Assembly: GCA_047947115.1 (NCBI GenBank)
Contig: CP170459.1
Location: 2,240,001 to 2,304,000, forward strand
Length of the DNA: 64,000 bases
Direction of reading: 5' to 3'
Source: Verrucomicrobiota bacterium
Lineage (GTDB): Bacteria; Verrucomicrobiota; Verrucomicrobiia; Limisphaerales; AAA164-E04
Shown: in pieces, positions 1 to 64,000 of the stretch
Layout of the letters: the number at the start of each line of letters is the position of its first letter
Position numbering within the stretch: the first letter of the stretch is position 1
The notes under the pieces: generated by a model
Told to the model about the DNA's origin: nothing
The model's database searches: none
The model's input: the letters and a program-made list of their open reading frames with translations, nothing else
Program-made: the position numbers and the translations under genes

Positions 1-584
1 GCGATCACTTGCATGCCCGCGGCCTTTCCTGCTTGGACACCAGCTGCCGAATCTTCAATCACGCATATTTTTTCGGGAGGTTCTCCCATGTCTTTGGCTG
101 CCTTTAGGAAGACGTCCGGAGCGGGTTTGCCACGGGGAACGTCCTGAATACTGACCACGGTGGGAAAAAAGCGCCTGAGATCCTGGAGTTCGAGGACCGC
201 GTCGATGACCGGGTGCAACGAACCGGATGCCACCGAGAGGGTGAAGTGCCTGGAGAGTTTTTCGACAAGCTCCGGAAGGGTTTCGAAAATGGGTTCTTCG
301 GATCGAATCAGATCGATCAGTCGATCCTGCTTGCGTTGGGTCAGGTCTTCGATCGAAAAGGGTGGTTTGTGCAGATCCATAAAATCCACCCAGACCGATT
401 GATCCGATTTGCCCAGGTATTTTTCAAACTGAATGCCGTGGATGTCCGCGTAGCCGATCTCATGAAAGACTTCCATGAATGCCTGTTGATGACGGGGCTC
501 GCTGTCGACGATGACACCGTCCATGTCAAAGATGACGCCGGTGATGTGTTCTAGAGAAGGGTGAGGGGATGTTTCTGATGCCAT
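1..584 (-). CDS. HAD-family phosphatase (beta-phosphoglucomutase-like), 3' end outside window
   Basis: Not in the ORF track. Manual translation from ATG 584 gives MASETSPHPSLEHITGVIFDMDGVIVDSE (motif I DxD), later GKPAPDVF and VIEDSAAGVQAG, and stays open to position 1. Confidence 0.9.
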   Translation of the reverse strand, partial: MASETSPHPSLEHITGVIFDMDGVIVDSEPRHQQAFMEVFHEIGYADIHGIQFEKYLGKSDQSVWVDFMDLHKPPFSIEDLTQRKQDRLIDLIRSEEPIFETLPELVEKLSRHFTLSVASGSLHPVIDAVLELQDLRRFFPTVVSIQDVPRGKPAPDVFLKAAKDMGEPPEKICVIEDSAAGVQAGKAAGMQVI

Positions 585-618
585 GATGTGGATATCGGAT
601 TGGGGGTCGCTTGTTACT

Positions 619-1029
619 TTAGTTGCCCAAATTGACGATGCGTTTGAATTCTGCCGCGGTCAAGGGCATGACTGAAAGACGAGAATGCCGGACCAATGCG
701 ACTTCGCTCAACTCCGGATCTTCCTTGATCTGTGCCAGTGAGACCGGGTGCTTGAGCGGTTTGACCGGCGAAATGTCTACCGCAGACCAGTCACCTTTCT
801 CGGCGGTTGTATCAGGATAATGTTCTTTGACCACCTCGGCGATTCCCATCACGCATTTGCCGGTGACGCTGTGATAATACAGCACCTGATCGCCTTTTTT
901 CATGGCACGCAGGTTGTTTCGCGCCTGGTAATTGCGCACGCCTGACCAATTTGTCACGCCATCCGCGACGAACTGATCCCACGCATAAGCCTCCGGTTCC
1001 TGTTTCACCAACCAATAATTCATAGCCAT
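619..1029 (-). CDS. EVE domain protein
   Basis: YWLVKQEP...WSGVRNYQARN...YHS...RLSVMP, the typical EVE motifs. Confidence 0.93.
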   Translation of the reverse strand: MAMNYWLVKQEPEAYAWDQFVADGVTNWSGVRNYQARNNLRAMKKGDQVLYYHSVTGKCVMGIAEVVKEHYPDTTAEKGDWSAVDISPVKPLKHPVSLAQIKEDPELSEVALVRHSRLSVMPLTAAEFKRIVNLGN

Positions 1030-1164
1030 AAGACACCCTATTTCAGAGGGGATCGAAGATTTTGCAACGAAAAGTTTTTTGATTTTTAGACGGGATGATT
1101 CCCTTAAATTGGGTAGGCACTGGTGTATGTCGGATTCTGATATAGCGTCGTTTCAGGTGGTATG

Positions 1165-1191
1165 GGTAGAACGTGCCATCCTCGGCGCGTC
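1165..1191 (+). repeat. Solitary GTAG-type REP (type B, degenerate)
   Basis: GGTAGAACGTGCCATCCTCGGCGCGTC resembles the reverse complement of the element ends at 7641-7667 and 17757-17783. Confidence 0.7.
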
Positions 1192-1259
1192 ATCCCTTAG
1201 GTTTCCATAAGCAAAATAAATTCAGAAAGGTAAGCCAAAAACCATCCAACCTCCCACCT

Positions 1260-1346
1260 CATCCTGAACATCCTGTTCATCTCGCAGATCCCGCGACTGC
1301 GGCGACTGTCAAAAAAAATCTGTGAAAATCGGCGCCATCTGCGGTT
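1260..1346. repeat. ATCCTG-unit repeat interrupted by a 24-bp insert, followed by one CAGAT-family arm (1318-1346)
   Basis: ATCCTGAACATCCTGTTCATC[24 bp]CTGTC. The segment 1318-1346 resembles 5905-5933. Confidence 0.7.
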
Positions 1347-1363
1347 AAAAAAAGAAAAACACC

Positions 1364-2029
1364 TCAATTCCCGTCCCTGGCGCCCATGTCGATCCGCCAG
1401 AGCTTGCGTTGGGTGCGCCATGCCATCACCACCAAGCCCATCAGGATGGCCCAGAAAAAGATAGGGACCGTCACAGGCCACCAACTGGTTCCCAAGAACA
1501 CGATGGACGCGTTGAGCACAATCACGATGATACGAATCTCGGTTGGACCGATGCCGAAGAAATAGATCTCGAACTCATTCGTGGCGGCAAAGGACAAAAA
1601 GGAACTCACCATGTAACCGCTTGCCAGCACCAGGATCCCGACAAAATACCAGGTCAAGCCAGGAGGAGAGATCATCATGTAACCCACCACTATGGAAGAC
1701 TGGAAGATGTAGTCCAGAAAGTGGTCCATGTAATAACCCCACTTGATCAGTCCAGTCTTTCGGTAGCGTCCCACGGCGCCGTCGAACAAGTCGCTCAAAT
1801 ACTGAGCAACTACCATCAAAGAAACCAGCCACAGCCAGTTTAGATTGTTCTTTGCCTGCCAGCAAAACACCAGGATCAGGCCGGACCAAAGCAATGTCAG
1901 ATAGGTCAGGTGCCAGGTCTCGATCCAGGGAGGCAATCTTGGAACCCCTTTGTTCCGAAACCGATCCTCCCACCGGGTCATGACCGATGCGCCGACCTTT
2001 TGGTCTCCCTTGAAAACCTGCTTTGCCAT
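1364..2029 (-). CDS. CDP-alcohol phosphatidyltransferase family protein
   Basis: DLFDGAVGRYRKTG...WGYYMDHFLD matches the DxxDGxxAR...GxxxDxxxD motif. Start placed at ATG 2029 because the longer ORF overlaps the tRNA. Confidence 0.88.
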   Translation of the reverse strand: MAKQVFKGDQKVGASVMTRWEDRFRNKGVPRLPPWIETWHLTYLTLLWSGLILVFCWQAKNNLNWLWLVSLMVVAQYLSDLFDGAVGRYRKTGLIKWGYYMDHFLDYIFQSSIVVGYMMISPPGLTWYFVGILVLASGYMVSSFLSFAATNEFEIYFFGIGPTEIRIIVIVLNASIVFLGTSWWPVTVPIFFWAILMGLVVMAWRTQRKLWRIDMGARDGN

Positions 2030-2128
2030 GCCCGGACCATAGCTCAGCCCGCGTAGGCACGGTAGAAAAAATTCAAAAAACACTTGCAGGGAGCCCAGAC
2101 ATTTTTTAGTTTCTCGCTTCCTATTGGC

Positions 2129-2205
<77 letters not shown>

Positions 2206-2214
2206 TTCTTTTCT

Positions 2215-2267
2215 AACCGCACCACCGCCGAAGCGGGATCAACGAGATTGCGCCGACTCTCACAGAT
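2215..2267 (+). repeat. CAGAT-family repeat arm interrupted by a 24-bp insert (2222-2245)
   Basis: With the insert removed the arm is 26/29 identical to the reverse complement of 1318-1346. Confidence 0.8.
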
Positions 2268-2376
2268 TTTTTTCTCACTCAGGGGCGTAGGTTTTTTTTG
2301 GTGGTTGGTTTGCTTTGGGTTTTCTAGGGTAGTTTTCATATCATGAGAAGGCATTACCTACTGCTGTTTCTGACCT

Positions 2377-3717
2377 TTGCGTCTTTCCAAACCGAATGTC
2401 ATTTTCATCTTTGTCGATGATCAGGGCTATTACGATTTGGGGTGTTATGGCGCCACGGAAGTCAGGACTCCGAGAATCGATGCGATGGCGAAGGAGGGCG
2501 TGCGGTTTACGGATTATTATGCGGCGGCTCCGATTTGTAGTCCTTCGCGGGCGGGGTTGTTGACGGGGTGTTATCCTCGGCGGGTGGGGAATCACATCTG
2601 GGTGCATCGGGCGGATTCGCCTTCAGGATTGAATCCCAATGAACACACCATCGCCGAGCTGTTCAAGGGGCAGGGTTATGCGACCGCCTGCATTGGCAAG
2701 TGGCATTTGGGGTTTCGGGAACCGTTTCTTCCGCACAATCAGGGATTCGATCATTATTATGGCTTGCTACATAATCTGGACCCGGTTGAGGTGGTTTATT
2801 TTGGGGATGAGGGGGTGCCGTTGATGCGAAATGGTGAGGTTGTGAAGAGCCCGGCTGATCCGGCGGAATTGACCAGGCTCTACACGGATGAGGCGTTGCA
2901 GTTTATCGCACAAAACAAGGAACATCCGTTCTTTCTCTATCTTCCTCATACAATGCTTCACAATCCCCTCGGAGTGAGTGAAGGTTTCAAGGGGAGTTCG
3001 AATTGGGGGGAATATGGGGATGCGATTCAGGAACTGGATTTTCATGTTGGCCGTATCTTTGATGCGCTGGAGGAGTGGGGGATCGAGCAGAATACCTTTG
3101 TGGTGTATGCCTCGGATAATGGGCGTGGTCCCGGCCGAACACCTGAGCAGAAGATACGGGGGCGAAAGCTGTCAACCTATGAGGGCGGTATTCGTGTGCC
3201 TGCCATTGCGTGGGGGCCGGGCTTGGACGTGAAAAGTGGTCGGGCTACTTCAACTTTGGTGCGTGCCATGGATTGGTATCCGACTCTGGCCACGTTCGCG
3301 GGGATCAAGCTGCCGGAGGGGATTGTTATGGATGGGCGCGATATCAGTCCCCTGCTGAAAGGTGAATCAGACATTGTTCCCTTTCCCGGAAAAAGTGACG
3401 CGCTCAATGGCTCGGTGCCACTTCGGCGAAGGTGGGATCCTACTGGGGAGTGGGCTCCACTTAATTCGAGAGAGGAATACAATGATGCTTTTTTCTATCA
3501 TGGAAGCCAGGGAGCGTTGGCGGCGGTGCGTTGGGAACGTTGGAAGTTGTTTTTGAATCCTGTCCTGCAACTCTACGATCTGGAAGCGGATCCGGGAGAA
3601 TCCAAGCCTGTTCGCAATGGTGCTATTATCCGCAAGTTGCGTGGCATGGCAGTTTTGTTTCAGGAGGAGATGCGATTGGATGCGCGGCCGGCGGGGGAGG
3701 TTTCAGAGGGTCGTTAG
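2377..3717 (+). CDS. Sulfatase (Cys-type arylsulfatase family)
   Basis: KPNVIFIFVDD, CSPSRAGLLTG (CxPxR), GKWHLG and SDNG motifs. Start uncertain. Confidence 0.93.
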   Translation: MRLSKPNVIFIFVDDQGYYDLGCYGATEVRTPRIDAMAKEGVRFTDYYAAAPICSPSRAGLLTGCYPRRVGNHIWVHRADSPSGLNPNEHTIAELFKGQGYATACIGKWHLGFREPFLPHNQGFDHYYGLLHNLDPVEVVYFGDEGVPLMRNGEVVKSPADPAELTRLYTDEALQFIAQNKEHPFFLYLPHTMLHNPLGVSEGFKGSSNWGEYGDAIQELDFHVGRIFDALEEWGIEQNTFVVYASDNGRGPGRTPEQKIRGRKLSTYEGGIRVPAIAWGPGLDVKSGRATSTLVRAMDWYPTLATFAGIKLPEGIVMDGRDISPLLKGESDIVPFPGKSDALNGSVPLRRRWDPTGEWAPLNSREEYNDAFFYHGSQGALAAVRWERWKLFLNPVLQLYDLEADPGESKPVRNGAIIRKLRGMAVLFQEEMRLDARPAGEVSEGR

Positions 3718-3843
3718 TTTTTTGTTCTCACATAAAGACTCCAAGGCACGAAGGTTGATTCATTGGGTAAATGTTTTTGGTGAGGGGGAGATTCTTTTTT
3801 TGGCTGACTTGACCGTTATTTGATTATGGGTGAGGATGTCTTC

Positions 3844-5760
3844 ATGCGATTGTTTCAATCGAATAGAGGCTTGTATTGGGGTGGCCTGTTACTTGCGGGT
3901 TATGGGTTGGGGGGGACTGTGCATGCTGATTCGGAGATTGGGGTGTCGATTGATGCCACTTTGAACGGAGGTGTGGCCTTCATTCAGCAGTATTGCGTGG
4001 ATTGTCATCAGCCTCCCAAGCCCAAGGGTAAGCTTGATCTAAATTCCTACACCACGAGAGAGAGTATCATTGCCGATGGACTTGAATGGGACAAGCATCT
4101 GCATCGTGTGCGTGACGGAGACATGCCGCCGGATGATGAGGACGTTCCAGTGCCGGGAGTGGAGGAGCGTTTGGCGTTTGTCGACTGGGTGCAGTCGACT
4201 TTGCGTGAAGCAGCTTGTGCCGACGGTGTGCAGCCGGGGCCTGCGCTTGTTCGGCGATTGAATCGAAGTGAATATTCCGCTTCCGTCCGGCATTTGCTGG
4301 ATGTTCATTTCGATGCAGGTGAAGCTCTGCCCAGTGACGGAGCAGGGGGGGAGGGATTTGATAATGCCGCTGAAACACTTTTTATTTCTCCCATTCATGC
4401 CGAGAAATACCTTGAAGCCGCGCGATCTGCCGTTGAGTATGGTTTCGCCGACACACGATCCAGTCGTCGTTTTCTGATTGCTCAACCTGACGAAAACACC
4501 AGTCCTCCCGAAGCCGCTCGCAAGGTGTTGGATCGGTTTCTGCCAAATGCCTTTCGTCGACCGGCGACGGATGATGAGATCGGCGAATACATGGCATTGT
4601 TCGAAACTGCTTTTGAAGCGGATGGATCGTTTTCCACCGCCATGCAATTGACGCTTTCAGCGGTGTTGGTTTCTCCGAAATTTCTTTTCATCATGGAAGA
4701 GCCTGTCGAAGGTGCCGAGCCTGTGCCTTTGGTGGGGCACGAACTTGCCACGCGCCTGGCCTACTTTCTCTGGGGCGCTCCACCGGATGAACATCTGATG
4801 CAGCTGGCTGCTGAGGGGAAACTGCATGATTCCGAGGTGTTGAGGGGCGAGGTGGTGAGGATGTTGAAGGACCCGCATTCGCGGAAAGTTCGCAATTTTG
4901 CCCAGAACTTTGTCGAGCAATGGCTCGGAACTCGCGCGCTGGGGCGTGAGTTCAAACCGGACGCCTCCATCGAAGGTTATGACTCGGAGTTGGAGGGTGG
5001 GATGAAGTATGAACCGGTTTTCTTCTTCCATGAGGTTCTTACAGAGAACCGTCCTTTGCTGGACTTGATCGATGCGGATTACACCTACATCAACCGTCGC
5101 CTGTCCCGTCACTACAAGGTCAAAGGCGAGTTTCGCGAACAACCCAAACGGGTGGAGATTGCGGATGATCCGCATCGTGGCGGGCTATTGAGCATGGCGG
5201 CCGTGCTGGCAGTCTCCTCTCACCCGCATCGCACCAGTCCTGTGCTGCGTGGTAAATGGATTTTGGAAACTTTAATTGGCGAACCACCACCTCCGCCACC
5301 TCCCAACGTTCCCTTGCTGGAGGAAGACTCCGAAACGGCACAGCCTCAGCCTCTGCGTGAACGACTGGAAAAACACCGCGAGGATCCAACTTGTGCCACG
5401 TGTCATGACCGGATCGATCCTTTGGGATTTAGTTTGGAAAATTACGATGTGCTTGGAAGGTGGCGGGATACCGTTGGCGATCAAAAAGTGGATGCCAGAG
5501 CCACCATGCCCGATGGCACCGAATTTGAAGGGCCAGAGCAATTGAAACAAATTCTGATGGATCGGAAGGATCAAATCGTGCGGCATCTGACCAAAAAAAT
5601 GCTGGGTTACGCGCTTGGTCGCGGTTTGACCTATGAAGATTATTGTACGGTGGATCAGATCGTGGAGGATCTTAAGGCCAATGGCTATGCCTCACATCGC
5701 ATGTTGATGGGCATTGTCGAAAGCGTTCCTTTCCGATATAAAGCTGCACCAAGACAGTAA
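3844..5760 (+). CDS. DUF1592/DUF1588-family protein with N-terminal cytochrome c domain
   Basis: CVDCH, RRLNRSEY, TSPVLRGKWILE, CATCH and DPLGFSLENYD motifs; lies upstream of a DUF1552 gene. Confidence 0.9.
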   Translation: MRLFQSNRGLYWGGLLLAGYGLGGTVHADSEIGVSIDATLNGGVAFIQQYCVDCHQPPKPKGKLDLNSYTTRESIIADGLEWDKHLHRVRDGDMPPDDEDVPVPGVEERLAFVDWVQSTLREAACADGVQPGPALVRRLNRSEYSASVRHLLDVHFDAGEALPSDGAGGEGFDNAAETLFISPIHAEKYLEAARSAVEYGFADTRSSRRFLIAQPDENTSPPEAARKVLDRFLPNAFRRPATDDEIGEYMALFETAFEADGSFSTAMQLTLSAVLVSPKFLFIMEEPVEGAEPVPLVGHELATRLAYFLWGAPPDEHLMQLAAEGKLHDSEVLRGEVVRMLKDPHSRKVRNFAQNFVEQWLGTRALGREFKPDASIEGYDSELEGGMKYEPVFFFHEVLTENRPLLDLIDADYTYINRRLSRHYKVKGEFREQPKRVEIADDPHRGGLLSMAAVLAVSSHPHRTSPVLRGKWILETLIGEPPPPPPPNVPLLEEDSETAQPQPLRERLEKHREDPTCATCHDRIDPLGFSLENYDVLGRWRDTVGDQKVDARATMPDGTEFEGPEQLKQILMDRKDQIVRHLTKKMLGYALGRGLTYEDYCTVDQIVEDLKANGYASHRMLMGIVESVPFRYKAAPRQ

Positions 5761-5783
5761 ATCCAAAACAATTCAGTTGGGTC

Positions 5784-5933
5784 ATCCGCAGATGACTCAG
5801 ATCGACGCAGATTTTTTCTTCATGAGGGAAAATGTAACCATGGTGGGAGGGAGTATCGAATGGTTGTCGTTCAATGCAAAACAGAGTATTGTGTTTCCTG
5901 TAATATCTGCGTTCATCTGTGACATCTGCGGAT
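5784..5933. repeat. 150-bp MITE-like element with ~29-bp imperfect inverted arms built from CAGAT units
   Basis: ATCCGCAGATGACTCAGATCGACGCAGAT (5784-5812) and ATCTGCGTTCATCTGTGACATCTGCGGAT (5905-5933). Confidence 0.8.
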
Positions 5934-5953
5934 AAACAACATAAAACAAGCTT

Positions 5954-7300
5954 ATGCACATCACAGGTCAGACCAAACCCATTTCACGACGTACTTTGCT
6001 TAAAGGAACCGGAGCTGCACTGGCGTTGCCGTGGCTCGAATCCATGATGTCGCCCCGTCTTTTGGCCCAGCCAGAAGAAGGCCCCCGTCGTCTCGGAGTC
6101 TTGTTTCAACCGAATGGGGTTCGCGAAGATCAATGGACACCCGAGGGGGAGGGAACCGATTTCAAACTGTCCAAAACTCTTTCCCCTCTCGAAAGTCTCA
6201 AGGATAAGCTCCTGATCCCTACCAACCTATGGAATCAGGCTAGTAATGTGGGCGATGGCCACTACGTCAAGACCTCCGGTTTTTTGACCTGTCAGACAAT
6301 CAGCAAGTCCCTGGGATTTGATTTGAACAGCAACGGCGTTTCGATGGACCAGATTGCGGCACGCGGCATTGCCGGACAGACACCATTGCCCTCGCTTGAG
6401 TTGGCAATAGCACCGGTGAGTATCGGGGTGGATACCAATGTGGGATACACTCGTGTTTATGGATCGCATATCGCCTGGAGCCGTCCGACGCGACCCTTGG
6501 CCCGGGAGATCAATCCGAGGCTGGTTTTCGAACGATTGTTTCGCATCACGAACCCAAAAGAAGGGGGAAGTCAACAGGATCGGTTGCTCCTGGACCGTGT
6601 ATTGGGGGATGCCAAACAGTTGCAGCGTCGTGTCAGTCAAGAGGATCGCGCGCGAATCGATGATTACCTTGAGTCCGTCCGTGCCCTGGAGCAGCGTGTC
6701 CAGCAGGCCAGTCGACCGGAAGGCGCATCCTGGCAGCCGGCAGTGGACATGGATCCAACCGTCAAACCCGATGGTATTCCCGGGGAGCATGCAGAACATG
6801 TGCGTTTGATGCTCGACATGATGGCGCTGGCTTTTCAGACCGACAGCACGCGTGTCACAACCTTCATGTTTGGGAATGCGGTCAGCAACACCAATTTCTC
6901 GTTTCTGGACGGAGTCAGCTCAGGACACCACAGTGTGTCCCATCACGAAAACAAGGAGGAAAATCTGGTTCAGTACCAATTGATTGCCCAGTGGCACGTG
7001 GAGCAATATGCCTACCTCCTCAACAAACTTCAAAACATGCCCGAAGGGAACGGTACCGTGTTGGATCATTCGATGATCATGTTTGGTTCCGGTTTGCGGG
7101 ACGGCAACAAGCACAGTCCTCGCAACCTGCCCCTCGTGATCGCCGGATCTGCCGGTGGTCGCATCAAGACAGGGCAACATCTGGTGCAGGATCCGAATAC
7201 CCCGCTGGCGAACCTGTATTGCTCCATGCTGGAAGCTTTCGGCACTCCGGTGGAGCAGTTTGGGGACAGCACGGAGAAGCTGCCCGGGGTTTTGGTTTGA
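5954..7300 (+). CDS. DUF1552 domain protein
   Basis: SRRTLLKG..LALPWLESM leader, SMDQIAA and HHSVSHH motifs; usual partner of DUF1592. Confidence 0.92.
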   Translation: MHITGQTKPISRRTLLKGTGAALALPWLESMMSPRLLAQPEEGPRRLGVLFQPNGVREDQWTPEGEGTDFKLSKTLSPLESLKDKLLIPTNLWNQASNVGDGHYVKTSGFLTCQTISKSLGFDLNSNGVSMDQIAARGIAGQTPLPSLELAIAPVSIGVDTNVGYTRVYGSHIAWSRPTRPLAREINPRLVFERLFRITNPKEGGSQQDRLLLDRVLGDAKQLQRRVSQEDRARIDDYLESVRALEQRVQQASRPEGASWQPAVDMDPTVKPDGIPGEHAEHVRLMLDMMALAFQTDSTRVTTFMFGNAVSNTNFSFLDGVSSGHHSVSHHENKEENLVQYQLIAQWHVEQYAYLLNKLQNMPEGNGTVLDHSMIMFGSGLRDGNKHSPRNLPLVIAGSAGGRIKTGQHLVQDPNTPLANLYCSMLEAFGTPVEQFGDSTEKLPGVLV

Positions 7301-7348
7301 GTGTTTCTTGGCTTCACTTTGTGAGTCGAAATGGAATTTGGAAGCCAT

Positions 7349-7667
7349 CAGGTAGATCGGATCAGCTTGTCCCGCGACTGCGTGGATCTCGATCCACCCA
7401 CGAGCGGTAGCGATGCGGATGTGGGGTGTTCGAAAACCGGAGGCTTCCCGAAACGGAGGCGTTTGGGATATCGAAAGCCACAAGGCGACGTGCCAGGGAC
7501 GGCACGTCCTACCTTGGGGTGGTTCAGGTAGATCGGATCGTCTCGATCCGCCCGCGAGCGGTAGCGATGCGGATGTGGGGTGTTCGAAAACCGGAAGCTT
7601 CCCGAAACGGAGGCGTTTGGGATATCGGAAGTCACAAGGTGACGCGCCAGGGACGGCACGTCCTACC
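7349..7667. repeat. Two tandem REPIN-like elements (7349-7513, 7525-7667)
   Basis: Each runs CAGGTAGATCGGATC...GGGACGGCACGTCCTACC with a near-identical interior. Copy 1 carries a ~22-bp insert. Confidence 0.92.
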
Positions 7668-7711
7668 CAACCAGGATGTTTTACATCCTGGTAAAGATTG
7701 AATAAGTACAC

Positions 7712-7736
7712 AAAAAAGCGGCCCCGAGGGGCCGCT
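7712..7736 (-). terminator. Intrinsic terminator of fbaA
   Basis: AGCGGCCCC-GA-GGGGCCGCT stem with a T6 tract on the minus strand. Confidence 0.85.
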
Positions 7737-7768
7737 GTGAAAATTGGATATGAATTGTCAGGCAATGC

Positions 7769-8803
7769 TTACACGTCTCCGAAGATGGATTTGCCATCGG
7801 AGCGAAGGTCGCTGCAGGCTTCGGCGATGCGGTCGGCCATGCCTTTTTCACCGGCTTTCAGATAGCTGCGAGGATCATAGACTTTCTTGTTCCCGATTTC
7901 ACCGTCAACCTTGAGCACTCCGTCGTAGTTCTTGTAGAAATGATCGGCGATCGGGCGGGTGAAGGCGTATTGGGTGTCGGTATCGACGTTCATTTTCACC
8001 ACACCGTAGTCGAGCGTTTCACGGATTTCAGATAGCAGGCTTCCGCTGCCTCCGTGGAACACGAGGTCCATTTCGGCGCTGTCACCGTATTTAGCGATCA
8101 CGGCCTGTTGTCCTTGTTTGAGGATTTCAGGACGCAGTTTGACGGCTCCGGGTTTGTAGTGACCATGGACATTGCCGAAAGTGGCGGCGAAGGTGAAGCG
8201 ACCGATCGGGTGCAGCGCTTCGTAAACGGCCAGCATGTCTTCAGGTGTGGTGTAAAGGTGTTCTTCCGGGGTGTCTTCCGTTCCGGCGGCACCGTCTTCT
8301 TCACCTCCCACGACACCGGCTTCCACTTCGAGGATGATCTCGTTTTCAGCGGCCAGTTTGAGGTATTCCTTGGAGAGAGCCAGGTTTTCTTCCAGGGGAA
8401 GAATGGATGCATCCAGCATGTGGTTCTGGAACAGGTTGTTCTCACCTTTTGCACGGCGAGCGGCCGTGGCTTCGATCAAGGGTTTCAGAAAGTCACCGGC
8501 GTTCTTGGGTTGGCAGTGGTCGGTGTTCAGGGCAACGAGCACGTCATATTGTTCAGCCAGGCGATGAGCCGCTTCTGCCAGGATGATGGTTCCTTTGGTG
8601 GCGTCCTTGTTGTTCAAACCGGAGGCAAATTGTCCCGCGCCGGTGGAAAACTGGATGATGCCGTCGGATTTCATATCCGCAAAGGCTTTGAAGGCCGCGT
8701 TGAGCGTCATGATGCTCGTACAATTGATGGCCGGGTAGGCGTAGGAACCCTTCTGCGCTGCGTCCAACATAGCAGCGAATTGCTTGGGAGTGGCTATAGG
8801 CAT
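7769..8803 (-). CDS. fbaA: Class II fructose-bisphosphate aldolase
   Basis: TDHC, GVVGGEEDG, FGNVHG, FHGGSGS, KMNVDTD and KKVYDPR motifs. Confidence 0.96.
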   Translation of the reverse strand: MPIATPKQFAAMLDAAQKGSYAYPAINCTSIMTLNAAFKAFADMKSDGIIQFSTGAGQFASGLNNKDATKGTIILAEAAHRLAEQYDVLVALNTDHCQPKNAGDFLKPLIEATAARRAKGENNLFQNHMLDASILPLEENLALSKEYLKLAAENEIILEVEAGVVGGEEDGAAGTEDTPEEHLYTTPEDMLAVYEALHPIGRFTFAATFGNVHGHYKPGAVKLRPEILKQGQQAVIAKYGDSAEMDLVFHGGSGSLLSEIRETLDYGVVKMNVDTDTQYAFTRPIADHFYKNYDGVLKVDGEIGNKKVYDPRSYLKAGEKGMADRIAEACSDLRSDGKSIFGDV

Positions 8804-9212
8804 AGAATTATGATGCTAATAATTATTCGATTTCTGATTCAAAAACCCCAAATTGGGGCTAGTTCAAGCGTTTAATTTAGGTCAGGACACCGCAAATGAA
8901 AGCAAAAAAATTGCAATCAAAACCGTCCGTGACGCAGTTCAAAAATTAGAAAACCACTATCGGGGGAGTCATCCTGCATGCGGGACTTACTCCCACTCCA
9001 AGACTCAGGGTTTTGGAACCATTTTTCGGCCACGATGGAAACGCCATAGTCGTTCGATCAACTTCCGTCTTCCCTCCTTCCATTTCTGGTGGTCGGGAGT
9101 GTCTCGAGGAAAAAGTTAGGGACCGGACGGAACCGATCCCTCCATACTCCAAAATCTTCTGTTACTGGGCCTCCGTTTTTGGTTAGGTAACCACTTTCCC
9201 AGTAGCATCATT

Positions 9213-11162
9213 ATGAAAATCAGTCGACGCAATGCTTTGAAGACCACCGCGGCAGGAGTCAGCGGCCTGTTGATCAGTAAGGATTTTTTAAAGGCGCAGG
9301 ATGCCGCCAAACCCTATGGGAACGACTTTCCCAATCTCGAATCTCTGACGACCGGCGAATGGTGGAAACGTCCCGGCAACTTGCAGACACCCTTGAAAAC
9401 AGGCCAAAAAGCTGCACCTCCCAATTTGAACGTCCCTCGGGACCAGGTGGTTTGCTTTGCGCTCTATGCCCACCAGGATGGTGTGCTCAAGATTACCGGG
9501 CAGTTGTTTCCATTGAAACCGGGCGAAGTGCGCGAAGCCCGTCTCGAGTTTAAGTTTCCCGGTCAGAACTGGAAGGAGGTTGCTCGGGCCGAGGTGCTGT
9601 ATCCGGGGTGGGATGTACATTTTCGGGTTGAGGATTGGGACGATACGCAGGATGTTCCCTATCGGTTGCTACACGGTGAAGAGGCGCAGTTTGAGGGGCT
9701 GATTCGAAAAGATCCGAAGGATAAGGATGAGATCGTCGTGGCCAACCTCTCTTGTAATTCCAGTCGAACAACCGGACCTCGCAGCGAAATTGTCGAAAAC
9801 CTCAGACACATTGATCCTGATTTGCTGTTCTTCGGTGGCGACCAGACCTATCGACACACGGAGCATACTGCGGGGTGGATCGAGTTTGGCTTGCAATACC
9901 GGGATATCATTCGGGATCGCCCGACCGTTTCCATTCCTGATGACCATGATGTCGGTCATCCGAATGTCTGGGGCGAGAACGGCATCGTTTCGACCATCGC
10001 CGGAAATGCCGACGGCGGATATAAATATCCCGTCAAATACGTCAATCTCGTGCAACGCCAACAGACCTGGAATCTTCCCGACCCGGTGGATCCCGACCCC
10101 ATCAAGCGGGACATCGGTGTTTATTTCACGAGGATCAGGGTAGGGGGTGTCGACATGGCTGTTTTGGAAGATCGGAAGTTCAAGAGTGGTCCGGCCGGAA
10201 AGATCCCCCAAATGGGGCCGCGCCCCGACCACATCAACGATCCGAATTATGATCCCAAAACCATTGATCTGCCTGGTTTGGAATTGCTCGGACAACGGCA
10301 GGAGAAATTTCTGGAACAGTGGTCCGAGGATTGGACCGGCGCGGAAATGAAAGGGGTTCTGTCTCAAACGGCGTTCTGTGGTGCCGTACACATGCATGGG
10401 AACCGCAACAATCGACTCCTCGCTGATCTTGATTGCAACGGGTGGCCTCAAACCCCCAGTCGCCGGGCGCTTGCCTTGATACGTCGTGCCTGGGCGGTGC
10501 ATTTATGTGGTGATCAGCATCTGGCTGTGGTGGTCAAGCACGGAATCAACGAGCACGGCGACGGTCCTTATGCCTTTACCGGTCCGGCATTGGTGAACAC
10601 GATTTACGGGCGCTGGTGGCATCCGGAAGATGAGAAGCCGGGGCCCAACCCGGTCCCCGACAGCCCGCTTCCCTGGACGGGCGATTTCAAGGACGGACTT
10701 GGGAACAAGATCTCAATGCTGGCCTATGCCAACGCCGAAGACATCAATGACGAACGCAAACGTGCGGACGGATTCGGAATCGCTCGTTTCAACAAGAAAT
10801 CGCGTGAAGTGACTTTTGAATGCTGGCCCCGGTTCTGTGATGTCCGGGATGGCGACAAGGCACAGTTTGCGGGGTGGCCGATCACTGTGAAACAGGAAGC
10901 CAACGACGATCGTAAAGTGGCAGGTTATCTTCCGGAATTCGTGTTTGCCGATGGAAAAGACCATGTCGTGCAGGTCATCAATGAGGCAAACGGTGAAGTG
11001 CTTTATACAACTCGCTCACACAATGGCCGCATCCAGCCGAAGGTGTACTCTGATGGTAAACATACAGTTAAATTCGGCAAGAATGTTCCGAATGCAAAAG
11101 TGCTGAAGGGTGTTCTTCCCAAGTCCAAAGCAAAGGCAGGTAGCCAGACGATAGAAGTGTGA
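9213..11162 (+). CDS. Tat-exported PhoD-like metallophosphatase
   Basis: SRRNALK twin-arginine leader; GDQTY, DDHDVG, EDRKFK and GDQH motifs. Confidence 0.8.
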   Translation: MKISRRNALKTTAAGVSGLLISKDFLKAQDAAKPYGNDFPNLESLTTGEWWKRPGNLQTPLKTGQKAAPPNLNVPRDQVVCFALYAHQDGVLKITGQLFPLKPGEVREARLEFKFPGQNWKEVARAEVLYPGWDVHFRVEDWDDTQDVPYRLLHGEEAQFEGLIRKDPKDKDEIVVANLSCNSSRTTGPRSEIVENLRHIDPDLLFFGGDQTYRHTEHTAGWIEFGLQYRDIIRDRPTVSIPDDHDVGHPNVWGENGIVSTIAGNADGGYKYPVKYVNLVQRQQTWNLPDPVDPDPIKRDIGVYFTRIRVGGVDMAVLEDRKFKSGPAGKIPQMGPRPDHINDPNYDPKTIDLPGLELLGQRQEKFLEQWSEDWTGAEMKGVLSQTAFCGAVHMHGNRNNRLLADLDCNGWPQTPSRRALALIRRAWAVHLCGDQHLAVVVKHGINEHGDGPYAFTGPALVNTIYGRWWHPEDEKPGPNPVPDSPLPWTGDFKDGLGNKISMLAYANAEDINDERKRADGFGIARFNKKSREVTFECWPRFCDVRDGDKAQFAGWPITVKQEANDDRKVAGYLPEFVFADGKDHVVQVINEANGEVLYTTRSHNGRIQPKVYSDGKHTVKFGKNVPNAKVLKGVLPKSKAKAGSQTIEV

Positions 11163-11224
11163 TTCCCAATGTAGCCGCTTTCCCAAGAAAGTGGCCAGAT
11201 GCATGCGATGATGCCGAAATGATT

Positions 11225-11350
11225 GCTTGGGTGCCACGCTCTGGCGAGCGCGGCTACGTGGGGGGGGCACAAGCAGGTGGGGGTTGGGGAGTAATGGGCC
11301 GAGTTTTGGAGAAGCTTGGGTGCCACGCTCTGGCGAGCGCGGCTACGTGG
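11225..11350 (-). repeat. Two identical 37-bp direct repeats (11225-11261, 11314-11350), GTAG-type REP type C
   Basis: The reverse complement contains GTAGCCGCGCTCGCCAGAGCGTGGC (GTAG plus imperfect palindrome). Confidence 0.9.
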
Positions 11351-11358
11351 ACGTCTTC

Positions 11359-13224
11359 TTAAGAATTTGGCTTCAGTGGGCATTCTACAAATCTGGTTTC
11401 ACCGGCCGGGATGATCAGTTCGAGCCAGCCGTTTTCTGTAGGGAACATTTTGGTTTCGGTCATCCATTCCATGGCGGATGAATGGGGGAACCTGGGTTTG
11501 ATTCGGATGTTGATTGCGGCTGCGGCATGAACCCTGGCGGGCTGGTCGCCGGTTTTGAAAACGCCGTCGTTGTTGACGAGTTCGATCACCCAGCCTTTAG
11601 AGTTGCGATTGATTTGATACTGTACGGTGTCGCCTGCGACTTCGAACGGAAGCAAATCGCGACTGATCCCGCTCAAGATTTCATCTGAAATGAGGGCAGG
11701 GCGTTGTGTGTCAGGATGTGTCCAAGGAGTAAGGACATCGACCTTGCCTGCTGCTTGCAGCTTGTTCATCCCTTCTTCACCGATTGTCTTTGCATGACGT
11801 GGATGCATGAGAATCCGGCTGCCTGCTTTGGCTGCCTTTTCCAACTCGAACAAAAAGAAATGCGAAAAGCGCATCTCGCCGGCGAGCAGGATGCAACCAT
11901 AACGGCTCATCGTCGCACCCGTGACCGTGTTCAACATGACATCCGCCATTTCTCCGAATGGAGTGGGGTTGAGATACTCATTCTCGGGATTGGATGCTTT
12001 GTCGGGATATTGAAATCGTTTGTTGGAGAAATACAACTGGCTTTCCAGCAAATCGAAGATTTCCCAATCACCTTCCGTTCGCTCCAGAACGCCCCAGGTT
12101 CGCTCGTGGAAGGGCGCGTAACCGGCCAGATGATCGAGTACGACGAGCAGGGGTGTGTAGGGATTGCCGCGGTCATGGTTTTGCATGAAGGTATGGATCC
12201 GTGCCGCCTCTTTGCCGTGTTCGGTCAGGGGCCAGGGACTTTTGGATGCTTCGAAAAAGCTGCTGATGCTGTTTTCCGGAGTCACCATCGCCGCTCCCGC
12301 GAACCAGCCATGCAACCACATGCGACGATACAGACTCAGCGAATGCCCGGCATCCTGACCTGAGGTGATGCTTCCTTCCTTCTTCAAGGGTCCCCGGGTG
12401 GTGACGCTCGGTCCAAACCAAGGACTCACTTGAACAGTCCATGGAATGTTCCATTGACGTGATGCGCCGCGCGCAAAGGCGAACTTGGATTGTGTGAAAC
12501 GAATGTTTTCACCGACCTCCAGTCCTATGGCCGAAGCTCCCCATTCAGCCGCGTATGCTTCGTAATGGGAGTGTCCGGTCACACTGATCACACGTCCGCT
12601 TTTGGCTTGTCGGTGCCAGTAGAAATACTCACGCAGTTGATCATAACATTCCTGGCGTGAAGCGGGCATGGGTGAAAAACCGCGTTGTTCCCTTGGAACC
12701 ATGAAAGCGTCCACCTGCTCCTCAAAATCATCTCCCAATACGGCCTTCCACCAACCTTCATTGGATGTCAGCTGATGAAAATGATATCCCCACTCGCCCA
12801 ATTGAATGGCTCCGAATTGGCCTGCTCGATCCAACACCCGCAAAGCCTCTTCGCCTGCCGGATCCAATACGCTGGTGCCGCCTTTTACCTGCATGCGACC
12901 GCCGTCCGGAGGGTAACAAACCACCGGCCAGCCAGCGTGTGCGATGGTTTCCAGCAGTTTGGCGGATTGCGCGCCCGCACCCGGGCCGGGGTCAAAGCCA
13001 TTGCCGAGATTGGATTCTTTCATGAAAGCGATCAGGCTTTCCAGTTCGTCGACATTTCCCGGAGAACCATAAAGCGAGAACACCACCGATGATTGCCCTG
13101 GGAGTAAGCGAGGCATCACCAGGGGATTGTCCTCTGACTGAACAGCAAACGTGAGAAACGATGCCAGCGATAGCATCAAGCCAGTTGTCGCAGTGGATAG
13201 ACCTATCTGGAAAAGGGATCGCAT
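11359..13224 (-). CDS. Secreted hypothetical protein
   Basis: 621-aa ORF with a hydrophobic N-terminus; no family recognised. Confidence 0.8.
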   Translation of the reverse strand: MRSLFQIGLSTATTGLMLSLASFLTFAVQSEDNPLVMPRLLPGQSSVVFSLYGSPGNVDELESLIAFMKESNLGNGFDPGPGAGAQSAKLLETIAHAGWPVVCYPPDGGRMQVKGGTSVLDPAGEEALRVLDRAGQFGAIQLGEWGYHFHQLTSNEGWWKAVLGDDFEEQVDAFMVPREQRGFSPMPASRQECYDQLREYFYWHRQAKSGRVISVTGHSHYEAYAAEWGASAIGLEVGENIRFTQSKFAFARGASRQWNIPWTVQVSPWFGPSVTTRGPLKKEGSITSGQDAGHSLSLYRRMWLHGWFAGAAMVTPENSISSFFEASKSPWPLTEHGKEAARIHTFMQNHDRGNPYTPLLVVLDHLAGYAPFHERTWGVLERTEGDWEIFDLLESQLYFSNKRFQYPDKASNPENEYLNPTPFGEMADVMLNTVTGATMSRYGCILLAGEMRFSHFFLFELEKAAKAGSRILMHPRHAKTIGEEGMNKLQAAGKVDVLTPWTHPDTQRPALISDEILSGISRDLLPFEVAGDTVQYQINRNSKGWVIELVNNDGVFKTGDQPARVHAAAAINIRIKPRFPHSSAMEWMTETKMFPTENGWLELIIPAGETRFVECPLKPNS

Positions 13225-13326
13225 CGGTCACTTATGCAGAGCAAATCAAGGGACGTCAATCAAAGTGAACAAAAACGATTCATTATCCACTCGAAAGTAG
13301 AGGTTTGAAATGCCACACTTTCGCAC

Positions 13327-15552
13327 ATGCCCATATCCTTTTTGAAAACGAAAGATCTCATCCCGCAGTCTATTCTGCTCATTGGGTGTGCTGTCATGAT
13401 TTTCACGTTGCTGCAGCAGTCCTGTCTGGCGCAAGGGCAGGATCAACTGGTGAACGTTTTTCGCTCCGCCGATCTGCCTCCGGTGATGCGTTTTTTGGAT
13501 GGTACCCCTGTGGAAACGCAGGAGGATTGGCAGCGTCGCCGGGAAGAAATAGCCCGTCTGTGGTGTGAAACCTACATTGGTCATTTTCCGGAGGAAACGC
13601 CCGACCTTCTGGAAGTGCATGTGGCTTCGGAAACACAGCGTCGGGACGGTGTGATAGTACGTGATGTGCGGCTGGAGTTTGATACCGCCAACCAGACTGC
13701 TTGTCATCTTCGCATCTTATTGCCGCCCATTGGCACAAAGCGCTCTGATCAGGCTCTGCCGTTGTTGTTGACCCAGCCCAGGAACTACCAATTGGCCTGG
13801 GGAGAGGCGGCGGTGAAGCGTGGATATGTTGTCTGCTACTATCCTGGAGTGGATTACAATCATCGTGAACAGGATTTTCCCGGATTTGAAAACACCTGGA
13901 AGCAATTCAAAGATGCCTGTCCGAATGCCACTTGGTCTTCGTCACTTGCCATTCAATCATGGATCGCCGGAAGGGCTTTGGATTATTTGTTGAGTGATCG
14001 GTTTGATCGAGACATCCATCCCGAACAGGTGGGAATCATCGGTCATTCGCGTTATGGAAAACAGTCGCTGTATGCGGCTGCGTTCGATTCCAGAATCAAG
14101 GCGGTCGTTTCACGCAGCGCTGGTTCACCTGCTGCAGCGGGTTATCGTTTTACCGGGCGGGATACGTTCATGGAGACCGTCATGGATGCTCCGACAGAGT
14201 GGGCACTGCCGAGTTTGAAAACTTACTTTGGACGCGAGCACGAACTGCCCGTTGAAAGCAACGGATTGCTGGCTTTGATTGCGCCCCGTGCCTGCATGCT
14301 GCATACGGCATACAACGATGGCAGCGATCCAACATTTGCCGTCGAACGGACGTATCTTTCAGCCAAACGTGCCTATCAATTCCTGGGACATACAGACAAA
14401 CTGGCCTTGGTTTATCGCGAGGGAAATCACAACCCCATCACGGAAGAACACATCGCGGTGAATCTGGACTGGTTTGATTGGAATTTCGGGCGCGGCAACA
14501 TCGACCGGAGCCGTTTTTCAGAGAAGTTGCTGCACCGTTTCGACTGGAAAGCTTGGCGAAAGCAACAAAGCAACGATGCGATGACATCTCCTGACAGTGA
14601 ATCCTCTTTGTTCGATCGAGTACAGTGGATGTTGGGCGAGGCGCCCGCTTGGGCAAAGGAGTCCGGTTCTTCACATCCATTGACAATCCTCAAGGAAGAA
14701 GATTGCGGCGTGGCGTTGTGGTCACGTGATCGGTGGAAGCCCAAAGGCGTGGTTCGAATGCCTGTCAGTTTTGGAGCGAACGTTCATGGAAATCTTGCTT
14801 TTCCAAAACAGCACGACAAACCTCTGCCGGTGGTGATCTGGCTGCACCCATTCAATTATTCACACGGATCCAACGAAGGATATGGTGTTGAAGGAACCTC
14901 CATCTACTATCAGCTAGCCCAGGCCGGGTATGCGGTGTTGAGTTTTGATCAAATTGGATTTGGGGATCGTTTGCTTGAAGGAGCGTCTTTCTATGATGAG
15001 TATCCCCGGTGGTCGAAATTGGGAAGAATGGTTTTCGATGTCCGATGTGCGGTGGATTTTGTCCGTGGCGGGCATGGGATTGCTGAAGGAGCAATGCCGG
15101 ACATGAATTCGGATAACATCACTTTGCTGGGTTATTCACTCGGAGGGATGTTAGCCTTGCACGCCGCCGCACTGGACGAGAGACAGCTTCAAGTGGCCAC
15201 ATTTTGCGGGTGGACGCCCATGCGTTCGGACGATGACAGCCAATTGACCGGAGGTATTCGCAGGTGGTGGGAGTGGCATGGATTGTTGCCCAAACTCGGA
15301 TTGTTTCATGAAAGGGAAAAGGTAATTCCTTACGATTTTGTTGATCTGTTAAAATCCATTTCGGACAGGCCGTGTCTTGTGTATTCCGCAACGAATGATC
15401 GGCAGGTGACACCTTCGGATGTGGTTGCTGCTGTCAACGAAGCCAAGATGCGGGCAGGTGGAATCTTGCAGTTCCATCACGTTCAGGACGTGAATCGGTT
15501 TCAGTCGGATCAACACAAGATATTGCTCGAGTGGCTGGCCCGGATTCGATAG
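13327..15552 (+). CDS. Two-domain alpha/beta hydrolase (CE15-like domain plus a second hydrolase)
   Basis: GHSRYGK nucleophile motif in the first half, GYSLGG in the second half; signal-like N-terminus. Confidence 0.8.
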   Translation: MPISFLKTKDLIPQSILLIGCAVMIFTLLQQSCLAQGQDQLVNVFRSADLPPVMRFLDGTPVETQEDWQRRREEIARLWCETYIGHFPEETPDLLEVHVASETQRRDGVIVRDVRLEFDTANQTACHLRILLPPIGTKRSDQALPLLLTQPRNYQLAWGEAAVKRGYVVCYYPGVDYNHREQDFPGFENTWKQFKDACPNATWSSSLAIQSWIAGRALDYLLSDRFDRDIHPEQVGIIGHSRYGKQSLYAAAFDSRIKAVVSRSAGSPAAAGYRFTGRDTFMETVMDAPTEWALPSLKTYFGREHELPVESNGLLALIAPRACMLHTAYNDGSDPTFAVERTYLSAKRAYQFLGHTDKLALVYREGNHNPITEEHIAVNLDWFDWNFGRGNIDRSRFSEKLLHRFDWKAWRKQQSNDAMTSPDSESSLFDRVQWMLGEAPAWAKESGSSHPLTILKEEDCGVALWSRDRWKPKGVVRMPVSFGANVHGNLAFPKQHDKPLPVVIWLHPFNYSHGSNEGYGVEGTSIYYQLAQAGYAVLSFDQIGFGDRLLEGASFYDEYPRWSKLGRMVFDVRCAVDFVRGGHGIAEGAMPDMNSDNITLLGYSLGGMLALHAAALDERQLQVATFCGWTPMRSDDDSQLTGGIRRWWEWHGLLPKLGLFHEREKVIPYDFVDLLKSISDRPCLVYSATNDRQVTPSDVVAAVNEAKMRAGGILQFHHVQDVNRFQSDQHKILLEWLARIR

Positions 15553-15619
15553 AGGCTGAATTTGACACCGTATTTCATACTGCCGTAAGTAGAGACGATA
15601 CGTCTTACCCGTGGGGCGT

Positions 15620-15895
15620 CAGGTAGATCGGACCGTCTCGGTCCGCACCTTGTGACTTACCTGCTCAAGAATGCCATCCAAAGGAAACTCTGACTTGGAG
15701 GCATCGCGTATGCCATATGGGCAAGCTTCGAAAGTAGCTGGTTATTCAGAATCTCAGGCTTCCCAAAGATCAATAGTGCTGGAATTCGGATGCCACAAGG
15801 GTGACGCTTCGGGGGCGAAACGTCCTACCCGGCTGATTGCCAGGGAGTTTGGATCGCCGAGATCCGCTCGCGACTGTCCGCGATGTGGATGTGGG
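15620..15895. repeat. Degenerate REPIN-like element
   Basis: CAGGTAGATCGGACCGTCTCGGTCCG ... CCACAAGGGTGACGCTTCGGGGGCGAAACGTCCTACC (to 15829), then a decayed left part of a further copy. Confidence 0.7.
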
Positions 15896-15994
15896 ATAAG
15901 CGAAATTAAAGGATTTTTAAAACTTCATGTAACTACTCTCTGGGCACATTGCGGGGGGCTTGACGGGTGTGGGGTGTCGGTGCAGCATCGGGTC

Positions 15995-17593
15995 ATGCAT
16001 GTTCGACGTCTCTTTTGTTTGTTCGCCATTTTGGCGTTGTACTTATGTTGCTACTCGACCGTTGCTCAGGAACTCAATCCTCCCGACGGTTTCCATGCCA
16101 TTTTTAACGGCAAAGATCTGACGGGGTGGTATGGCTGGAACCCGCATCAATCGGTCAAGTTGAAGGGGGATGAGAAAGAAGCCAATCTCAAGCAACAACG
16201 GGAAGAGTTTCCCAGGCACTGGCGTGTGGAAAATGGTGAGCTTGTAAATGACGGTCATGGTCCTTACGCCACAACTGAAAAGGACTACGGGGACATTGAG
16301 TTGCATCTTGAATACAAAACCGTTCCCAAGGCGGACAGCGGGATATATCTTCGGGGTACTCCTCAAGTGCAGATTTGGGATAAGAATCAGGTATTTGACC
16401 CAAAACGTCCGACGCGTCGCCCGCATCTTGGATCGGGTGGATTGTTCAACAACACACCGAACACACTTGGTCGGGATCCTCTCATGCTCATGGACAAACC
16501 CTTTGGTGAGTGGAATCAGTTTCGCATTCGTCAGGTAGGGGATCGGACCTGGGTCTGGTTGAACAATCGCCCGGTGGTGGACGGGGTGGTGATGGAGAAT
16601 TATTGGGATCGATCAAAACCTTTGCCTGCTTTGGGACCGATCATGTTGCAGACCCATGGAGGAGAAATTCGATGGCGAAATATTTTCCTCCGTGAAATCG
16701 AAAAGGACGAGGCAGAGCGTATTTTGTCCGGACGCTTTATTCCGAACCCGACGTACTATGATGTCCCGTATGGTCCGCATTCAAAGCAAGTGATGCATGT
16801 GTGGAAAGCTGATTCGGCCAAACCCACTCCGGTGCTGATGTTTCTTCATGGTGGCAGTTGGATGGCCGGGGGGCGTTTGAATGGGCTCGAATCAAGGCTG
16901 CATGCTTATCTGGATGCGGGGATTTCCGTTGTCAGTGTGGAATACCGTTTTATTGCCGAAGCAACAGAGGATGGAGAAGTTCCGCCGGTAAAAGGTCCTT
17001 TGCACGACGCTGCCCGTGCGCTGCAGGTCATCCGCAGCAAGGCGGAGGAGTGGGGGATCGATAAAGAACGCATTGGCGCTTCCGGTGGTTCGGCGGGTGC
17101 TTGTTCAAGTTTGTGGTTGGCATTTCATCCGGACATGGCGGATCCCAATAGTGGTGATCCGGTCTCGCGTGAATCGACGCGACTGTGGTGTGCGGCGGTG
17201 ATTGGTGCGCAAACCACGTTGGATCCGAAACAAATGCGGGACTGGACCCCGAACAGTCGTTACGGCGGTCATGCATTTGGTTTCACTGCGAAGGACGGCA
17301 AATCGCAGTTTGATGTTTTCTATGATGAGCGGAAAAAAATCTTGCCGTGGATTGCCGAGTATTCGCCGTTTGCGTTGGTAACGTCTGATGATCCTCCGGT
17401 TTACATGATCTATTCGGCGAAGCCAGCTTTGGGACAAAACCAGAAAGATCCGACACATACTGCGAACTTTGGTGTCAAATTGCAGGAACGTTGTTTGGAG
17501 TTTGGAGTTGAATGTGAACTTGTCTATCCGGATGCGCCTGATGTTCAACACAAGGATACGATGACTTACATGATTGACCGTTTGAAAAGATAG
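15995..17593 (+). CDS. DUF1080 (family-16 GH-like) domain fused to an alpha/beta hydrolase
   Basis: IFNGKDLTGW, DSGIYLRG and LQTHGG motifs, then HGGSW and GGSAG. Signal peptide begins at ATG 15995. Confidence 0.87.
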   Translation: MHVRRLFCLFAILALYLCCYSTVAQELNPPDGFHAIFNGKDLTGWYGWNPHQSVKLKGDEKEANLKQQREEFPRHWRVENGELVNDGHGPYATTEKDYGDIELHLEYKTVPKADSGIYLRGTPQVQIWDKNQVFDPKRPTRRPHLGSGGLFNNTPNTLGRDPLMLMDKPFGEWNQFRIRQVGDRTWVWLNNRPVVDGVVMENYWDRSKPLPALGPIMLQTHGGEIRWRNIFLREIEKDEAERILSGRFIPNPTYYDVPYGPHSKQVMHVWKADSAKPTPVLMFLHGGSWMAGGRLNGLESRLHAYLDAGISVVSVEYRFIAEATEDGEVPPVKGPLHDAARALQVIRSKAEEWGIDKERIGASGGSAGACSSLWLAFHPDMADPNSGDPVSRESTRLWCAAVIGAQTTLDPKQMRDWTPNSRYGGHAFGFTAKDGKSQFDVFYDERKKILPWIAEYSPFALVTSDDPPVYMIYSAKPALGQNQKDPTHTANFGVKLQERCLEFGVECELVYPDAPDVQHKDTMTYMIDRLKR

Positions 17594-17608
17594 GGATTTC
17601 GAAACCCT

Positions 17609-17810
17609 CCAGGGACGGCACGTCCTACCTGCGGGAGCCTCAGGTAGATCGGATCGTCTCGATCCGATCGCGAGCGGTAGCGATGCGGATGAGGGGGGTT
17701 CGAAAACCAAAGGCTTCCCAAAACGGAAACGTCTGGGATATCGGAACCCACAAGGCGACGCGCCAGGGACGGCACGTCCTACCTGTGGGGGGACCCAGGT
17801 AGATTCGATC
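17609..17810. repeat. REPIN-like element (17641-17783) flanked by partial copies
   Basis: Closely matches 7525-7667; fragments at 17609-17629 and 17796-17810. Confidence 0.9.
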
Positions 17811-17859
17811 TTCAGGCTTTTGTGAATGATGTGATCAGAGGAAATGAATCAGCATAGAG

Positions 17860-18837
17860 ATGAAACGTAGACAATTTATCAAGAGAGTGGGCGCCACAGG
17901 CGCATCCGTGGCTTTAACCTCCTGGCCCGTTTGGGCTCAGAATAGCAAGGAACCCTTGCGTTTCGGTGTGATCACCGATGTGCATAAAGACATCATGCAT
18001 GATGCCAATGAGCGGCTGACCGCATTTATTCAAGCCATGAACGAGGCAAAGGTTGATTTCATTGTTCAGTTGGGTGACTTCTGTGTGCCCAAGGAAGCTA
18101 ATCAGTCCTTTCTCGATATTTGGAATGGCTTTCAGGGGCCACGATATCATGTTCTGGGTAACCACGACACGGACGGAGGCTTTTCACGTGGACAGACGGT
18201 CGCCTGGTGGAAGATGGCTTCACGGTATTACGCCTTCGAGCAATCAGGAATTAAATTCATCGTGCTGGATGGGAATGACAGGCCCGAAAACCATGCCGGT
18301 GGCTATCCACGTTTTATTGCAGAAGATCAACAGCAATGGTTGTCCGCAGAGTTGGAAAAAACGGATCTTCCGGTCATTGTTTTCGTGCATCAAAGTTTGG
18401 AACGCGAGGATAGGGGCGGCGTGCAAAATGGGGGCGAAATTCGGGGAATATTGGAAAAAGCCAATGCCCTCGCCGGGAAACGTCAGGTCATCGCCTGCTT
18501 TTCCGGACATCACCATCGGGATTATGTGCGCACCCTCAACGACATTGTTTATCCACAAATCAACAGCGCTTCTTATTTTTGGGTGGGTGGGGATTACCAG
18601 CACATTCGTTACAGTGAGCAAGTGGACAAAAAGCATCCCTACATCAAGTATACGGTGCCTTACAAAGAACCCCTTTTTGGAATCGTGACGATTGATCGCG
18701 TTAACGGCACCATGAGCATGCAGGGACGGCGCAGTTCATTTGTCGGGCCTTCTCCCTGGGATCTGGGGCAAGACCGTGCGTACTGGGATGCCGATACTTT
18801 GACGGCGGATGTGTCGGATTGGAGCTTGAAGGTCTGA
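17860..18837 (+). CDS. Tat-exported calcineurin-like metallophosphoesterase
   Basis: KRRQFIK leader; TDVH, LGD, GNHD and GHHH motifs. Confidence 0.9.
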   Translation: MKRRQFIKRVGATGASVALTSWPVWAQNSKEPLRFGVITDVHKDIMHDANERLTAFIQAMNEAKVDFIVQLGDFCVPKEANQSFLDIWNGFQGPRYHVLGNHDTDGGFSRGQTVAWWKMASRYYAFEQSGIKFIVLDGNDRPENHAGGYPRFIAEDQQQWLSAELEKTDLPVIVFVHQSLEREDRGGVQNGGEIRGILEKANALAGKRQVIACFSGHHHRDYVRTLNDIVYPQINSASYFWVGGDYQHIRYSEQVDKKHPYIKYTVPYKEPLFGIVTIDRVNGTMSMQGRRSSFVGPSPWDLGQDRAYWDADTLTADVSDWSLKV

Positions 18838-18858
18838 AGGGGGATTCGGGTATCTGGC

Positions 18859-18897
18859 AAAAAAGAACTCGGAACCCCCCCGTTGGGATTCCGAGTT
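18859..18897 (-). terminator. Intrinsic terminator between convergent genes
   Basis: AACTCGGAA...TTCCGAGTT stem with a T tract on the minus strand. Confidence 0.8.
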
Positions 18898-18930
18898 GAA
18901 TTTCATGGGCAAAATGATCGAAGGGTTTGC

Positions 18931-20910
18931 CTATTCGGCAATGAAAAACTTCGCACTGCCGTCCGGTTGGACCGTGTAAGGTGAACTGGCTCCGTCCACT
19001 TCCGTATAGGGGCCTGATGCAGAATCGGAGCTCTTGAGTGCTCCTTCAAATTCGATGACCACACTGCCATCCGAGAGGGCAATGGATTGGACCGATCCTG
19101 CCGTCTGTGGTTCCTCAATGCCTTTGTCCAGCAAAGCCTGCACTCCATTCTCATAGATGAAGGCGATGTCACCGTCTGACAACGGAACCCGGAACAGGGC
19201 GATGTCGTCGATGTTCCCGATGAAGTGAAAACCGTCACCAAAGTCCTGCCCCGCCCCTATGTTGAAAGGGGTGGAATTATTCGGTGTGATTTTACTGTTG
19301 CCTTCAGATACCAATGCTCCATTGACATAGAGTTTTTTGGTTTGAGTGGCATCGTCATAGGAAATGGTTACATGATCCCATGCGCCCAAATTGACTTCTG
19401 GTCCATCCAGGGTTTGCCACCCCCCGCCACCGCTGCCGCTCCAGAAAGTCCAGGAACCGGAAGGGTTGCTGTCATAGATCAGGTAACCGGTAGGAGGGTT
19501 GCCCTGTTCGTCACGGCTGGTCAGGGGGGAGTTCCAGGTTCCGGCGCCGCCTTCGGAGTTGGCCCAGAGTGACAGTGTGAAGGAAGGCGGATTGAGGTCT
19601 GGTGTGTGTTCGAATTGAATGACTGACTCCCCGTCCAGGTAGGCGGATGTTCCAGTGAAATCACGTGCCCCTGGATCGCCATAGAATGCCAGATCTTCAA
19701 CCGGTACATATTTGCCATCGGCCGATTCCCCGCCATCGTCCAGCGGCCAGAAGGCGACCAGCGGTGAAGGCTTGCTGGTTTTGTCCAGAGGATCGGTTCC
19801 GTTTTGAATTTCTGTATTGTCAGCAAAACCATCGCCATCGGTATCGGATTTCAGCGGATGGGTGCCAGGTCCGTCCGAACTAACCTCTTCTCCATCTGTC
19901 AATCCGTCGCCATCGGTGTCGGCGACCAGCGGGTTGGTGCCGGTGTTGGAGGCGTCGACATAGACTCCTGTGTTGGATTCTGCTTTGTCATTGAGTCCGT
20001 CTTCGTCCGTATCAGCCTTGGTGGGATCGGTGCCGAGTTCGGTGATTTCTACGATAGCGGTGAGTCCGTCCCCGTCCTTGTCGGAGTCGCTGTCCGCCAC
20101 GTCTGGATCCAATCCGAACTGTGCTTCATGATCATTCAGGATGCCATCACCGTCGCGGTCCGGGTTTTCGGGTTGGAATGAGGCGACACCGTCATTCATC
20201 ACGGATTGAATGTCGTTGGCGGATAGGGCTCCATCCCAAAGACCAATATCGTCGAGATCCCCCAGAAACCAGAACCCGTCGCCAAAATCTTGTCCGGCAC
20301 CGATGTTGAACGGCGTGGTGTCGTTCGGAGTAAGAGAATCATTTGACTCGGCGACCAGTTCACCGTCGACGAACAACTTTTTCGTCTTCAGCAGGTTGTC
20401 GTAGGTGATGGCGACATGCTGCCATTCCCCCAGCAGGACTTCCGGGCCATCCAGGGTCTGCCAATTGCCGGGGTCGCTTCCATTTCCGCTCCAGAACGTC
20501 CACGATCCGGTGGGGTTGCTGTCATAGACAAGGTATCCCTGACTGGTTTGTCCCTCGGCGTTGAGATCATGACGGCTGGTCACCGGAGAATTCCAAGTTC
20601 CTGAGCCACCTTCGGATCTTGCCCAAAAAGCGAGAGTGAAACTCTCGGGATTGAGATCGCTGCTCCAATCGTGGTGGATCACGCTGCTGGCTCCATTGAA
20701 ATAAGCTGATGTGCCCGTGTTCCCGTTAGCACCCGCTCCGCCGTACTCGACGTCCATTTCGTCACTGGCAACAAAGTTGCCATCCGCAGAATTTCCATCG
20801 GAATCCAATGGAAAGTGAGCCACCAGAGAAGCGGCGTGGCCATGGCTGATTCCTGATAAAACCGCCAGGATGGCGGCCTGTTTCAGCATTACATTCAGAG
20901 TGTTTTTCAT
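18931..20910 (-). CDS. Secreted protein with two LamG-like jellyroll domains and Ca-binding DxDxDG repeats
   Basis: Internal duplication (SEGGxGTWNSP...WQTLDGPEV...TPFNIGAGQDFGDGF twice) around DTDGDGL repeats; signal peptide from ATG 20910. Confidence 0.88.
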   Translation of the reverse strand: MKNTLNVMLKQAAILAVLSGISHGHAASLVAHFPLDSDGNSADGNFVASDEMDVEYGGAGANGNTGTSAYFNGASSVIHHDWSSDLNPESFTLAFWARSEGGSGTWNSPVTSRHDLNAEGQTSQGYLVYDSNPTGSWTFWSGNGSDPGNWQTLDGPEVLLGEWQHVAITYDNLLKTKKLFVDGELVAESNDSLTPNDTTPFNIGAGQDFGDGFWFLGDLDDIGLWDGALSANDIQSVMNDGVASFQPENPDRDGDGILNDHEAQFGLDPDVADSDSDKDGDGLTAIVEITELGTDPTKADTDEDGLNDKAESNTGVYVDASNTGTNPLVADTDGDGLTDGEEVSSDGPGTHPLKSDTDGDGFADNTEIQNGTDPLDKTSKPSPLVAFWPLDDGGESADGKYVPVEDLAFYGDPGARDFTGTSAYLDGESVIQFEHTPDLNPPSFTLSLWANSEGGAGTWNSPLTSRDEQGNPPTGYLIYDSNPSGSWTFWSGSGGGGWQTLDGPEVNLGAWDHVTISYDDATQTKKLYVNGALVSEGNSKITPNNSTPFNIGAGQDFGDGFHFIGNIDDIALFRVPLSDGDIAFIYENGVQALLDKGIEEPQTAGSVQSIALSDGSVVIEFEGALKSSDSASGPYTEVDGASSPYTVQPDGSAKFFIAE

Positions 20911-21060
20911 ATCAACTTTAAGCAATGATTCAACTGTCACTTCGAGCCAAGATGACTCAAAGACCTCTGAATGATAGTGGCTGCTCCCTGGTTCGGCAAG
21001 CTGCAAGGGGCAGTTGTCTTGAAACCTTGAGGTATGGATGTTGGGGGAAGGGCTTTGGAT

Positions 21061-22260
21061 TTAAACAGTTGGAGAAACATCCCGGATCACCACGGTGATC
21101 ATGGGGCCAGATTCCGTTTCCATGGTTTTGAAGTTCATTTCGGCATCAAATCTTTTTCCTTCCCGTGTGATGGCTTTCATTTTGAAACCTGACACTCCCA
21201 GATAATCCATGAAAACCTTTTCAAGATGATCCTCATTGTCCGCTGGGTTCGTTGTGCCATGACTTGTTGAGAGCAGCACATTGAAAGGTTTGCCGATCAA
21301 TTCGTCCTTGGGCCATCCGAAGATGATTTCTCCGTGATGATTCACATTGCTGATGGCACCCTTGGGATCGATCATCATCATGGCATCGGGAGCGAAATTA
21401 AAAAGGTCCTCAAGTAGCTTTTGACGTTTCAAAAGTTGTCGTTCGGTCCTCTCTTGTGTAGTCAGACTGTCATGCCAGTGTTTAACCATTTCGTTGAAAG
21501 TGCGTGCCAAATATCCCATTTCATTGTTGCCCGCATATGTAAAACGCACTGTTGTCCTGCCAGTTTGGATACGTTCCATGGTGGTTACGAGAGATTGTAA
21601 TGGTTTTATTACCAAATGGCACGCCACCCAGCACCCCAGTATGGCCAAACCTAACTGTACCATTCCCAGCATCGTGATCCATCTGCTTGATGACGTGATG
21701 GATTGGTGTACGGCTTGCTGGTTATGGGCGGATAGGGACATTGAATATCTCTGATATTCATGAAGTGTCGTGATGATTGCTTTCAGCTCGGGCAGTAAAC
21801 GGGTGTTGATGGTTTGAATTTTCATGTCCGAACTTTCATTGGGAAAAGTGGCCAGAAAGTGTTTGTAATTGGATGAAAACGACTTCCAGATCGATTGTGC
21901 CGAATTGAATATCGTGATGAGATTAGATTCCTGTGCTGCTGTATCCGTGTTTTTAGTCGGCTCAATCAATTTGGAGAGTTTATCAAAATGACCCTCGATT
22001 TCATGGATCAGCTGTTCCGGGGTAAGGTCCGGCATGATGTTGATCGCGTTGGGGGAACCTTCCGACAATAGGTAGATGCCAATGTCCTCCAGATGGTAGA
22101 GAATCGCATGGGTTTCATCGAACGATTTGATCACAAAATCTTTGGTTAATATTGAGGAAACGTCGATTCGAGAAAAGATACGCAACGTGCTCATGCTGAT
22201 GCCGAACGATATCAGGCCGATAGCAAGAAAGGAGGTAGTGATGGTTGAGCGGATCTGCAT
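21061..22260 (-). CDS. Membrane sensor (2 TM, HAMP, PAS) without an output domain
   Basis: Two TM helices; PL..L...NEMGYLARTFNEMV (HAMP); APDAMMMID...IFGWPKDELIG...VIRDVS (PAS), then stop. Confidence 0.82.
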   Translation of the reverse strand: MQIRSTITTSFLAIGLISFGISMSTLRIFSRIDVSSILTKDFVIKSFDETHAILYHLEDIGIYLLSEGSPNAINIMPDLTPEQLIHEIEGHFDKLSKLIEPTKNTDTAAQESNLITIFNSAQSIWKSFSSNYKHFLATFPNESSDMKIQTINTRLLPELKAIITTLHEYQRYSMSLSAHNQQAVHQSITSSSRWITMLGMVQLGLAILGCWVACHLVIKPLQSLVTTMERIQTGRTTVRFTYAGNNEMGYLARTFNEMVKHWHDSLTTQERTERQLLKRQKLLEDLFNFAPDAMMMIDPKGAISNVNHHGEIIFGWPKDELIGKPFNVLLSTSHGTTNPADNEDHLEKVFMDYLGVSGFKMKAITREGKRFDAEMNFKTMETESGPMITVVIRDVSPTV

Positions 22261-22402
22261 TGGATACCAAGACTATGACTCTAATAGACTAGTTTATTGC
22301 GGCGGAAATTCGATAAAAAATTAAAATTATTTACGATTGTGACATTACCATGAAATCTTGACTGCAAAAGAGCAAAAGCTGAACTCAGCTTTAAGGATAA
22401 AG

Positions 22403-22645
22403 CTATTTGGAGTTACGCTGATCCAAAGCGAGGGATGTGCCGTGGTGGGGACTTTCAGTCGAGGCCAACGGCTTTGCTTTGCACATCCTGTAGGGGTAGT
22501 TTTGGTATTCGTGTCCCTGGTCTCCAATCGTAAATTGGCTACCCTGTTCGGATACAACCAGTTCCCCAATCTGTGGATGATTGCTGACCGCTGCGTGAAA
22601 TACTTGCCCATCGGTAGTATGTAATTCGATTTTTATAGTCATCAT
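22403..22645 (-). CDS. Possible small hypothetical protein
   Basis: 80-aa ATG-started ORF in an otherwise empty 670-bp gap; no recognisable motif. Confidence 0.3.
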   Translation of the reverse strand: MMTIKIELHTTDGQVFHAAVSNHPQIGELVVSEQGSQFTIGDQGHEYQNYPYRMCKAKPLASTESPHHGTSLALDQRNSK

Positions 22646-22934
22646 ATTTGGTTGTGATCTGAATGATTGTTTGTTCCGCCATAGCAGAAATCCCATTTCA
22701 AAAGGAGAAATCCGATGCATGGTTTCATGGCATGATTCGCGTGGATCGTGGGGCTGCAGCCATAACCCATGACTGATAAATCAATTACACATACAAGACC
22801 GTTCTGAATTGCCTCAGATCGCTCTTACCTGTCAACCGTGTCGTAAAACCGATACGAAGTCCTCCTTCCTATATATGCGTGAAAAACGACACAACGAGGT
22901 CAAATTTTTTTTTGTTTTTTAGATAGTCATAAGA

Positions 22935-24449
22935 TTAAGCCTTGCGGGAAATGAGCAGGAGACCAAGAAAAGTCAGGGCACCGTTGTAAATGAGGATTTC
23001 AAAACCGATCGCTGCTCCAAACCATTTGGAGGCATTCCAGTTAATGATAAAGCTGATGATGGCTGCGCTCACACACACGATGGCAACCCAACGGTCGTAG
23101 ACCCTTCGTTTGGTGAACAACCCAAATCCATATAGACCGAGCAGTGGACCGTAGGTGAATCCTGCTGCTTTGAAGATTTGGGCAATCACAGCTTCATTGT
23201 TCAAACTTTTGAAGATGAGAATGACCAGGAAAATCAAGACAGAAAATCCCAATTGAACCTGTTGCCGCCGACGTTGCTGAGATGCTTCTTCGGATGGAAC
23301 TTGTGTGTCCTTGGAAATGCCCAGGAAGTCTACACAAAAACTTGTGGTCAACGCCGCGAGGGCGGAATCCGCGGAAGAATAGGCCGCTGCGACCAGTCCC
23401 AAAATAAAAAGGATACCCACCGTTCCGGGTAGATAATCAATGGCGAGAACCGGGAACAGGTAGTCCGTGCCACGTGCCATCATCTCTCCACTGACGCTGT
23501 CCTTGATCAGTAGCTGAAAGTTGCCGCCCACTGTGGATTCTTCTATCAGTCCCTTTTGATTTCCGTAGAGGTACAGTAGTGCACCCAGCGTGAGGAAGGC
23601 CAGATTGACCAAAATCAGCACGGTGCTGAAACTGAAAATATTGAGTTGAGCCTCCCTGAGGTTACGGCAAGTCAGGTTTTTCTGCATCATGTCCTGATCC
23701 AATCCCGTCATGACGATGGCGATAAAGGCGCCGCTCATGAGTTGCATGAAGAAGTTTTGAGGGCCTGCATTCCAGAAAAATACCTGGCTGTATCGGCTTT
23801 CACTTACCGCTTCAACCATTCCGCCCGGGTTCAGGTCAAGATGGCCGGCTATCCACCAAACGGTGAGGGTTACCGATGCCAGCATGCAAAAGGTTTGCAG
23901 CGTATCCGTCCAGACCACCGTTTTGATCCCTCCTCGATAGGTGTAAATAAAGATGAGTATGATGGATATCGCCACAGGTACCGCGAAGGGAATGGTTATT
24001 CCGAATTTTTGCAGAATGAATTGGAACACAATGGCTACCAAATATAATCGGAATGAAGCTCCAATGGTGCGGGAGAGCAGGAAAAAGGCTGCTCCCGTTT
24101 TGTAAGAAACTCCTCCAAATCTCGACTCCAGATATCCGTAAATCGAAGTCAACTGCATACGGTAATACAGAGGCATCAGGACCAGTGCGATGAACGCGTA
24201 ACCGATCAGATAACCAAGTACCATTTGCATATAGGAGAACTGGCTGGTGGCTACCCAACCTGGGACTGATATAAATGTGACGCCCGACAGCGACGCTCCG
24301 ATCATGCCAAAAGCCACAAGATACCAGGGAGAAGCACGGTTGCCTGTAAAGTAGGTGGCATTGTTGGCGTTTCGACCGGTTCTCAATGAGATGAGAAACA
24401 GAATGCAAAAATAAGCTGCAACAACAATAAGTATCAGAATGGGTGACAT
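22935..24449 (-). CDS. Sodium:solute symporter family protein
   Basis: GASLSGVTFISVPG, GGIKTVVWTD and AAAYSSADS motifs; multiple TM helices. Confidence 0.93.
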   Translation of the reverse strand: MSPILILIVVAAYFCILFLISLRTGRNANNATYFTGNRASPWYLVAFGMIGASLSGVTFISVPGWVATSQFSYMQMVLGYLIGYAFIALVLMPLYYRMQLTSIYGYLESRFGGVSYKTGAAFFLLSRTIGASFRLYLVAIVFQFILQKFGITIPFAVPVAISIILIFIYTYRGGIKTVVWTDTLQTFCMLASVTLTVWWIAGHLDLNPGGMVEAVSESRYSQVFFWNAGPQNFFMQLMSGAFIAIVMTGLDQDMMQKNLTCRNLREAQLNIFSFSTVLILVNLAFLTLGALLYLYGNQKGLIEESTVGGNFQLLIKDSVSGEMMARGTDYLFPVLAIDYLPGTVGILFILGLVAAAYSSADSALAALTTSFCVDFLGISKDTQVPSEEASQQRRRQQVQLGFSVLIFLVILIFKSLNNEAVIAQIFKAAGFTYGPLLGLYGFGLFTKRRVYDRWVAIVCVSAAIISFIINWNASKWFGAAIGFEILIYNGALTFLGLLLISRKA

Positions 24450-24486
24450 GAATCGTGTTCTTTTCAGAATTTAATCAAAAGTCCAT

Positions 24487-25758
24487 TCAAGACCTTGAAT
24501 GACATGGCGTCAATGGCAGTTGAAAGGACTGGATGCTCGGTGGTAAATGAATGCTCCCCCCTATACATGGCTGCTTGGCCCCGGTGACAGAAGTCAACGT
24601 GTTGGGTCTGCCAAGCAGGGTTTGCAGGCCAAGAAACGCGAAGATCATGGCCTCCTTGTAATCCGTCAGCATTGGATCTGTGCTGACTTGGAGGTGGTTG
24701 CCAGCTTCCTTGAGTTTTTTTTGAATCAATTGAACAAGGTGTGAGTTATGAACTCCTCCTCCACTGACCAGCAGTGAATCCTGATCTGACCTGGATGCAT
24801 GAATCGAAAGCGCATGGACCAACCGGTTTGCGATGTGTTCGCTGTAGGTTGCCAATTTGTCTTGCCATGATCCTCCTTCATTTTCCAACAAAGGCAGGAT
24901 GATTGATTCGAACCATTCCTTTCCCAGGCTTTTGGGGGGAGGGGATTGATACCAGTCAATGCCTTCCAGAGAGCTGAGCAGAGTCGGGATGATATGACCC
25001 GACGCCGCATGCCTTCCATCCGGATCATAGCCCAGTTCAGGCGAAAGTTTTTCCGCCATCCAATTGAGTGCCATGTTGCAAACGCAGACATCGAATGCCC
25101 GATCTCCGCAGGTCAGGTTTGCAATGCCTCCCAGATTCAGAAAAAGTTGTCCGGAAGGAAACAACAGCCTCTCACCGAAGGGGACCAATGGGGCACCCTG
25201 ACCTCCCAATGCAATGTCCTTGTTTCGAAACTGGGTTACCAGGGGAACTTGCAGATAGGATGCCATTGTTTCTCCGTCTCCAATTTGTGTTGTGAACGTG
25301 TTCTCGGGTTGGTGAAAGATTGTCTGTCCGTGACTGGCGACAAATTGAGGATTCATTCCGGCATCTTGAATGAATGCTCTTACACTGGAACCGAGAAAGT
25401 GCCCGAATTCAACATCCGTCCGAGCGAATAGCATGGCACTTTGGGTGTCCAGGAATTTTAGTTTTCCAGTCCAGTCCTTCGTAAAAGGGAGCGTTGTAGC
25501 TTTCAGGATTTCATACGACCAATTGTTGGGATGGCTTTTTTCTGCATCTTCAGTCGTTGGGCATTCCGTGAACCGACAAAAAGCCAGATCGACACCGTCC
25601 ATGGAGGTTCCGGACATAAGGCCGATGCCTTCGTAGATGTTGATGGGTGGATTTTGAATGGTGGAATTTGAGATAATGGTGATTGGGTAAGGTTGCCGGC
25701 TTCCCTTTGGGCGCCATTTGAGATTTGTGGACCACAAGGGTTGCGCGTCGGGGACCAC
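24487..25758 (-). CDS. anmK: Anhydro-N-acetylmuramic acid kinase
   Basis: GLMSGTSMDGVD, SHGQTIFH, GGQGAPLVP, LNLGGIAN and KEAMIFAFL motifs. Start uncertain. Confidence 0.94.
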   Translation of the reverse strand: MVPDAQPLWSTNLKWRPKGSRQPYPITIISNSTIQNPPINIYEGIGLMSGTSMDGVDLAFCRFTECPTTEDAEKSHPNNWSYEILKATTLPFTKDWTGKLKFLDTQSAMLFARTDVEFGHFLGSSVRAFIQDAGMNPQFVASHGQTIFHQPENTFTTQIGDGETMASYLQVPLVTQFRNKDIALGGQGAPLVPFGERLLFPSGQLFLNLGGIANLTCGDRAFDVCVCNMALNWMAEKLSPELGYDPDGRHAASGHIIPTLLSSLEGIDWYQSPPPKSLGKEWFESIILPLLENEGGSWQDKLATYSEHIANRLVHALSIHASRSDQDSLLVSGGGVHNSHLVQLIQKKLKEAGNHLQVSTDPMLTDYKEAMIFAFLGLQTLLGRPNTLTSVTGAKQPCIGGSIHLPPSIQSFQLPLTPCHSRS

Positions 25759-25785
25759 ACGCTCTACCTTTTGTTGGCTTCAGGG

Positions 25786-26661
25786 TTATTGGATCAGGGG
25801 ATCGAGGAACTTGTAGACTTCCTGTGTCACCGGATCATTCGGATCGCCGATGTCATTGTTCAATTGACTGTGGTTGGTGTTGCTTTTGCCGACAGCTTTG
25901 GCTGCGATGCCTGCCTGGCGCAGACTTCGTTCAAGAAGCCGAGCCTGGGCGTTGGTGTCGGGATTCCCAGAAAAATAGAGGATAAGAAAGGGGGGAATAT
26001 GTTTGTCTTTTGCAACATGAGTCACGGCTGAAAAATTCACGTGTTTGTCCGGATCATTTCCAAATTTCTGGCGGTGCCCGAAGGTGAACATTTTTCCGCC
26101 GTACAAGGTTTGGCGATGTTCCGCAGTCATGATGATTTTGGGAATGTCATAGGTGTCGCCATCCACCGGTATGCATCCTTTCAGGCTTTCGAAGGAAACA
26201 CCTTCTTGCTTCAGGTAACGGTCATCGATACAGATCAATGCCGCAAGTTGAGCCCCCGCGGAATGTCCTCCGACAATGATGCGGTTCGGATCGCCACCGT
26301 ACCGGGCAATGTTTCGATGAATCCACCCGAGAGACCTGGCCACGTCTGTGATTAACGTCTCCATATCCACTTCCGGCAACAATCGATAATTGGTGGATAC
26401 CATGATGCAGCCTTTTTCTGTGAATGATTTTGGTTTCAGCGCCACGTCACTTTTGTCTCCAACCACCCAACCGCCTCCGTGAATCCAGAATACAACCGGC
26501 AGTTTGTCCTCCGACTTTGATTCGGGTGTGTAAATATCCAGCACATGGCGCTCGTGGCCGGACTGGGTGTAGGCTACATTGGATGTCAGTTCCTGAGAGA
26601 AAAGGTGAGGTTGAAGGCTCAGAAAGATGAGCTGCAGTAAATGAATCCTGTTCAATTTCAT
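25786..26661 (-). CDS. Alpha/beta hydrolase (esterase/lipase-like)
   Basis: HGGGW, GHSAG and C-terminal NHS motifs; signal-like N-terminus from ATG 26661. Confidence 0.9.
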
Positions 26662-26733
26662 AACTCGGCTTAACACGTGCTCGGATGCTACAGGATTCCC
26701 GCTGTTCATAGCCACTCAAATTAAACGCAAAAT

Positions 26734-26766
26734 AGACCAGATCTCGCACTGCGCGAGATCTGGTCT
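26734..26766. terminator. Hairpin, probable terminator of the porin gene
   Basis: AGACCAGATCTCGC-N5-GCGAGATCTGGTCT perfect 14-bp stem with flanking A/T tracts. Confidence 0.8.
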
Positions 26767-26792
26767 TTTCCTTGGTCGTCTACGGTTTCTTT

Positions 26793-28079
26793 CTAGAAAT
26801 TAAATGCTGCTTGCAACCAGTAGCGTGTGCGGCCCGCTCTACCGTCGTCTCCGTCTTGATAGAGTGCTGCCTTGGCGAGGAGACTGAAGTATTTGCCCAG
26901 CTTTTTGGTGGCAAGAATATTGACTTCGTTACCATAGTCGTTGCCTCCATCTTCTGCTGAAAAATCGTGATAAAGGATTTTCAATGGAACCCCACCCGGT
27001 AGATTGTAACCAATCCAGGCATACATGTCTTCAAGACCATCTGCCGGCGTTGCAAGGAATGCATCCGCCCAGCCATTAAAAGCATGCGCCGTGGCAAGCG
27101 GAGTTGAAAACCCGATGGTCCCGTTATCGCTTGCCAAAACTTCATACCCGAGCCCGAAGTTGAATTTCTTGTAAAATCCTCCTGCATTCAGGTGGTAATA
27201 CGGAGCGGAGTAGTCGATGGGATTATCCCCATAGTCTGATTGCATCGCAAATTCGGCTTTGTAAGATGCCGCCCACGCATCATTGATCGTATATTTTCCA
27301 TCCAGACTTGCACCAAAGGTTGAGGACGAGAGTGCCAGCGCGTCCGGTAAATCGAGTAAATAACCGTATCCGGTCAATTTGCCGGGTTTTCCCAGATCAT
27401 AGGCAACGTGAAATATGTGCGAATCGGAATCCCAGTTGCCCGCCGGATGGTCATCCCCAAAAATCCGGTGAATCCGGAACAAATAGGCATAGAACAGTTC
27501 CGTTTTGGGAATCAGACTGGTGTTTTTCAAGCTCACCGCGTCGAAAGTTTGTTCATTCTGGCGCCAGATAACGTTTCCAACAAATCGAGCGTTATCCAGA
27601 ACAATACGCTGGCGACCAAACTTGACGGTGGTATCCATTTTTTCGTACGACAACCAGGCGCGATTCACTTCGGTGGCTTCTGGATCCGCAATAACAGACT
27701 TTGTAGCGGAGTTAGGATTGAGTCCTGCCGGATTGTAATTGTCTTCATCAATAAGACTGGTCACATTTTCAAACTCGAGCATGGACTTGAATCCTGACAG
27801 GTTTCCGGTGGTGTATCCAAGACGCGTTCTCAGGGTGAGCGCGTTCGATTCTGCCGGATCCGGTCCCCCGCCGAAAGAATCGATATCTGCATATTCATAG
27901 CGGAGATTGGAATTCACGTTGACCTTACCCTCGGTCAAGAATGCGGGCAATTTGTCCTTGAACCAGGAGGGGGAGTCTTTCGTTTCCTCAGCCCTTGTTT
28001 GGACTATCGTCGCACAAGCAATAGCCAGCAAGGCATGAACTCGGTTCGAGTATTTTGGGTGTTTGTTCAGGTTGTTCAT
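26793..28079 (-). CDS. Alginate-export-family outer-membrane beta-barrel
   Basis: GRQRIVLDNARFVGNVIWRQNEQTFDA and FSTPLATAHAFNGWAD motifs, C-terminal Phe, signal peptide. Confidence 0.88.
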   Translation of the reverse strand: MNNLNKHPKYSNRVHALLAIACATIVQTRAEETKDSPSWFKDKLPAFLTEGKVNVNSNLRYEYADIDSFGGGPDPAESNALTLRTRLGYTTGNLSGFKSMLEFENVTSLIDEDNYNPAGLNPNSATKSVIADPEATEVNRAWLSYEKMDTTVKFGRQRIVLDNARFVGNVIWRQNEQTFDAVSLKNTSLIPKTELFYAYLFRIHRIFGDDHPAGNWDSDSHIFHVAYDLGKPGKLTGYGYLLDLPDALALSSSTFGASLDGKYTINDAWAASYKAEFAMQSDYGDNPIDYSAPYYHLNAGGFYKKFNFGLGYEVLASDNGTIGFSTPLATAHAFNGWADAFLATPADGLEDMYAWIGYNLPGGVPLKILYHDFSAEDGGNDYGNEVNILATKKLGKYFSLLAKAALYQDGDDGRAGRTRYWLQAAFNF

Positions 28080-28212
28080 CAGTTTTCAATTTCTAGGATT
28101 CGGGTTCAGAAGTCTTTGCATCACGCCCCGCCAATGCCCAGGTGATTTCAGGATTGGTGAAACCGTGATGTCTTCAGACAGTTTTTGTCCCTTCATCGGA
28201 CATTTCAACGCG

Positions 28213-28228
28213 AGCACTGGCAATGCCA
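28213..28228 (-). promoter_or_regulatory. Candidate sigma-54 -24/-12 promoter for the porin gene
   Basis: Minus strand reads TGGCAT-TGCCA-GTGCT, with correct GG-N10-GC spacing. Confidence 0.4.
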
Positions 28229-28644
28229 GAACCTTATGATTGATTATAAGGTGCATGAATCGTTTGCATGAATGGAATGAAGGAATTGCATGGATCCCCT
28301 AAAGGTATGGTGGCTTGCGGTTCGGCAGTTATAGCATACGTGGTGATGTCTTGGATCAGAAGCATCATGGGCCTGTGCAATGGAAACTCCCCTCTGTCGA
28401 ACTGATTATAGGACGGAACCGATGTCGCATTTTTTATGAACTGTCTCCTTTTATACAGGTTCGTGAAAAGAATGGAGCAAAAGACGAAGCCGGTCGTAAT
28501 GGTTCTCGATCAGAAAAGAGTTTGATTGATGCAGACCACTTATTAATACTCACTGTCATCCAATTCACTTTAAATCCGGCTGAGATGAGACGCGGAGCAA
28601 ACGTGCTGATGAGGCATCTGTTGGTTTTGAATTTAGTATTGAAT

Positions 28645-31239
28645 ATGATGTTACCAAGAATTGCATTGTTATTGTTGTCGAGCCTGTCCTGGCTCGGGAC
28701 TCTAGTCGTTTTATCCGATGAAGCCCGATATATCCGCGATGAGGATACCGGAATCACTTTGATGGAGGGATTTGACGCCGAGTTGATTTATGACGTTCCA
28801 ATTTCCCAAGGTTCCTGGGTGGCGATGGCCTTCGACCCAAAGGGCAGGCTCATTGTTTCTGATCAGGATGACAAAGGCGTTTTTCGAGTGACATTGCCCG
28901 GGACCGGTGCCGTCACGGAAGGAATACAGGTGGAGAGTCTGGAGGGCTTCCCTTATCTGCCGATAAAGTGGGGCAGACGCACGGTGGGTGGTGCGCTGGG
29001 CTTCGTGCATGCCTTTGATAGTCTCTACATGTCTTCCATGAAAGGCTTTTATCGTATCCGGGATACCGATGGAGACGATCGATATGATGAATTCCAACTC
29101 CTGAAAAAGCTCGGTGTGGGCTATGAGCATTCGGCGCATTCCATTATTGTGACCGAGGACGGCAAGGGACTTTACCTGGTTGTAGGAAACCACACCCGGG
29201 TTCCTGAAGGTGTGCCCAGTTTGCAGCCTCCTGTTTGGGACACCGATTCATTACTGCAGGAGATGCCCGATGCGATGGGGCATGCAGTCGGTATCCGTCC
29301 ACCAGCGGGTTATATCTGCCGCATTTCACCAGACGGTGAGGAATGGGTAATGCTTGCATCCGGGTTTCGGAATGCAGTGGACATTGCGTTGAACAGGGAA
29401 GGTGAATTGTTCACGTATGACTCCGATCTTGAATTTGATATCGGCGTGCCCTGGTATCGTCCCACACGCGTCAATCATGTGACATCGGCAAGTGAATTCG
29501 GTTGGCGCGCCGGTTCCGCCAAATGGCCGGAGTATTTTGCAGATGGAAATGGTGCTGTGCTCAATATCGGTCCAGGGTCGCCGACCGGTATCAGCTTCGG
29601 GCATCACTCCAATTTTCCAAATGTTTACCAGGATAAATTGTTCATTTGTGATTGGACCTTTGGCGCCATTTATATGGTGGAGATGGAGGAAGACGGCTCC
29701 AGTTACACCGGAACCAAAACGAAGTTTCTCAGTGGTGAACCGCTGAACATTTCGGCCATGCGATTTGGTCCGGATGGCAACATGTACTTTCTGGTGGGGG
29801 GGCGAAATACGGATTCGAAGCTTTATCGAATCAGTTACAAAGGTGCCGACATTCCAGGAGGAGTCAAAGATCTGACAAAGAACCAGCACCTTCGTGACTT
29901 ACGTCATTCGCTGGAAGCATACCATGGTTTGTCTGATGGGGGTGAGGGTGCCGTTCAAAAGGCCTGGCCGTATTTGTCGCATGAAGATCGATATATTCGC
30001 TATGCCGCTCGTCTGGCCATTGAAAATCAGCAGGTTTCCTTATGGCAAGATCGTGTGTTTACCGAAACGGAGCCAAGAGCCATCATTTACTCCGCTATTG
30101 GACTGAGTCGTCATGGAGACAAAAGGCTTTCGAATCGACTTTTGGGGAAGCTTCACACGATACCCTTTCAAGCTTTGGAAAACGAAGATCGGTTGGCGCT
30201 TCTCAGAGCTTATTCGCTTTGTTTTATCCGAATGGATGAACCCGCTCCTGAAAAAGTTCACGCGATCATTGCTCAATTGGACCCACATTTCCCCAGCGAA
30301 AACGAAGCGCTCAATACCGAACTTTGCCGTGTCCTATGTTACCTGGACGCGCCTGATGTCGTGAGGAAAACCATTGCATTGATGAAGGTGACTCAAACCA
30401 AAACGCTCGACTATGACAGGCAAACCTTGCAGCGTCACGAGTACGGCAAGACTATTCTGCAAACCATGGCCAACACGCCCAATATTCAAAATATTCAATA
30501 CGCTTACTCATTACGACGTGTTCAAAACGGATGGACGCTTGATGATCGCAAATACTTTTTTGGCTGGATGAATGAAACACTCATGAAAAGTGGGGGAAAG
30601 AGTTTTGCTGGATACATGCGTGCGATCAGGGAAGATGCCATCCAACACCTGCCACCCGAGGCGGCTTCGTCAGTTTCCTGGTTGTTGGGGGATATTGAGT
30701 CCGTCGATCTGAGCCAACTCCCGACACCCAAGGGACCCCCGGTTGCCTGGACCACCGACAAGTCGATGGAGCTGTTCAAGGACTCACTGCAGGGTCGCGA
30801 TTTTCAAAACGGCAAAACCATGTTTTCAGCAGGACGCTGTGTGGCCTGTCATCGTTTCCAGGGATCGGGTGGTTATTCGGGGCCTGATCTTGGTTCGGTG
30901 GGCAATCGTTACACGATTCGGGACATCCTGCAGTCCATCTGTGAACCCAGTCATTCCATTTCGGAACAATACCAGGCCAGCACCGTTCATATGAAGGATG
31001 GCTCGATGTTGTACGGACGAATCATTTATCAGAATGAAGATGAATTGGCGTTGGCATCCAATCCCTTCAATTTCGGTCAAATCACCAAAACACCCGTCGA
31101 ACAAGTGGAGAAGATAAAACCCTCTCAGATATCCCTGATGCCGATGGGCACCATATACGGCATGAATGCTGAGGAGCTCAAGGACTTGATCGCTTACCTC
31201 ATTTCCGGAGGGAATCGTAGGCACGAAGTATTTCAGTGA
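28645..31239 (+). CDS. PVC-type membrane-bound dehydrogenase-like protein with C-terminal haem c
   Basis: Beta-propeller motifs (DTDGD, GFRN, GSPTG), CVACH, GPDL, SLMP. Start placed at the signal peptide. Confidence 0.88.
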   Translation: MMLPRIALLLLSSLSWLGTLVVLSDEARYIRDEDTGITLMEGFDAELIYDVPISQGSWVAMAFDPKGRLIVSDQDDKGVFRVTLPGTGAVTEGIQVESLEGFPYLPIKWGRRTVGGALGFVHAFDSLYMSSMKGFYRIRDTDGDDRYDEFQLLKKLGVGYEHSAHSIIVTEDGKGLYLVVGNHTRVPEGVPSLQPPVWDTDSLLQEMPDAMGHAVGIRPPAGYICRISPDGEEWVMLASGFRNAVDIALNREGELFTYDSDLEFDIGVPWYRPTRVNHVTSASEFGWRAGSAKWPEYFADGNGAVLNIGPGSPTGISFGHHSNFPNVYQDKLFICDWTFGAIYMVEMEEDGSSYTGTKTKFLSGEPLNISAMRFGPDGNMYFLVGGRNTDSKLYRISYKGADIPGGVKDLTKNQHLRDLRHSLEAYHGLSDGGEGAVQKAWPYLSHEDRYIRYAARLAIENQQVSLWQDRVFTETEPRAIIYSAIGLSRHGDKRLSNRLLGKLHTIPFQALENEDRLALLRAYSLCFIRMDEPAPEKVHAIIAQLDPHFPSENEALNTELCRVLCYLDAPDVVRKTIALMKVTQTKTLDYDRQTLQRHEYGKTILQTMANTPNIQNIQYAYSLRRVQNGWTLDDRKYFFGWMNETLMKSGGKSFAGYMRAIREDAIQHLPPEAASSVSWLLGDIESVDLSQLPTPKGPPVAWTTDKSMELFKDSLQGRDFQNGKTMFSAGRCVACHRFQGSGGYSGPDLGSVGNRYTIRDILQSICEPSHSISEQYQASTVHMKDGSMLYGRIIYQNEDELALASNPFNFGQITKTPVEQVEKIKPSQISLMPMGTIYGMNAEELKDLIAYLISGGNRRHEVFQ

Positions 31240-31339
31240 ATTGAACTGAGAAACCCGCAGAATGATGCGAACTTACAGTTAATTGTTTGTGCGAAATGTT
31301 GAATGTTGAGACTTGACCCCAAATAAACTAAACAAGTCA

Positions 31340-31936
31340 TCAGGCATCGCCTTGCTTGTTCATTGACTTAGGGACGTTTAAGCCGTCGTTTTGAGCCGGA
31401 TCATGGAAGGGGGTGTTCTGGACATAAAAAAAGGCGTCCAGTTGTGATGAAAGTTTGTTTTTTAGTTGGTTGATCGTGCTTCGAGCTGCCCGGAAGAGTT
31501 TCAGGCGTTCGCCGGCGAGTTTGCGGCTTTCTTTTCGCAGGCGATGCAAAATTTCCGCCATGGCTTTTTTCTGGAAACCGGGAAATACTTTTTCCAGTTC
31601 AGTTAAAAGTCGGTTGCGTGTTTGTTTGGTGTCCCGGATGACGGATAACGCTTCTGCTTCACTTACCTCCCCGGCTTCCACATATCTCAACAGAGTGCAT
31701 CGGAATAATCCACATCGAGCCGGACGGCAGTGGTAGGTTTGACATGCGTCTTGTCGATAGCCTGAGCAGGGTTGCTGCATGATCCAGTCACCGTGATCAT
31801 CCTGTTGCACACGAAGCTCGGCGGATTTAAGGGATTCGACAGAATCTTCCGACTGAAGTCGCACACGCGTGAACAGTGTTCCGTCACAACAGAACCCGCA
31901 GGCCAGGCAAAGTCTTTCTTCCACACTTTGATTCAT
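31340..31936 (-). CDS. YkgJ-family cysteine-cluster protein
   Basis: CLACGFCC...QPC...CQTYHCRPARCGLFRC. Confidence 0.87.
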   Translation of the reverse strand: MNQSVEERLCLACGFCCDGTLFTRVRLQSEDSVESLKSAELRVQQDDHGDWIMQQPCSGYRQDACQTYHCRPARCGLFRCTLLRYVEAGEVSEAEALSVIRDTKQTRNRLLTELEKVFPGFQKKAMAEILHRLRKESRKLAGERLKLFRAARSTINQLKNKLSSQLDAFFYVQNTPFHDPAQNDGLNVPKSMNKQGDA

Positions 31937-32138
31937 TGACTTCAGCTTCAATCAAACTCGCATCAAAGGCCTCACTTTGATCTTTGAATTGGTTCACCGT
32001 TTCCCAAGAAACAGCTTGGCGGACGGCGCGGTGCACAAAACGGGATAAATCTCTTTTTTTCATGCCTGACAGCGCCAGGTGAGATCTGACAATTTGATCG
32101 GTCTCTTCAGGTATGACCAATGTCCATCGGGTTGACAT
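31884..32138 (-). CDS. Ribbon-helix-helix protein (XACb0070-like), C-terminus probably disrupted
   Basis: MSTRWTLVIPEETDQIVRSHL...KKRDLSRFVHRAVR; 3' end overlaps the ykgJ-like start. Confidence 0.7.
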   Translation of the reverse strand: MSTRWTLVIPEETDQIVRSHLALSGMKKRDLSRFVHRAVRQAVSWETVNQFKDQSEAFDASLIEAEVNESKCGRKTLPGLRVLL

Positions 32139-32167
32139 CTGCAATTCCTCTCTCTCAAATGGATCCT

Positions 32168-32207
32168 TATACATCGAATCGTATAGGTGGGGCCTCCATT
32201 TTGTCAA
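32168..32207 (-). promoter_or_regulatory. Sigma-70 promoter with overlapping inverted repeat for the RHH gene
   Basis: TTGACA-N18-TACGAT, with TATAC-N8-GTATA overlapping the -10. Confidence 0.55.
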
Positions 32208-32368
32208 TGGGTCACCCTTCCTCTCAACTTTAGATATCCTATTGTCTTCGTTCCATGTGGCTCTCGGTTCACACTTATATTTTCTGAAGGAACTGAGATG
32301 CGCCGCCCATCGTTCTACACTACAGGCTTGACCACTGGTGTTCAGGGGGGAAACTGGAAGCCAATCAA

Positions 32369-34426
32369 ATGAACATTTGGAAAGCATTTCTCAATTTTTC
32401 TATTCTGTTGTCACAAGTCACGGTTCAATCCGAACCGGCGCAATATGACATTGTGATATACGGAGGCACCAGTGCCGGCATCGTGGCGGGACTTCAAGCC
32501 AAGGCCATGGGTAAATCCGTCGTGGTGATCGAGCCCACCCATCGTGAAGGCGGTTTGACCACCGGCGGTCTTGGACAAACGGACATAGGCAACAAGCACG
32601 TGATCGGTGGTTTGTCCCGTCAGTTTTACGAACGCATCGCCAATTACTATGCCAACGACAGCGCCTGGAAATGGCAAAAACGTGAAGAGTACCGAAGTGG
32701 CGGGCAAAGCATCACCCAAAAGGGGGAATCGACTCTGTGGACCTTCGAGCCGAGTGCCGCGCTCAAGGTGTATCGTGATTGGATCCACGCAACAGGACTC
32801 ACCATTGTCCACAGTGAACGCCTGGATCGTGAAAACGGTGTCAGCAAGGATGGGGCCGTCATTCGATCGATTACCATGGAATCGGGACGAACCTTCAAGG
32901 GACGTATTTTCATGGATACCACCTATGAAGGAGATCTCATGGCTGCCGCTGGAATCAGTTACACACTTGGACGCGAGGCGGATGCTCAATATGGTGAAAC
33001 ATTGAATGGTGTCCAGACCAGGCAGGCACGCTATCATAACTTTGTCGACGGAGTCGATCCTTACCGGATCAAGGGTGATCCTGATAGCGGGCTCTTACCG
33101 TTTTTGGATCCAAATGGACCTGGTGAAGAAGAATCTGCCGATCTTAAAATACAGGCCTATTGTTTTCGTATGTGTCTGACCGATCATCCGGGCAACCGTA
33201 TTCCGTTTTACAAACCAGAAGGGTACGATCCGTTGTGGTACGAGCTGTTGTTGCGGAATTTCGAAGCCGGCGAGCGTGGGATGCCATGGATCAATTCCAG
33301 CATGCCCAACCGCAAAACCGACACCAACAATCGCACCGGGTTTTCAACGGATTTCATCGGTCAGAACTACGACTACCCGGAAGCCAGTTATGAGGAACGC
33401 GATGCCATCCGGGCGCGTCATCTCTTATATCAACAAGGTTTGATGTGGACCCTTGCCAATCATCCACGCGTGCCGGACAAGATCCGGAACGAAGTGGCTC
33501 CTTGGGGCATGAGTCGTGATGAGTTTGTTGAAGGGGGTGGATGGCAGAACCAGTTGTATGTAAGGGAGGCACGGCGCATGGTCAGTGATTTTGTGATGAC
33601 ACAGCATCATTGTCAGCAACGGGACATCGTGGAGGATTCCATTGGCATGGGCGCCTACACCATGGACTCGCATAATGTGCAGCGTTACGTGAACGCCGAT
33701 GGTTTTGCCAAGAACGAAGGTGATGTGGAAGTCGGGGGATTTCCTCCTTATCCGATCAGCTATCGGGCGATCGTGCCGCGACGCGAGGAAGCGACCAACC
33801 TGCTGGTGCCCGTCTGTCTGTCGGCCAGTCACATGGCCTTCGGGTCGATTCGCATGGAACCCGTGTTCATGGTCTTGGGGCAATCCGCCGCGACTGCAGC
33901 CTGTCTGGCATTGGATGCGGGTGTTTCCGTTCAAGATGTCCCCTACGAGACATTGAGAGAGCGATTGGAACAGGACGGGCAGATCCTTAATTACGGAGCG
34001 TCCTACCAACAATCCCAACTGGACGGCATCATCGTCGACGATACCAAGGCGATTCTTCTAGGAAATTGGAAACAATCGACGTTGCTAGCAGGTTATCGCA
34101 TGGGCTACAAACACGACGGAGACGCTCGCGACGGAAACTCATCTGCCACCTTTGCCGCCAAGCTGCCCAAGCCCGGCAAATACGAAGTGCAGATCGCCTG
34201 GACCTCCAATCCCAATCGTGCCACCAACGTTCCTGCTCAGGTCAAACATGTCCAAGGCGAGCGGAACTTTCTTCTCAATCAACGTAAGGAGCCCAATCAG
34301 GACATTGGCTTTCACAGACTGGGAGTTTTCCAATTCGGAACAGAAGCTGAAGTGATCATCAGCAATCAAGATACCGACGGACATGTCATTATTGATGCCG
34401 TTCGGTGGGTGAAAGTGGTGCAATAG
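32369..34426 (+). CDS. Secreted FAD-dependent oxidoreductase with golvesin/xanthan-lyase-like C-terminal domain
   Basis: IYGGTSAG, DTTYEGDL, YVREARR and SIRMEP motifs; C-terminal ATNVP...IDAVRW. Confidence 0.88.
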   Translation: MNIWKAFLNFSILLSQVTVQSEPAQYDIVIYGGTSAGIVAGLQAKAMGKSVVVIEPTHREGGLTTGGLGQTDIGNKHVIGGLSRQFYERIANYYANDSAWKWQKREEYRSGGQSITQKGESTLWTFEPSAALKVYRDWIHATGLTIVHSERLDRENGVSKDGAVIRSITMESGRTFKGRIFMDTTYEGDLMAAAGISYTLGREADAQYGETLNGVQTRQARYHNFVDGVDPYRIKGDPDSGLLPFLDPNGPGEEESADLKIQAYCFRMCLTDHPGNRIPFYKPEGYDPLWYELLLRNFEAGERGMPWINSSMPNRKTDTNNRTGFSTDFIGQNYDYPEASYEERDAIRARHLLYQQGLMWTLANHPRVPDKIRNEVAPWGMSRDEFVEGGGWQNQLYVREARRMVSDFVMTQHHCQQRDIVEDSIGMGAYTMDSHNVQRYVNADGFAKNEGDVEVGGFPPYPISYRAIVPRREEATNLLVPVCLSASHMAFGSIRMEPVFMVLGQSAATAACLALDAGVSVQDVPYETLRERLEQDGQILNYGASYQQSQLDGIIVDDTKAILLGNWKQSTLLAGYRMGYKHDGDARDGNSSATFAAKLPKPGKYEVQIAWTSNPNRATNVPAQVKHVQGERNFLLNQRKEPNQDIGFHRLGVFQFGTEAEVIISNQDTDGHVIIDAVRWVKVVQ

Positions 34427-34465
34427 TAGTCAGCGTGTTTTCTATGGACAGCCACCGCAGTCGCG

Positions 34466-35979
34466 CATGCGCGTCAGGATAAAAATGATTATTTTTAACG
34501 ATAAAGCTGTATTTTTATGTACAGTTTGCTTTCTACTTTTCCGAATGACTCTCCAACAAATCCTTGTCAGACAATATCATCTTCAGATCTTCAACACACA
34601 ACAAGACCTCAACCCAAATGTTTGACTTTACTCCCAGATTCACAAGGGGTTTCCCTGCCTCATGAATGGCACCGATGTGCCCAAACATTAACCGGTTGGT
34701 TCGCTGATTTCGATTTCCAGACACTTGCTCGCGCCACCGGCTTTGTCCTGCGAACTCCGCGAAAAATAATGCCCGAATTTTTTCTACAAGCGACTATTCT
34801 ATTGGTTTGCCAAGGCACCGCAAGTTTGAGTCGATGGGCGACTTTGTTGGGAATTTTGAGCAATAATACTATTGCCAAACAGTCATTGTGGGAACGAATG
34901 AACCAGGGCGCTGTGAATTATATTCAATGCATCCTGGCGCTAGTATTAAGCGCCAAATCCAAAGACAATGGCCGCAACGTCCCAAACAAGTTCAATCGAT
35001 TTCCACGAATCCTTGTTCATGATAGCACGACCATCAAAGTAAATTCGAAACTGGCGGCTGCTTTTCCCGGTTCGGCTAACCAAAGTGGTTCCAAAATTGC
35101 ATCGCTGAAAATACAAGCCATTCAGGATATACAAAATCAACAATTCCTCTACTTCGGGATAAGTGGATTTAGACGTAACGACCAAACCGCAACTTATGAT
35201 ATTTTGAAAGTCATACGTAAGGGGGACTTAATACTCCGTGACTTGGGCTATTTCGTGATAGAATCATTCCAACAGATAGCAAACGCTGGAGCCTATTATT
35301 TGAGTCGAATCCGATTGGATATCGAAGTGAGGGACCCAGCCACAGGAGAAAAAATCGATTTACTCAAAAAACTGAAACGATTAGGAAATTTGGACTTTGA
35401 TGTTTTGCTCTCAGATAAGCAGTTACCCGTGCGATTGGTGGCCATCAAACTTCCCGATGAGATCGCGGCAGAACGGCGACGCAAAGCCAAGAGCAATCGT
35501 GATAAAAGGCGAAAGCCCAATGCCCAAAGGTTGGAGTTGCTTGGTTGGGCGATATTCACAACCAATGTTCCCCAGAACGAATGCACAGCAAAAGAAGTGG
35601 CAAAGATCTACGGTTTGCGCTGGCGGATAGAAACCATTTTTAAGGCATGGAAAAGCCATTTTCGTATCACCGAGGTTCCTGACGGTTCTGCAGAGCAACT
35701 CCGGATAGTGGTTTGTGCACGACTCATTTTTATTACCGTTCTTACAAACTTGATAGAGCGTGACTGGCTTGCCCCAGGGCAGACTTGCAACGCGGCGCAT
35801 TTGAGCATGTTGAAAGTGGCTGCTCTACTGGGAGATTACTTTTTGGCTCTGTGTTTTGAAGCGTGGAATGTACAAGTCAGCGATGCTATCCCTATACAAA
35901 TGAGATACCAATGCAAATATGACAAACGATCTCGTCAAAACTATGAACAAAACCTCCTGGCTTTATCCTGACGCGCATG
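34466..35979 (+). mobile_element. IS4-family (IS231-like) insertion sequence, 1514 bp
   Basis: Perfect 18-bp IRs CATGCGCGTCAGGATAAA / TTTATCCTGACGCGCATG; 10-bp direct repeat CGCAGTCGCG at 34456-34465 and 35980-35989. Confidence 0.95.
34517..35971 (+). CDS. IS4-family DDE transposase
   Basis: HDSTT, RDLGYF and YGLRWRIETIFKAWK (YREK) motifs; stop codon lies inside the right IR. Start uncertain. Confidence 0.95.
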   Translation: MYSLLSTFPNDSPTNPCQTISSSDLQHTTRPQPKCLTLLPDSQGVSLPHEWHRCAQTLTGWFADFDFQTLARATGFVLRTPRKIMPEFFLQATILLVCQGTASLSRWATLLGILSNNTIAKQSLWERMNQGAVNYIQCILALVLSAKSKDNGRNVPNKFNRFPRILVHDSTTIKVNSKLAAAFPGSANQSGSKIASLKIQAIQDIQNQQFLYFGISGFRRNDQTATYDILKVIRKGDLILRDLGYFVIESFQQIANAGAYYLSRIRLDIEVRDPATGEKIDLLKKLKRLGNLDFDVLLSDKQLPVRLVAIKLPDEIAAERRRKAKSNRDKRRKPNAQRLELLGWAIFTTNVPQNECTAKEVAKIYGLRWRIETIFKAWKSHFRITEVPDGSAEQLRIVVCARLIFITVLTNLIERDWLAPGQTCNAAHLSMLKVAALLGDYFLALCFEAWNVQVSDAIPIQMRYQCKYDKRSRQNYEQNLLALS

Positions 35980-36043
35980 CGCAGTCGCGGGATCTGGAGC
36001 GATCGATACGACACAGATCTCAGGATAAAGCTACAGCACGAAT

Positions 36044-36406
36044 ATGGGACATTATTGTAAAATATGTGGATGTAATCGAGCTAATGAGAAGTTTTCCGGC
36101 AAGGGACATAAAAACCACATTTGCAAGGAATGTTCCAAACTGCCAAAGGAGAAGATTCAATTTGAAATGGCCATGGAAGAGATATTCGATTTTATGCATC
36201 AATCGAATATTTCCCAGAAGAATATCGAACGCTTGCAAAAGCATCTTCAGTCCTCCAACGATACAATTGTCAAACACGCCTCGCTTGTATTGGAGGTCGC
36301 CAAAATCAAACCACATAAAAGGAGGCGCATAAAGTTTTTGGCCAGAGAAAATAGGGAACTGCTCAATCAATTATTCGAGACAGGGCTCATACTTGATCAC
36401 TGGTAG
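36044..36406 (+). CDS. Hypothetical protein with N-terminal Cys/His zinc-finger-like motif
   Basis: HYCKICG..RANEKFSGKGH..HICKEC. Confidence 0.8.
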   Translation: MGHYCKICGCNRANEKFSGKGHKNHICKECSKLPKEKIQFEMAMEEIFDFMHQSNISQKNIERLQKHLQSSNDTIVKHASLVLEVAKIKPHKRRRIKFLARENRELLNQLFETGLILDHW

Positions 36407-36585
36407 AAATAAGCCAGAAAGATCAAACTAAGTTCAACACCATAACGTTCAGCCCACCAAGCAACCGCCTGGCCTCCCACCAATGGGCAATCGTCTGGAA
36501 TGTGAGTAAATAAGATTTGAAAATCATTTGGCCGAAAATGTCCAGATGGTTCCAAAATCGATCTTTTTTTTAGGTCAGGCGTCAT
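36397..36585 (-). pseudogene. Truncated nucleotidyltransferase-like gene
   Basis: LVGGQAVAWWAERY resembles the VGGxA nucleotidyltransferase motif; stops after ~62 codons against the convergent gene. Confidence 0.5.
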
Positions 36586-36772
36586 CGAAATCTTCGTCGG
36601 CAATCAAAGTTTCGTCGAAAATCAAAGGGCCAAGCAATGATCCTTTGTCAATCATTTTCGCCAAGCAAAAGGGATCCCTGCCGCTGCATGAATCAATTTC
36701 CTCTTGCCTGGAAACGAACCTGTCTTCGGCCTTTTGTCTGCGAAGAATGATTGACTGATCTTCCTTTTTCAT
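36575..36772 (-). CDS. Small hypothetical protein, upstream partner of the truncated gene
   Basis: 65-aa ORF with an acidic tail, overlapping the next ATG by 11 nt. Confidence 0.5.
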   Translation of the reverse strand: MKKEDQSIILRRQKAEDRFVSRQEEIDSCSGRDPFCLAKMIDKGSLLGPLIFDETLIADEDFDDA

Positions 36773-36840
36773 TATCCCTTGCCGTTTACTCCAACCTATC
36801 GTCAACCGAGGGGTGGACGCAACTGGTTATTGCATGCTCA

Positions 36841-38286
36841 TTATTCAAGAACTTCATCCACTACTCGTCCGTGAATATCGGTCAGTCGGTAATCACGCCC
36901 CTGAAAGCGATAGGTCAGCCGTTCGTGGTCGAACCCGAGCAGATGCATGATAGTGGCGTTCAGATCGTGGATGTGCACCGGATCCTTGACGATGTTGTAG
37001 GAAAAGTCGTCTGTTTCTCCGTGCGTCAATCCACCCTTGATGCCGCCTCCCGCCAGCCAGATCGAGTAACATCTGGGGTGATGGTCGCGCCCATAATCCG
37101 TTTCGGTAAGCTGGCCTTGTGAGTAGACCGTTCGGCCGAATTCTCCTCCCCAGACGACCAGTGTGTCATCGAGCAGTCCACGTTCCTTGAGTTCCTTCAA
37201 GAGAGCGGCTGATGGCTGGTCGGTGTCGTAGCATTGGGTGCGGACACCTTCCGGACACTTGTTGTGCTGGTCCCATCCACGGTGATAGAGCTGGATGAAT
37301 CGTACGCCTCGTTCCGCAAGACGTCTGGCCAGGATGCAGTTGGCCGCGTAGGTTCCTGGCTTTTTGGATTCCGGTCCATAACGCTCGAACACCGTCTCCG
37401 GTTCTTTCGAAAGATCGGCGAGTTCAGGGACGGATGCCTGCATGCGATATGCCATTTCGTATTGTTCGATTCGCGCCTCAATCTGTGGGTCCAGGGTCTG
37501 AGCAAATTTCAATCGATTCAAAGCCTCAACATCGTCCAACATTTCGCGGCGTTGCTGGCGCGTGATTCCCGGGGGATCGGTCAGGTAAAGCACCGGATCT
37601 TTCCCCGGGCTGAATCGCACTCCTTGATAGCGTGTGGGAAGAAAACCCGATCCCCACATGCGTTCGTGCAGAGGTTGCGCATTGGTGGGGCCGCTTGGAC
37701 GCGAAATCATCACCACGAATGCGGGCAAATTTTCGTTTTCCGAACCAAGTCCATAAGACGTCCAGGCTCCCAACGAAGGGCGTCCGGCGACTTGATGGCC
37801 GGTTTGAAGGAGCGTCATGGCCGGGTCATGATTAATCGCTTCGGTGTGCAGGGTGCGGATCAGGCAGATGTCATCGGTGCAGCGTCCGGTGTGAGGAAGT
37901 ATTTCGCTCAGATGCATGCCCGAATCGCCAAATTGTGGAAATTTGTAAATGGATGGCGCGATCGGAAACGATTTTTGTCCGGCAGTCATGCCGGTAAGCC
38001 GTTGGCCACGTCTGACCGAATCCGGCAGTTCCTGTTTGAAACGCTTGCTCAGTCCCGGTTTGTAATCGAATAAGTCCAGCTGCGATGGGGCACCTGCTTG
38101 TGTCAGCCAGATGATACGTCGGATGCGACTTTGGAAATGAGGGCGGGGCGGTGTTGCAGCCTTCACGTCCGACCTCATGAGTGAAGCCAACGCTGCCAAT
38201 CCGGCTCCCGCCGTGGATTGCCGCAGGAATTGCCTGCGGGCGATCGTTCTCAAAGCCTCGTTTTCCAAATGGACAGAAGGGTTCAT
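36841..38286 (-). CDS. DUF1501 domain protein
   Basis: RRQFL, GAPSQLDLFDYKP, GWDQH, GEFGRT and GRDHH motifs. Confidence 0.93.
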   Translation of the reverse strand: MNPSVHLENEALRTIARRQFLRQSTAGAGLAALASLMRSDVKAATPPRPHFQSRIRRIIWLTQAGAPSQLDLFDYKPGLSKRFKQELPDSVRRGQRLTGMTAGQKSFPIAPSIYKFPQFGDSGMHLSEILPHTGRCTDDICLIRTLHTEAINHDPAMTLLQTGHQVAGRPSLGAWTSYGLGSENENLPAFVVMISRPSGPTNAQPLHERMWGSGFLPTRYQGVRFSPGKDPVLYLTDPPGITRQQRREMLDDVEALNRLKFAQTLDPQIEARIEQYEMAYRMQASVPELADLSKEPETVFERYGPESKKPGTYAANCILARRLAERGVRFIQLYHRGWDQHNKCPEGVRTQCYDTDQPSAALLKELKERGLLDDTLVVWGGEFGRTVYSQGQLTETDYGRDHHPRCYSIWLAGGGIKGGLTHGETDDFSYNIVKDPVHIHDLNATIMHLLGFDHERLTYRFQGRDYRLTDIHGRVVDEVLE

Positions 38287-38287
38287 G

Positions 38288-40762
38288 TCATTCACGTGTG
38301 ACGGTTTCATCGAGATTGAGGATGATGCTGGCGGCGATGGTGTGTGCTGCCCAATCGGCCGGATCATGTTCCGTATTTGAATTCACTTCGACCGATTCAC
38401 CTATGCTCAGGAGGGCGTTGGCTTGATCAGGAGCGTTCGTAAACTCGTTGTGCGATCTTTCAACAGCTTTCGTCAAATAGGTCAATTCTTCGGTGCTTGG
38501 GGGGCGTGCCAATACCAGGCGGAAACCGTGCGCCAAACGTGCATCCAATGTTGGAACGGATGCCTCCAGCATTCGGCTCGCCAGGTGGCGGGCTGCTTCG
38601 ATATAGGTGGTGTCGTTCATCAAATTCAACGCTTGCATGGGAGTGTTGGTGCGGCTTCGGCGCACAGCGCAGGATTCGCGAAAGGGAACATCAAACGTCA
38701 ACATGGCCGGGTGCGGCACCGAGCGTTTCCAGTAGGTGTACATCGTGCGTCGGAACAAGTCCTCGCCTTTGTCCTGAACATAGGTGTTTGCGCTGCTACC
38801 CGCGACAACTTGTTCGTAAAGTCCGGGGGGATGATAGGGTTTGACGGATGGTCCGCCTATTCTCAAAGAAAGCAATCCGCCTGCAGCCAGGGCTTGGTCT
38901 CTGAGAAATTCCGCCTGGAGTCTGTGACGAGAACTGCGTGCCAGAAGCCGGTTTTCCGGATCATGTTCGAGTAGCTCTTGCGTGGTATGCGAACTTTGTC
39001 GATAGGTGGCGCTGGTTGTCAGGAGCCGCATCATGGCTTTGATGTTCCAACCGGATTCGACCAATTCCACCGCCAACCAATCCAAAAGGGCTGGATGACT
39101 CGGTCGTTCTCCACGTGTTCCAAAGTCTTCCGGAGTGGGGACAATAACGGTGCCAAACACGGATTGCCAAAGGCGGTTGACTGTGACGCGTGCGGTCAAC
39201 GGATTCTCGTGATCCACTAACCATCGCGCCAACCCCAATCGGTTCCGGGGAAGATCTTTGTCCATGGGGGGCAAGAAAGTCGGCGTGTCAGGATACACCT
39301 GTGGACCTGGGCGATCATAGGAACCACGGACGAGGATGTAAGTCGGTCTGGGCTCGGGAAGTTCATCCATCACCAAAGCTGTCGGTATTGCCAGGTCTGC
39401 CAGATCCGCTTTCTTTTTCAAATCCTCCACTCTTTTTTTCATCGTCTCGCGTTGATCTGAATCCTCGGGAGTATTGGCCAACAGTTGCTCGGCTTTTCCA
39501 AGTTCAGCTTGTGCGTGTGCACGGTCTGATTCCTGTTCTGGAGAGGGGAGCTGGATCATGGGGGGATTGTTTCGTTGAATCGGCGCTCCGTAATTTCCCC
39601 TTCCTTGTTCGCTGACATTGTGAAAAAACGCGTAGATCGAATAATAATCGCGTTGAGTAAACGGATCGTACTTGTGATCGTGACATCGGGCGCAGATAAA
39701 CGTTTGCCCCAGCCAAATGGTCATGGTGGTCTCCACCCGATCCGAGCAATACTCCGCCAGAAACTCCTCAGGTATGATGCCGCCTTCCTCGTTCATCATG
39801 TGGTTTCGGTTGAATCCGGTGGCGATGCGTTGCTGAAGGGTTGGATTTGGAAGTAGATCACCGGCCAGTTGCTCCACCGTAAACGCGTCGTAGGGCATGT
39901 TGCGATTGAACGCATCAATCACCCAATCTCTCCATGCAGACATTTCCCGATCCCTGTCAACCTGGTATCCATTGGTGTCGGCATACCGGGCTGCATCCAA
40001 CCAATCCACCGCCATGCGTTCACCGTAATGGGGCGAATCCAACAATCGGTCGACAACTTTTTCAAAAGCGTGAGGAGAATCATCGGCCAGGAACGCATCG
40101 ACCTCCGCCAGGGTAGGGGGGAGTCCCGTTAAATCCAAAGTCACCCGGCGAATCAAAGTGGTTCGATCGGCTTCCGGAGATGGTGTGAGGTTTTCATCCA
40201 CTATGCGTTGCAACACCAAATGATCCACTTCATTGCGTGGCCAGTCAGAGTGTTGAGTCGGTCGGGGCAACGCTTCTCGCTGGGGCGGCCTCCAGGCCCA
40301 GTGACCCTCGTATTCGGCTCCGGCATCCACCCATTGTTGCAGCAGATTTTTTTGGGTTTCGGTCAAAACCTTGTTGGCTTCCGGTGGTGGCATTTGCTCT
40401 TCCGGATCCTGAGATTGGATTCGACTGATCAACACGCTGCAATCCGAACACCCAGGTTCAATCGCAGCGTAACCTCCCAAATCCATCCTCGATCCTGATT
40501 CTGTATCCAAACGCAGACCTGATTTGCGATGGCTTTCATCCGGACCATGACATTGAAAACAATGGTCCGAAAGGATGGGAAGGATGTCTCGCGTGAAATC
40601 AATGTTGGATGCCGCCCTTGATTCACCGGCGATGATGAAGGTCCAGACTCCCAATAAGCAACATTTCACAAATCCTCCAATGTAGGTTTTGACACAGAAA
40701 TTTAGATCGCTTCCCGGGAAAGATGAATGGCGAGCTTTTGAAATGGATTGAATGCTGCTCAT
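38288..40762 (-). CDS. Planctomycete cytochrome c / DUF1549 / DUF1553 protein
   Basis: CFQCHGPD, RRVTLDLTGLPP, CARCHDHKYDP and TPMQALNLMN motifs. Confidence 0.93.
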   Translation of the reverse strand: MSSIQSISKARHSSFPGSDLNFCVKTYIGGFVKCCLLGVWTFIIAGESRAASNIDFTRDILPILSDHCFQCHGPDESHRKSGLRLDTESGSRMDLGGYAAIEPGCSDCSVLISRIQSQDPEEQMPPPEANKVLTETQKNLLQQWVDAGAEYEGHWAWRPPQREALPRPTQHSDWPRNEVDHLVLQRIVDENLTPSPEADRTTLIRRVTLDLTGLPPTLAEVDAFLADDSPHAFEKVVDRLLDSPHYGERMAVDWLDAARYADTNGYQVDRDREMSAWRDWVIDAFNRNMPYDAFTVEQLAGDLLPNPTLQQRIATGFNRNHMMNEEGGIIPEEFLAEYCSDRVETTMTIWLGQTFICARCHDHKYDPFTQRDYYSIYAFFHNVSEQGRGNYGAPIQRNNPPMIQLPSPEQESDRAHAQAELGKAEQLLANTPEDSDQRETMKKRVEDLKKKADLADLAIPTALVMDELPEPRPTYILVRGSYDRPGPQVYPDTPTFLPPMDKDLPRNRLGLARWLVDHENPLTARVTVNRLWQSVFGTVIVPTPEDFGTRGERPSHPALLDWLAVELVESGWNIKAMMRLLTTSATYRQSSHTTQELLEHDPENRLLARSSRHRLQAEFLRDQALAAGGLLSLRIGGPSVKPYHPPGLYEQVVAGSSANTYVQDKGEDLFRRTMYTYWKRSVPHPAMLTFDVPFRESCAVRRSRTNTPMQALNLMNDTTYIEAARHLASRMLEASVPTLDARLAHGFRLVLARPPSTEELTYLTKAVERSHNEFTNAPDQANALLSIGESVEVNSNTEHDPADWAAHTIAASIILNLDETVTRE

Positions 40763-40855
40763 TTAATACTGCTGATTCAAACAAAAGTGCTGAAAAATGT
40801 CGAAAAAAACAATAAGGAGAAAAAGTATCAATAGTTGGGGCTGACCCCCAAAGGG

Positions 40856-41284
40856 CTATTCGAGAGGAGAGCGCCATTTCAGGCCTGGAAAGCGCGCAAA
40901 ATCACGATCTGTTGTAATCCATTCACATCCGTTTTCGATGGCAAGGGCAGCATGATAAGCATCACTCACCAGGTTGCCACGAGCATCTCCTTCTCGGCAC
41001 AAACGAAGAAAGATCTCCCAATGTTTGCGCCCCGGTGAGACGATCAGCAAGTTGGGGTGGGTGTGAAGTTGTTGGATGAAATCCAGAGCATTGGGAAGCG
41101 GGGTGGGGGGATTGAAAATTTTTCGATGAGTAATGATTCTGAGGCATGCCGAAAGGACCAGTTCCGATACACCACAAGTTTCTTCTGCAGACAAAGCCTT
41201 TTCTAACCAGGTCTTGATTTCCGCATGGCGATCTGAGTCTTCGCGATGCGCGTAAATGAAGATATTGACATCCAATAATTTCAC
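40856..41284 (-). CDS. vapC: PIN-domain toxin (VapC family)
   Basis: LLDVNIFIYA...GNLVSDAYHAALAIE...TTDRDFARF; 4-nt overlap with the antitoxin. Confidence 0.92.
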   Translation of the reverse strand: MKLLDVNIFIYAHREDSDRHAEIKTWLEKALSAEETCGVSELVLSACLRIITHRKIFNPPTPLPNALDFIQQLHTHPNLLIVSPGRKHWEIFLRLCREGDARGNLVSDAYHAALAIENGCEWITTDRDFARFPGLKWRSPLE

Positions 41285-41520
41285 GCCCCCTCCATTGCAT
41301 CCAAGAGATCGGCTGTTGAATCAAGATTTACCCCTGGTAACACTCCTTTACCACCAAAGGTCGGAAATTGAACCGGTACTTCGGGTTCGAGTTGCTTTTG
41401 CTTTGCAAAGGACAACTGCAGAGCTTCTTCAATGACTTTCCCAAGAGTACAGTTTCTCTGGTGTGCCACGTTTTTTGCCTCCTCCAGCAGGTCGTCATGA
41501 ATCGTTATCGTCGTCCTCAT
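41281..41520 (-). CDS. vapB: VapB-family RHH antitoxin
   Basis: MRTTITIHDDLL...TLGKVIEEAL...GVLPGVNLD. Confidence 0.9.
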   Translation of the reverse strand: MRTTITIHDDLLEEAKNVAHQRNCTLGKVIEEALQLSFAKQKQLEPEVPVQFPTFGGKGVLPGVNLDSTADLLDAMEGA

Positions 41521-41556
41521 GCATCATTACATCAATTAAAAACATCATGATGTCAA
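41521..41556 (-). promoter_or_regulatory. Promoter/operator of the leftward vapBC
   Basis: TTGACA overlapping the perfect palindrome ACATCATGATGT (41542-41553), with repeated TGATG. The -10 is ambiguous. Confidence 0.55.
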
Positions 41557-41678
41557 TTTCTGAATGCCTTGTTTAACTGTTTTTTGCAACAAATCCTAAC
41601 CACATCTTTTCCAAAGCGTGAACCACACAGGTAACCGACAAAATTGTCAATATTTGGGACTAACCCCTAAAACCAAAA

Positions 41679-41713
41679 TTGACGACGGATTGCATCCGAT
41701 GTATGAATGATGT
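41679..41713 (+). promoter_or_regulatory. Promoter/operator of the rightward TA pair, probably leaderless
   Basis: TTGACG-N17-TATGAA-N6-ATG, with CGGAT-N3-ATCCG in the spacer. Confidence 0.6.
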
Positions 41714-41959
41714 ATGACTCGCACTCAGATTCAGTTTCCCGATCCACTGTTTCGACGCCTTAAAGAGGCGGCAAAGCGGATGGATTGGTCTTTGGCGGAA
41801 TTGTTACGGCGCTCTGCCGAGAGCTATTTGGCCACTCTTCCTGAAATTCAAGAAAAGGGTGAATGGGTCATGCCTATCCTCCGACCCAGTGGTGGTTATT
41901 TGAAAGATCCTGCGACCATAAAACCCGAAGCTGACGCAATTGAACATAAACGCACCTGA
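41714..41959 (+). CDS. CopG/RHH antitoxin
   Basis: MTRTQIQFP...LKEAAK..WSLAELLRR; TGATG coupling to the PIN gene. Confidence 0.87.
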   Translation: MTRTQIQFPDPLFRRLKEAAKRMDWSLAELLRRSAESYLATLPEIQEKGEWVMPILRPSGGYLKDPATIKPEADAIEHKRT

Positions 41960-42414
41960 TGCGCTCCGCTGATACCAATCTGCTCATTTATGCAGCCGAT
42001 CCTGATTCCCCTTATCATCAGCGGTCTCGCGATTTTTTCATGACAGTGCAGTCGGAGGACGCGAGGTTCGTGTTATGTGAACTGATCCTGGTGGAACTTT
42101 ATATGCAGCTTCGAAATCCAGCCGTATTTCGAATGCCTTATTCACCGAAAGAAGCGGCTGATTACTGTAACGGGCTGAAGGCTTGTCCTTATTGGCGGTG
42201 CGTGGATTATTCGATCGATGTTTCAAGACACCTTTGGAATTGGGCTGAACGGGATGATGGAGGTTTCCGACGGATCATCGATGCTCGAATTGCCCTGACA
42301 CTCCGTCATCATGGAGTCACGGAATTTGCCACCGCCAATGTAAAAGATTTCCAAAACATGGGTTTTGAAAAAGTATGGAACCCATTGCGAGCTACGGTAG
42401 ATTCGTTTTTTTGA
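41959..42414 (+). CDS. vapC: PIN-domain toxin (VapC family)
   Basis: DTNLLIYA...E...IIDARIA...ATANVKDF. Confidence 0.9.
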   Translation: MRSADTNLLIYAADPDSPYHQRSRDFFMTVQSEDARFVLCELILVELYMQLRNPAVFRMPYSPKEAADYCNGLKACPYWRCVDYSIDVSRHLWNWAERDDGGFRRIIDARIALTLRHHGVTEFATANVKDFQNMGFEKVWNPLRATVDSFF

Positions 42415-42442
42415 CAGGATACACAGTGTCATCGATCCCTGC

Positions 42443-42920
42443 TCAAGATAAGGCTTCCAGTTCAGGGCGATTGGATGGGCGCAGCTGATGAGTCTTTTCG
42501 ATGTAGCTTCCAATCCAGATCCATTGGATCACATCAAATGTAATCGAAAAAACAAAGGCAAAGTAATTCATGGATTCCTTGCCCGTAAAATCGTGGGCGA
42601 TGATTGCCATGACAATGGATACTGGCACTGCGATGCAGATAAGCTTTATGCTGACAATCCAGGCAAAAACAAAAAACTTGCATAGAAATTGGTTTCCAAA
42701 CCCTTCATTGATGCCCTTCAGATAAAGCATCCCCCATATTGTTATGGCAACGCTGATCACAGAAGCCATGACATCCAATGGCCTTGTTTCTCCATCGGGA
42801 AAGGCACTCGCAATCGCCATCATCAACACCACACCCAGGAAATAGGGGCCGGCTTCTGATTCTTTGAATGAATTTTCTTGGAACTTCTCAATAACTGGAT
42901 TTGGGTCCCACTATTTGCAT
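42443..42920 (-). pseudogene. Membrane protein with an apparent +1 frameshift after codon 3
   Basis: ATG CAA ATA [G] TGG GAC CCA...; removing one G near 42911 gives MQIWDPNPVIEKFQENSF..., continuous with the 42443-42832 ORF. Confidence 0.6.
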
Positions 42921-42971
42921 GAGTTTTATTATGAACGAGTTGCTGGTAGGTGTGAAGTGAAATTCCTTTGA

Positions 42972-45900
42972 TCATTCCCAGGTGGCAAGGAATTCCACCA
43001 GGTCCCGCAATTCGAACGGGGTGAGGATGCCGATCATGGGGGGCATGGTGGAGGCCTGTATGACGGTGCGTTGCTCGATGTCGGGTGTGGCCAGTTCCAG
43101 TTTTTCTCCGGCGACGTTGATGAATGTCAGCGTCTCGTCTTTTTCGGATGCGATGCGTCCGGAGTGTGTGGTGCCGTCTTTGAGTTGAATCATGGTGAGA
43201 GCATAGCCTTCCGCCAGTTTTGCTGAGGGATGGATGAGTGACTCAAGAAGGTATTCGCGCGTCTTGGTTTTACCAATGCCTTTGAGCACCGGCCCGACCT
43301 GGTTTTCGGGGCCTCCGGCATCGTGACAGCGAATGCATTGTGCAGCGATATGCCCTTCGAATACCTGCTTGCCCCGTTCGATGTCTCCACCTGCCAGAGC
43401 AGATTGGTGGTAGGTTAATCTCATAGGACTTCCCAAGTTTTGACGGTACTGGGTTGCTTTCTCTGCCAGATCCGAATCTTTGTGTGCCGACACCGCCTCA
43501 AGAACATCCAGGTGGAGTTTTGAATCGAGGTTTCCTTCTTTCAAACGATCGAAATATTCTTTCAGGATGAAACGACTGGTTTCGTTGTGTATGGTTCCTA
43601 TCTGCTTTAACCCCAGTTGCTGTTCCTTGAGGGTGAGTGAACGCCCTTTGTCTCTGAAATAATTGGTAAACTGTTCGGCATTCGTTTTCGCAAGTGAGTC
43701 AAGAGCCTGGTGTCGCAGGGGGGCTTGATCGGATTGAAGCGTCTGGTTGATGACGTCGGTTAGTCCGATGTAGGCGGATTCGGTCAGGGCCGAGAGGGAG
43801 CCGATGCGTGTGGTGAGGTCAAAGTCCGGTGAGAGGACCCACGCGGCCAGGGTGGCATCATTGACTTTGATTTGATAGGTGTCCACGAGGCGGATCAATT
43901 CCGAACGGAGTGTGGGAGTTGCTTCGTTGAGGACGGATTGGAATCCGGATTTCAATACATTGTCTGCAGCGTCAGGTTCGCGGTTTACCAGATGGCGCAC
44001 CCGTCCGGTGACGCGATCAAGGTAGGGATGGGCGTTCCAGGTCGCCAGAGATTCCAATGCCTCGATGCGCATGGTTTCCGGTGCGGTGTGGTCCCGGGCG
44101 TAGGCCAGGAGTCGGGCAGCGTTTTCCTGTCTGCCCAGACGCATGTTGGCGTTGATGGCACGTCTTAGGATAGCTTCATCACTGTGCATGGTCTCGGGCA
44201 AATTCATCAGCAACCAAGCGAGGTCGTGCAGGGCTCCTGGGATCGAGAAATCATCATGAATCGCACGGGCGGCTTCCTGAACGACATGGATATGATCGTC
44301 TTTTAGGAAGGCCTTCACTGCTTCGGATTGCAGACGACGCAATGCCACCACGGCTGCCACTCTCACGGGTAACGATGCGTCGGATGAGCAGGCTTCCAGG
44401 GAGGCGACGTCGTTCATGCCAACCCAAGCCATCACGCCGGCATGTCGAAGGTAAGGGTCTTCGCCATTGTTTTCTCTAAGCATTTGCCGGACCGCTTCGA
44501 ATCCGGAGCGGTCTCCTGTTTTCCCGAGCGCGATTCCCGCCATGAACCGGACGCGAGGGTGATCGTCCTTCAGAAGGCTGATGAGTCGGTTGGAAAGCGG
44601 TGTGGCTTTCAGGTCGCCTGCGATCTTGGCGCTTTGCGCCCGCACCTCAGGGGAGGGGGCCTCGAGCGGCAACTGTGATAAAACGGAGGCAGGCACCCGG
44701 TCTTCAAATTGTCCGATTCCCCAAAGCGCGTGGATTCTGGCGAGTAAGGGCGCTTCCGCGTTTCGAGCCATTGCAAGCAGTTCGTTTAATCGCTCGCGCC
44801 GTACGAGTTCAAATTGAGCTTTCAAGCGAATACGCTGATCCGCATGCCCCAGCCAGGTGAGTAAATCGGATATGGCTTGTGCTTTGAATGACATGCTGAT
44901 CAGACGCTTTACCTCCTGACGGATGAGTGAACTTGCGACATTCGGATCATCCACCTTGTAGATCGCACCCTTGTCGTTGGGCATCCACATGCCGTCCCAG
45001 TCTGCGATGTAGGTGCCGCCATCGGGACCGAAGTTAATGGCGCTGGCCATCAGGCCCTGATGAAAAATGTGCTCGTCCACCATTTCAAAGTAAGCCCCTT
45101 TTGGCTTTGCCCGAAACGCGGTGATCTTTTTCACCGGAAATTGAGCGAGGAAAAAGAATCCTTTATATCGGTCGTTGAGTGCGGTTCCCGGATTGTATTT
45201 GAACCCACCCGGACCAACAGAATAATTGGCGATGGGGGGAGTGATGTAGGCGGCTTGTCCCTCGTGATGGGGGATCCACATTTTTTCTTCGATCCAGGGA
45301 CTGTAGGTCGGCATGCCGGTGTAGGTGGCCCATCCCTTGGTTCGGAACTGCCAGTTCAGGCGCCATCCGGAATCCGATCCTTCGGTGATGTAAACAAAGC
45401 GTTCGCGTTCACCCCGAACGTCGCCGTCGTTGTCCACCGAGAACCAGTTGCCGAAATCATCGAACGCGATTTCTTGAACGTTGCGCAAACCGTAAGCAAA
45501 CAGCTCCAGGTCAGAACCATCCGGACGCATTCGGAGTACGCCGCCGGTGTTGGGATGATGAATCTTGTTGCCTTCTTTTGTTGTGACCGAAATACCGTTG
45601 TCTCCCACTGAAAAATAGATCCAGCCATCGGGTCCCACGGTAAGTCCATGGATGTCATGACCGTCCATGGCGGCATGTACCCCGAATCCGCGATGTAAGA
45701 TTTCACGGCTGTCGGCGATGCCGTCCTGATCCTTGTCGGTGAGTCGCCAGATGTCGGGATAGATGGTGTAATAAACATCGTTTCCATAAGGCAGGACACC
45801 TGCAGCGGCTCCGTTGTTGGGCTCATTGAAACCTTCCGCAAACACTTTGCTTGTGTCGGCCTTGCCGTCGCCGTCGGTGTCTTCGATCCGGTGGATGCGT

Positions 45901-46349
45901 TCCTTGACCATGGTCAGGTCACGCCAGTCGTGACTGCCATCGTTGTTCAGGTCGGGTAGCCATTGACGATTTTTCCCACTTTTTTCCGGTGCCATCCATG
46001 ATTTAAAAAGTTCGATTTGTTGCGGGATGGAGTCCGATCCCAGATCTTCCTTGATCCATTCCTTGTGAGCACGGATGTCGATGTCCACGCTGCCGCGTCG
46101 AGCTGTTTCGACGACAAACAAGCGGCCCTGATCATCGAAACTCAATGCGACCGGATTGATCAAAAGGGGCTCCCGCGCCCACAATTCCATTTCCAAACCG
46201 CGATCGACAAGGGGGACGTAATCGGTGGCGGCGGGATATTCCTGTTGAGCGGGCAGAGATTGGGTAAAGGAAAAGAGGATCGCGAGCGTCATGTTGCAAC
46301 ACATTCGCATGCTGCTTGTATCCGCAGATATAACCGATGGAAATCGCAT
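42972..46349 (-). CDS. PVC-type haem-binding dehydrogenase-like protein with HEAT repeats
   Basis: EPLLINPV, DTDGDGKAD, GLRN, HEAT-like repeats, CIRCH and STMP. Start uncertain. Confidence 0.9.
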   Translation of the reverse strand: MRFPSVISADTSSMRMCCNMTLAILFSFTQSLPAQQEYPAATDYVPLVDRGLEMELWAREPLLINPVALSFDDQGRLFVVETARRGSVDIDIRAHKEWIKEDLGSDSIPQQIELFKSWMAPEKSGKNRQWLPDLNNDGSHDWRDLTMVKERIHRIEDTDGDGKADTSKVFAEGFNEPNNGAAAGVLPYGNDVYYTIYPDIWRLTDKDQDGIADSREILHRGFGVHAAMDGHDIHGLTVGPDGWIYFSVGDNGISVTTKEGNKIHHPNTGGVLRMRPDGSDLELFAYGLRNVQEIAFDDFGNWFSVDNDGDVRGERERFVYITEGSDSGWRLNWQFRTKGWATYTGMPTYSPWIEEKMWIPHHEGQAAYITPPIANYSVGPGGFKYNPGTALNDRYKGFFFLAQFPVKKITAFRAKPKGAYFEMVDEHIFHQGLMASAINFGPDGGTYIADWDGMWMPNDKGAIYKVDDPNVASSLIRQEVKRLISMSFKAQAISDLLTWLGHADQRIRLKAQFELVRRERLNELLAMARNAEAPLLARIHALWGIGQFEDRVPASVLSQLPLEAPSPEVRAQSAKIAGDLKATPLSNRLISLLKDDHPRVRFMAGIALGKTGDRSGFEAVRQMLRENNGEDPYLRHAGVMAWVGMNDVASLEACSSDASLPVRVAAVVALRRLQSEAVKAFLKDDHIHVVQEAARAIHDDFSIPGALHDLAWLLMNLPETMHSDEAILRRAINANMRLGRQENAARLLAYARDHTAPETMRIEALESLATWNAHPYLDRVTGRVRHLVNREPDAADNVLKSGFQSVLNEATPTLRSELIRLVDTYQIKVNDATLAAWVLSPDFDLTTRIGSLSALTESAYIGLTDVINQTLQSDQAPLRHQALDSLAKTNAEQFTNYFRDKGRSLTLKEQQLGLKQIGTIHNETSRFILKEYFDRLKEGNLDSKLHLDVLEAVSAHKDSDLAEKATQYRQNLGSPMRLTYHQSALAGGDIERGKQVFEGHIAAQCIRCHDAGGPENQVGPVLKGIGKTKTREYLLESLIHPSAKLAEGYALTMIQLKDGTTHSGRIASEKDETLTFINVAGEKLELATPDIEQRTVIQASTMPPMIGILTPFELRDLVEFLATWE

Positions 46350-46465
46350 GGAGTGATCTTGCTCGAACAATGCATTTGAATCACGCAAAAACTACCCAAC
46401 GATGCATAAGATGCCAAAGGAATCAGATTTTTTTTCGATCTCAATGCTGAACTGGAATGGCTAAC

Positions 46466-46502
46466 TTGACTACGCTTAAAAAGCGTTCCATGATCATCTT
46501 AG
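46466..46502 (+). promoter_or_regulatory. Promoter/operator of the phd-vapC pair
   Basis: TTGACT-N17-CATGAT-N8-ATG; the palindrome ACGCTT-N3-AAGCGT fills the spacer. Confidence 0.65.
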
Positions 46503-46745
46503 ATGAAGACGATTACGACCCACGATGCGAAGACGCATTTGTCGCGTTATCTTGCAGAGGTGGAAGAAGGGGGCAGGATCACCATTGCACGCGGGAAAAA
46601 GCCGGTGGCGATGTTGGTTCCGATCACGTCCCTCAAGAAGCAAGTCCGCCCCAAAGTGGGAAGTATAAAAGGGCCACGGTATGAGTTCCCTGATATCGCT
46701 TTTAGGGCGTTGAATGAAGAGGAACTCAAGGAGTGGGGATTGTGA
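46503..46745 (+). CDS. Phd/YefM-family antitoxin
   Basis: ITTHDAKTHLSRYL..VEEG..ITIARGKKPVA. Confidence 0.92.
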   Translation: MKTITTHDAKTHLSRYLAEVEEGGRITIARGKKPVAMLVPITSLKKQVRPKVGSIKGPRYEFPDIAFRALNEEELKEWGL

Positions 46746-47128
46746 ACCTTTTGCTGGATACCTGCACGTTTCTTTGGTTGGCGCAGCAGCCGGCCATGAT
46801 CAGCGTAACAGCCTCCAAATTGATCGATAACACCGCCAATGAACTGTATTTGAGCCAGGCTAGTGTTTTGGAAATCGTGATGAAACACTCTACCGGCAAA
46901 CTGCCCTTACCGGATACTCCGAGTAAATGGGTTTCTTCCAAGTTAAGATATCATCAAGTTGTCGATTTTCCCTTAAAGCAAGAAGTTATGTTCCATAGCG
47001 GGGAATTGCCCCGGATTCATGCCGATCCATTCGATCGTTTACTGGCGGCTCACGCGATCATTGAAGGGTTTACCTTGCTGTCGCCAGACAAGCCCTTTTC
47101 AAACTTGGGAGCATCTCGAGTTTGGTGA
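46742..47128 (+). CDS. vapC: PIN-domain toxin (VapC family)
   Basis: LLLDTCTFLW...HADPFDRLLAAHA; GTGA overlap with the antitoxin. Confidence 0.92.
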   Translation: MNLLLDTCTFLWLAQQPAMISVTASKLIDNTANELYLSQASVLEIVMKHSTGKLPLPDTPSKWVSSKLRYHQVVDFPLKQEVMFHSGELPRIHADPFDRLLAAHAIIEGFTLLSPDKPFSNLGASRVW

Positions 47129-47165
47129 GTTGGAAGAGCATTTAATTTAAGGTGTCGAATCAATC

Positions 47166-49229
47166 ATGAAACAACGCTATTTCATTCTAATCTTGATCCT
47201 GGGATTGTGGGGGATTTCCACGATATCCTACCGGATCTTTGCACAAGATCAACCCGTTGGCCGACTGTCCGATTATCGGCAAACGGATGCCTACTACAAC
47301 GAGTTGCATCGTCCCCAGTTTCATTTCACACCTCCCATGAACTGGATGAATGATCCAAATGGGATGGTGTATTTTGATGGCGAGTACCATTTGTTTTACC
47401 AACACAACCCACATGGCAACACCTGGGGCCACATGAGTTGGGGGCATGCGGTGAGTCCGGATCTGGTGCATTGGGAACATCTGCCGATCGCCCTGCAGGA
47501 TCATTATGGGGTGATGATTTTTTCCGGCAGCGCTGTGGTGGATTTTAAGAATACAAGTGGATTTGGAAATGGAGAGCTTCCGCCGCTGGTCGCCATTTAT
47601 ACGGGGCATGGTCATGGGAAACAGACCCAGGATATTGCCTACAGCAACGATCGGGGACGCACCTGGACGAAGTATGCCGGGAATCCGGTGATTGATCTGA
47701 ACATGTCCGACTTTCGCGACCCGAAGGTGTTTTGGCATGAAGCATCAGAGAAATGGGTCATGACCGTCTCCATGCCCCTGGAACGTAAGGTGCGATTTTA
47801 TAGTTCTCACAATTTGAAGGAATGGGATCTCCTCAGCGAATTTGGTCCGGCTGGTGCGGTGAAGGGGATTTGGGAATGTCCGGATCTTTTCCCGGTTGAA
47901 ATTGAAGGCACACAGGATTCCGAGTGGGTGTTGATTGTCAACATCGGCAGCGGTGCCATCGCGGGAGGATCGGGGTGTCAGTATTTTATCGGCGATTTTG
48001 ACGGTACCAGATTTATCGTTGATGAGGTCGGCAATCAAAATGAACGCCAATCCGCCCGTCCAACAGGTCGTGTGATTGCCGATTTTGAAGGTGACTCTTT
48101 CGGTGAAGGTTGGGTGGCGACCGGGGCTTCCTTTGCTCCCGGACCGATCAAGACTCAGGATCCGTTCAGCGGTTATTTGGGCAAGGGATTGGCCACCAGT
48201 TGGGGGAATGGAGATGTTGATCAGGGGGCTTTGCGGTCGCCCGAAATAAAGATCGACGGCAATTATATTCACTTTCTCATTGGTGGGGGGAATCATCCGG
48301 GCGAGGCTTGTTTTAATTTGCTGATCAATGGAGAAGTCGTCCGGACTGCCACCGGCACCAACAGCGGCATGCTCCAGTGGCATTCCTGGGATGTGACCCA
48401 TTTCAATGGAAAGCAGGCGGTGCTGGAAGTGCTCGATCAGCACTCAGGCGGTTGGGGGCAGATCTTTGTCGACCACATCGTGATGGGAGATTAACCTTTC
48501 GAAGATCCGGGTGAGCCTGCTCTTTGGGTGGATTATGGAAAGGATTTTTACGCGGCGGTCAGTTGGGCCGATGTGCCTGCCGAGGATGGCCGGCGTTTGT
48601 GGTTGGGCTGGATGAGTAATTGGCAGTATGCAAACAACATCCCAACCCACCCCTGGCGAAGCGCCATGTCGATTCCTCGCAGCCTGCATTTGCGTTCCAC
48701 ACCGGACGGATTGAAGCTTGTTCAACGTCCGGTTCACGAGTTACGCAAGCTGCGTGGTGAACGCACGCGGATGTCCGACATCGAAGTGGGGCCACAAGGG
48801 GTGGATTTGAGATCAAAAGGGGTGGTTGGTAAACGACTGGAAATCGTGATCGATATCGATCCGGGAACGTCCGGCGAGTTTGGAATCCGGCTGCGAAAAG
48901 GTGGGGCGGCCGCCACGGTGGTGGGGTATGAAGTTGCCAGGGAGCAATTATACGTGGATCGCACCCAATCAGGGGACGTGTCGTTTCATGATGCCTTTTC
49001 GGTCCGAAATGCAGGGCCATTGTCCAGACGCAATGGCTCCATCCGCCTGCACCTGTTTTTGGATGATTCCTCCGTGGAGGTGTTTGGCAATCGCGGGGAA
49101 ACAGTGCTTTCTGAACGCATTTTTCCTTCTCCCGAACATCTCGGTGTCGAATTGTTCTCGAACGGGGGAACGGCTCATGTCAAGCGTCTGAGAGCCTGGG
49201 AACTGGATTCGATTTGGCACAAGCCGTGA
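47166..49229 (+). pseudogene. GH32 levanase/inulinase split by an in-frame TAA (48492-48494)
   Basis: WMNDPNG, FSGS, RDP and WECPD motifs precede the stop. The same frame continues PFEDPGEPALWVDYGKDFYA...DDSSVEVF. Confidence 0.9.
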
Positions 49230-49240
49230 TCGGCAAAGGA

Positions 49241-50065
49241 TCAGGCCTGAGTTGGTCCTGTTGGACTTGCAGGCTCCTCAGGCTGCCCTAAATTCAGGCG
49301 GGCGACCACTTCGCGGGCCAGCACCTCATAGGCTGCCGCGCCTGCGCTGTAGGGATCGTAATCCACAATGGGTTTGCCGTGACTGGGCGCTTCGGCGAGT
49401 CGCGTTGTGCGTGGGATGACCGTTTCGAATACTTTTTCGCCAAAATAGCCGCGCACTTCTTCCACCACCTGGTGCGAGAGTCGCGTCCGGGCATCGAACA
49501 TGGTCATGGCCACGCCGAGCAGTTCCAGATCGGCATTCGCTCCGGATTCCTTCAACTGGTTCATCACGCGTGTCAGCATCGCGATCCCTTCAAGCGCGTA
49601 ATATTCGCACTGAAGAGGTACCAACAGGTGGTCCGCTGCACAAAAAGCATTGAGAGTGATGACTGCAAGGGAGGGTGGACAGTCGATCAAGATGGCGTCG
49701 TAGCGATCGGATTGCACCAAAGGTCCGAGAGCATCCTTGAATCGGTGCAAATGTCGATCGCTTTGGGCCAGTTCGATTTCAGCGCCACAGAGGTCGACCT
49801 CTGAAGGGATGATGTCCAGCCTGTCATAACTGGTTGCCTTGATCTTGTCCGCCAAGGTGCCTTCACCCAAAAGGGGGCGATAAGCGCTTGCTCCCTCTTC
49901 TTTTTCCAGACCCAGTCCACTGGTCGCATTGGCCTGAGAATCCACATCAATCAACAGCACGCGGAACTGGTCCGCAGCCAGACATGCAGCGAGGTTGACG
50001 GTGGTGGTTGTTTTCCCCACTCCGCCTTTCTGGTTGGCTATAGCTATGACGTGTGTCTTCGGCAC
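49241..50065 (-). CDS. parA: ParA/Soj-family ATPase
   Basis: NQKGGVGKTTT, DCPPSL, QCEYYALEG and RLAEAPSHG motifs. Confidence 0.92.
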   Translation of the reverse strand: MPKTHVIAIANQKGGVGKTTTTVNLAACLAADQFRVLLIDVDSQANATSGLGLEKEEGASAYRPLLGEGTLADKIKATSYDRLDIIPSEVDLCGAEIELAQSDRHLHRFKDALGPLVQSDRYDAILIDCPPSLAVITLNAFCAADHLLVPLQCEYYALEGIAMLTRVMNQLKESGANADLELLGVAMTMFDARTRLSHQVVEEVRGYFGEKVFETVIPRTTRLAEAPSHGKPIVDYDPYSAGAAAYEVLAREVVARLNLGQPEEPASPTGPTQA

Positions 50066-50192
50066 GCAAGGTTTTTAAAGAAAGCAGGGCTCTTTGTGCA
50101 AGGACATTAGAGAATCACTTGCCATCAAGTCAGGCGCCAAGGGTGGTATCAGGATTTGCGCAAAGGGGTTTTTCCTCCAATGAAGGGGGTTG

Positions 50193-50861
50193 TCAGCGGC
50201 CGTTTTGGTAGTCTTCGTTGAAGATGTATGAGGTGGGTTGTATGCCGGTCTTACCTGTTAACACAAAGATCATGAATGGGATCAACCCCATAAAAGCGCC
50301 CATGGCCAAATGGGTGATGGGTGCCCCCACCAGGAAGCCTCCTGCCACCAGAATCAGGCTGAGCAGGGGAAGAAGTCCATTTCGGTCGGGAATGCTAAAT
50401 CCGGCAGCAAGGATGCAGCCGACGGTGAAAAGGCCTATGTCCCAACCTGCCACAAACAAGGCAAGTCCCATGACATAAAAAGTGGGTAACACCGTGAACC
50501 GTCCATGTTTGAATGCCTGACATTGAAGAATGGTCCCCATGGCCAAACTGGCAAACGTGGCTGCAGTAGCGGTCAAAGCGTTTTCCGGATGTGTGTGTGT
50601 ATATGCTTTTCCCCAGATTCCAAGGACGTAGGAAACGCACCCCGCTCGAACAAAGTCACTCCAGTTGGGTGCATAACCTAGAGCTGCTTTCCATGGAGCA
50701 CTTCGTTTGACTTTCTTCAAGGGATGCATACGTTTCAGTGCCAGCAGAGGCCACCCTGGAATCCAGAGCCCCAGACAACAAACGGAAAACAAAATCCACG
50801 AATCTAAAACAGAATCAATCAAAGCATCCCAACTATGAGAACACCTTATTGGCTCATGCAA
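50193..50861 (-). CDS. Hypothetical integral membrane protein
   Basis: Several hydrophobic segments; no motif recognised. Confidence 0.65.
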   Translation of the reverse strand: MHEPIRCSHSWDALIDSVLDSWILFSVCCLGLWIPGWPLLALKRMHPLKKVKRSAPWKAALGYAPNWSDFVRAGCVSYVLGIWGKAYTHTHPENALTATAATFASLAMGTILQCQAFKHGRFTVLPTFYVMGLALFVAGWDIGLFTVGCILAAGFSIPDRNGLLPLLSLILVAGGFLVGAPITHLAMGAFMGLIPFMIFVLTGKTGIQPTSYIFNEDYQNGR

Positions 50862-50983
50862 TCAAAAATTCTAACACAACTATACTTTGTTTTTTGCATT
50901 GCAAATTAAATTCGTGTTTTAGTTATTTTTGTCGGCTTTTAGCATTGGGCTGTCGTAATTTCGATACTTTTGTCGGATTTTCG

Positions 50984-52549
50984 CTATTGGTAGAATTCTG
51001 ATGAAAAACCTGTCGCTTTTGAACCTTTAATGGACCGGTGATAAAATTGAGTACCCCGATCGCGTTGTAGGGGGATGGATTTCCCTTTGGTTTCTTCCAG
51101 CAGGTCGAAAAGCGCTTGATTCATGGCTTTGATGCGATCCTGATGTCGATCTTCACGGATCAGATTGTGCAGTTCATGAGGATCACTTTTCAGATCATAC
51201 AATTCGTCTTTATCCCAAATGCCGTGGTAGCGAATGTATTTGTAGCGCTCCCCGCGAATGGCGTGCGTGGTCGGTGTCTGGGGGTAGTTCCGTTCCCAAA
51301 GGTATTCATATAACAAATAGGATCGCCATTCCGTTGACTCACCTTTCAGGAATGGTAAGAAGGAACTCCCGTCCATATGGCCAGGAATGGTCACTCCGGC
51401 CAGGTCCAATAGTGTGGGGGCAATGTCAATGTTGGCAACGGTCTGGGAGACCTTTGTTCCCGGTCTGTTGAGCCGGGGATACCGGACCAGCATCGGGATG
51501 CGCATGGATTCTTCATACGCGTTGCGTTTATCGATCAGTCCGTGCTCGCCGAATAGGAAGCCATTGTCGCCCAGATAGATCACCAGGGTGTTCTCTGCTT
51601 CGCCCGACTCATCCAGCCAATGGAGTAACTCGCCCACACTGTCATCGACTGCCAGCAGGGTTTCACAGTAGCGTTGATAGTATTGTTCCATGTCCAGATT
51701 CGTGTAATACGCGTATTCGACTCCATGGCGGCTGTTACGCTGGTTTTGCACCCACAAGGGTTTGGTGCGGGCAATGTCCGGATTGTCCTTCCAATCCTTA
51801 TGGATGGGGAGCTTTTCGTTCCGATAACGGTAGGCATGTCTCTCGGCTGGAATGAAATCCGCATGTGCTGCTTTATGGGAAACATAGAGGAAGAATGGTT
51901 TCTCCTTTTTTCGGTGCTTTAGCCAATCCAGACTGAATGCGGTCAGTTCGTCTGTGATGTATCCGTCTTGGGATTGGCGTTCCGTTCCATTGATATTGAA
52001 TCCATCGCGACTGGCCTGCGGCACAAATCGGCCTTTGACGGATGATTTTGCCGGATCTGTCCAATAAACACCCTGTCCCTTGAAGCTAACCCAGTGATCG
52101 AAGCCGCGCTGTGGGTGGTCGATATTTCCTCCCATGTGCCACTTGCCGACAAATGCTGTTTCGTATCCGCTCTGTTGCAACAATTCAGGGAAAAAGGTCA
52201 GATCCTCACGGACGGGATTGTAATTATCGATCACACCATGATTGTGGGCATACAAGCCAGTCAGGATCGACGCGCGGCTTGGGCTGCATAAGGATGTGGT
52301 GACGAAAGCGTTTTCGAAATGAGTTCCTTCCCGGGCAAGTCGATCCATGTGAGGTGTTTCAATGAACGGGTGGCCCATGAATCCCATGGCGTCAAATCGA
52401 TGGTCATCGCACAGGATCAACAGGATATTGGGTCGATTCTCGGCGCATAGCATCGGCTGTATGGAGGTGAAAAAGCTTATGTTGCACGCAATAAAGCTGT
52501 AAAAGAGCCAATGGGTCACACCGTTTTTTATCCGGAGTTTGGAGATCAT
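50984..52549 (-). CDS. Sulfatase (N-acetylglucosamine-6-sulfatase-like)
   Basis: RPNILLILCDD, CSPSRASILTG, GKWHM and GEHGLIDKR motifs. Confidence 0.93.
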   Translation of the reverse strand: MISKLRIKNGVTHWLFYSFIACNISFFTSIQPMLCAENRPNILLILCDDHRFDAMGFMGHPFIETPHMDRLAREGTHFENAFVTTSLCSPSRASILTGLYAHNHGVIDNYNPVREDLTFFPELLQQSGYETAFVGKWHMGGNIDHPQRGFDHWVSFKGQGVYWTDPAKSSVKGRFVPQASRDGFNINGTERQSQDGYITDELTAFSLDWLKHRKKEKPFFLYVSHKAAHADFIPAERHAYRYRNEKLPIHKDWKDNPDIARTKPLWVQNQRNSRHGVEYAYYTNLDMEQYYQRYCETLLAVDDSVGELLHWLDESGEAENTLVIYLGDNGFLFGEHGLIDKRNAYEESMRIPMLVRYPRLNRPGTKVSQTVANIDIAPTLLDLAGVTIPGHMDGSSFLPFLKGESTEWRSYLLYEYLWERNYPQTPTTHAIRGERYKYIRYHGIWDKDELYDLKSDPHELHNLIREDRHQDRIKAMNQALFDLLEETKGKSIPLQRDRGTQFYHRSIKGSKATGFSSEFYQ

Positions 52550-52657
52550 GCGCTTATCCTACCCAAACCCTTTACCTCGCCAAATCGAAAATGCTTCCAA
52601 GATGTGCATTCGCAACTATTCAGCGAAGTCACCAAAATCATTGAAAAAGGGCTCAGC

Positions 52658-53683
52658 ATGACTATGCTTCGGTTCATGACTATCCAGTGGAGATTTTTAT
52701 TGTTGGCGTTATGTGGTCTTTGGTTGGCCGGTTGTGGTTCTGAAAACGCCGCCAAGGAGGATGATGGTACCCTCCGAATCGCGGTGATTCCGAAAGGGAC
52801 CACCCATGAATTCTGGCGTTCCATCCATGCCGGTGCGGTAAAAGCTGAAAAAGAACTCAATGCTGAAGGCAAGAAGATTGAGGTGATATGGAAGGGACCG
52901 CTCAAGGAAGATGATCGCGATCAGCAGATCAGTCTGGTGCAAAATTTTACGACATCCGGAGTGGACGGTATTGTTTTGGCTCCACTGGATGCGCAGGCTT
53001 TGGTTTCACCCGTTGAAATCGCCCAAAGCGCGGGTATTCCGGTAGTGATTATTGATTCCGGTTTGAACACCGACAAATACGTCAGCTTTGTTGCCACAGA
53101 TAATTTGAAAGGCGGTCAAATGGCCGGTGAATACCTCGCCAATCAGTTGAAAAACGAAGGAAAAGTCATTTTGTTGCGTTATGCAGTGGGATCGGCCAGT
53201 ACCGAAAAGCGTGAAAACGGATTTCTTTCTGCCCTCGAAAAGAGTCCCAACATTCAGTTGATCTCTTCGGATCAATACGCCGGACCAACCCGCGAAACGG
53301 CTTATCAGAACTCCCAAAACCTGCTCAACCGTTTTGGTCAGGAAGTGAATGCCATTTTCTGTGTGAACGAAAACTCCACCATCGGCATGACCAAAGCGCT
53401 TCGCGAAATCGGTCGCGCTGGCGGTGAAGTCAAGATGATCGGATTTGATGCCGGTTCCCAATCCATCAAAGACATGGAAAGCGGCGACGTGCAGGGGCTG
53501 GTGGTTCAGGACCCGGTGCGTATGGGTTACGAAGGGGTCAAGACCATCGTGGCACACATCGAAGGCAAGCAGGTTGAAAAACGCATTGATACCGGTGTGG
53601 TGATGATCACTCCGGAGAACCTCAATGATGAAGAATCCCAACGCCTGCTGAATCCTCCCATCGACGAATATCTGGGTGAATAA
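52658..53683 (+). CDS. Sugar ABC transporter substrate-binding lipoprotein (RbsB-like)
   Basis: LAGC lipobox; IPKGTTHEFW, VATDN and VQDPVRMGY motifs. Confidence 0.92.
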   Translation: MTMLRFMTIQWRFLLLALCGLWLAGCGSENAAKEDDGTLRIAVIPKGTTHEFWRSIHAGAVKAEKELNAEGKKIEVIWKGPLKEDDRDQQISLVQNFTTSGVDGIVLAPLDAQALVSPVEIAQSAGIPVVIIDSGLNTDKYVSFVATDNLKGGQMAGEYLANQLKNEGKVILLRYAVGSASTEKRENGFLSALEKSPNIQLISSDQYAGPTRETAYQNSQNLLNRFGQEVNAIFCVNENSTIGMTKALREIGRAGGEVKMIGFDAGSQSIKDMESGDVQGLVVQDPVRMGYEGVKTIVAHIEGKQVEKRIDTGVVMITPENLNDEESQRLLNPPIDEYLGE

Positions 53684-53695
53684 GCGCGAAATGAA

Positions 53696-55282
53696 TTGAA
53701 CAACGTGTCCACCGAACCACCCATGCAGTCGTCTGTGGCGGAGACTCCGGCTCTGCGTCTCCAAATGAAGGGAGTGCGCAAGTCCTTTGGCGCGACCAAA
53801 GCCTTGAGAGGTGTGAGTTTCGAAGTGGGACCTGCCGAAGTTCACACTTTGATCGGTGAGAACGGTGCTGGCAAGAGCACCCTGATGAAGGTGATCAGCG
53901 GGGTGCATGCTCCGGATGAAGGCAGTATTTTATTGGACGGGCAACCCTTCCAGCCCAAAAACCCGCAACACGCCCGGTTGTCAGGCATCGCCATGATTTA
54001 TCAGGAGCTCAACCTGGCTCCGGACTTGTCGGTGATGGAAAACATTACTCTTGGGGATGAGCCATGTTCCTGGGGGTGGCGCCGTATTTCGGAGCAAAGG
54101 GCGCGCACTTTCGAGGCGCTTGAAAAACTGGACCATACCTCGTTGCCTCTCGATCTTCCGGTCAATCGCCTGAGCATCGCCGAGCAACAGATTGTCGAGA
54201 TCGCCCGCGCGTTGATTGGACGTCCCAAAGTCCTGATCATGGACGAACCCACCAGCAGCCTGACTCAGGTGGATGTTCAGAATTTGTTTCGTGTGATCGG
54301 ACGGCTCAAGGACAGCGGGGTGAGTGTGGTTTACATCAGCCATTTCCTTGAAGAATGCCAGCAGATCAGTGATCGCTACACCGTATTGCGGGATGGTGAA
54401 TCGGTGGCCAGCGGGGATATGAAAAAGGCTGATCTGCAGGATATCATCCATCAAATGGTCGGTCGCGAGATGAAGGATATTTATCCCCGCAAGGAACATT
54501 CCATTGGAGAACCGGTGCTTGAAATGGAAGCGTTGGCGGGACGCGAAAAGCCCAGGTCGGCCACCATACAATTGTGCAAAGGTGAGATTTTCGGTGTGGC
54601 TGGTTTGGTCGGAGCAGGGCGGACCGAGACCTTGCGGGCTTGTTTCGGTTTGGACAAAGTGGCTGCTGGCCGCATTGCGGTTTTTGGCCAGGAATCCACC
54701 CATGCCACGCCCACGCAACGTTTGTCACAAGGGATGGGGTTGTTGAGCGAAAACCGAAAAGAGGAAGGACTTTTGTTAAACCGCGACCTGGCCGACAACC
54801 TGACACTGACCCGCTTTGAAGGTATCTCAAAAATGGGATTCATCCCCGTAAGGGCGCAAACTGAAAAGGCTCAACACTGGATTGAAAAACTTCAGGTCAA
54901 AACCCGCAGTCCGCGTCAAAACGTCGGAGAACTGTCCGGCGGCAATCAACAAAAAATCGCCATCGCAAGATTGCTGCATCATGACGCGGACATTCTGCTC
55001 TTGGATGAACCCACCCGAGGCATTGATATCGGCAGCAAAGCCCAGATTTACAGTCTGATTTGCGAACTGGCCAAAAGAGGCAAAGCCATCGTGTTTGTGA
55101 GTTCCTACCTGCCGGAATTACTGGGGATTTGCGACACCATCGGCGTGATGTGCCGCGGTGAAATCAAAACCAAACGACCGGCCGATCAATGGACCGAACA
55201 CGAGTTGATTGGGGTGGCTGTCGGACAAATTGCCGAATCTGGCTCAAACGAAACCGATCCTGACCTTCAATCGGCTGAATAA
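53696..55282 (+). CDS. Sugar ABC transporter ATP-binding protein (RbsA-like)
   Basis: GENGAGKST, DEPT, LSGGNQQK and DEPTRGID motifs. Confidence 0.95.
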   Translation: MNNVSTEPPMQSSVAETPALRLQMKGVRKSFGATKALRGVSFEVGPAEVHTLIGENGAGKSTLMKVISGVHAPDEGSILLDGQPFQPKNPQHARLSGIAMIYQELNLAPDLSVMENITLGDEPCSWGWRRISEQRARTFEALEKLDHTSLPLDLPVNRLSIAEQQIVEIARALIGRPKVLIMDEPTSSLTQVDVQNLFRVIGRLKDSGVSVVYISHFLEECQQISDRYTVLRDGESVASGDMKKADLQDIIHQMVGREMKDIYPRKEHSIGEPVLEMEALAGREKPRSATIQLCKGEIFGVAGLVGAGRTETLRACFGLDKVAAGRIAVFGQESTHATPTQRLSQGMGLLSENRKEEGLLLNRDLADNLTLTRFEGISKMGFIPVRAQTEKAQHWIEKLQVKTRSPRQNVGELSGGNQQKIAIARLLHHDADILLLDEPTRGIDIGSKAQIYSLICELAKRGKAIVFVSSYLPELLGICDTIGVMCRGEIKTKRPADQWTEHELIGVAVGQIAESGSNETDPDLQSAE

Positions 55283-55301
55283 CTTTTTACTATCCGAACA
55301 C

Positions 55302-56288
55302 ATGGCAACTCACACAGATTCAAAAGATCGATTCGATTGGAAGAAATTCCTCAACTCCTTCGGGCCTTTGTTTGGCCTCCTGCTCGTCATCGGATTGTTT
55401 TCATTGAGCGAAGAACTGCGACCGGTCTTTTTCACCGGAGGCAATGCCAAACTCATCCTCACCCAGACTGTCATCGTGGCCACCGGGGCTCTGGGTATGA
55501 CGCTGGTGATTGTCAGTGGCGGGATTGATTTGAGCGCCGGGTCGGTGGTGGCCTTGACCAGTGTGGTGGCTGCCACGTTGTTGGTTCAGGAAGTTCATCC
55601 GGTTGCCGTGGTTTTGCTGACGGTTCTTGCTGGAGGCTGCATTGGCGCCATCAATGGCGGCATCATCGCCGGGTTCAAAATGGTACCATTCATTGTGACG
55701 CTGGGGATGATGGGGATCGCGCGCGGTGTCTCCAAATGGCTGGGAAACAATCAAACTGTCAATCCCGAGAACAATCCTCTCAATCGCCTGATGGAACCAG
55801 TCAATCCTCTGGAACTTTGGCCGCTGCCCCTCGGGGTGTGGGTGACCATTGGACTGGCTTTGATCATGATGGTTATCATGAAATACTCCATTTTTGGCCG
55901 CTACATATTCGCCATCGGTTCCAATGAAGACACCGCACGTCTGTGCGGTATTCGTGTGCGAACAACCAAGGTGATGATTTATGCGCTGGCCGGACTGTTC
56001 TTTGGTTTGGCGGGCTTGATGCAATACTCCCGTTTGACCCAGGGAGATCCAACGGTGGCGATCGGACTTGAACTTGAGATCATTGCCGCAGTAGTGATTG
56101 GTGGTGCCAGCCTCAGTGGGGGTGCCGGCAGCATCTCGGGAACCATTCTTGGCGCACTGATCATGGGCGTGCTCAAAAGCGGATCCAGCCAGATGAATTG
56201 GCCCACCTACATGCAGGAGATCATCATCGGCATCGTCATCATCCTGGCCGTCGGCCTCGACAAATGGCGCCAGAGCAAACAGAGCTGA
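55302..56288 (+). CDS. Sugar ABC transporter permease (RbsC-like)
   Basis: GGIDLSAGS, FIVTLG and IAAVVIGGASLSGG motifs. Confidence 0.95.
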   Translation: MATHTDSKDRFDWKKFLNSFGPLFGLLLVIGLFSLSEELRPVFFTGGNAKLILTQTVIVATGALGMTLVIVSGGIDLSAGSVVALTSVVAATLLVQEVHPVAVVLLTVLAGGCIGAINGGIIAGFKMVPFIVTLGMMGIARGVSKWLGNNQTVNPENNPLNRLMEPVNPLELWPLPLGVWVTIGLALIMMVIMKYSIFGRYIFAIGSNEDTARLCGIRVRTTKVMIYALAGLFFGLAGLMQYSRLTQGDPTVAIGLELEIIAAVVIGGASLSGGAGSISGTILGALIMGVLKSGSSQMNWPTYMQEIIIGIVIILAVGLDKWRQSKQS

Positions 56289-56295
56289 ATTCTCA

Positions 56296-57050
56296 GGGAC
56301 GCGGCACTCCGCGTCCGGTTGTGTGTCCGAACAACGATTCAGGCCTTCGAATACCCATCGCGCGAGCGCGGCCCTGCGGCAGCAGGGCCCTACCGAAGGT
56401 GTGATGGTAGGGACGCGGTGCCCCGCGTCCGCGAAGGAGTTGTAGCATTCAAGCATCAAGAGAACATTGAACGCGTCATAGCCGAGCAGCCTACCAGGAT
56501 GTGATGGTAGATGGGGCGCGGCTCTCCGCGTCCGGTTGTATGTCCGAACAACGATTCAGGCCTTCGAATACCCATCGCGCGAGCGCGGCCCTGCGGCAGC
56601 AGGGCCCTACCGAAGGTATGATGGTAGGGACGCGGTGCCCCGCGTCCGCGAAGGAGTTGTAGCATTCAAGCATCAAGAAAACATCGAACGCGTCATAGCC
56701 GAGCAGCCTACCAGGATGTGATGGTAGATGGGGCGCGGCTCTCCGCGTCCGGTTGTGTGTCCGAACAACGATTCAGGCCTTCGAATACCCATCACGCGCA
56801 CGCGGCCCTGCGGCAGCAGGGCCCTACCGAAGGTGTGATGGTAGGGACGCGGTGCCCCGCGTCCGTGAACGATTTGTAGCATTCAAACATCAAGAGAACA
56901 TTGAACGCGTCATAGCCGAGCAGCCTACCAGGATGTAATGGTAGATGGGGCGCGGCACTCCGCGTCCGGTTGTTTGTCCGAACAACGATTCAGGCCTTCG
57001 AATACCCATCGCGCGCACGCGGCCCTGCGGCAGCAGGGCCCTACCGAAGG
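56296..57050. repeat. Tandem array, 217-bp period, ~3.5 copies, built from GTAG-type REP palindromes (BIME-like)
   Basis: TCCGGTTG recurs at 56314, 56531, 56748 and 56965; the units are near-identical. Confidence 0.95.
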
Positions 57051-57109
57051 CAGGTTCATTACAGCTCGGTACTTGACCCGACAGCGGTTTCAAAGCATGT
57101 TCGGGAATC

Positions 57110-58552
57110 TTGAAAACATTTCTTATCCAACTCTCTCTATGCATGACTGCACTGGTTCTTAATGCTGCGGAGCCGGAGAAGTCGGTCATTCAAATCATGA
57201 CCTTCAGTCAGGAGCCCGATTGGGACGAACCCTGGAACTCCAGTCGAGTCCGTGGTTCCAGTGGATCGGGGTTCATCATCGAGGGCAACCGCATCATGAC
57301 CAACGCCCACGTCATCAGTTGGGCCAAGCAGATACAAGTGCGACGCTTTCAGGATTCGAGACCGCACATTGCCGAGGTGGCTTTTGTTGGGCATGACTGT
57401 GATCTGGCCATTCTGACCGTGGATGACGAGTCCTTTTTTGATGGATTGGAGCCGTTGCCCATCGGTGTTTTGCCCAAAGTGCGCTCAGTTGTGAACACCA
57501 TTGGATACCCTGCCGGCGGGGAGCAGATTTCCTACACGAGTGGTGTGGTGAGTCGAATTGAGATCATCAATTATGTTCAGCCTGGCAACCGTAGTCTGCT
57601 GGCGGTGCAAACAGACGCGGCGATCAATCCTGGTAACTCCGGTGGTCCGGTTTTGCAGGATGACCGGGTGGTCGGGGTGGCATTTCAAGGCACTCCGGGA
57701 CTTGAAAACACCGGATTCTTCATCCCGCCACCGGTGATTCAGCATTTTCTGAAGGACGTGGAAGACGGAGAATACAATGGTTTCCCTCAGGCAGGCATTC
57801 GTTTGTCGCCTTTGATCAATCAGGCATACCGCAATTATTTAAAATTAACGGAGTCGGATGCCGGCGCTCGAATCGATAATTTGATCAGTGATTCAGCCAA
57901 AGAGTATTTGAAAGAAGATGACGTCTTGTTGGAAGCCAACGGTTACGAGGTTGCCGCAGATGCCACTATCATCTACGAAGGAAATCAGGTGCACGGAGGG
58001 ATCGCCTTCAGTCAGGCTCAACACGGAGCCAAAGTGCCGATCAAGGTGTTGAGAGATGGAAAGGTGATTGATTTGGTGCTGCCTGTTTTTGTGAATCAGG
58101 ATGATCGACTGGAGGGGAATCAATACACTGAGCCTAGGTATTATGTTTACTCCGGGCTGGTCTTCACTCCGTTGAGTAGGGATTTTCTTGGCACTTTCGG
58201 TCAAAACTGGTCGGCGGTCGCCGGCATTGGGTTGCTTTACGAATTATTTTACAAGAAGAACACGGAACCCGAAGAGGCCCGCACCGAGCCGGTCATGCTC
58301 TCCACGGTTCTTTCCCACAGCGTCAACGCAAACATGGAAATCCGCGGCCGCGTTCTGGTGGACTCCATCAACGGGAAACGCATTGATTCGCTCCAGGACG
58401 TTGTGGATGCGCTGGAGTCCAATAAAGGATCCCATCATTTGATCGAATTTGGCGAGCGTCTTGGCTTCGAATGTCTGGACCGTGAAGCCGCCGATCAGGC
58501 AAACGCAGAGATACTCGAAACATACGGCATTCAACAGGATCGAAAATTATGA
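57110..58552 (+). CDS. Deg/HtrA-type serine protease with PDZ domains
   Basis: TNAHV, HDCDLA and AINPGNSGG catalytic triad; signal peptide. Confidence 0.93.
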   Translation: MKTFLIQLSLCMTALVLNAAEPEKSVIQIMTFSQEPDWDEPWNSSRVRGSSGSGFIIEGNRIMTNAHVISWAKQIQVRRFQDSRPHIAEVAFVGHDCDLAILTVDDESFFDGLEPLPIGVLPKVRSVVNTIGYPAGGEQISYTSGVVSRIEIINYVQPGNRSLLAVQTDAAINPGNSGGPVLQDDRVVGVAFQGTPGLENTGFFIPPPVIQHFLKDVEDGEYNGFPQAGIRLSPLINQAYRNYLKLTESDAGARIDNLISDSAKEYLKEDDVLLEANGYEVAADATIIYEGNQVHGGIAFSQAQHGAKVPIKVLRDGKVIDLVLPVFVNQDDRLEGNQYTEPRYYVYSGLVFTPLSRDFLGTFGQNWSAVAGIGLLYELFYKKNTEPEEARTEPVMLSTVLSHSVNANMEIRGRVLVDSINGKRIDSLQDVVDALESNKGSHHLIEFGERLGFECLDREAADQANAEILETYGIQQDRKL

Positions 58553-60015
58553 TCAAGCGCTTTCATTACGTGTTGCTGGCGGGGTTGTTCCTCCTTTCCG
58601 CCCTCGAAATCCAAGCCGAAAATGAATCGGCCAACTGGGAGAAATCCCTGGTACAGATCGAATCCACCCGTCATCAGTACGAGTATTTTCAACCTTGGGC
58701 ACGTCGCACCTCGTCCAACAACAAATTCGGCGTGGTTGTTCAAGGCAAACAGATCGTCACGACGGCGGATTTTCTTTTCGATCATACCGTATTGCGTGTT
58801 CAGAAGGGTGGACGTGGTTCGTGGTATGAGGCCTCTTTGAAGTGGATTGATTACCATGCCAATCTGGCCCTGATTGCAGTGGAGGATGAAGCCTTCTGGG
58901 AAGATTTGGTGCCGGTGAAGTTTGCTGATCCAGTGCCAACTGTCGGTGATGTGCGCTTGATTCGCTGGAATGATGGCCGGTTGGAAATGCGACGCCTGGA
59001 AATGAATCGCCTCCGAATGGGGCGGGGGGCACTCACATACATTGACATTCCGCAGTTGGAACTGGATTCCGAAATTGACGGTGTGGGTTGGTCAGAAGCA
59101 ATCGTTCACCAGGATCGAGTGATAGGTCTAACCTCTTCGCAAGCCAGAAGCAAGTGCACCGCCGTTCCCTCGTTTTTTGTGCAACAGGTGTTGGACTTGG
59201 TCGCTGAGGACAAATATCCGGGACTTGGTTATTTCAATTTTTACTGGAAACGCGCCGAGAATCCGGCAGTACTCGACTACCTGAAATTGCCGGGAGAAAA
59301 GCGCGGCGTCATCGTAACCGAAATCATTGCGGTTCCCGGTCATGAAACAGCTCTGAAGCCCAAGGATATTCTGCTGAAAGTGGATGGCTTTGATATCGAC
59401 ATCGTGGGTGACTATGACGATCCCGATTATGGTAAAATGATGCTGGAACGTCTGGCGACGCGTGATCATTGGGCCGGTGATAAAATCCCGATGACCGTCT
59501 GGCGTGACGGTGCTTCGGTAGATATCGAGTTCAAACTGGCTCAGGCGGACTTTTCCAAACAATACGTTCCTACCTCTCAATTTGACATGCCCCCATCCTA
59601 CATGATGGCGGGTGGGCTTGTGTTCCAGCCGTTGACCGAGCCTTACCTGCAGAGTTGGGGAGCTGAATGGAAACGCAGGGCTCCCGTCCGATTGGTACGA
59701 CTTTCAGAAAAACCCGCCAGTGAGGAAGAAGCCGGATGCGTTGTCCTTTCCCTGGTGTTACCAGACCCATACAATCTCGGTTACCAGGATTATCGCTACC
59801 TTGCCCTCGAGAAAGTCAATGATGTGAAGATCATCGATTTACCCGATCTGAAAAAAGCGTTCGATCAGCCGAAGGACGGCTTCCATGTCATTGAATTCAT
59901 GCATGGCGAAGCGGTGAAAAGAATGGTGCTTGATGCCGAACTATTGAAATCCGCCACCCAGCGCGTGATGTTCCGCTATCGTTTGCCAACCGATTACGTG
60001 GTGGGTGAGGAATAG
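58549..60015 (+). CDS. Degenerate Deg-like paralogue lacking the catalytic triad
   Basis: Same layout as the upstream gene (GLVFxPL, PDZ) but TTADF / HANLA / no GNSGG; ATGA coupling. Confidence 0.82.
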   Translation: MIKRFHYVLLAGLFLLSALEIQAENESANWEKSLVQIESTRHQYEYFQPWARRTSSNNKFGVVVQGKQIVTTADFLFDHTVLRVQKGGRGSWYEASLKWIDYHANLALIAVEDEAFWEDLVPVKFADPVPTVGDVRLIRWNDGRLEMRRLEMNRLRMGRGALTYIDIPQLELDSEIDGVGWSEAIVHQDRVIGLTSSQARSKCTAVPSFFVQQVLDLVAEDKYPGLGYFNFYWKRAENPAVLDYLKLPGEKRGVIVTEIIAVPGHETALKPKDILLKVDGFDIDIVGDYDDPDYGKMMLERLATRDHWAGDKIPMTVWRDGASVDIEFKLAQADFSKQYVPTSQFDMPPSYMMAGGLVFQPLTEPYLQSWGAEWKRRAPVRLVRLSEKPASEEEAGCVVLSLVLPDPYNLGYQDYRYLALEKVNDVKIIDLPDLKKAFDQPKDGFHVIEFMHGEAVKRMVLDAELLKSATQRVMFRYRLPTDYVVGEE

Positions 60016-61709
60016 GGGACTCCCTGCGATTTGGGTTTTTCCGTTGTGTTCTTGAGATCAGAACTGAGCTTTTCATCGCCGGGACGGGTGGTTGCAAACA
60101 GCCGTAGATGCGTGAGCAGTTGTTTGCGACTATGTGCGATGAGCCAACTGGACCAACCCAGGCCCATGAAAAACCAGGTTCCCAACATGAAATAATCCTC
60201 GCTGACCGGCAATTTCGGCGGGCGCCCTTGAAAGGCGAGCATGGAAAAGAATGACAGGATGAAAAGGGTGTAAACAATCCAGGGAAGCATCAGGACCGTG
60301 AAGATCGTGCCGCTGATGGATCGGTTCACATATCTCGCTTTGGCACTGTTCCAGAGCCCGTACCAGAACAGGGCCAGAGAATCCATGACGATCAGAACAA
60401 GATGTGCCATGAACATGGTGGCCATGTAGGAGGCGTCATCCGCTCCAATCCTCCCGCTGTCCAATAAAAGAATCAGGGCGAAGAAGGCGGTGAGTGCACA
60501 GATGAAAATCACGGGACCGAGAAATTGCCGGAGGATCGCCATCCAGTGGCCGTGGAGCACATCCTTGACCTTGAGCGGTGTGCTGAAAAGCAGTTCCAAC
60601 GCGCCACTGCGACGGTCGTCCGTCAGTCTCTGGCTGGCCTCCGCCCCTACCCAACACTTTACCAGTACACTCCCCAGGTAGGCGGTCATGATGAAATTGG
60701 CCGGCTCGGTGTAAAAATTTCGACCATACTCCAGGCTGCCCCACAACCAGTAGAGACCACCCAGCGCAAAAACGATCCAAGGGTAAAGTGTCTTCAATCG
60801 ACTACGACTATAGAGCCAGAGCACAGGATTCTTATCCAATAAGGTTCCTCTCAGTGTTGCTTTGGTCTGCTGGTTGCCTTGATCAGCTTCCAGGATGCGT
60901 TTGCTCCGCTTCAGTTGTGCCTCAGACGCGGGGCGATCCTGCCAACGGGAAGCCACAACTATCGATGAGGTGATCAATAATCCCCAGATAAAAACCTGAT
61001 TTGTAATCAGAGATTTCCAGAACGGCCAGGAGTCTGCGGAATAGGCCCTTTCTGACATCATGCCCATCCCGTAAACCGCACTGTGGAAAAAGAATTTGTC
61101 GACAACCCATTGAGGTGGGTTTTCATTGGTAAGTAATCCGGTCAGTACCCATAGGATGGGGGCGGCTCCGAGAAAAAAGACCATCAATCCCAATGTGGTG
61201 AATGCTGCTCGCACGGCTTTGGTACTGATCACCGAAGCATAGATGCCGACCGAAAGAGAGAGCAGCATGGTGTTGGAAAGCACCAGAATCAGGCGGCCGA
61301 ATTCAGAAGCACTCACGCTACCCAACAGCAACGGGATGGCCAGCACCGGCATCACCGCCAGCAATCCGCTGACGGATTTGAGGGAGGTTGCCGCGAGCTT
61401 GCCAAAGACGACGTCATAGCCTTTCAGGTCGGTTAAAAAGAGCAACCCGAGGGTGCCCTCCCGCTTTTCTTCGCTGATGCAGTCGGAAGTCACCCAGATG
61501 CCCGACATGGCACAATAGAAAAAGGTGAAGCTCGAAAGTGTGTAGAACAAGCCCATCCCCATCGTGCTGGGTGCGGCGGTTTGCATGAAGAACATGAACA
61601 GTCCTGTAATGACGATGGACACGGTGGCAAAGACCGTCCTGCCGACGTAAAGGGAGCGCTGCCGGGAGGCAACCTTCAGTTCTCGGCCTACTACTGGGAA
61701 TAATCTCAT
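59994..61709 (-). CDS. ABC-2-type permease with a duplicated domain
   Basis: ISEEKREGTLGLLFLT and DDRRSGALELLFSTPL motifs; multiple TM helices. Confidence 0.88.
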   Translation of the reverse strand: MRLFPVVGRELKVASRQRSLYVGRTVFATVSIVITGLFMFFMQTAAPSTMGMGLFYTLSSFTFFYCAMSGIWVTSDCISEEKREGTLGLLFLTDLKGYDVVFGKLAATSLKSVSGLLAVMPVLAIPLLLGSVSASEFGRLILVLSNTMLLSLSVGIYASVISTKAVRAAFTTLGLMVFFLGAAPILWVLTGLLTNENPPQWVVDKFFFHSAVYGMGMMSERAYSADSWPFWKSLITNQVFIWGLLITSSIVVASRWQDRPASEAQLKRSKRILEADQGNQQTKATLRGTLLDKNPVLWLYSRSRLKTLYPWIVFALGGLYWLWGSLEYGRNFYTEPANFIMTAYLGSVLVKCWVGAEASQRLTDDRRSGALELLFSTPLKVKDVLHGHWMAILRQFLGPVIFICALTAFFALILLLDSGRIGADDASYMATMFMAHLVLIVMDSLALFWYGLWNSAKARYVNRSISGTIFTVLMLPWIVYTLFILSFFSMLAFQGRPPKLPVSEDYFMLGTWFFMGLGWSSWLIAHSRKQLLTHLRLFATTRPGDEKLSSDLKNTTEKPKSQGVPYSSPTT

Positions 61710-61745
61710 GGGTTGTTTCGGGTCGGAACGATGCGGTCGGTTGTT

Positions 61746-62759
61746 TTATTGGGTGTCTCCACGGGTGACACGCAGAAAGACTTCCTCAAGTCCTACTTCC
61801 TCTTCTTTCAGTCCATGAATTGCTATGCCGTTTTCCACTAAAATTTTCGCAATCACACTGACATCCGCATCGTGCGAAGCCATGGTCACACGGATCCTGT
61901 TATCGACCATTTCGGCTTCGGATACTTCCGAACGGGTTTTCAGAAATCCGATGGCCCTGTCCGGCTCGCCACCCACGGTAACCCACACGATGTGGTTCAT
62001 TTCCATCTGCTGTTTCACACCCTGCACCGGACCGCTGTAGATCAATTTACCGCGCTCGATGATGGCAACACGATTGCAGAGTGATTGCAGTTCGCTCAGA
62101 ATGTGGGAGGAAATGATGATTGTTTTGCCCATGCGCTGCAATTCCTGCAGGATGGCCATCATTTCAATGCGGGCCCGGGGATCCAGTCCGCTCGCCGGTT
62201 CATCCAGTAGCAGCAGGTCGGGATCGTGGATCAGCACTCTCGCCAGTCCGATGCGTTGCTGCATCCCGCGGCTCAAGGCTCCGATGAGCGCACCGGTCTT
62301 TTCTGAGAGTCCCACCAATTCCAGTACATCCTTCACGGTTTTCTCCCGTTGTTTGGATGGGATGCGGTAACAGGCCCCGAAGAAGTCCAGGTATTCCGTC
62401 ACTTCCATGTCTTTGTAAACACCAAAGAAATCGGGCATGTAACCGATGATATGACGTACCGCATCCGCCTCGGTGACCACGTTTTTTCCGAGCACGTTGG
62501 CGGTGCCGGAGGATGGTTTCAAGAAGGTGGCAAGGATGCGGAGAGTGGTGGTTTTTCCCGCTCCATTCGAACCGATGAATCCAAACAGATCCCCCTGGTT
62601 GACGGTCAGGTTCAACATGCTGAGGGCGGTCATGTTGCCATAATGACGGGTCAGCATGTTCGTCTCCACCGCAGGAACCTTCTTGCTCATGGATGGAGCT
62701 GTTTCCGTTGCCGATTGCACGTCTTGGACGCCTGTTTCGTCGTTGTTTTCTGTGGTCAT
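61746..62759 (-). CDS. ABC transporter ATP-binding protein
   Basis: GSNGAGKTT, LSRGMQQR, DEPASGLD and SSH motifs. Confidence 0.95.
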   Translation of the reverse strand: MTTENNDETGVQDVQSATETAPSMSKKVPAVETNMLTRHYGNMTALSMLNLTVNQGDLFGFIGSNGAGKTTTLRILATFLKPSSGTANVLGKNVVTEADAVRHIIGYMPDFFGVYKDMEVTEYLDFFGACYRIPSKQREKTVKDVLELVGLSEKTGALIGALSRGMQQRIGLARVLIHDPDLLLLDEPASGLDPRARIEMMAILQELQRMGKTIIISSHILSELQSLCNRVAIIERGKLIYSGPVQGVKQQMEMNHIVWVTVGGEPDRAIGFLKTRSEVSEAEMVDNRIRVTMASHDADVSVIAKILVENGIAIHGLKEEEVGLEEVFLRVTRGDTQ

Positions 62760-62766
62760 GGGTAAA

Positions 62767-64000
62767 TCATGGTTGAGGGTTCTCGGTCGAAGCTTTCAGC
62801 GGGATCACTACCCGGATCAACGTGTTCTTGGCAGTCCGTTTTGGATCAAACGTGTTCAGTGCCTGCATGCCCAGGTCAGACTCTGACCAGGCCAGCAGTA
62901 CCGCCTTGTCGCTTTCAAGGTGACGGGTCAGATCCAGGTTCGACTGGTAAATGAAGTTCTGTCCGTTCCCTGCCAATTTGTAGATGCTGCCCATCATGGA
63001 AATCACCGAACTTGCCTCAAAAGGTTTGTTCAGGCGATAGGTGTGCCCCAACGCACGCAGTCGGCTGTCCAGAGCAGGTTTGAAGTTGCTGGAATGATTG
63101 CGCAGAAAATCCCGCAAGTAAACGGACTTGATTTGGGTCAGGTCAAAGGTTTGGCTGGCGGACGGTCCTTGGGGGAGTCCGTCGAGATCGTAAACCTTGT
63201 CCCCGATCATCAGGCGTAAGCGGTCGAAAGCGTATGGAACCATATTCCTCACAGTCAGCATGGCGGGTTCGCCGTTGCTCGAGGATACCTTTGCCTCGAG
63301 AACGTTGTTTTGAAGGGTGTCATACCAGTCGCTGATGAACAAACGACTGGTCCATACCGGAACCGACACCCCGGCCGCAAAGCCGTCGTTCATTTTGAGC
63401 ATTTCGGACTGCCGGTTGCCTCCTTGCGAACCGCGCCACAAACCGGTGGCTTCCATGCGGAGAGACCCCAGGTTGCGCTGTGACCTGAGTTCGTATTGGG
63501 CGGTGACGGGTGAATAGAGCGCGCCATAGGTCCGGCCGCGTGCCATTGATTCCTGGCCGAAGGGGATGACATCCACCACATGCAGCTCATTCCATTCCGA
63601 GTCACCCGCTCTGAGTTTGAATCCAATGTAATAAATCAAACCGGAAAACAGAGCGACATATGCCGGAAAAGTCACCCACGTCCACATCTGCTTGTTCAGT
63701 TTTTTGAGGATGATGCGATCGATCGGACCGATGAACAGGAGGTAGACCACCAACATCAACATCAGCCATTCCACGGGCAACTTGCGTATCTGACGACTTT
63801 CAATCATGGAACCAAACAAGCCATCCACGCCTTCCCCTCCTAAGGAATTTCGATTGCCTACTTCAAACCAGCGCCCGGGGATGCCGGATAATTTGGCCCA
63901 GAACCACGGTTTGTTTTCCCAGCTCTTGATCGGTTCGCGTTCGGGTGAAAATGTCAACACGGTCACCTGACCACGTCCTCGAACGGCATGGATGATCAGT
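62767..64000 (-). CDS. Membrane-anchored hypothetical protein of the ABC operon, 5' end outside window
   Basis: Frame is open to the window edge; YLLFIGP...WTWVTFP TM pair. Confidence 0.8.

Follow-up and report, generated by a model that had tools for sequence, protein, structure and literature searches.

An analysis of a bacterial genome and its relatives found a mobile hairpin that is real and very small, and for which there is a strong but unproven candidate enzyme. The common unit was a core hairpin, TCCCGC-N(1-8)-GCGGGA, of 14-20 nt with a fixed stem and a variable loop, and its flanks varied with the host sequence. The core was gained and lost at individual sites. It substituted for a host stretch of 6-12 nt, often a small palindrome, in either orientation and without duplication, and the replaced stretch was usually flanked by a purine on one side and a pyrimidine on the other. 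The window, meaning the whole stretch of 64,000 nt that was analysed (G000:C1:2240001-2304000), belongs to the source genome G000, a single contig of 6.08 Mb.

Sites in the window

The motif CGC-N4-GCGGGA had four matches in the window with 0.69 expected, and four or more matches occurred in one of 100 shuffles (Table 1). A sequence-only reading of the window had proposed four sites sharing a (C)CGC-N4-GCGGGA core, and all four were real. Removal of the insert at site 1, which begins 16 nt past tRNA-Arg(ACG), left an arm 26/29 identical to the reverse complement of 1318-1346, and removal at site 2 restored the decamer repeat, both as claimed there. Site 3 was correctly described as present in the first REP copy and absent from the two later copies. 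It was not a pure insertion, since 23 nt displaced one REP base (net +22), 9 nt from the GTAG tag. This site was also filled in the sister species G001, with a variant core. Target duplications were absent at sites 1-3, as the reading had stated, with a boundary ambiguity of 1 nt at site 1. The reconstructed empty target of the insertion sequence proved to be the element itself, with a 10-bp duplication. The unit of about 24 bp did not hold: only the 14-20-nt core was conserved, and the 22-24-nt forms were the core plus flanks specific to the host repeat.

Table 1. Positions of the core, its host repeats and the insertion sequence in the window
Feature	Position	Strand	Remarks
CGC-N4-GCGGGA matches	1289-1301, 2226-2238, 7370-7382, 35980-35992	-, +, -, +	window motif search
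Site 2, 24-nt insert in decamer-type repeat	1282..1305	-	core 1289-1301 with class-B flanks
Host decamer repeats around site 2	1261..1348	-	includes uninterrupted arm 1318-1346
Site 1, 24-nt insert in decamer-type repeat	2222..2245	+	core 2226-2238, loop variant
Site 3, 23-nt long-form insert in GTAG-type REP	7364..7386	-	core 7370-7382
Empty copy of site-3 REP	7527..7550	+	
Empty copy of site-3 REP	17643..17666	+	
Class-B insert, left part	34452..34465	+	ends in left target duplication 34456-34465
IS4-family insertion sequence with terminal inverted repeats	34466..35979	+	transposase ORF 34517-35971; PF01609; NF033592 over cut-off
Right target duplication (35980-35989) and remainder of class-B insert	35980..35998	+	

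Two further repeat regions were seen in the window. At positions 56296-57045, a 217-bp REP cluster was repeated about 3.4 times in tandem, and a 16-nt hairpin occurred there four times. About 50 copies of this GTAG REP family were found, with compensatory stem variants, and no empty form was seen. At 5784-5933, decamer repeats formed an inverted pair, and some conspecific contigs jumped from 5765 to about 5905.

Abundance and anatomy of the core hairpin

Genome-wide counts bore out the enrichment. The exact 13-mer occurred 28 times in the source genome against 0.10-0.18 expected (Markov orders 4-6), and CCGC-N4-GCGGGAY occurred 38 times against 7-8 expected. Only a spacer of 4 was enriched, with 38 matches versus 3-15 for each other spacer from 0 to 10. 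The loose motif CGC-N4-GCGGGA gave 109 matches against a background of 48-57. As this is only about twofold, about half of its matches are due to chance. A census based on flanks yielded 66 matches, of which a few are due to chance; 55 lay outside long ORFs, although long ORFs span 83% of the genome.

Among class-B copies fetched via their host flanks, loop changes (21/76) exceeded stem changes (12/171); the class-A long copies had no loop excess. A pyrimidine followed most cores on each strand in the genomes G052 (49 and 54 of 57) and G041 (35 and 32 of 42). Of 20 perfect cores in the source genome, only 11 obeyed the purine/pyrimidine rule at both ends. A second core family, TCCCGA-N(2-7)-TCGGGA, was present there with 33 copies versus 0 in the reversed genome, for example at G000:C1 265836, 1344331 and 3758844. 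It occupied the same REP slots as the TCCCGC family, and five TCCCGA-type cores were found in the 650 kb of G001 that were compared.

Filled and empty orthologous sites

The sister species G001, with about 80-94% identity, held 57 copies. The exact 13-mer was absent from G002-G017, of which G002-G007 are more distant members of the genus (about 70-75% identity), and occurred 11 times in G040 from another family. The comparison with G001 covered 650 kb picked around its filled sites in an assembly that is 88% complete, and filled and empty states were classed by eye. Of the 57 sites, 35 were anchored in the source genome. There, 16 sites showed the host repeat but no core (14 clean cases and two degenerate ones), 12 were filled in both genomes, two of them as long versus short form, one held a different core and six lacked the host repeat. 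In the other direction, 18 of 83 broad sites of the source genome were anchored in the 650 kb, one being a chance coding match. Six of the remaining 17 were empty in G001, and site 1 was additionally empty. Window sites 1 and 2 appeared in G001 as exact 24-nt gaps, and a filled G001 site about 200 nt from the position of site 2 was empty in the source genome. Among REP orthologues of the two genomes, long, short and empty states stood side by side.

These pairs, found in both directions, support the earlier proposal of an element that is very small, non-autonomous and parasitic on other repeats, as does the presence of the same core in different hosts of other families and phyla. The direction of change, gain versus loss, is clear only for tRNA scars, where the intact tRNA is ancestral. 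Conspecific metagenome contigs (4 of 20 runs), which break at repeats and drop rare variants, listed no empty alleles of sites 1-3. The same runs span the GIY-YIG gene described below, and small core differences within them probably stem from the other scar.

Host contexts of the core

At least four kinds of host were found in the source genome, and the core was their only common part. Two were GTAG REP types with about 45 and 33 empty copies. Their long form added net 22 nt, the short form placed 17 nt for 7, and the junction lay 9 nt from the GTAG tag in both types. Decamer repeats were counted by script once, with 22 empty copies versus seven exact 24-nt inserts, and another repeat had a slot filled by many different cores. 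Copies of tRNA-fMet carried 16 nt in place of 8 nt of the anticodon arm, and two tRNA-fMet loci had the core at the same position in opposite orientations.

Other genomes extended this range. The core was located inside a different REP in G040 and at the T-loop position in 11 of the 149 tRNA scar matches listed. The RNase P RNA of G052 held cores at the tip of helix P3 and in the P12 region. One ORF carried an in-frame core where its relatives show a small palindrome, and the core was also found within other micro-repeats. In a transposase-like ORF, which we take to be IS110-like, one and the same site (L321 and L322, position about 1800) was occupied by a 16-nt core in one genome and an unlike 19-nt core in another; no empty allele was found for the transposase site in G041. 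The GxxExxY gene, present once in the source genome, was considered and set aside; the repeats beside it are hosts and held other cores. As separate observations, the RNase P RNA gene of G052 (L288:1477-1944) still scored 211 bits with helix P3 lengthened by one of its two cores, and the intergenic spaces of L011 (G000:C1 1338001-1356000) were crowded with nested micro-inserts of several types.

A candidate enzyme at tRNA loci

The sequence-only reading had postulated a trans-acting enzyme and named a co-occurring nuclease gene as one possibility. Such genes were found with the core in a neighbouring tRNA scar, so the candidate can now be named: a gene, located at tRNA loci, for a small SLX1-like GIY-YIG protein, whose role in spreading we infer. 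The source genome encoded three small GIY-YIG genes, two of which had a tRNA copy on one side and a scarred one on the other. The fMet-linked gene occupies G000:C1:3011022-3011306 on the minus strand. The scar of the fMet cassette held a TCCCGC-type core and that of the Thr cassette a TCCCGA-type core, so that two cassettes with two scar cores corresponded to the two matching dispersed families. The third gene (G000:C1 1875575-1875900) was preceded by a tRNA-like remnant whose hairpin insert was a different one.

The candidate protein is a single-domain protein of about 95 aa, SLX1-like, in which the catalytic-type residues Y10, Y20, R30, H34 and E66 were conserved and intact. Its sequence matched UPF0213, and its structural model (pLDDT 90) had the best fold matches to UPF0213 and Slx1, far better than to I-TevI. 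Structures of the UPF0213/Slx1 type are placed in the Slx1 family in passages of PMC1564403. The two tRNA-linked proteins received no name from NCBIfam.

A GTDB scan for fMet scars returned at least 120 loci with 149 matches, and 85 different cores were counted among the matches listed. Some matches were not tRNA-like, the 3' test being passed by 107 of the 149 listed. The loci listed came from Verrucomicrobiota, Lentisphaerae, Acidobacteriota, Bacteroidota, Patescibacteria and other phyla. A GIY-YIG ORF lay within 1.2 kb of 92/120 scar loci listed versus 3/30 intact fMet loci, as detected with a profile seeded on the source genome and refined on the same, partly overlapping loci. In 75 of the 149 scar matches listed, the anticodon loop supplied the TAA stop codon of the ORF. 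When loci were selected by protein only, all 13 closest homologues among 250 genomes had a core-bearing downstream scar, several of these loci overlapping with those of the GTDB scan. As the homologues were picked by protein, there was no selection on the core in this test. One of the 13 scars showed a compensatory stem change. Some distant homologues neighboured tRNAs for Asn, Thr, Met, Cys and Ser, and CCCGA-type hairpins accompanied several of these; others lacked such a scar, and one preceded an intact tRNA-Gly. Six att-type tRNA duplicates of the source genome that span the anticodon arm and have no downstream-scar position held no core (0/6). Because these spare copies were unscarred, dispensability alone is not enough to account for the link between core and gene. 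A single-protein query of viral contigs confirmed no GIY-YIG relatives.

Altogether, the core and the nuclease gene were tightly linked at tRNA scars, and the GIY-YIG protein of about 95 residues is the likely spreader of the core. Tandem arrangements were also present. Units of GIY-YIG gene and scarred tRNA-fMet were repeated at L107/L108 and L216 with periods of 329 bp and 132 bp. At L015:540-890 (G001:C42) and G000:C1 3052447-3052681, tandem units of about 159 bp, consisting of promoter and tRNA-fMet, lay upstream of the intact gene; every extra tRNA-fMet copy was core-scarred and no nuclease gene lay between them.

Proposed mechanism and alternative explanations

On balance, we lean towards a hairpin of 14-20 nt that is gained and lost site by site and spread in trans by the SLX1-like GIY-YIG protein of about 95 residues encoded beside a scarred tRNA. 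The nuclease would bind the core stem on single-stranded or extruded DNA and nick at the foot of hairpins. The host would then repair the cut host hairpin, and an existing core would be copied or ligated in place of the tip; host repair must be assumed, since joining or copying DNA is beyond a nuclease by itself. Within a repeat family, conversion between copies may carry a core along together with 4-7 nt of flank specific to the host, giving the 22-24-nt forms. More tentatively, and with somewhat more doubt than belief, the nuclease could replace the tip of whatever DNA hairpin is accessible with the 14-20-nt hairpin that it recognises. This would be a distinct class of mobile DNA, each nuclease clade having its own stem, that spans repeats, structural RNA genes, reading frames and many uncultured phyla.

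At the genome level, core-rich was defined as a core excess of five or more over the reversed pattern in a phylum sample (29 versus 221 genomes). A GIY-YIG homologue was found in 24/29 core-rich and 64/221 other genomes, counts that come from lists transcribed by hand and include kin genomes that are not independent. The query used gave no GIY-YIG match in 5 of the 29. In G333, which held 98 cores, 41 of the first 50 listed shared the loop of its scar. The scar loop equalled the dispersed loop in G000, G333, G046 and G048, but in G041, G085, G060 and G308 it was not the one most common among dispersed cores. A strict rule of one loop per genome set by the resident scar was rejected, as it fails in these last four.

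It is unlikely that the core, though mobile, is written by another enzyme, either an HUH transposase of the RAYT/Y1 type or a repair enzyme of the host, while the cassette merely inherits a core in its scar. In favour of this explanation, HUH enzymes cut and rejoin single-stranded DNA without duplication, the source genome had five Y1 matches, both REP types were hosts with the junction close to the GTAG tag, and a Y1 transposase was found in 25/29 core-rich versus 134/221 other genomes. It would also fit genomes with many copies and no intact small GIY-YIG gene, which speak against the GIY-YIG candidate. G001 had the most uniform copies (15/18 and 29/34 perfect) and, in its 88% complete assembly, only a broken Thr-type gene; no small GIY-YIG gene was found in G040, with 11 copies and 89% completeness. 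An fMet att copy of G001 lacked the cassette present at the matching place in the source genome, which indicates that the cassette comes and goes. Against a Y1 or host enzyme stand the cores in hosts free of GTAG, namely tRNA scars, RNase P RNA, an ORF and decamer repeats, as well as the matching of two cassettes to two core families. The GIY-YIG link also held among Y1-positive genomes (23/25 core-rich versus 50/134 others, p 3e-7), whereas the converse, Y1 among GIY-YIG-positive genomes, was borderline (23/24 versus 50/64, p 0.06). No core lay in the 1.3 kb around the one Y1 locus inspected of the five in the source genome.

We consider it improbable that dedicated mobility is absent and that a few old chance insertions became repeat subfamilies shuffled by gene conversion. 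Such conversion would account for turnover inside a family, for flanks specific to each host class and for long, short and empty states at orthologous REP sites. It does not explain why the same stem recurs across phyla in hosts of unrelated kinds, in single-copy RNA genes and in coding frames, why one tRNA position is struck in both orientations, or why one transposase site carries a different core in each of two genomes. The possibility, raised with the sequence-only reading, that the inserts are fixed parts of repeat subfamilies thus applies to the flanks and is largely refuted for the core; the 22-24-nt forms may still fit it. It is very improbable that a reverse transcriptase copies the hairpin at a nick from RNA, such as the transcript of a scarred tRNA, whether or not the GIY-YIG protein takes part. 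In its favour, scars lie in transcribed tRNA loci, an RNA-mediated route has reportedly been proposed for cyanobacterial SDRs, and one RVT_1 match each was found in G000 and G333. Against it, three of five core-rich genomes (G001, G060 and G052, incomplete assemblies) gave no RVT_1 match, one site was filled in both orientations and tRNA flanks were never co-copied.

If the GIY-YIG candidate is right, the hairpin would be among the smallest mobile DNAs with a candidate enzyme, inserted by replacement without a transposase, and a sequence too short for ends, promoter or gene would still propagate. It would account, in many uncultured bacteria, for broken tRNA copies and for short insertions that lie in frame or in RNA helices, and the protein would represent a second family of hairpin-specific GIY-YIG nucleases next to Ssn. 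For the multiplication of SDR-like elements, bacterial repeats of about 20 nt, the passages covered name no enzyme. The present case is testable, as it offers a candidate of 95 residues, a substrate that is defined and naturally occurring pairs of filled and empty sites. New here are the orthologous filled/empty pairs, the controlled linkage tests, the matching of two cassettes to two cores and the targeting by IS4.

Comparison with known systems

One close likeness was to Ssn/NTS (SsnA, cd10448; dRS3/SRM), in which passages of PMC11893778 (Chenal et al. 2025) tie a small single-domain GIY-YIG gene to a dispersed hairpin. The NTS stem, TCCCGC-N4-GCGGGA, is identical to the core stem. SsnA binds the single-stranded DNA hairpin with this stem and cuts beside it; the stem sequence is needed and loop identity is dispensable (PMC11893778), and Slx1 cleaves branched DNA (PMC1564403). 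The present protein shares the single domain of about 95 aa and intact active-site residues. However, the CGTCA tag was absent from these elements, the gene here lies in tRNA scars whereas tRNA goes unmentioned in PMC11893778, and NTS mobility is hypothesised in that paper, whereas filled/empty pairs were observed here. The NTS motif had 0 matches in the source genome, and SRM had 21 versus 45 in the reversed genome, none within elements. In a tree with few columns and long branches, used as a proxy for membership of the cd10448 clade, three NTS-linked proteins from viral contigs grouped on a separate branch (100/99, length 2.28) that did not include the fMet protein of G000. The element would act like Ssn/NTS and resembles SDRs, yet fails the NTS/SRM motif test and the proxy tree test.

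The Nostocaceae SDRs of Elhai et al. 2008 reportedly measure about 20-27 nt and have no enzyme of their own. Size, precise nesting in other repeats and filled/empty orthologues are shared with the present element. Differences are the other phyla and hosts, replacement here instead of pure insertion, and the candidate enzyme. Passages on SDRs describe precise insertion into other short repeats (SDR5 into HIP1) and presumed mobility (PMC4390886, PMC5861425, PMC2884548, PMC3116915).

REP/REPIN sequences are described, in passages of PMC3116915 and PMC3733652, as short palindromes with GTAG and CGTC repeats that are multiplied in trans by the RAYT gene they flank. The core has no GTAG/CGTC tag at the foot of its hairpin, the tag belonging to some hosts only, and it is a single hairpin instead of a doublet, with a GIY-YIG instead of a Y1 protein as candidate enzyme; REPs are hosts of the core. 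The phage T4 enzyme SegB is likewise encoded by a GIY-YIG gene among tRNA genes. According to passages of PMC2330249, it is a free-standing homing endonuclease in a tRNA cluster whose target includes a T stem-loop motif; it differs in cutting double-stranded DNA at a 27-bp site and homing between phages, with no hairpin micro-element. A MITE would differ in its target duplication, which is absent at sites 1-3, and in sharing terminal inverted repeats with a transposase-bearing IS; the element is unlike the IS4 ends. No description of tRNA-scar GIY-YIG genes or of this hairpin was found in the literature covered, which mostly excluded subscription journals.

An IS4-family element as secondary parasite

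The insertion sequence in the window has the features of the IS4 family, with a DDE transposase over the family cut-off, terminal inverted repeats and a 10-bp duplication. Nine full copies were present in the source genome, and eight had at least one flank in the element. The ninth lay in the constitutive hairpin of another GTAG REP family, of the type at window 56296-57045. Only 97 of 1752 CGC-N4-GCG sites had an element-like arm. IS4 is a secondary parasite with a target preference for these hairpins. An origin of the element as an IS4 footprint was rejected, as IS4 duplicates a pre-existing core and the footprint in G001 looks different. No IS4 relatives were found at E 1e-40 in 300 genomes. 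Passages of PMC1525189 report insertion sequences with a strong preference for palindromic REP sequences. The preference is the same here, the target being a micro-element that is itself a parasite within a repeat, which makes IS4 a new case of an insertion sequence targeting palindromic repeats.

The IS4 footprint in G001 (L012:13870-13900, G001:C6) consisted of the 10-bp duplication on either side of four terminal bases, with the IS body gone. IS4 copies with unmatched flanks were located at G000:C1 668817, 4191965-4193479 and 4254940-4256453, suggesting recombination between copies. A 468-bp IS4-derived MITE was present at G000:C1 3985873-3986341.
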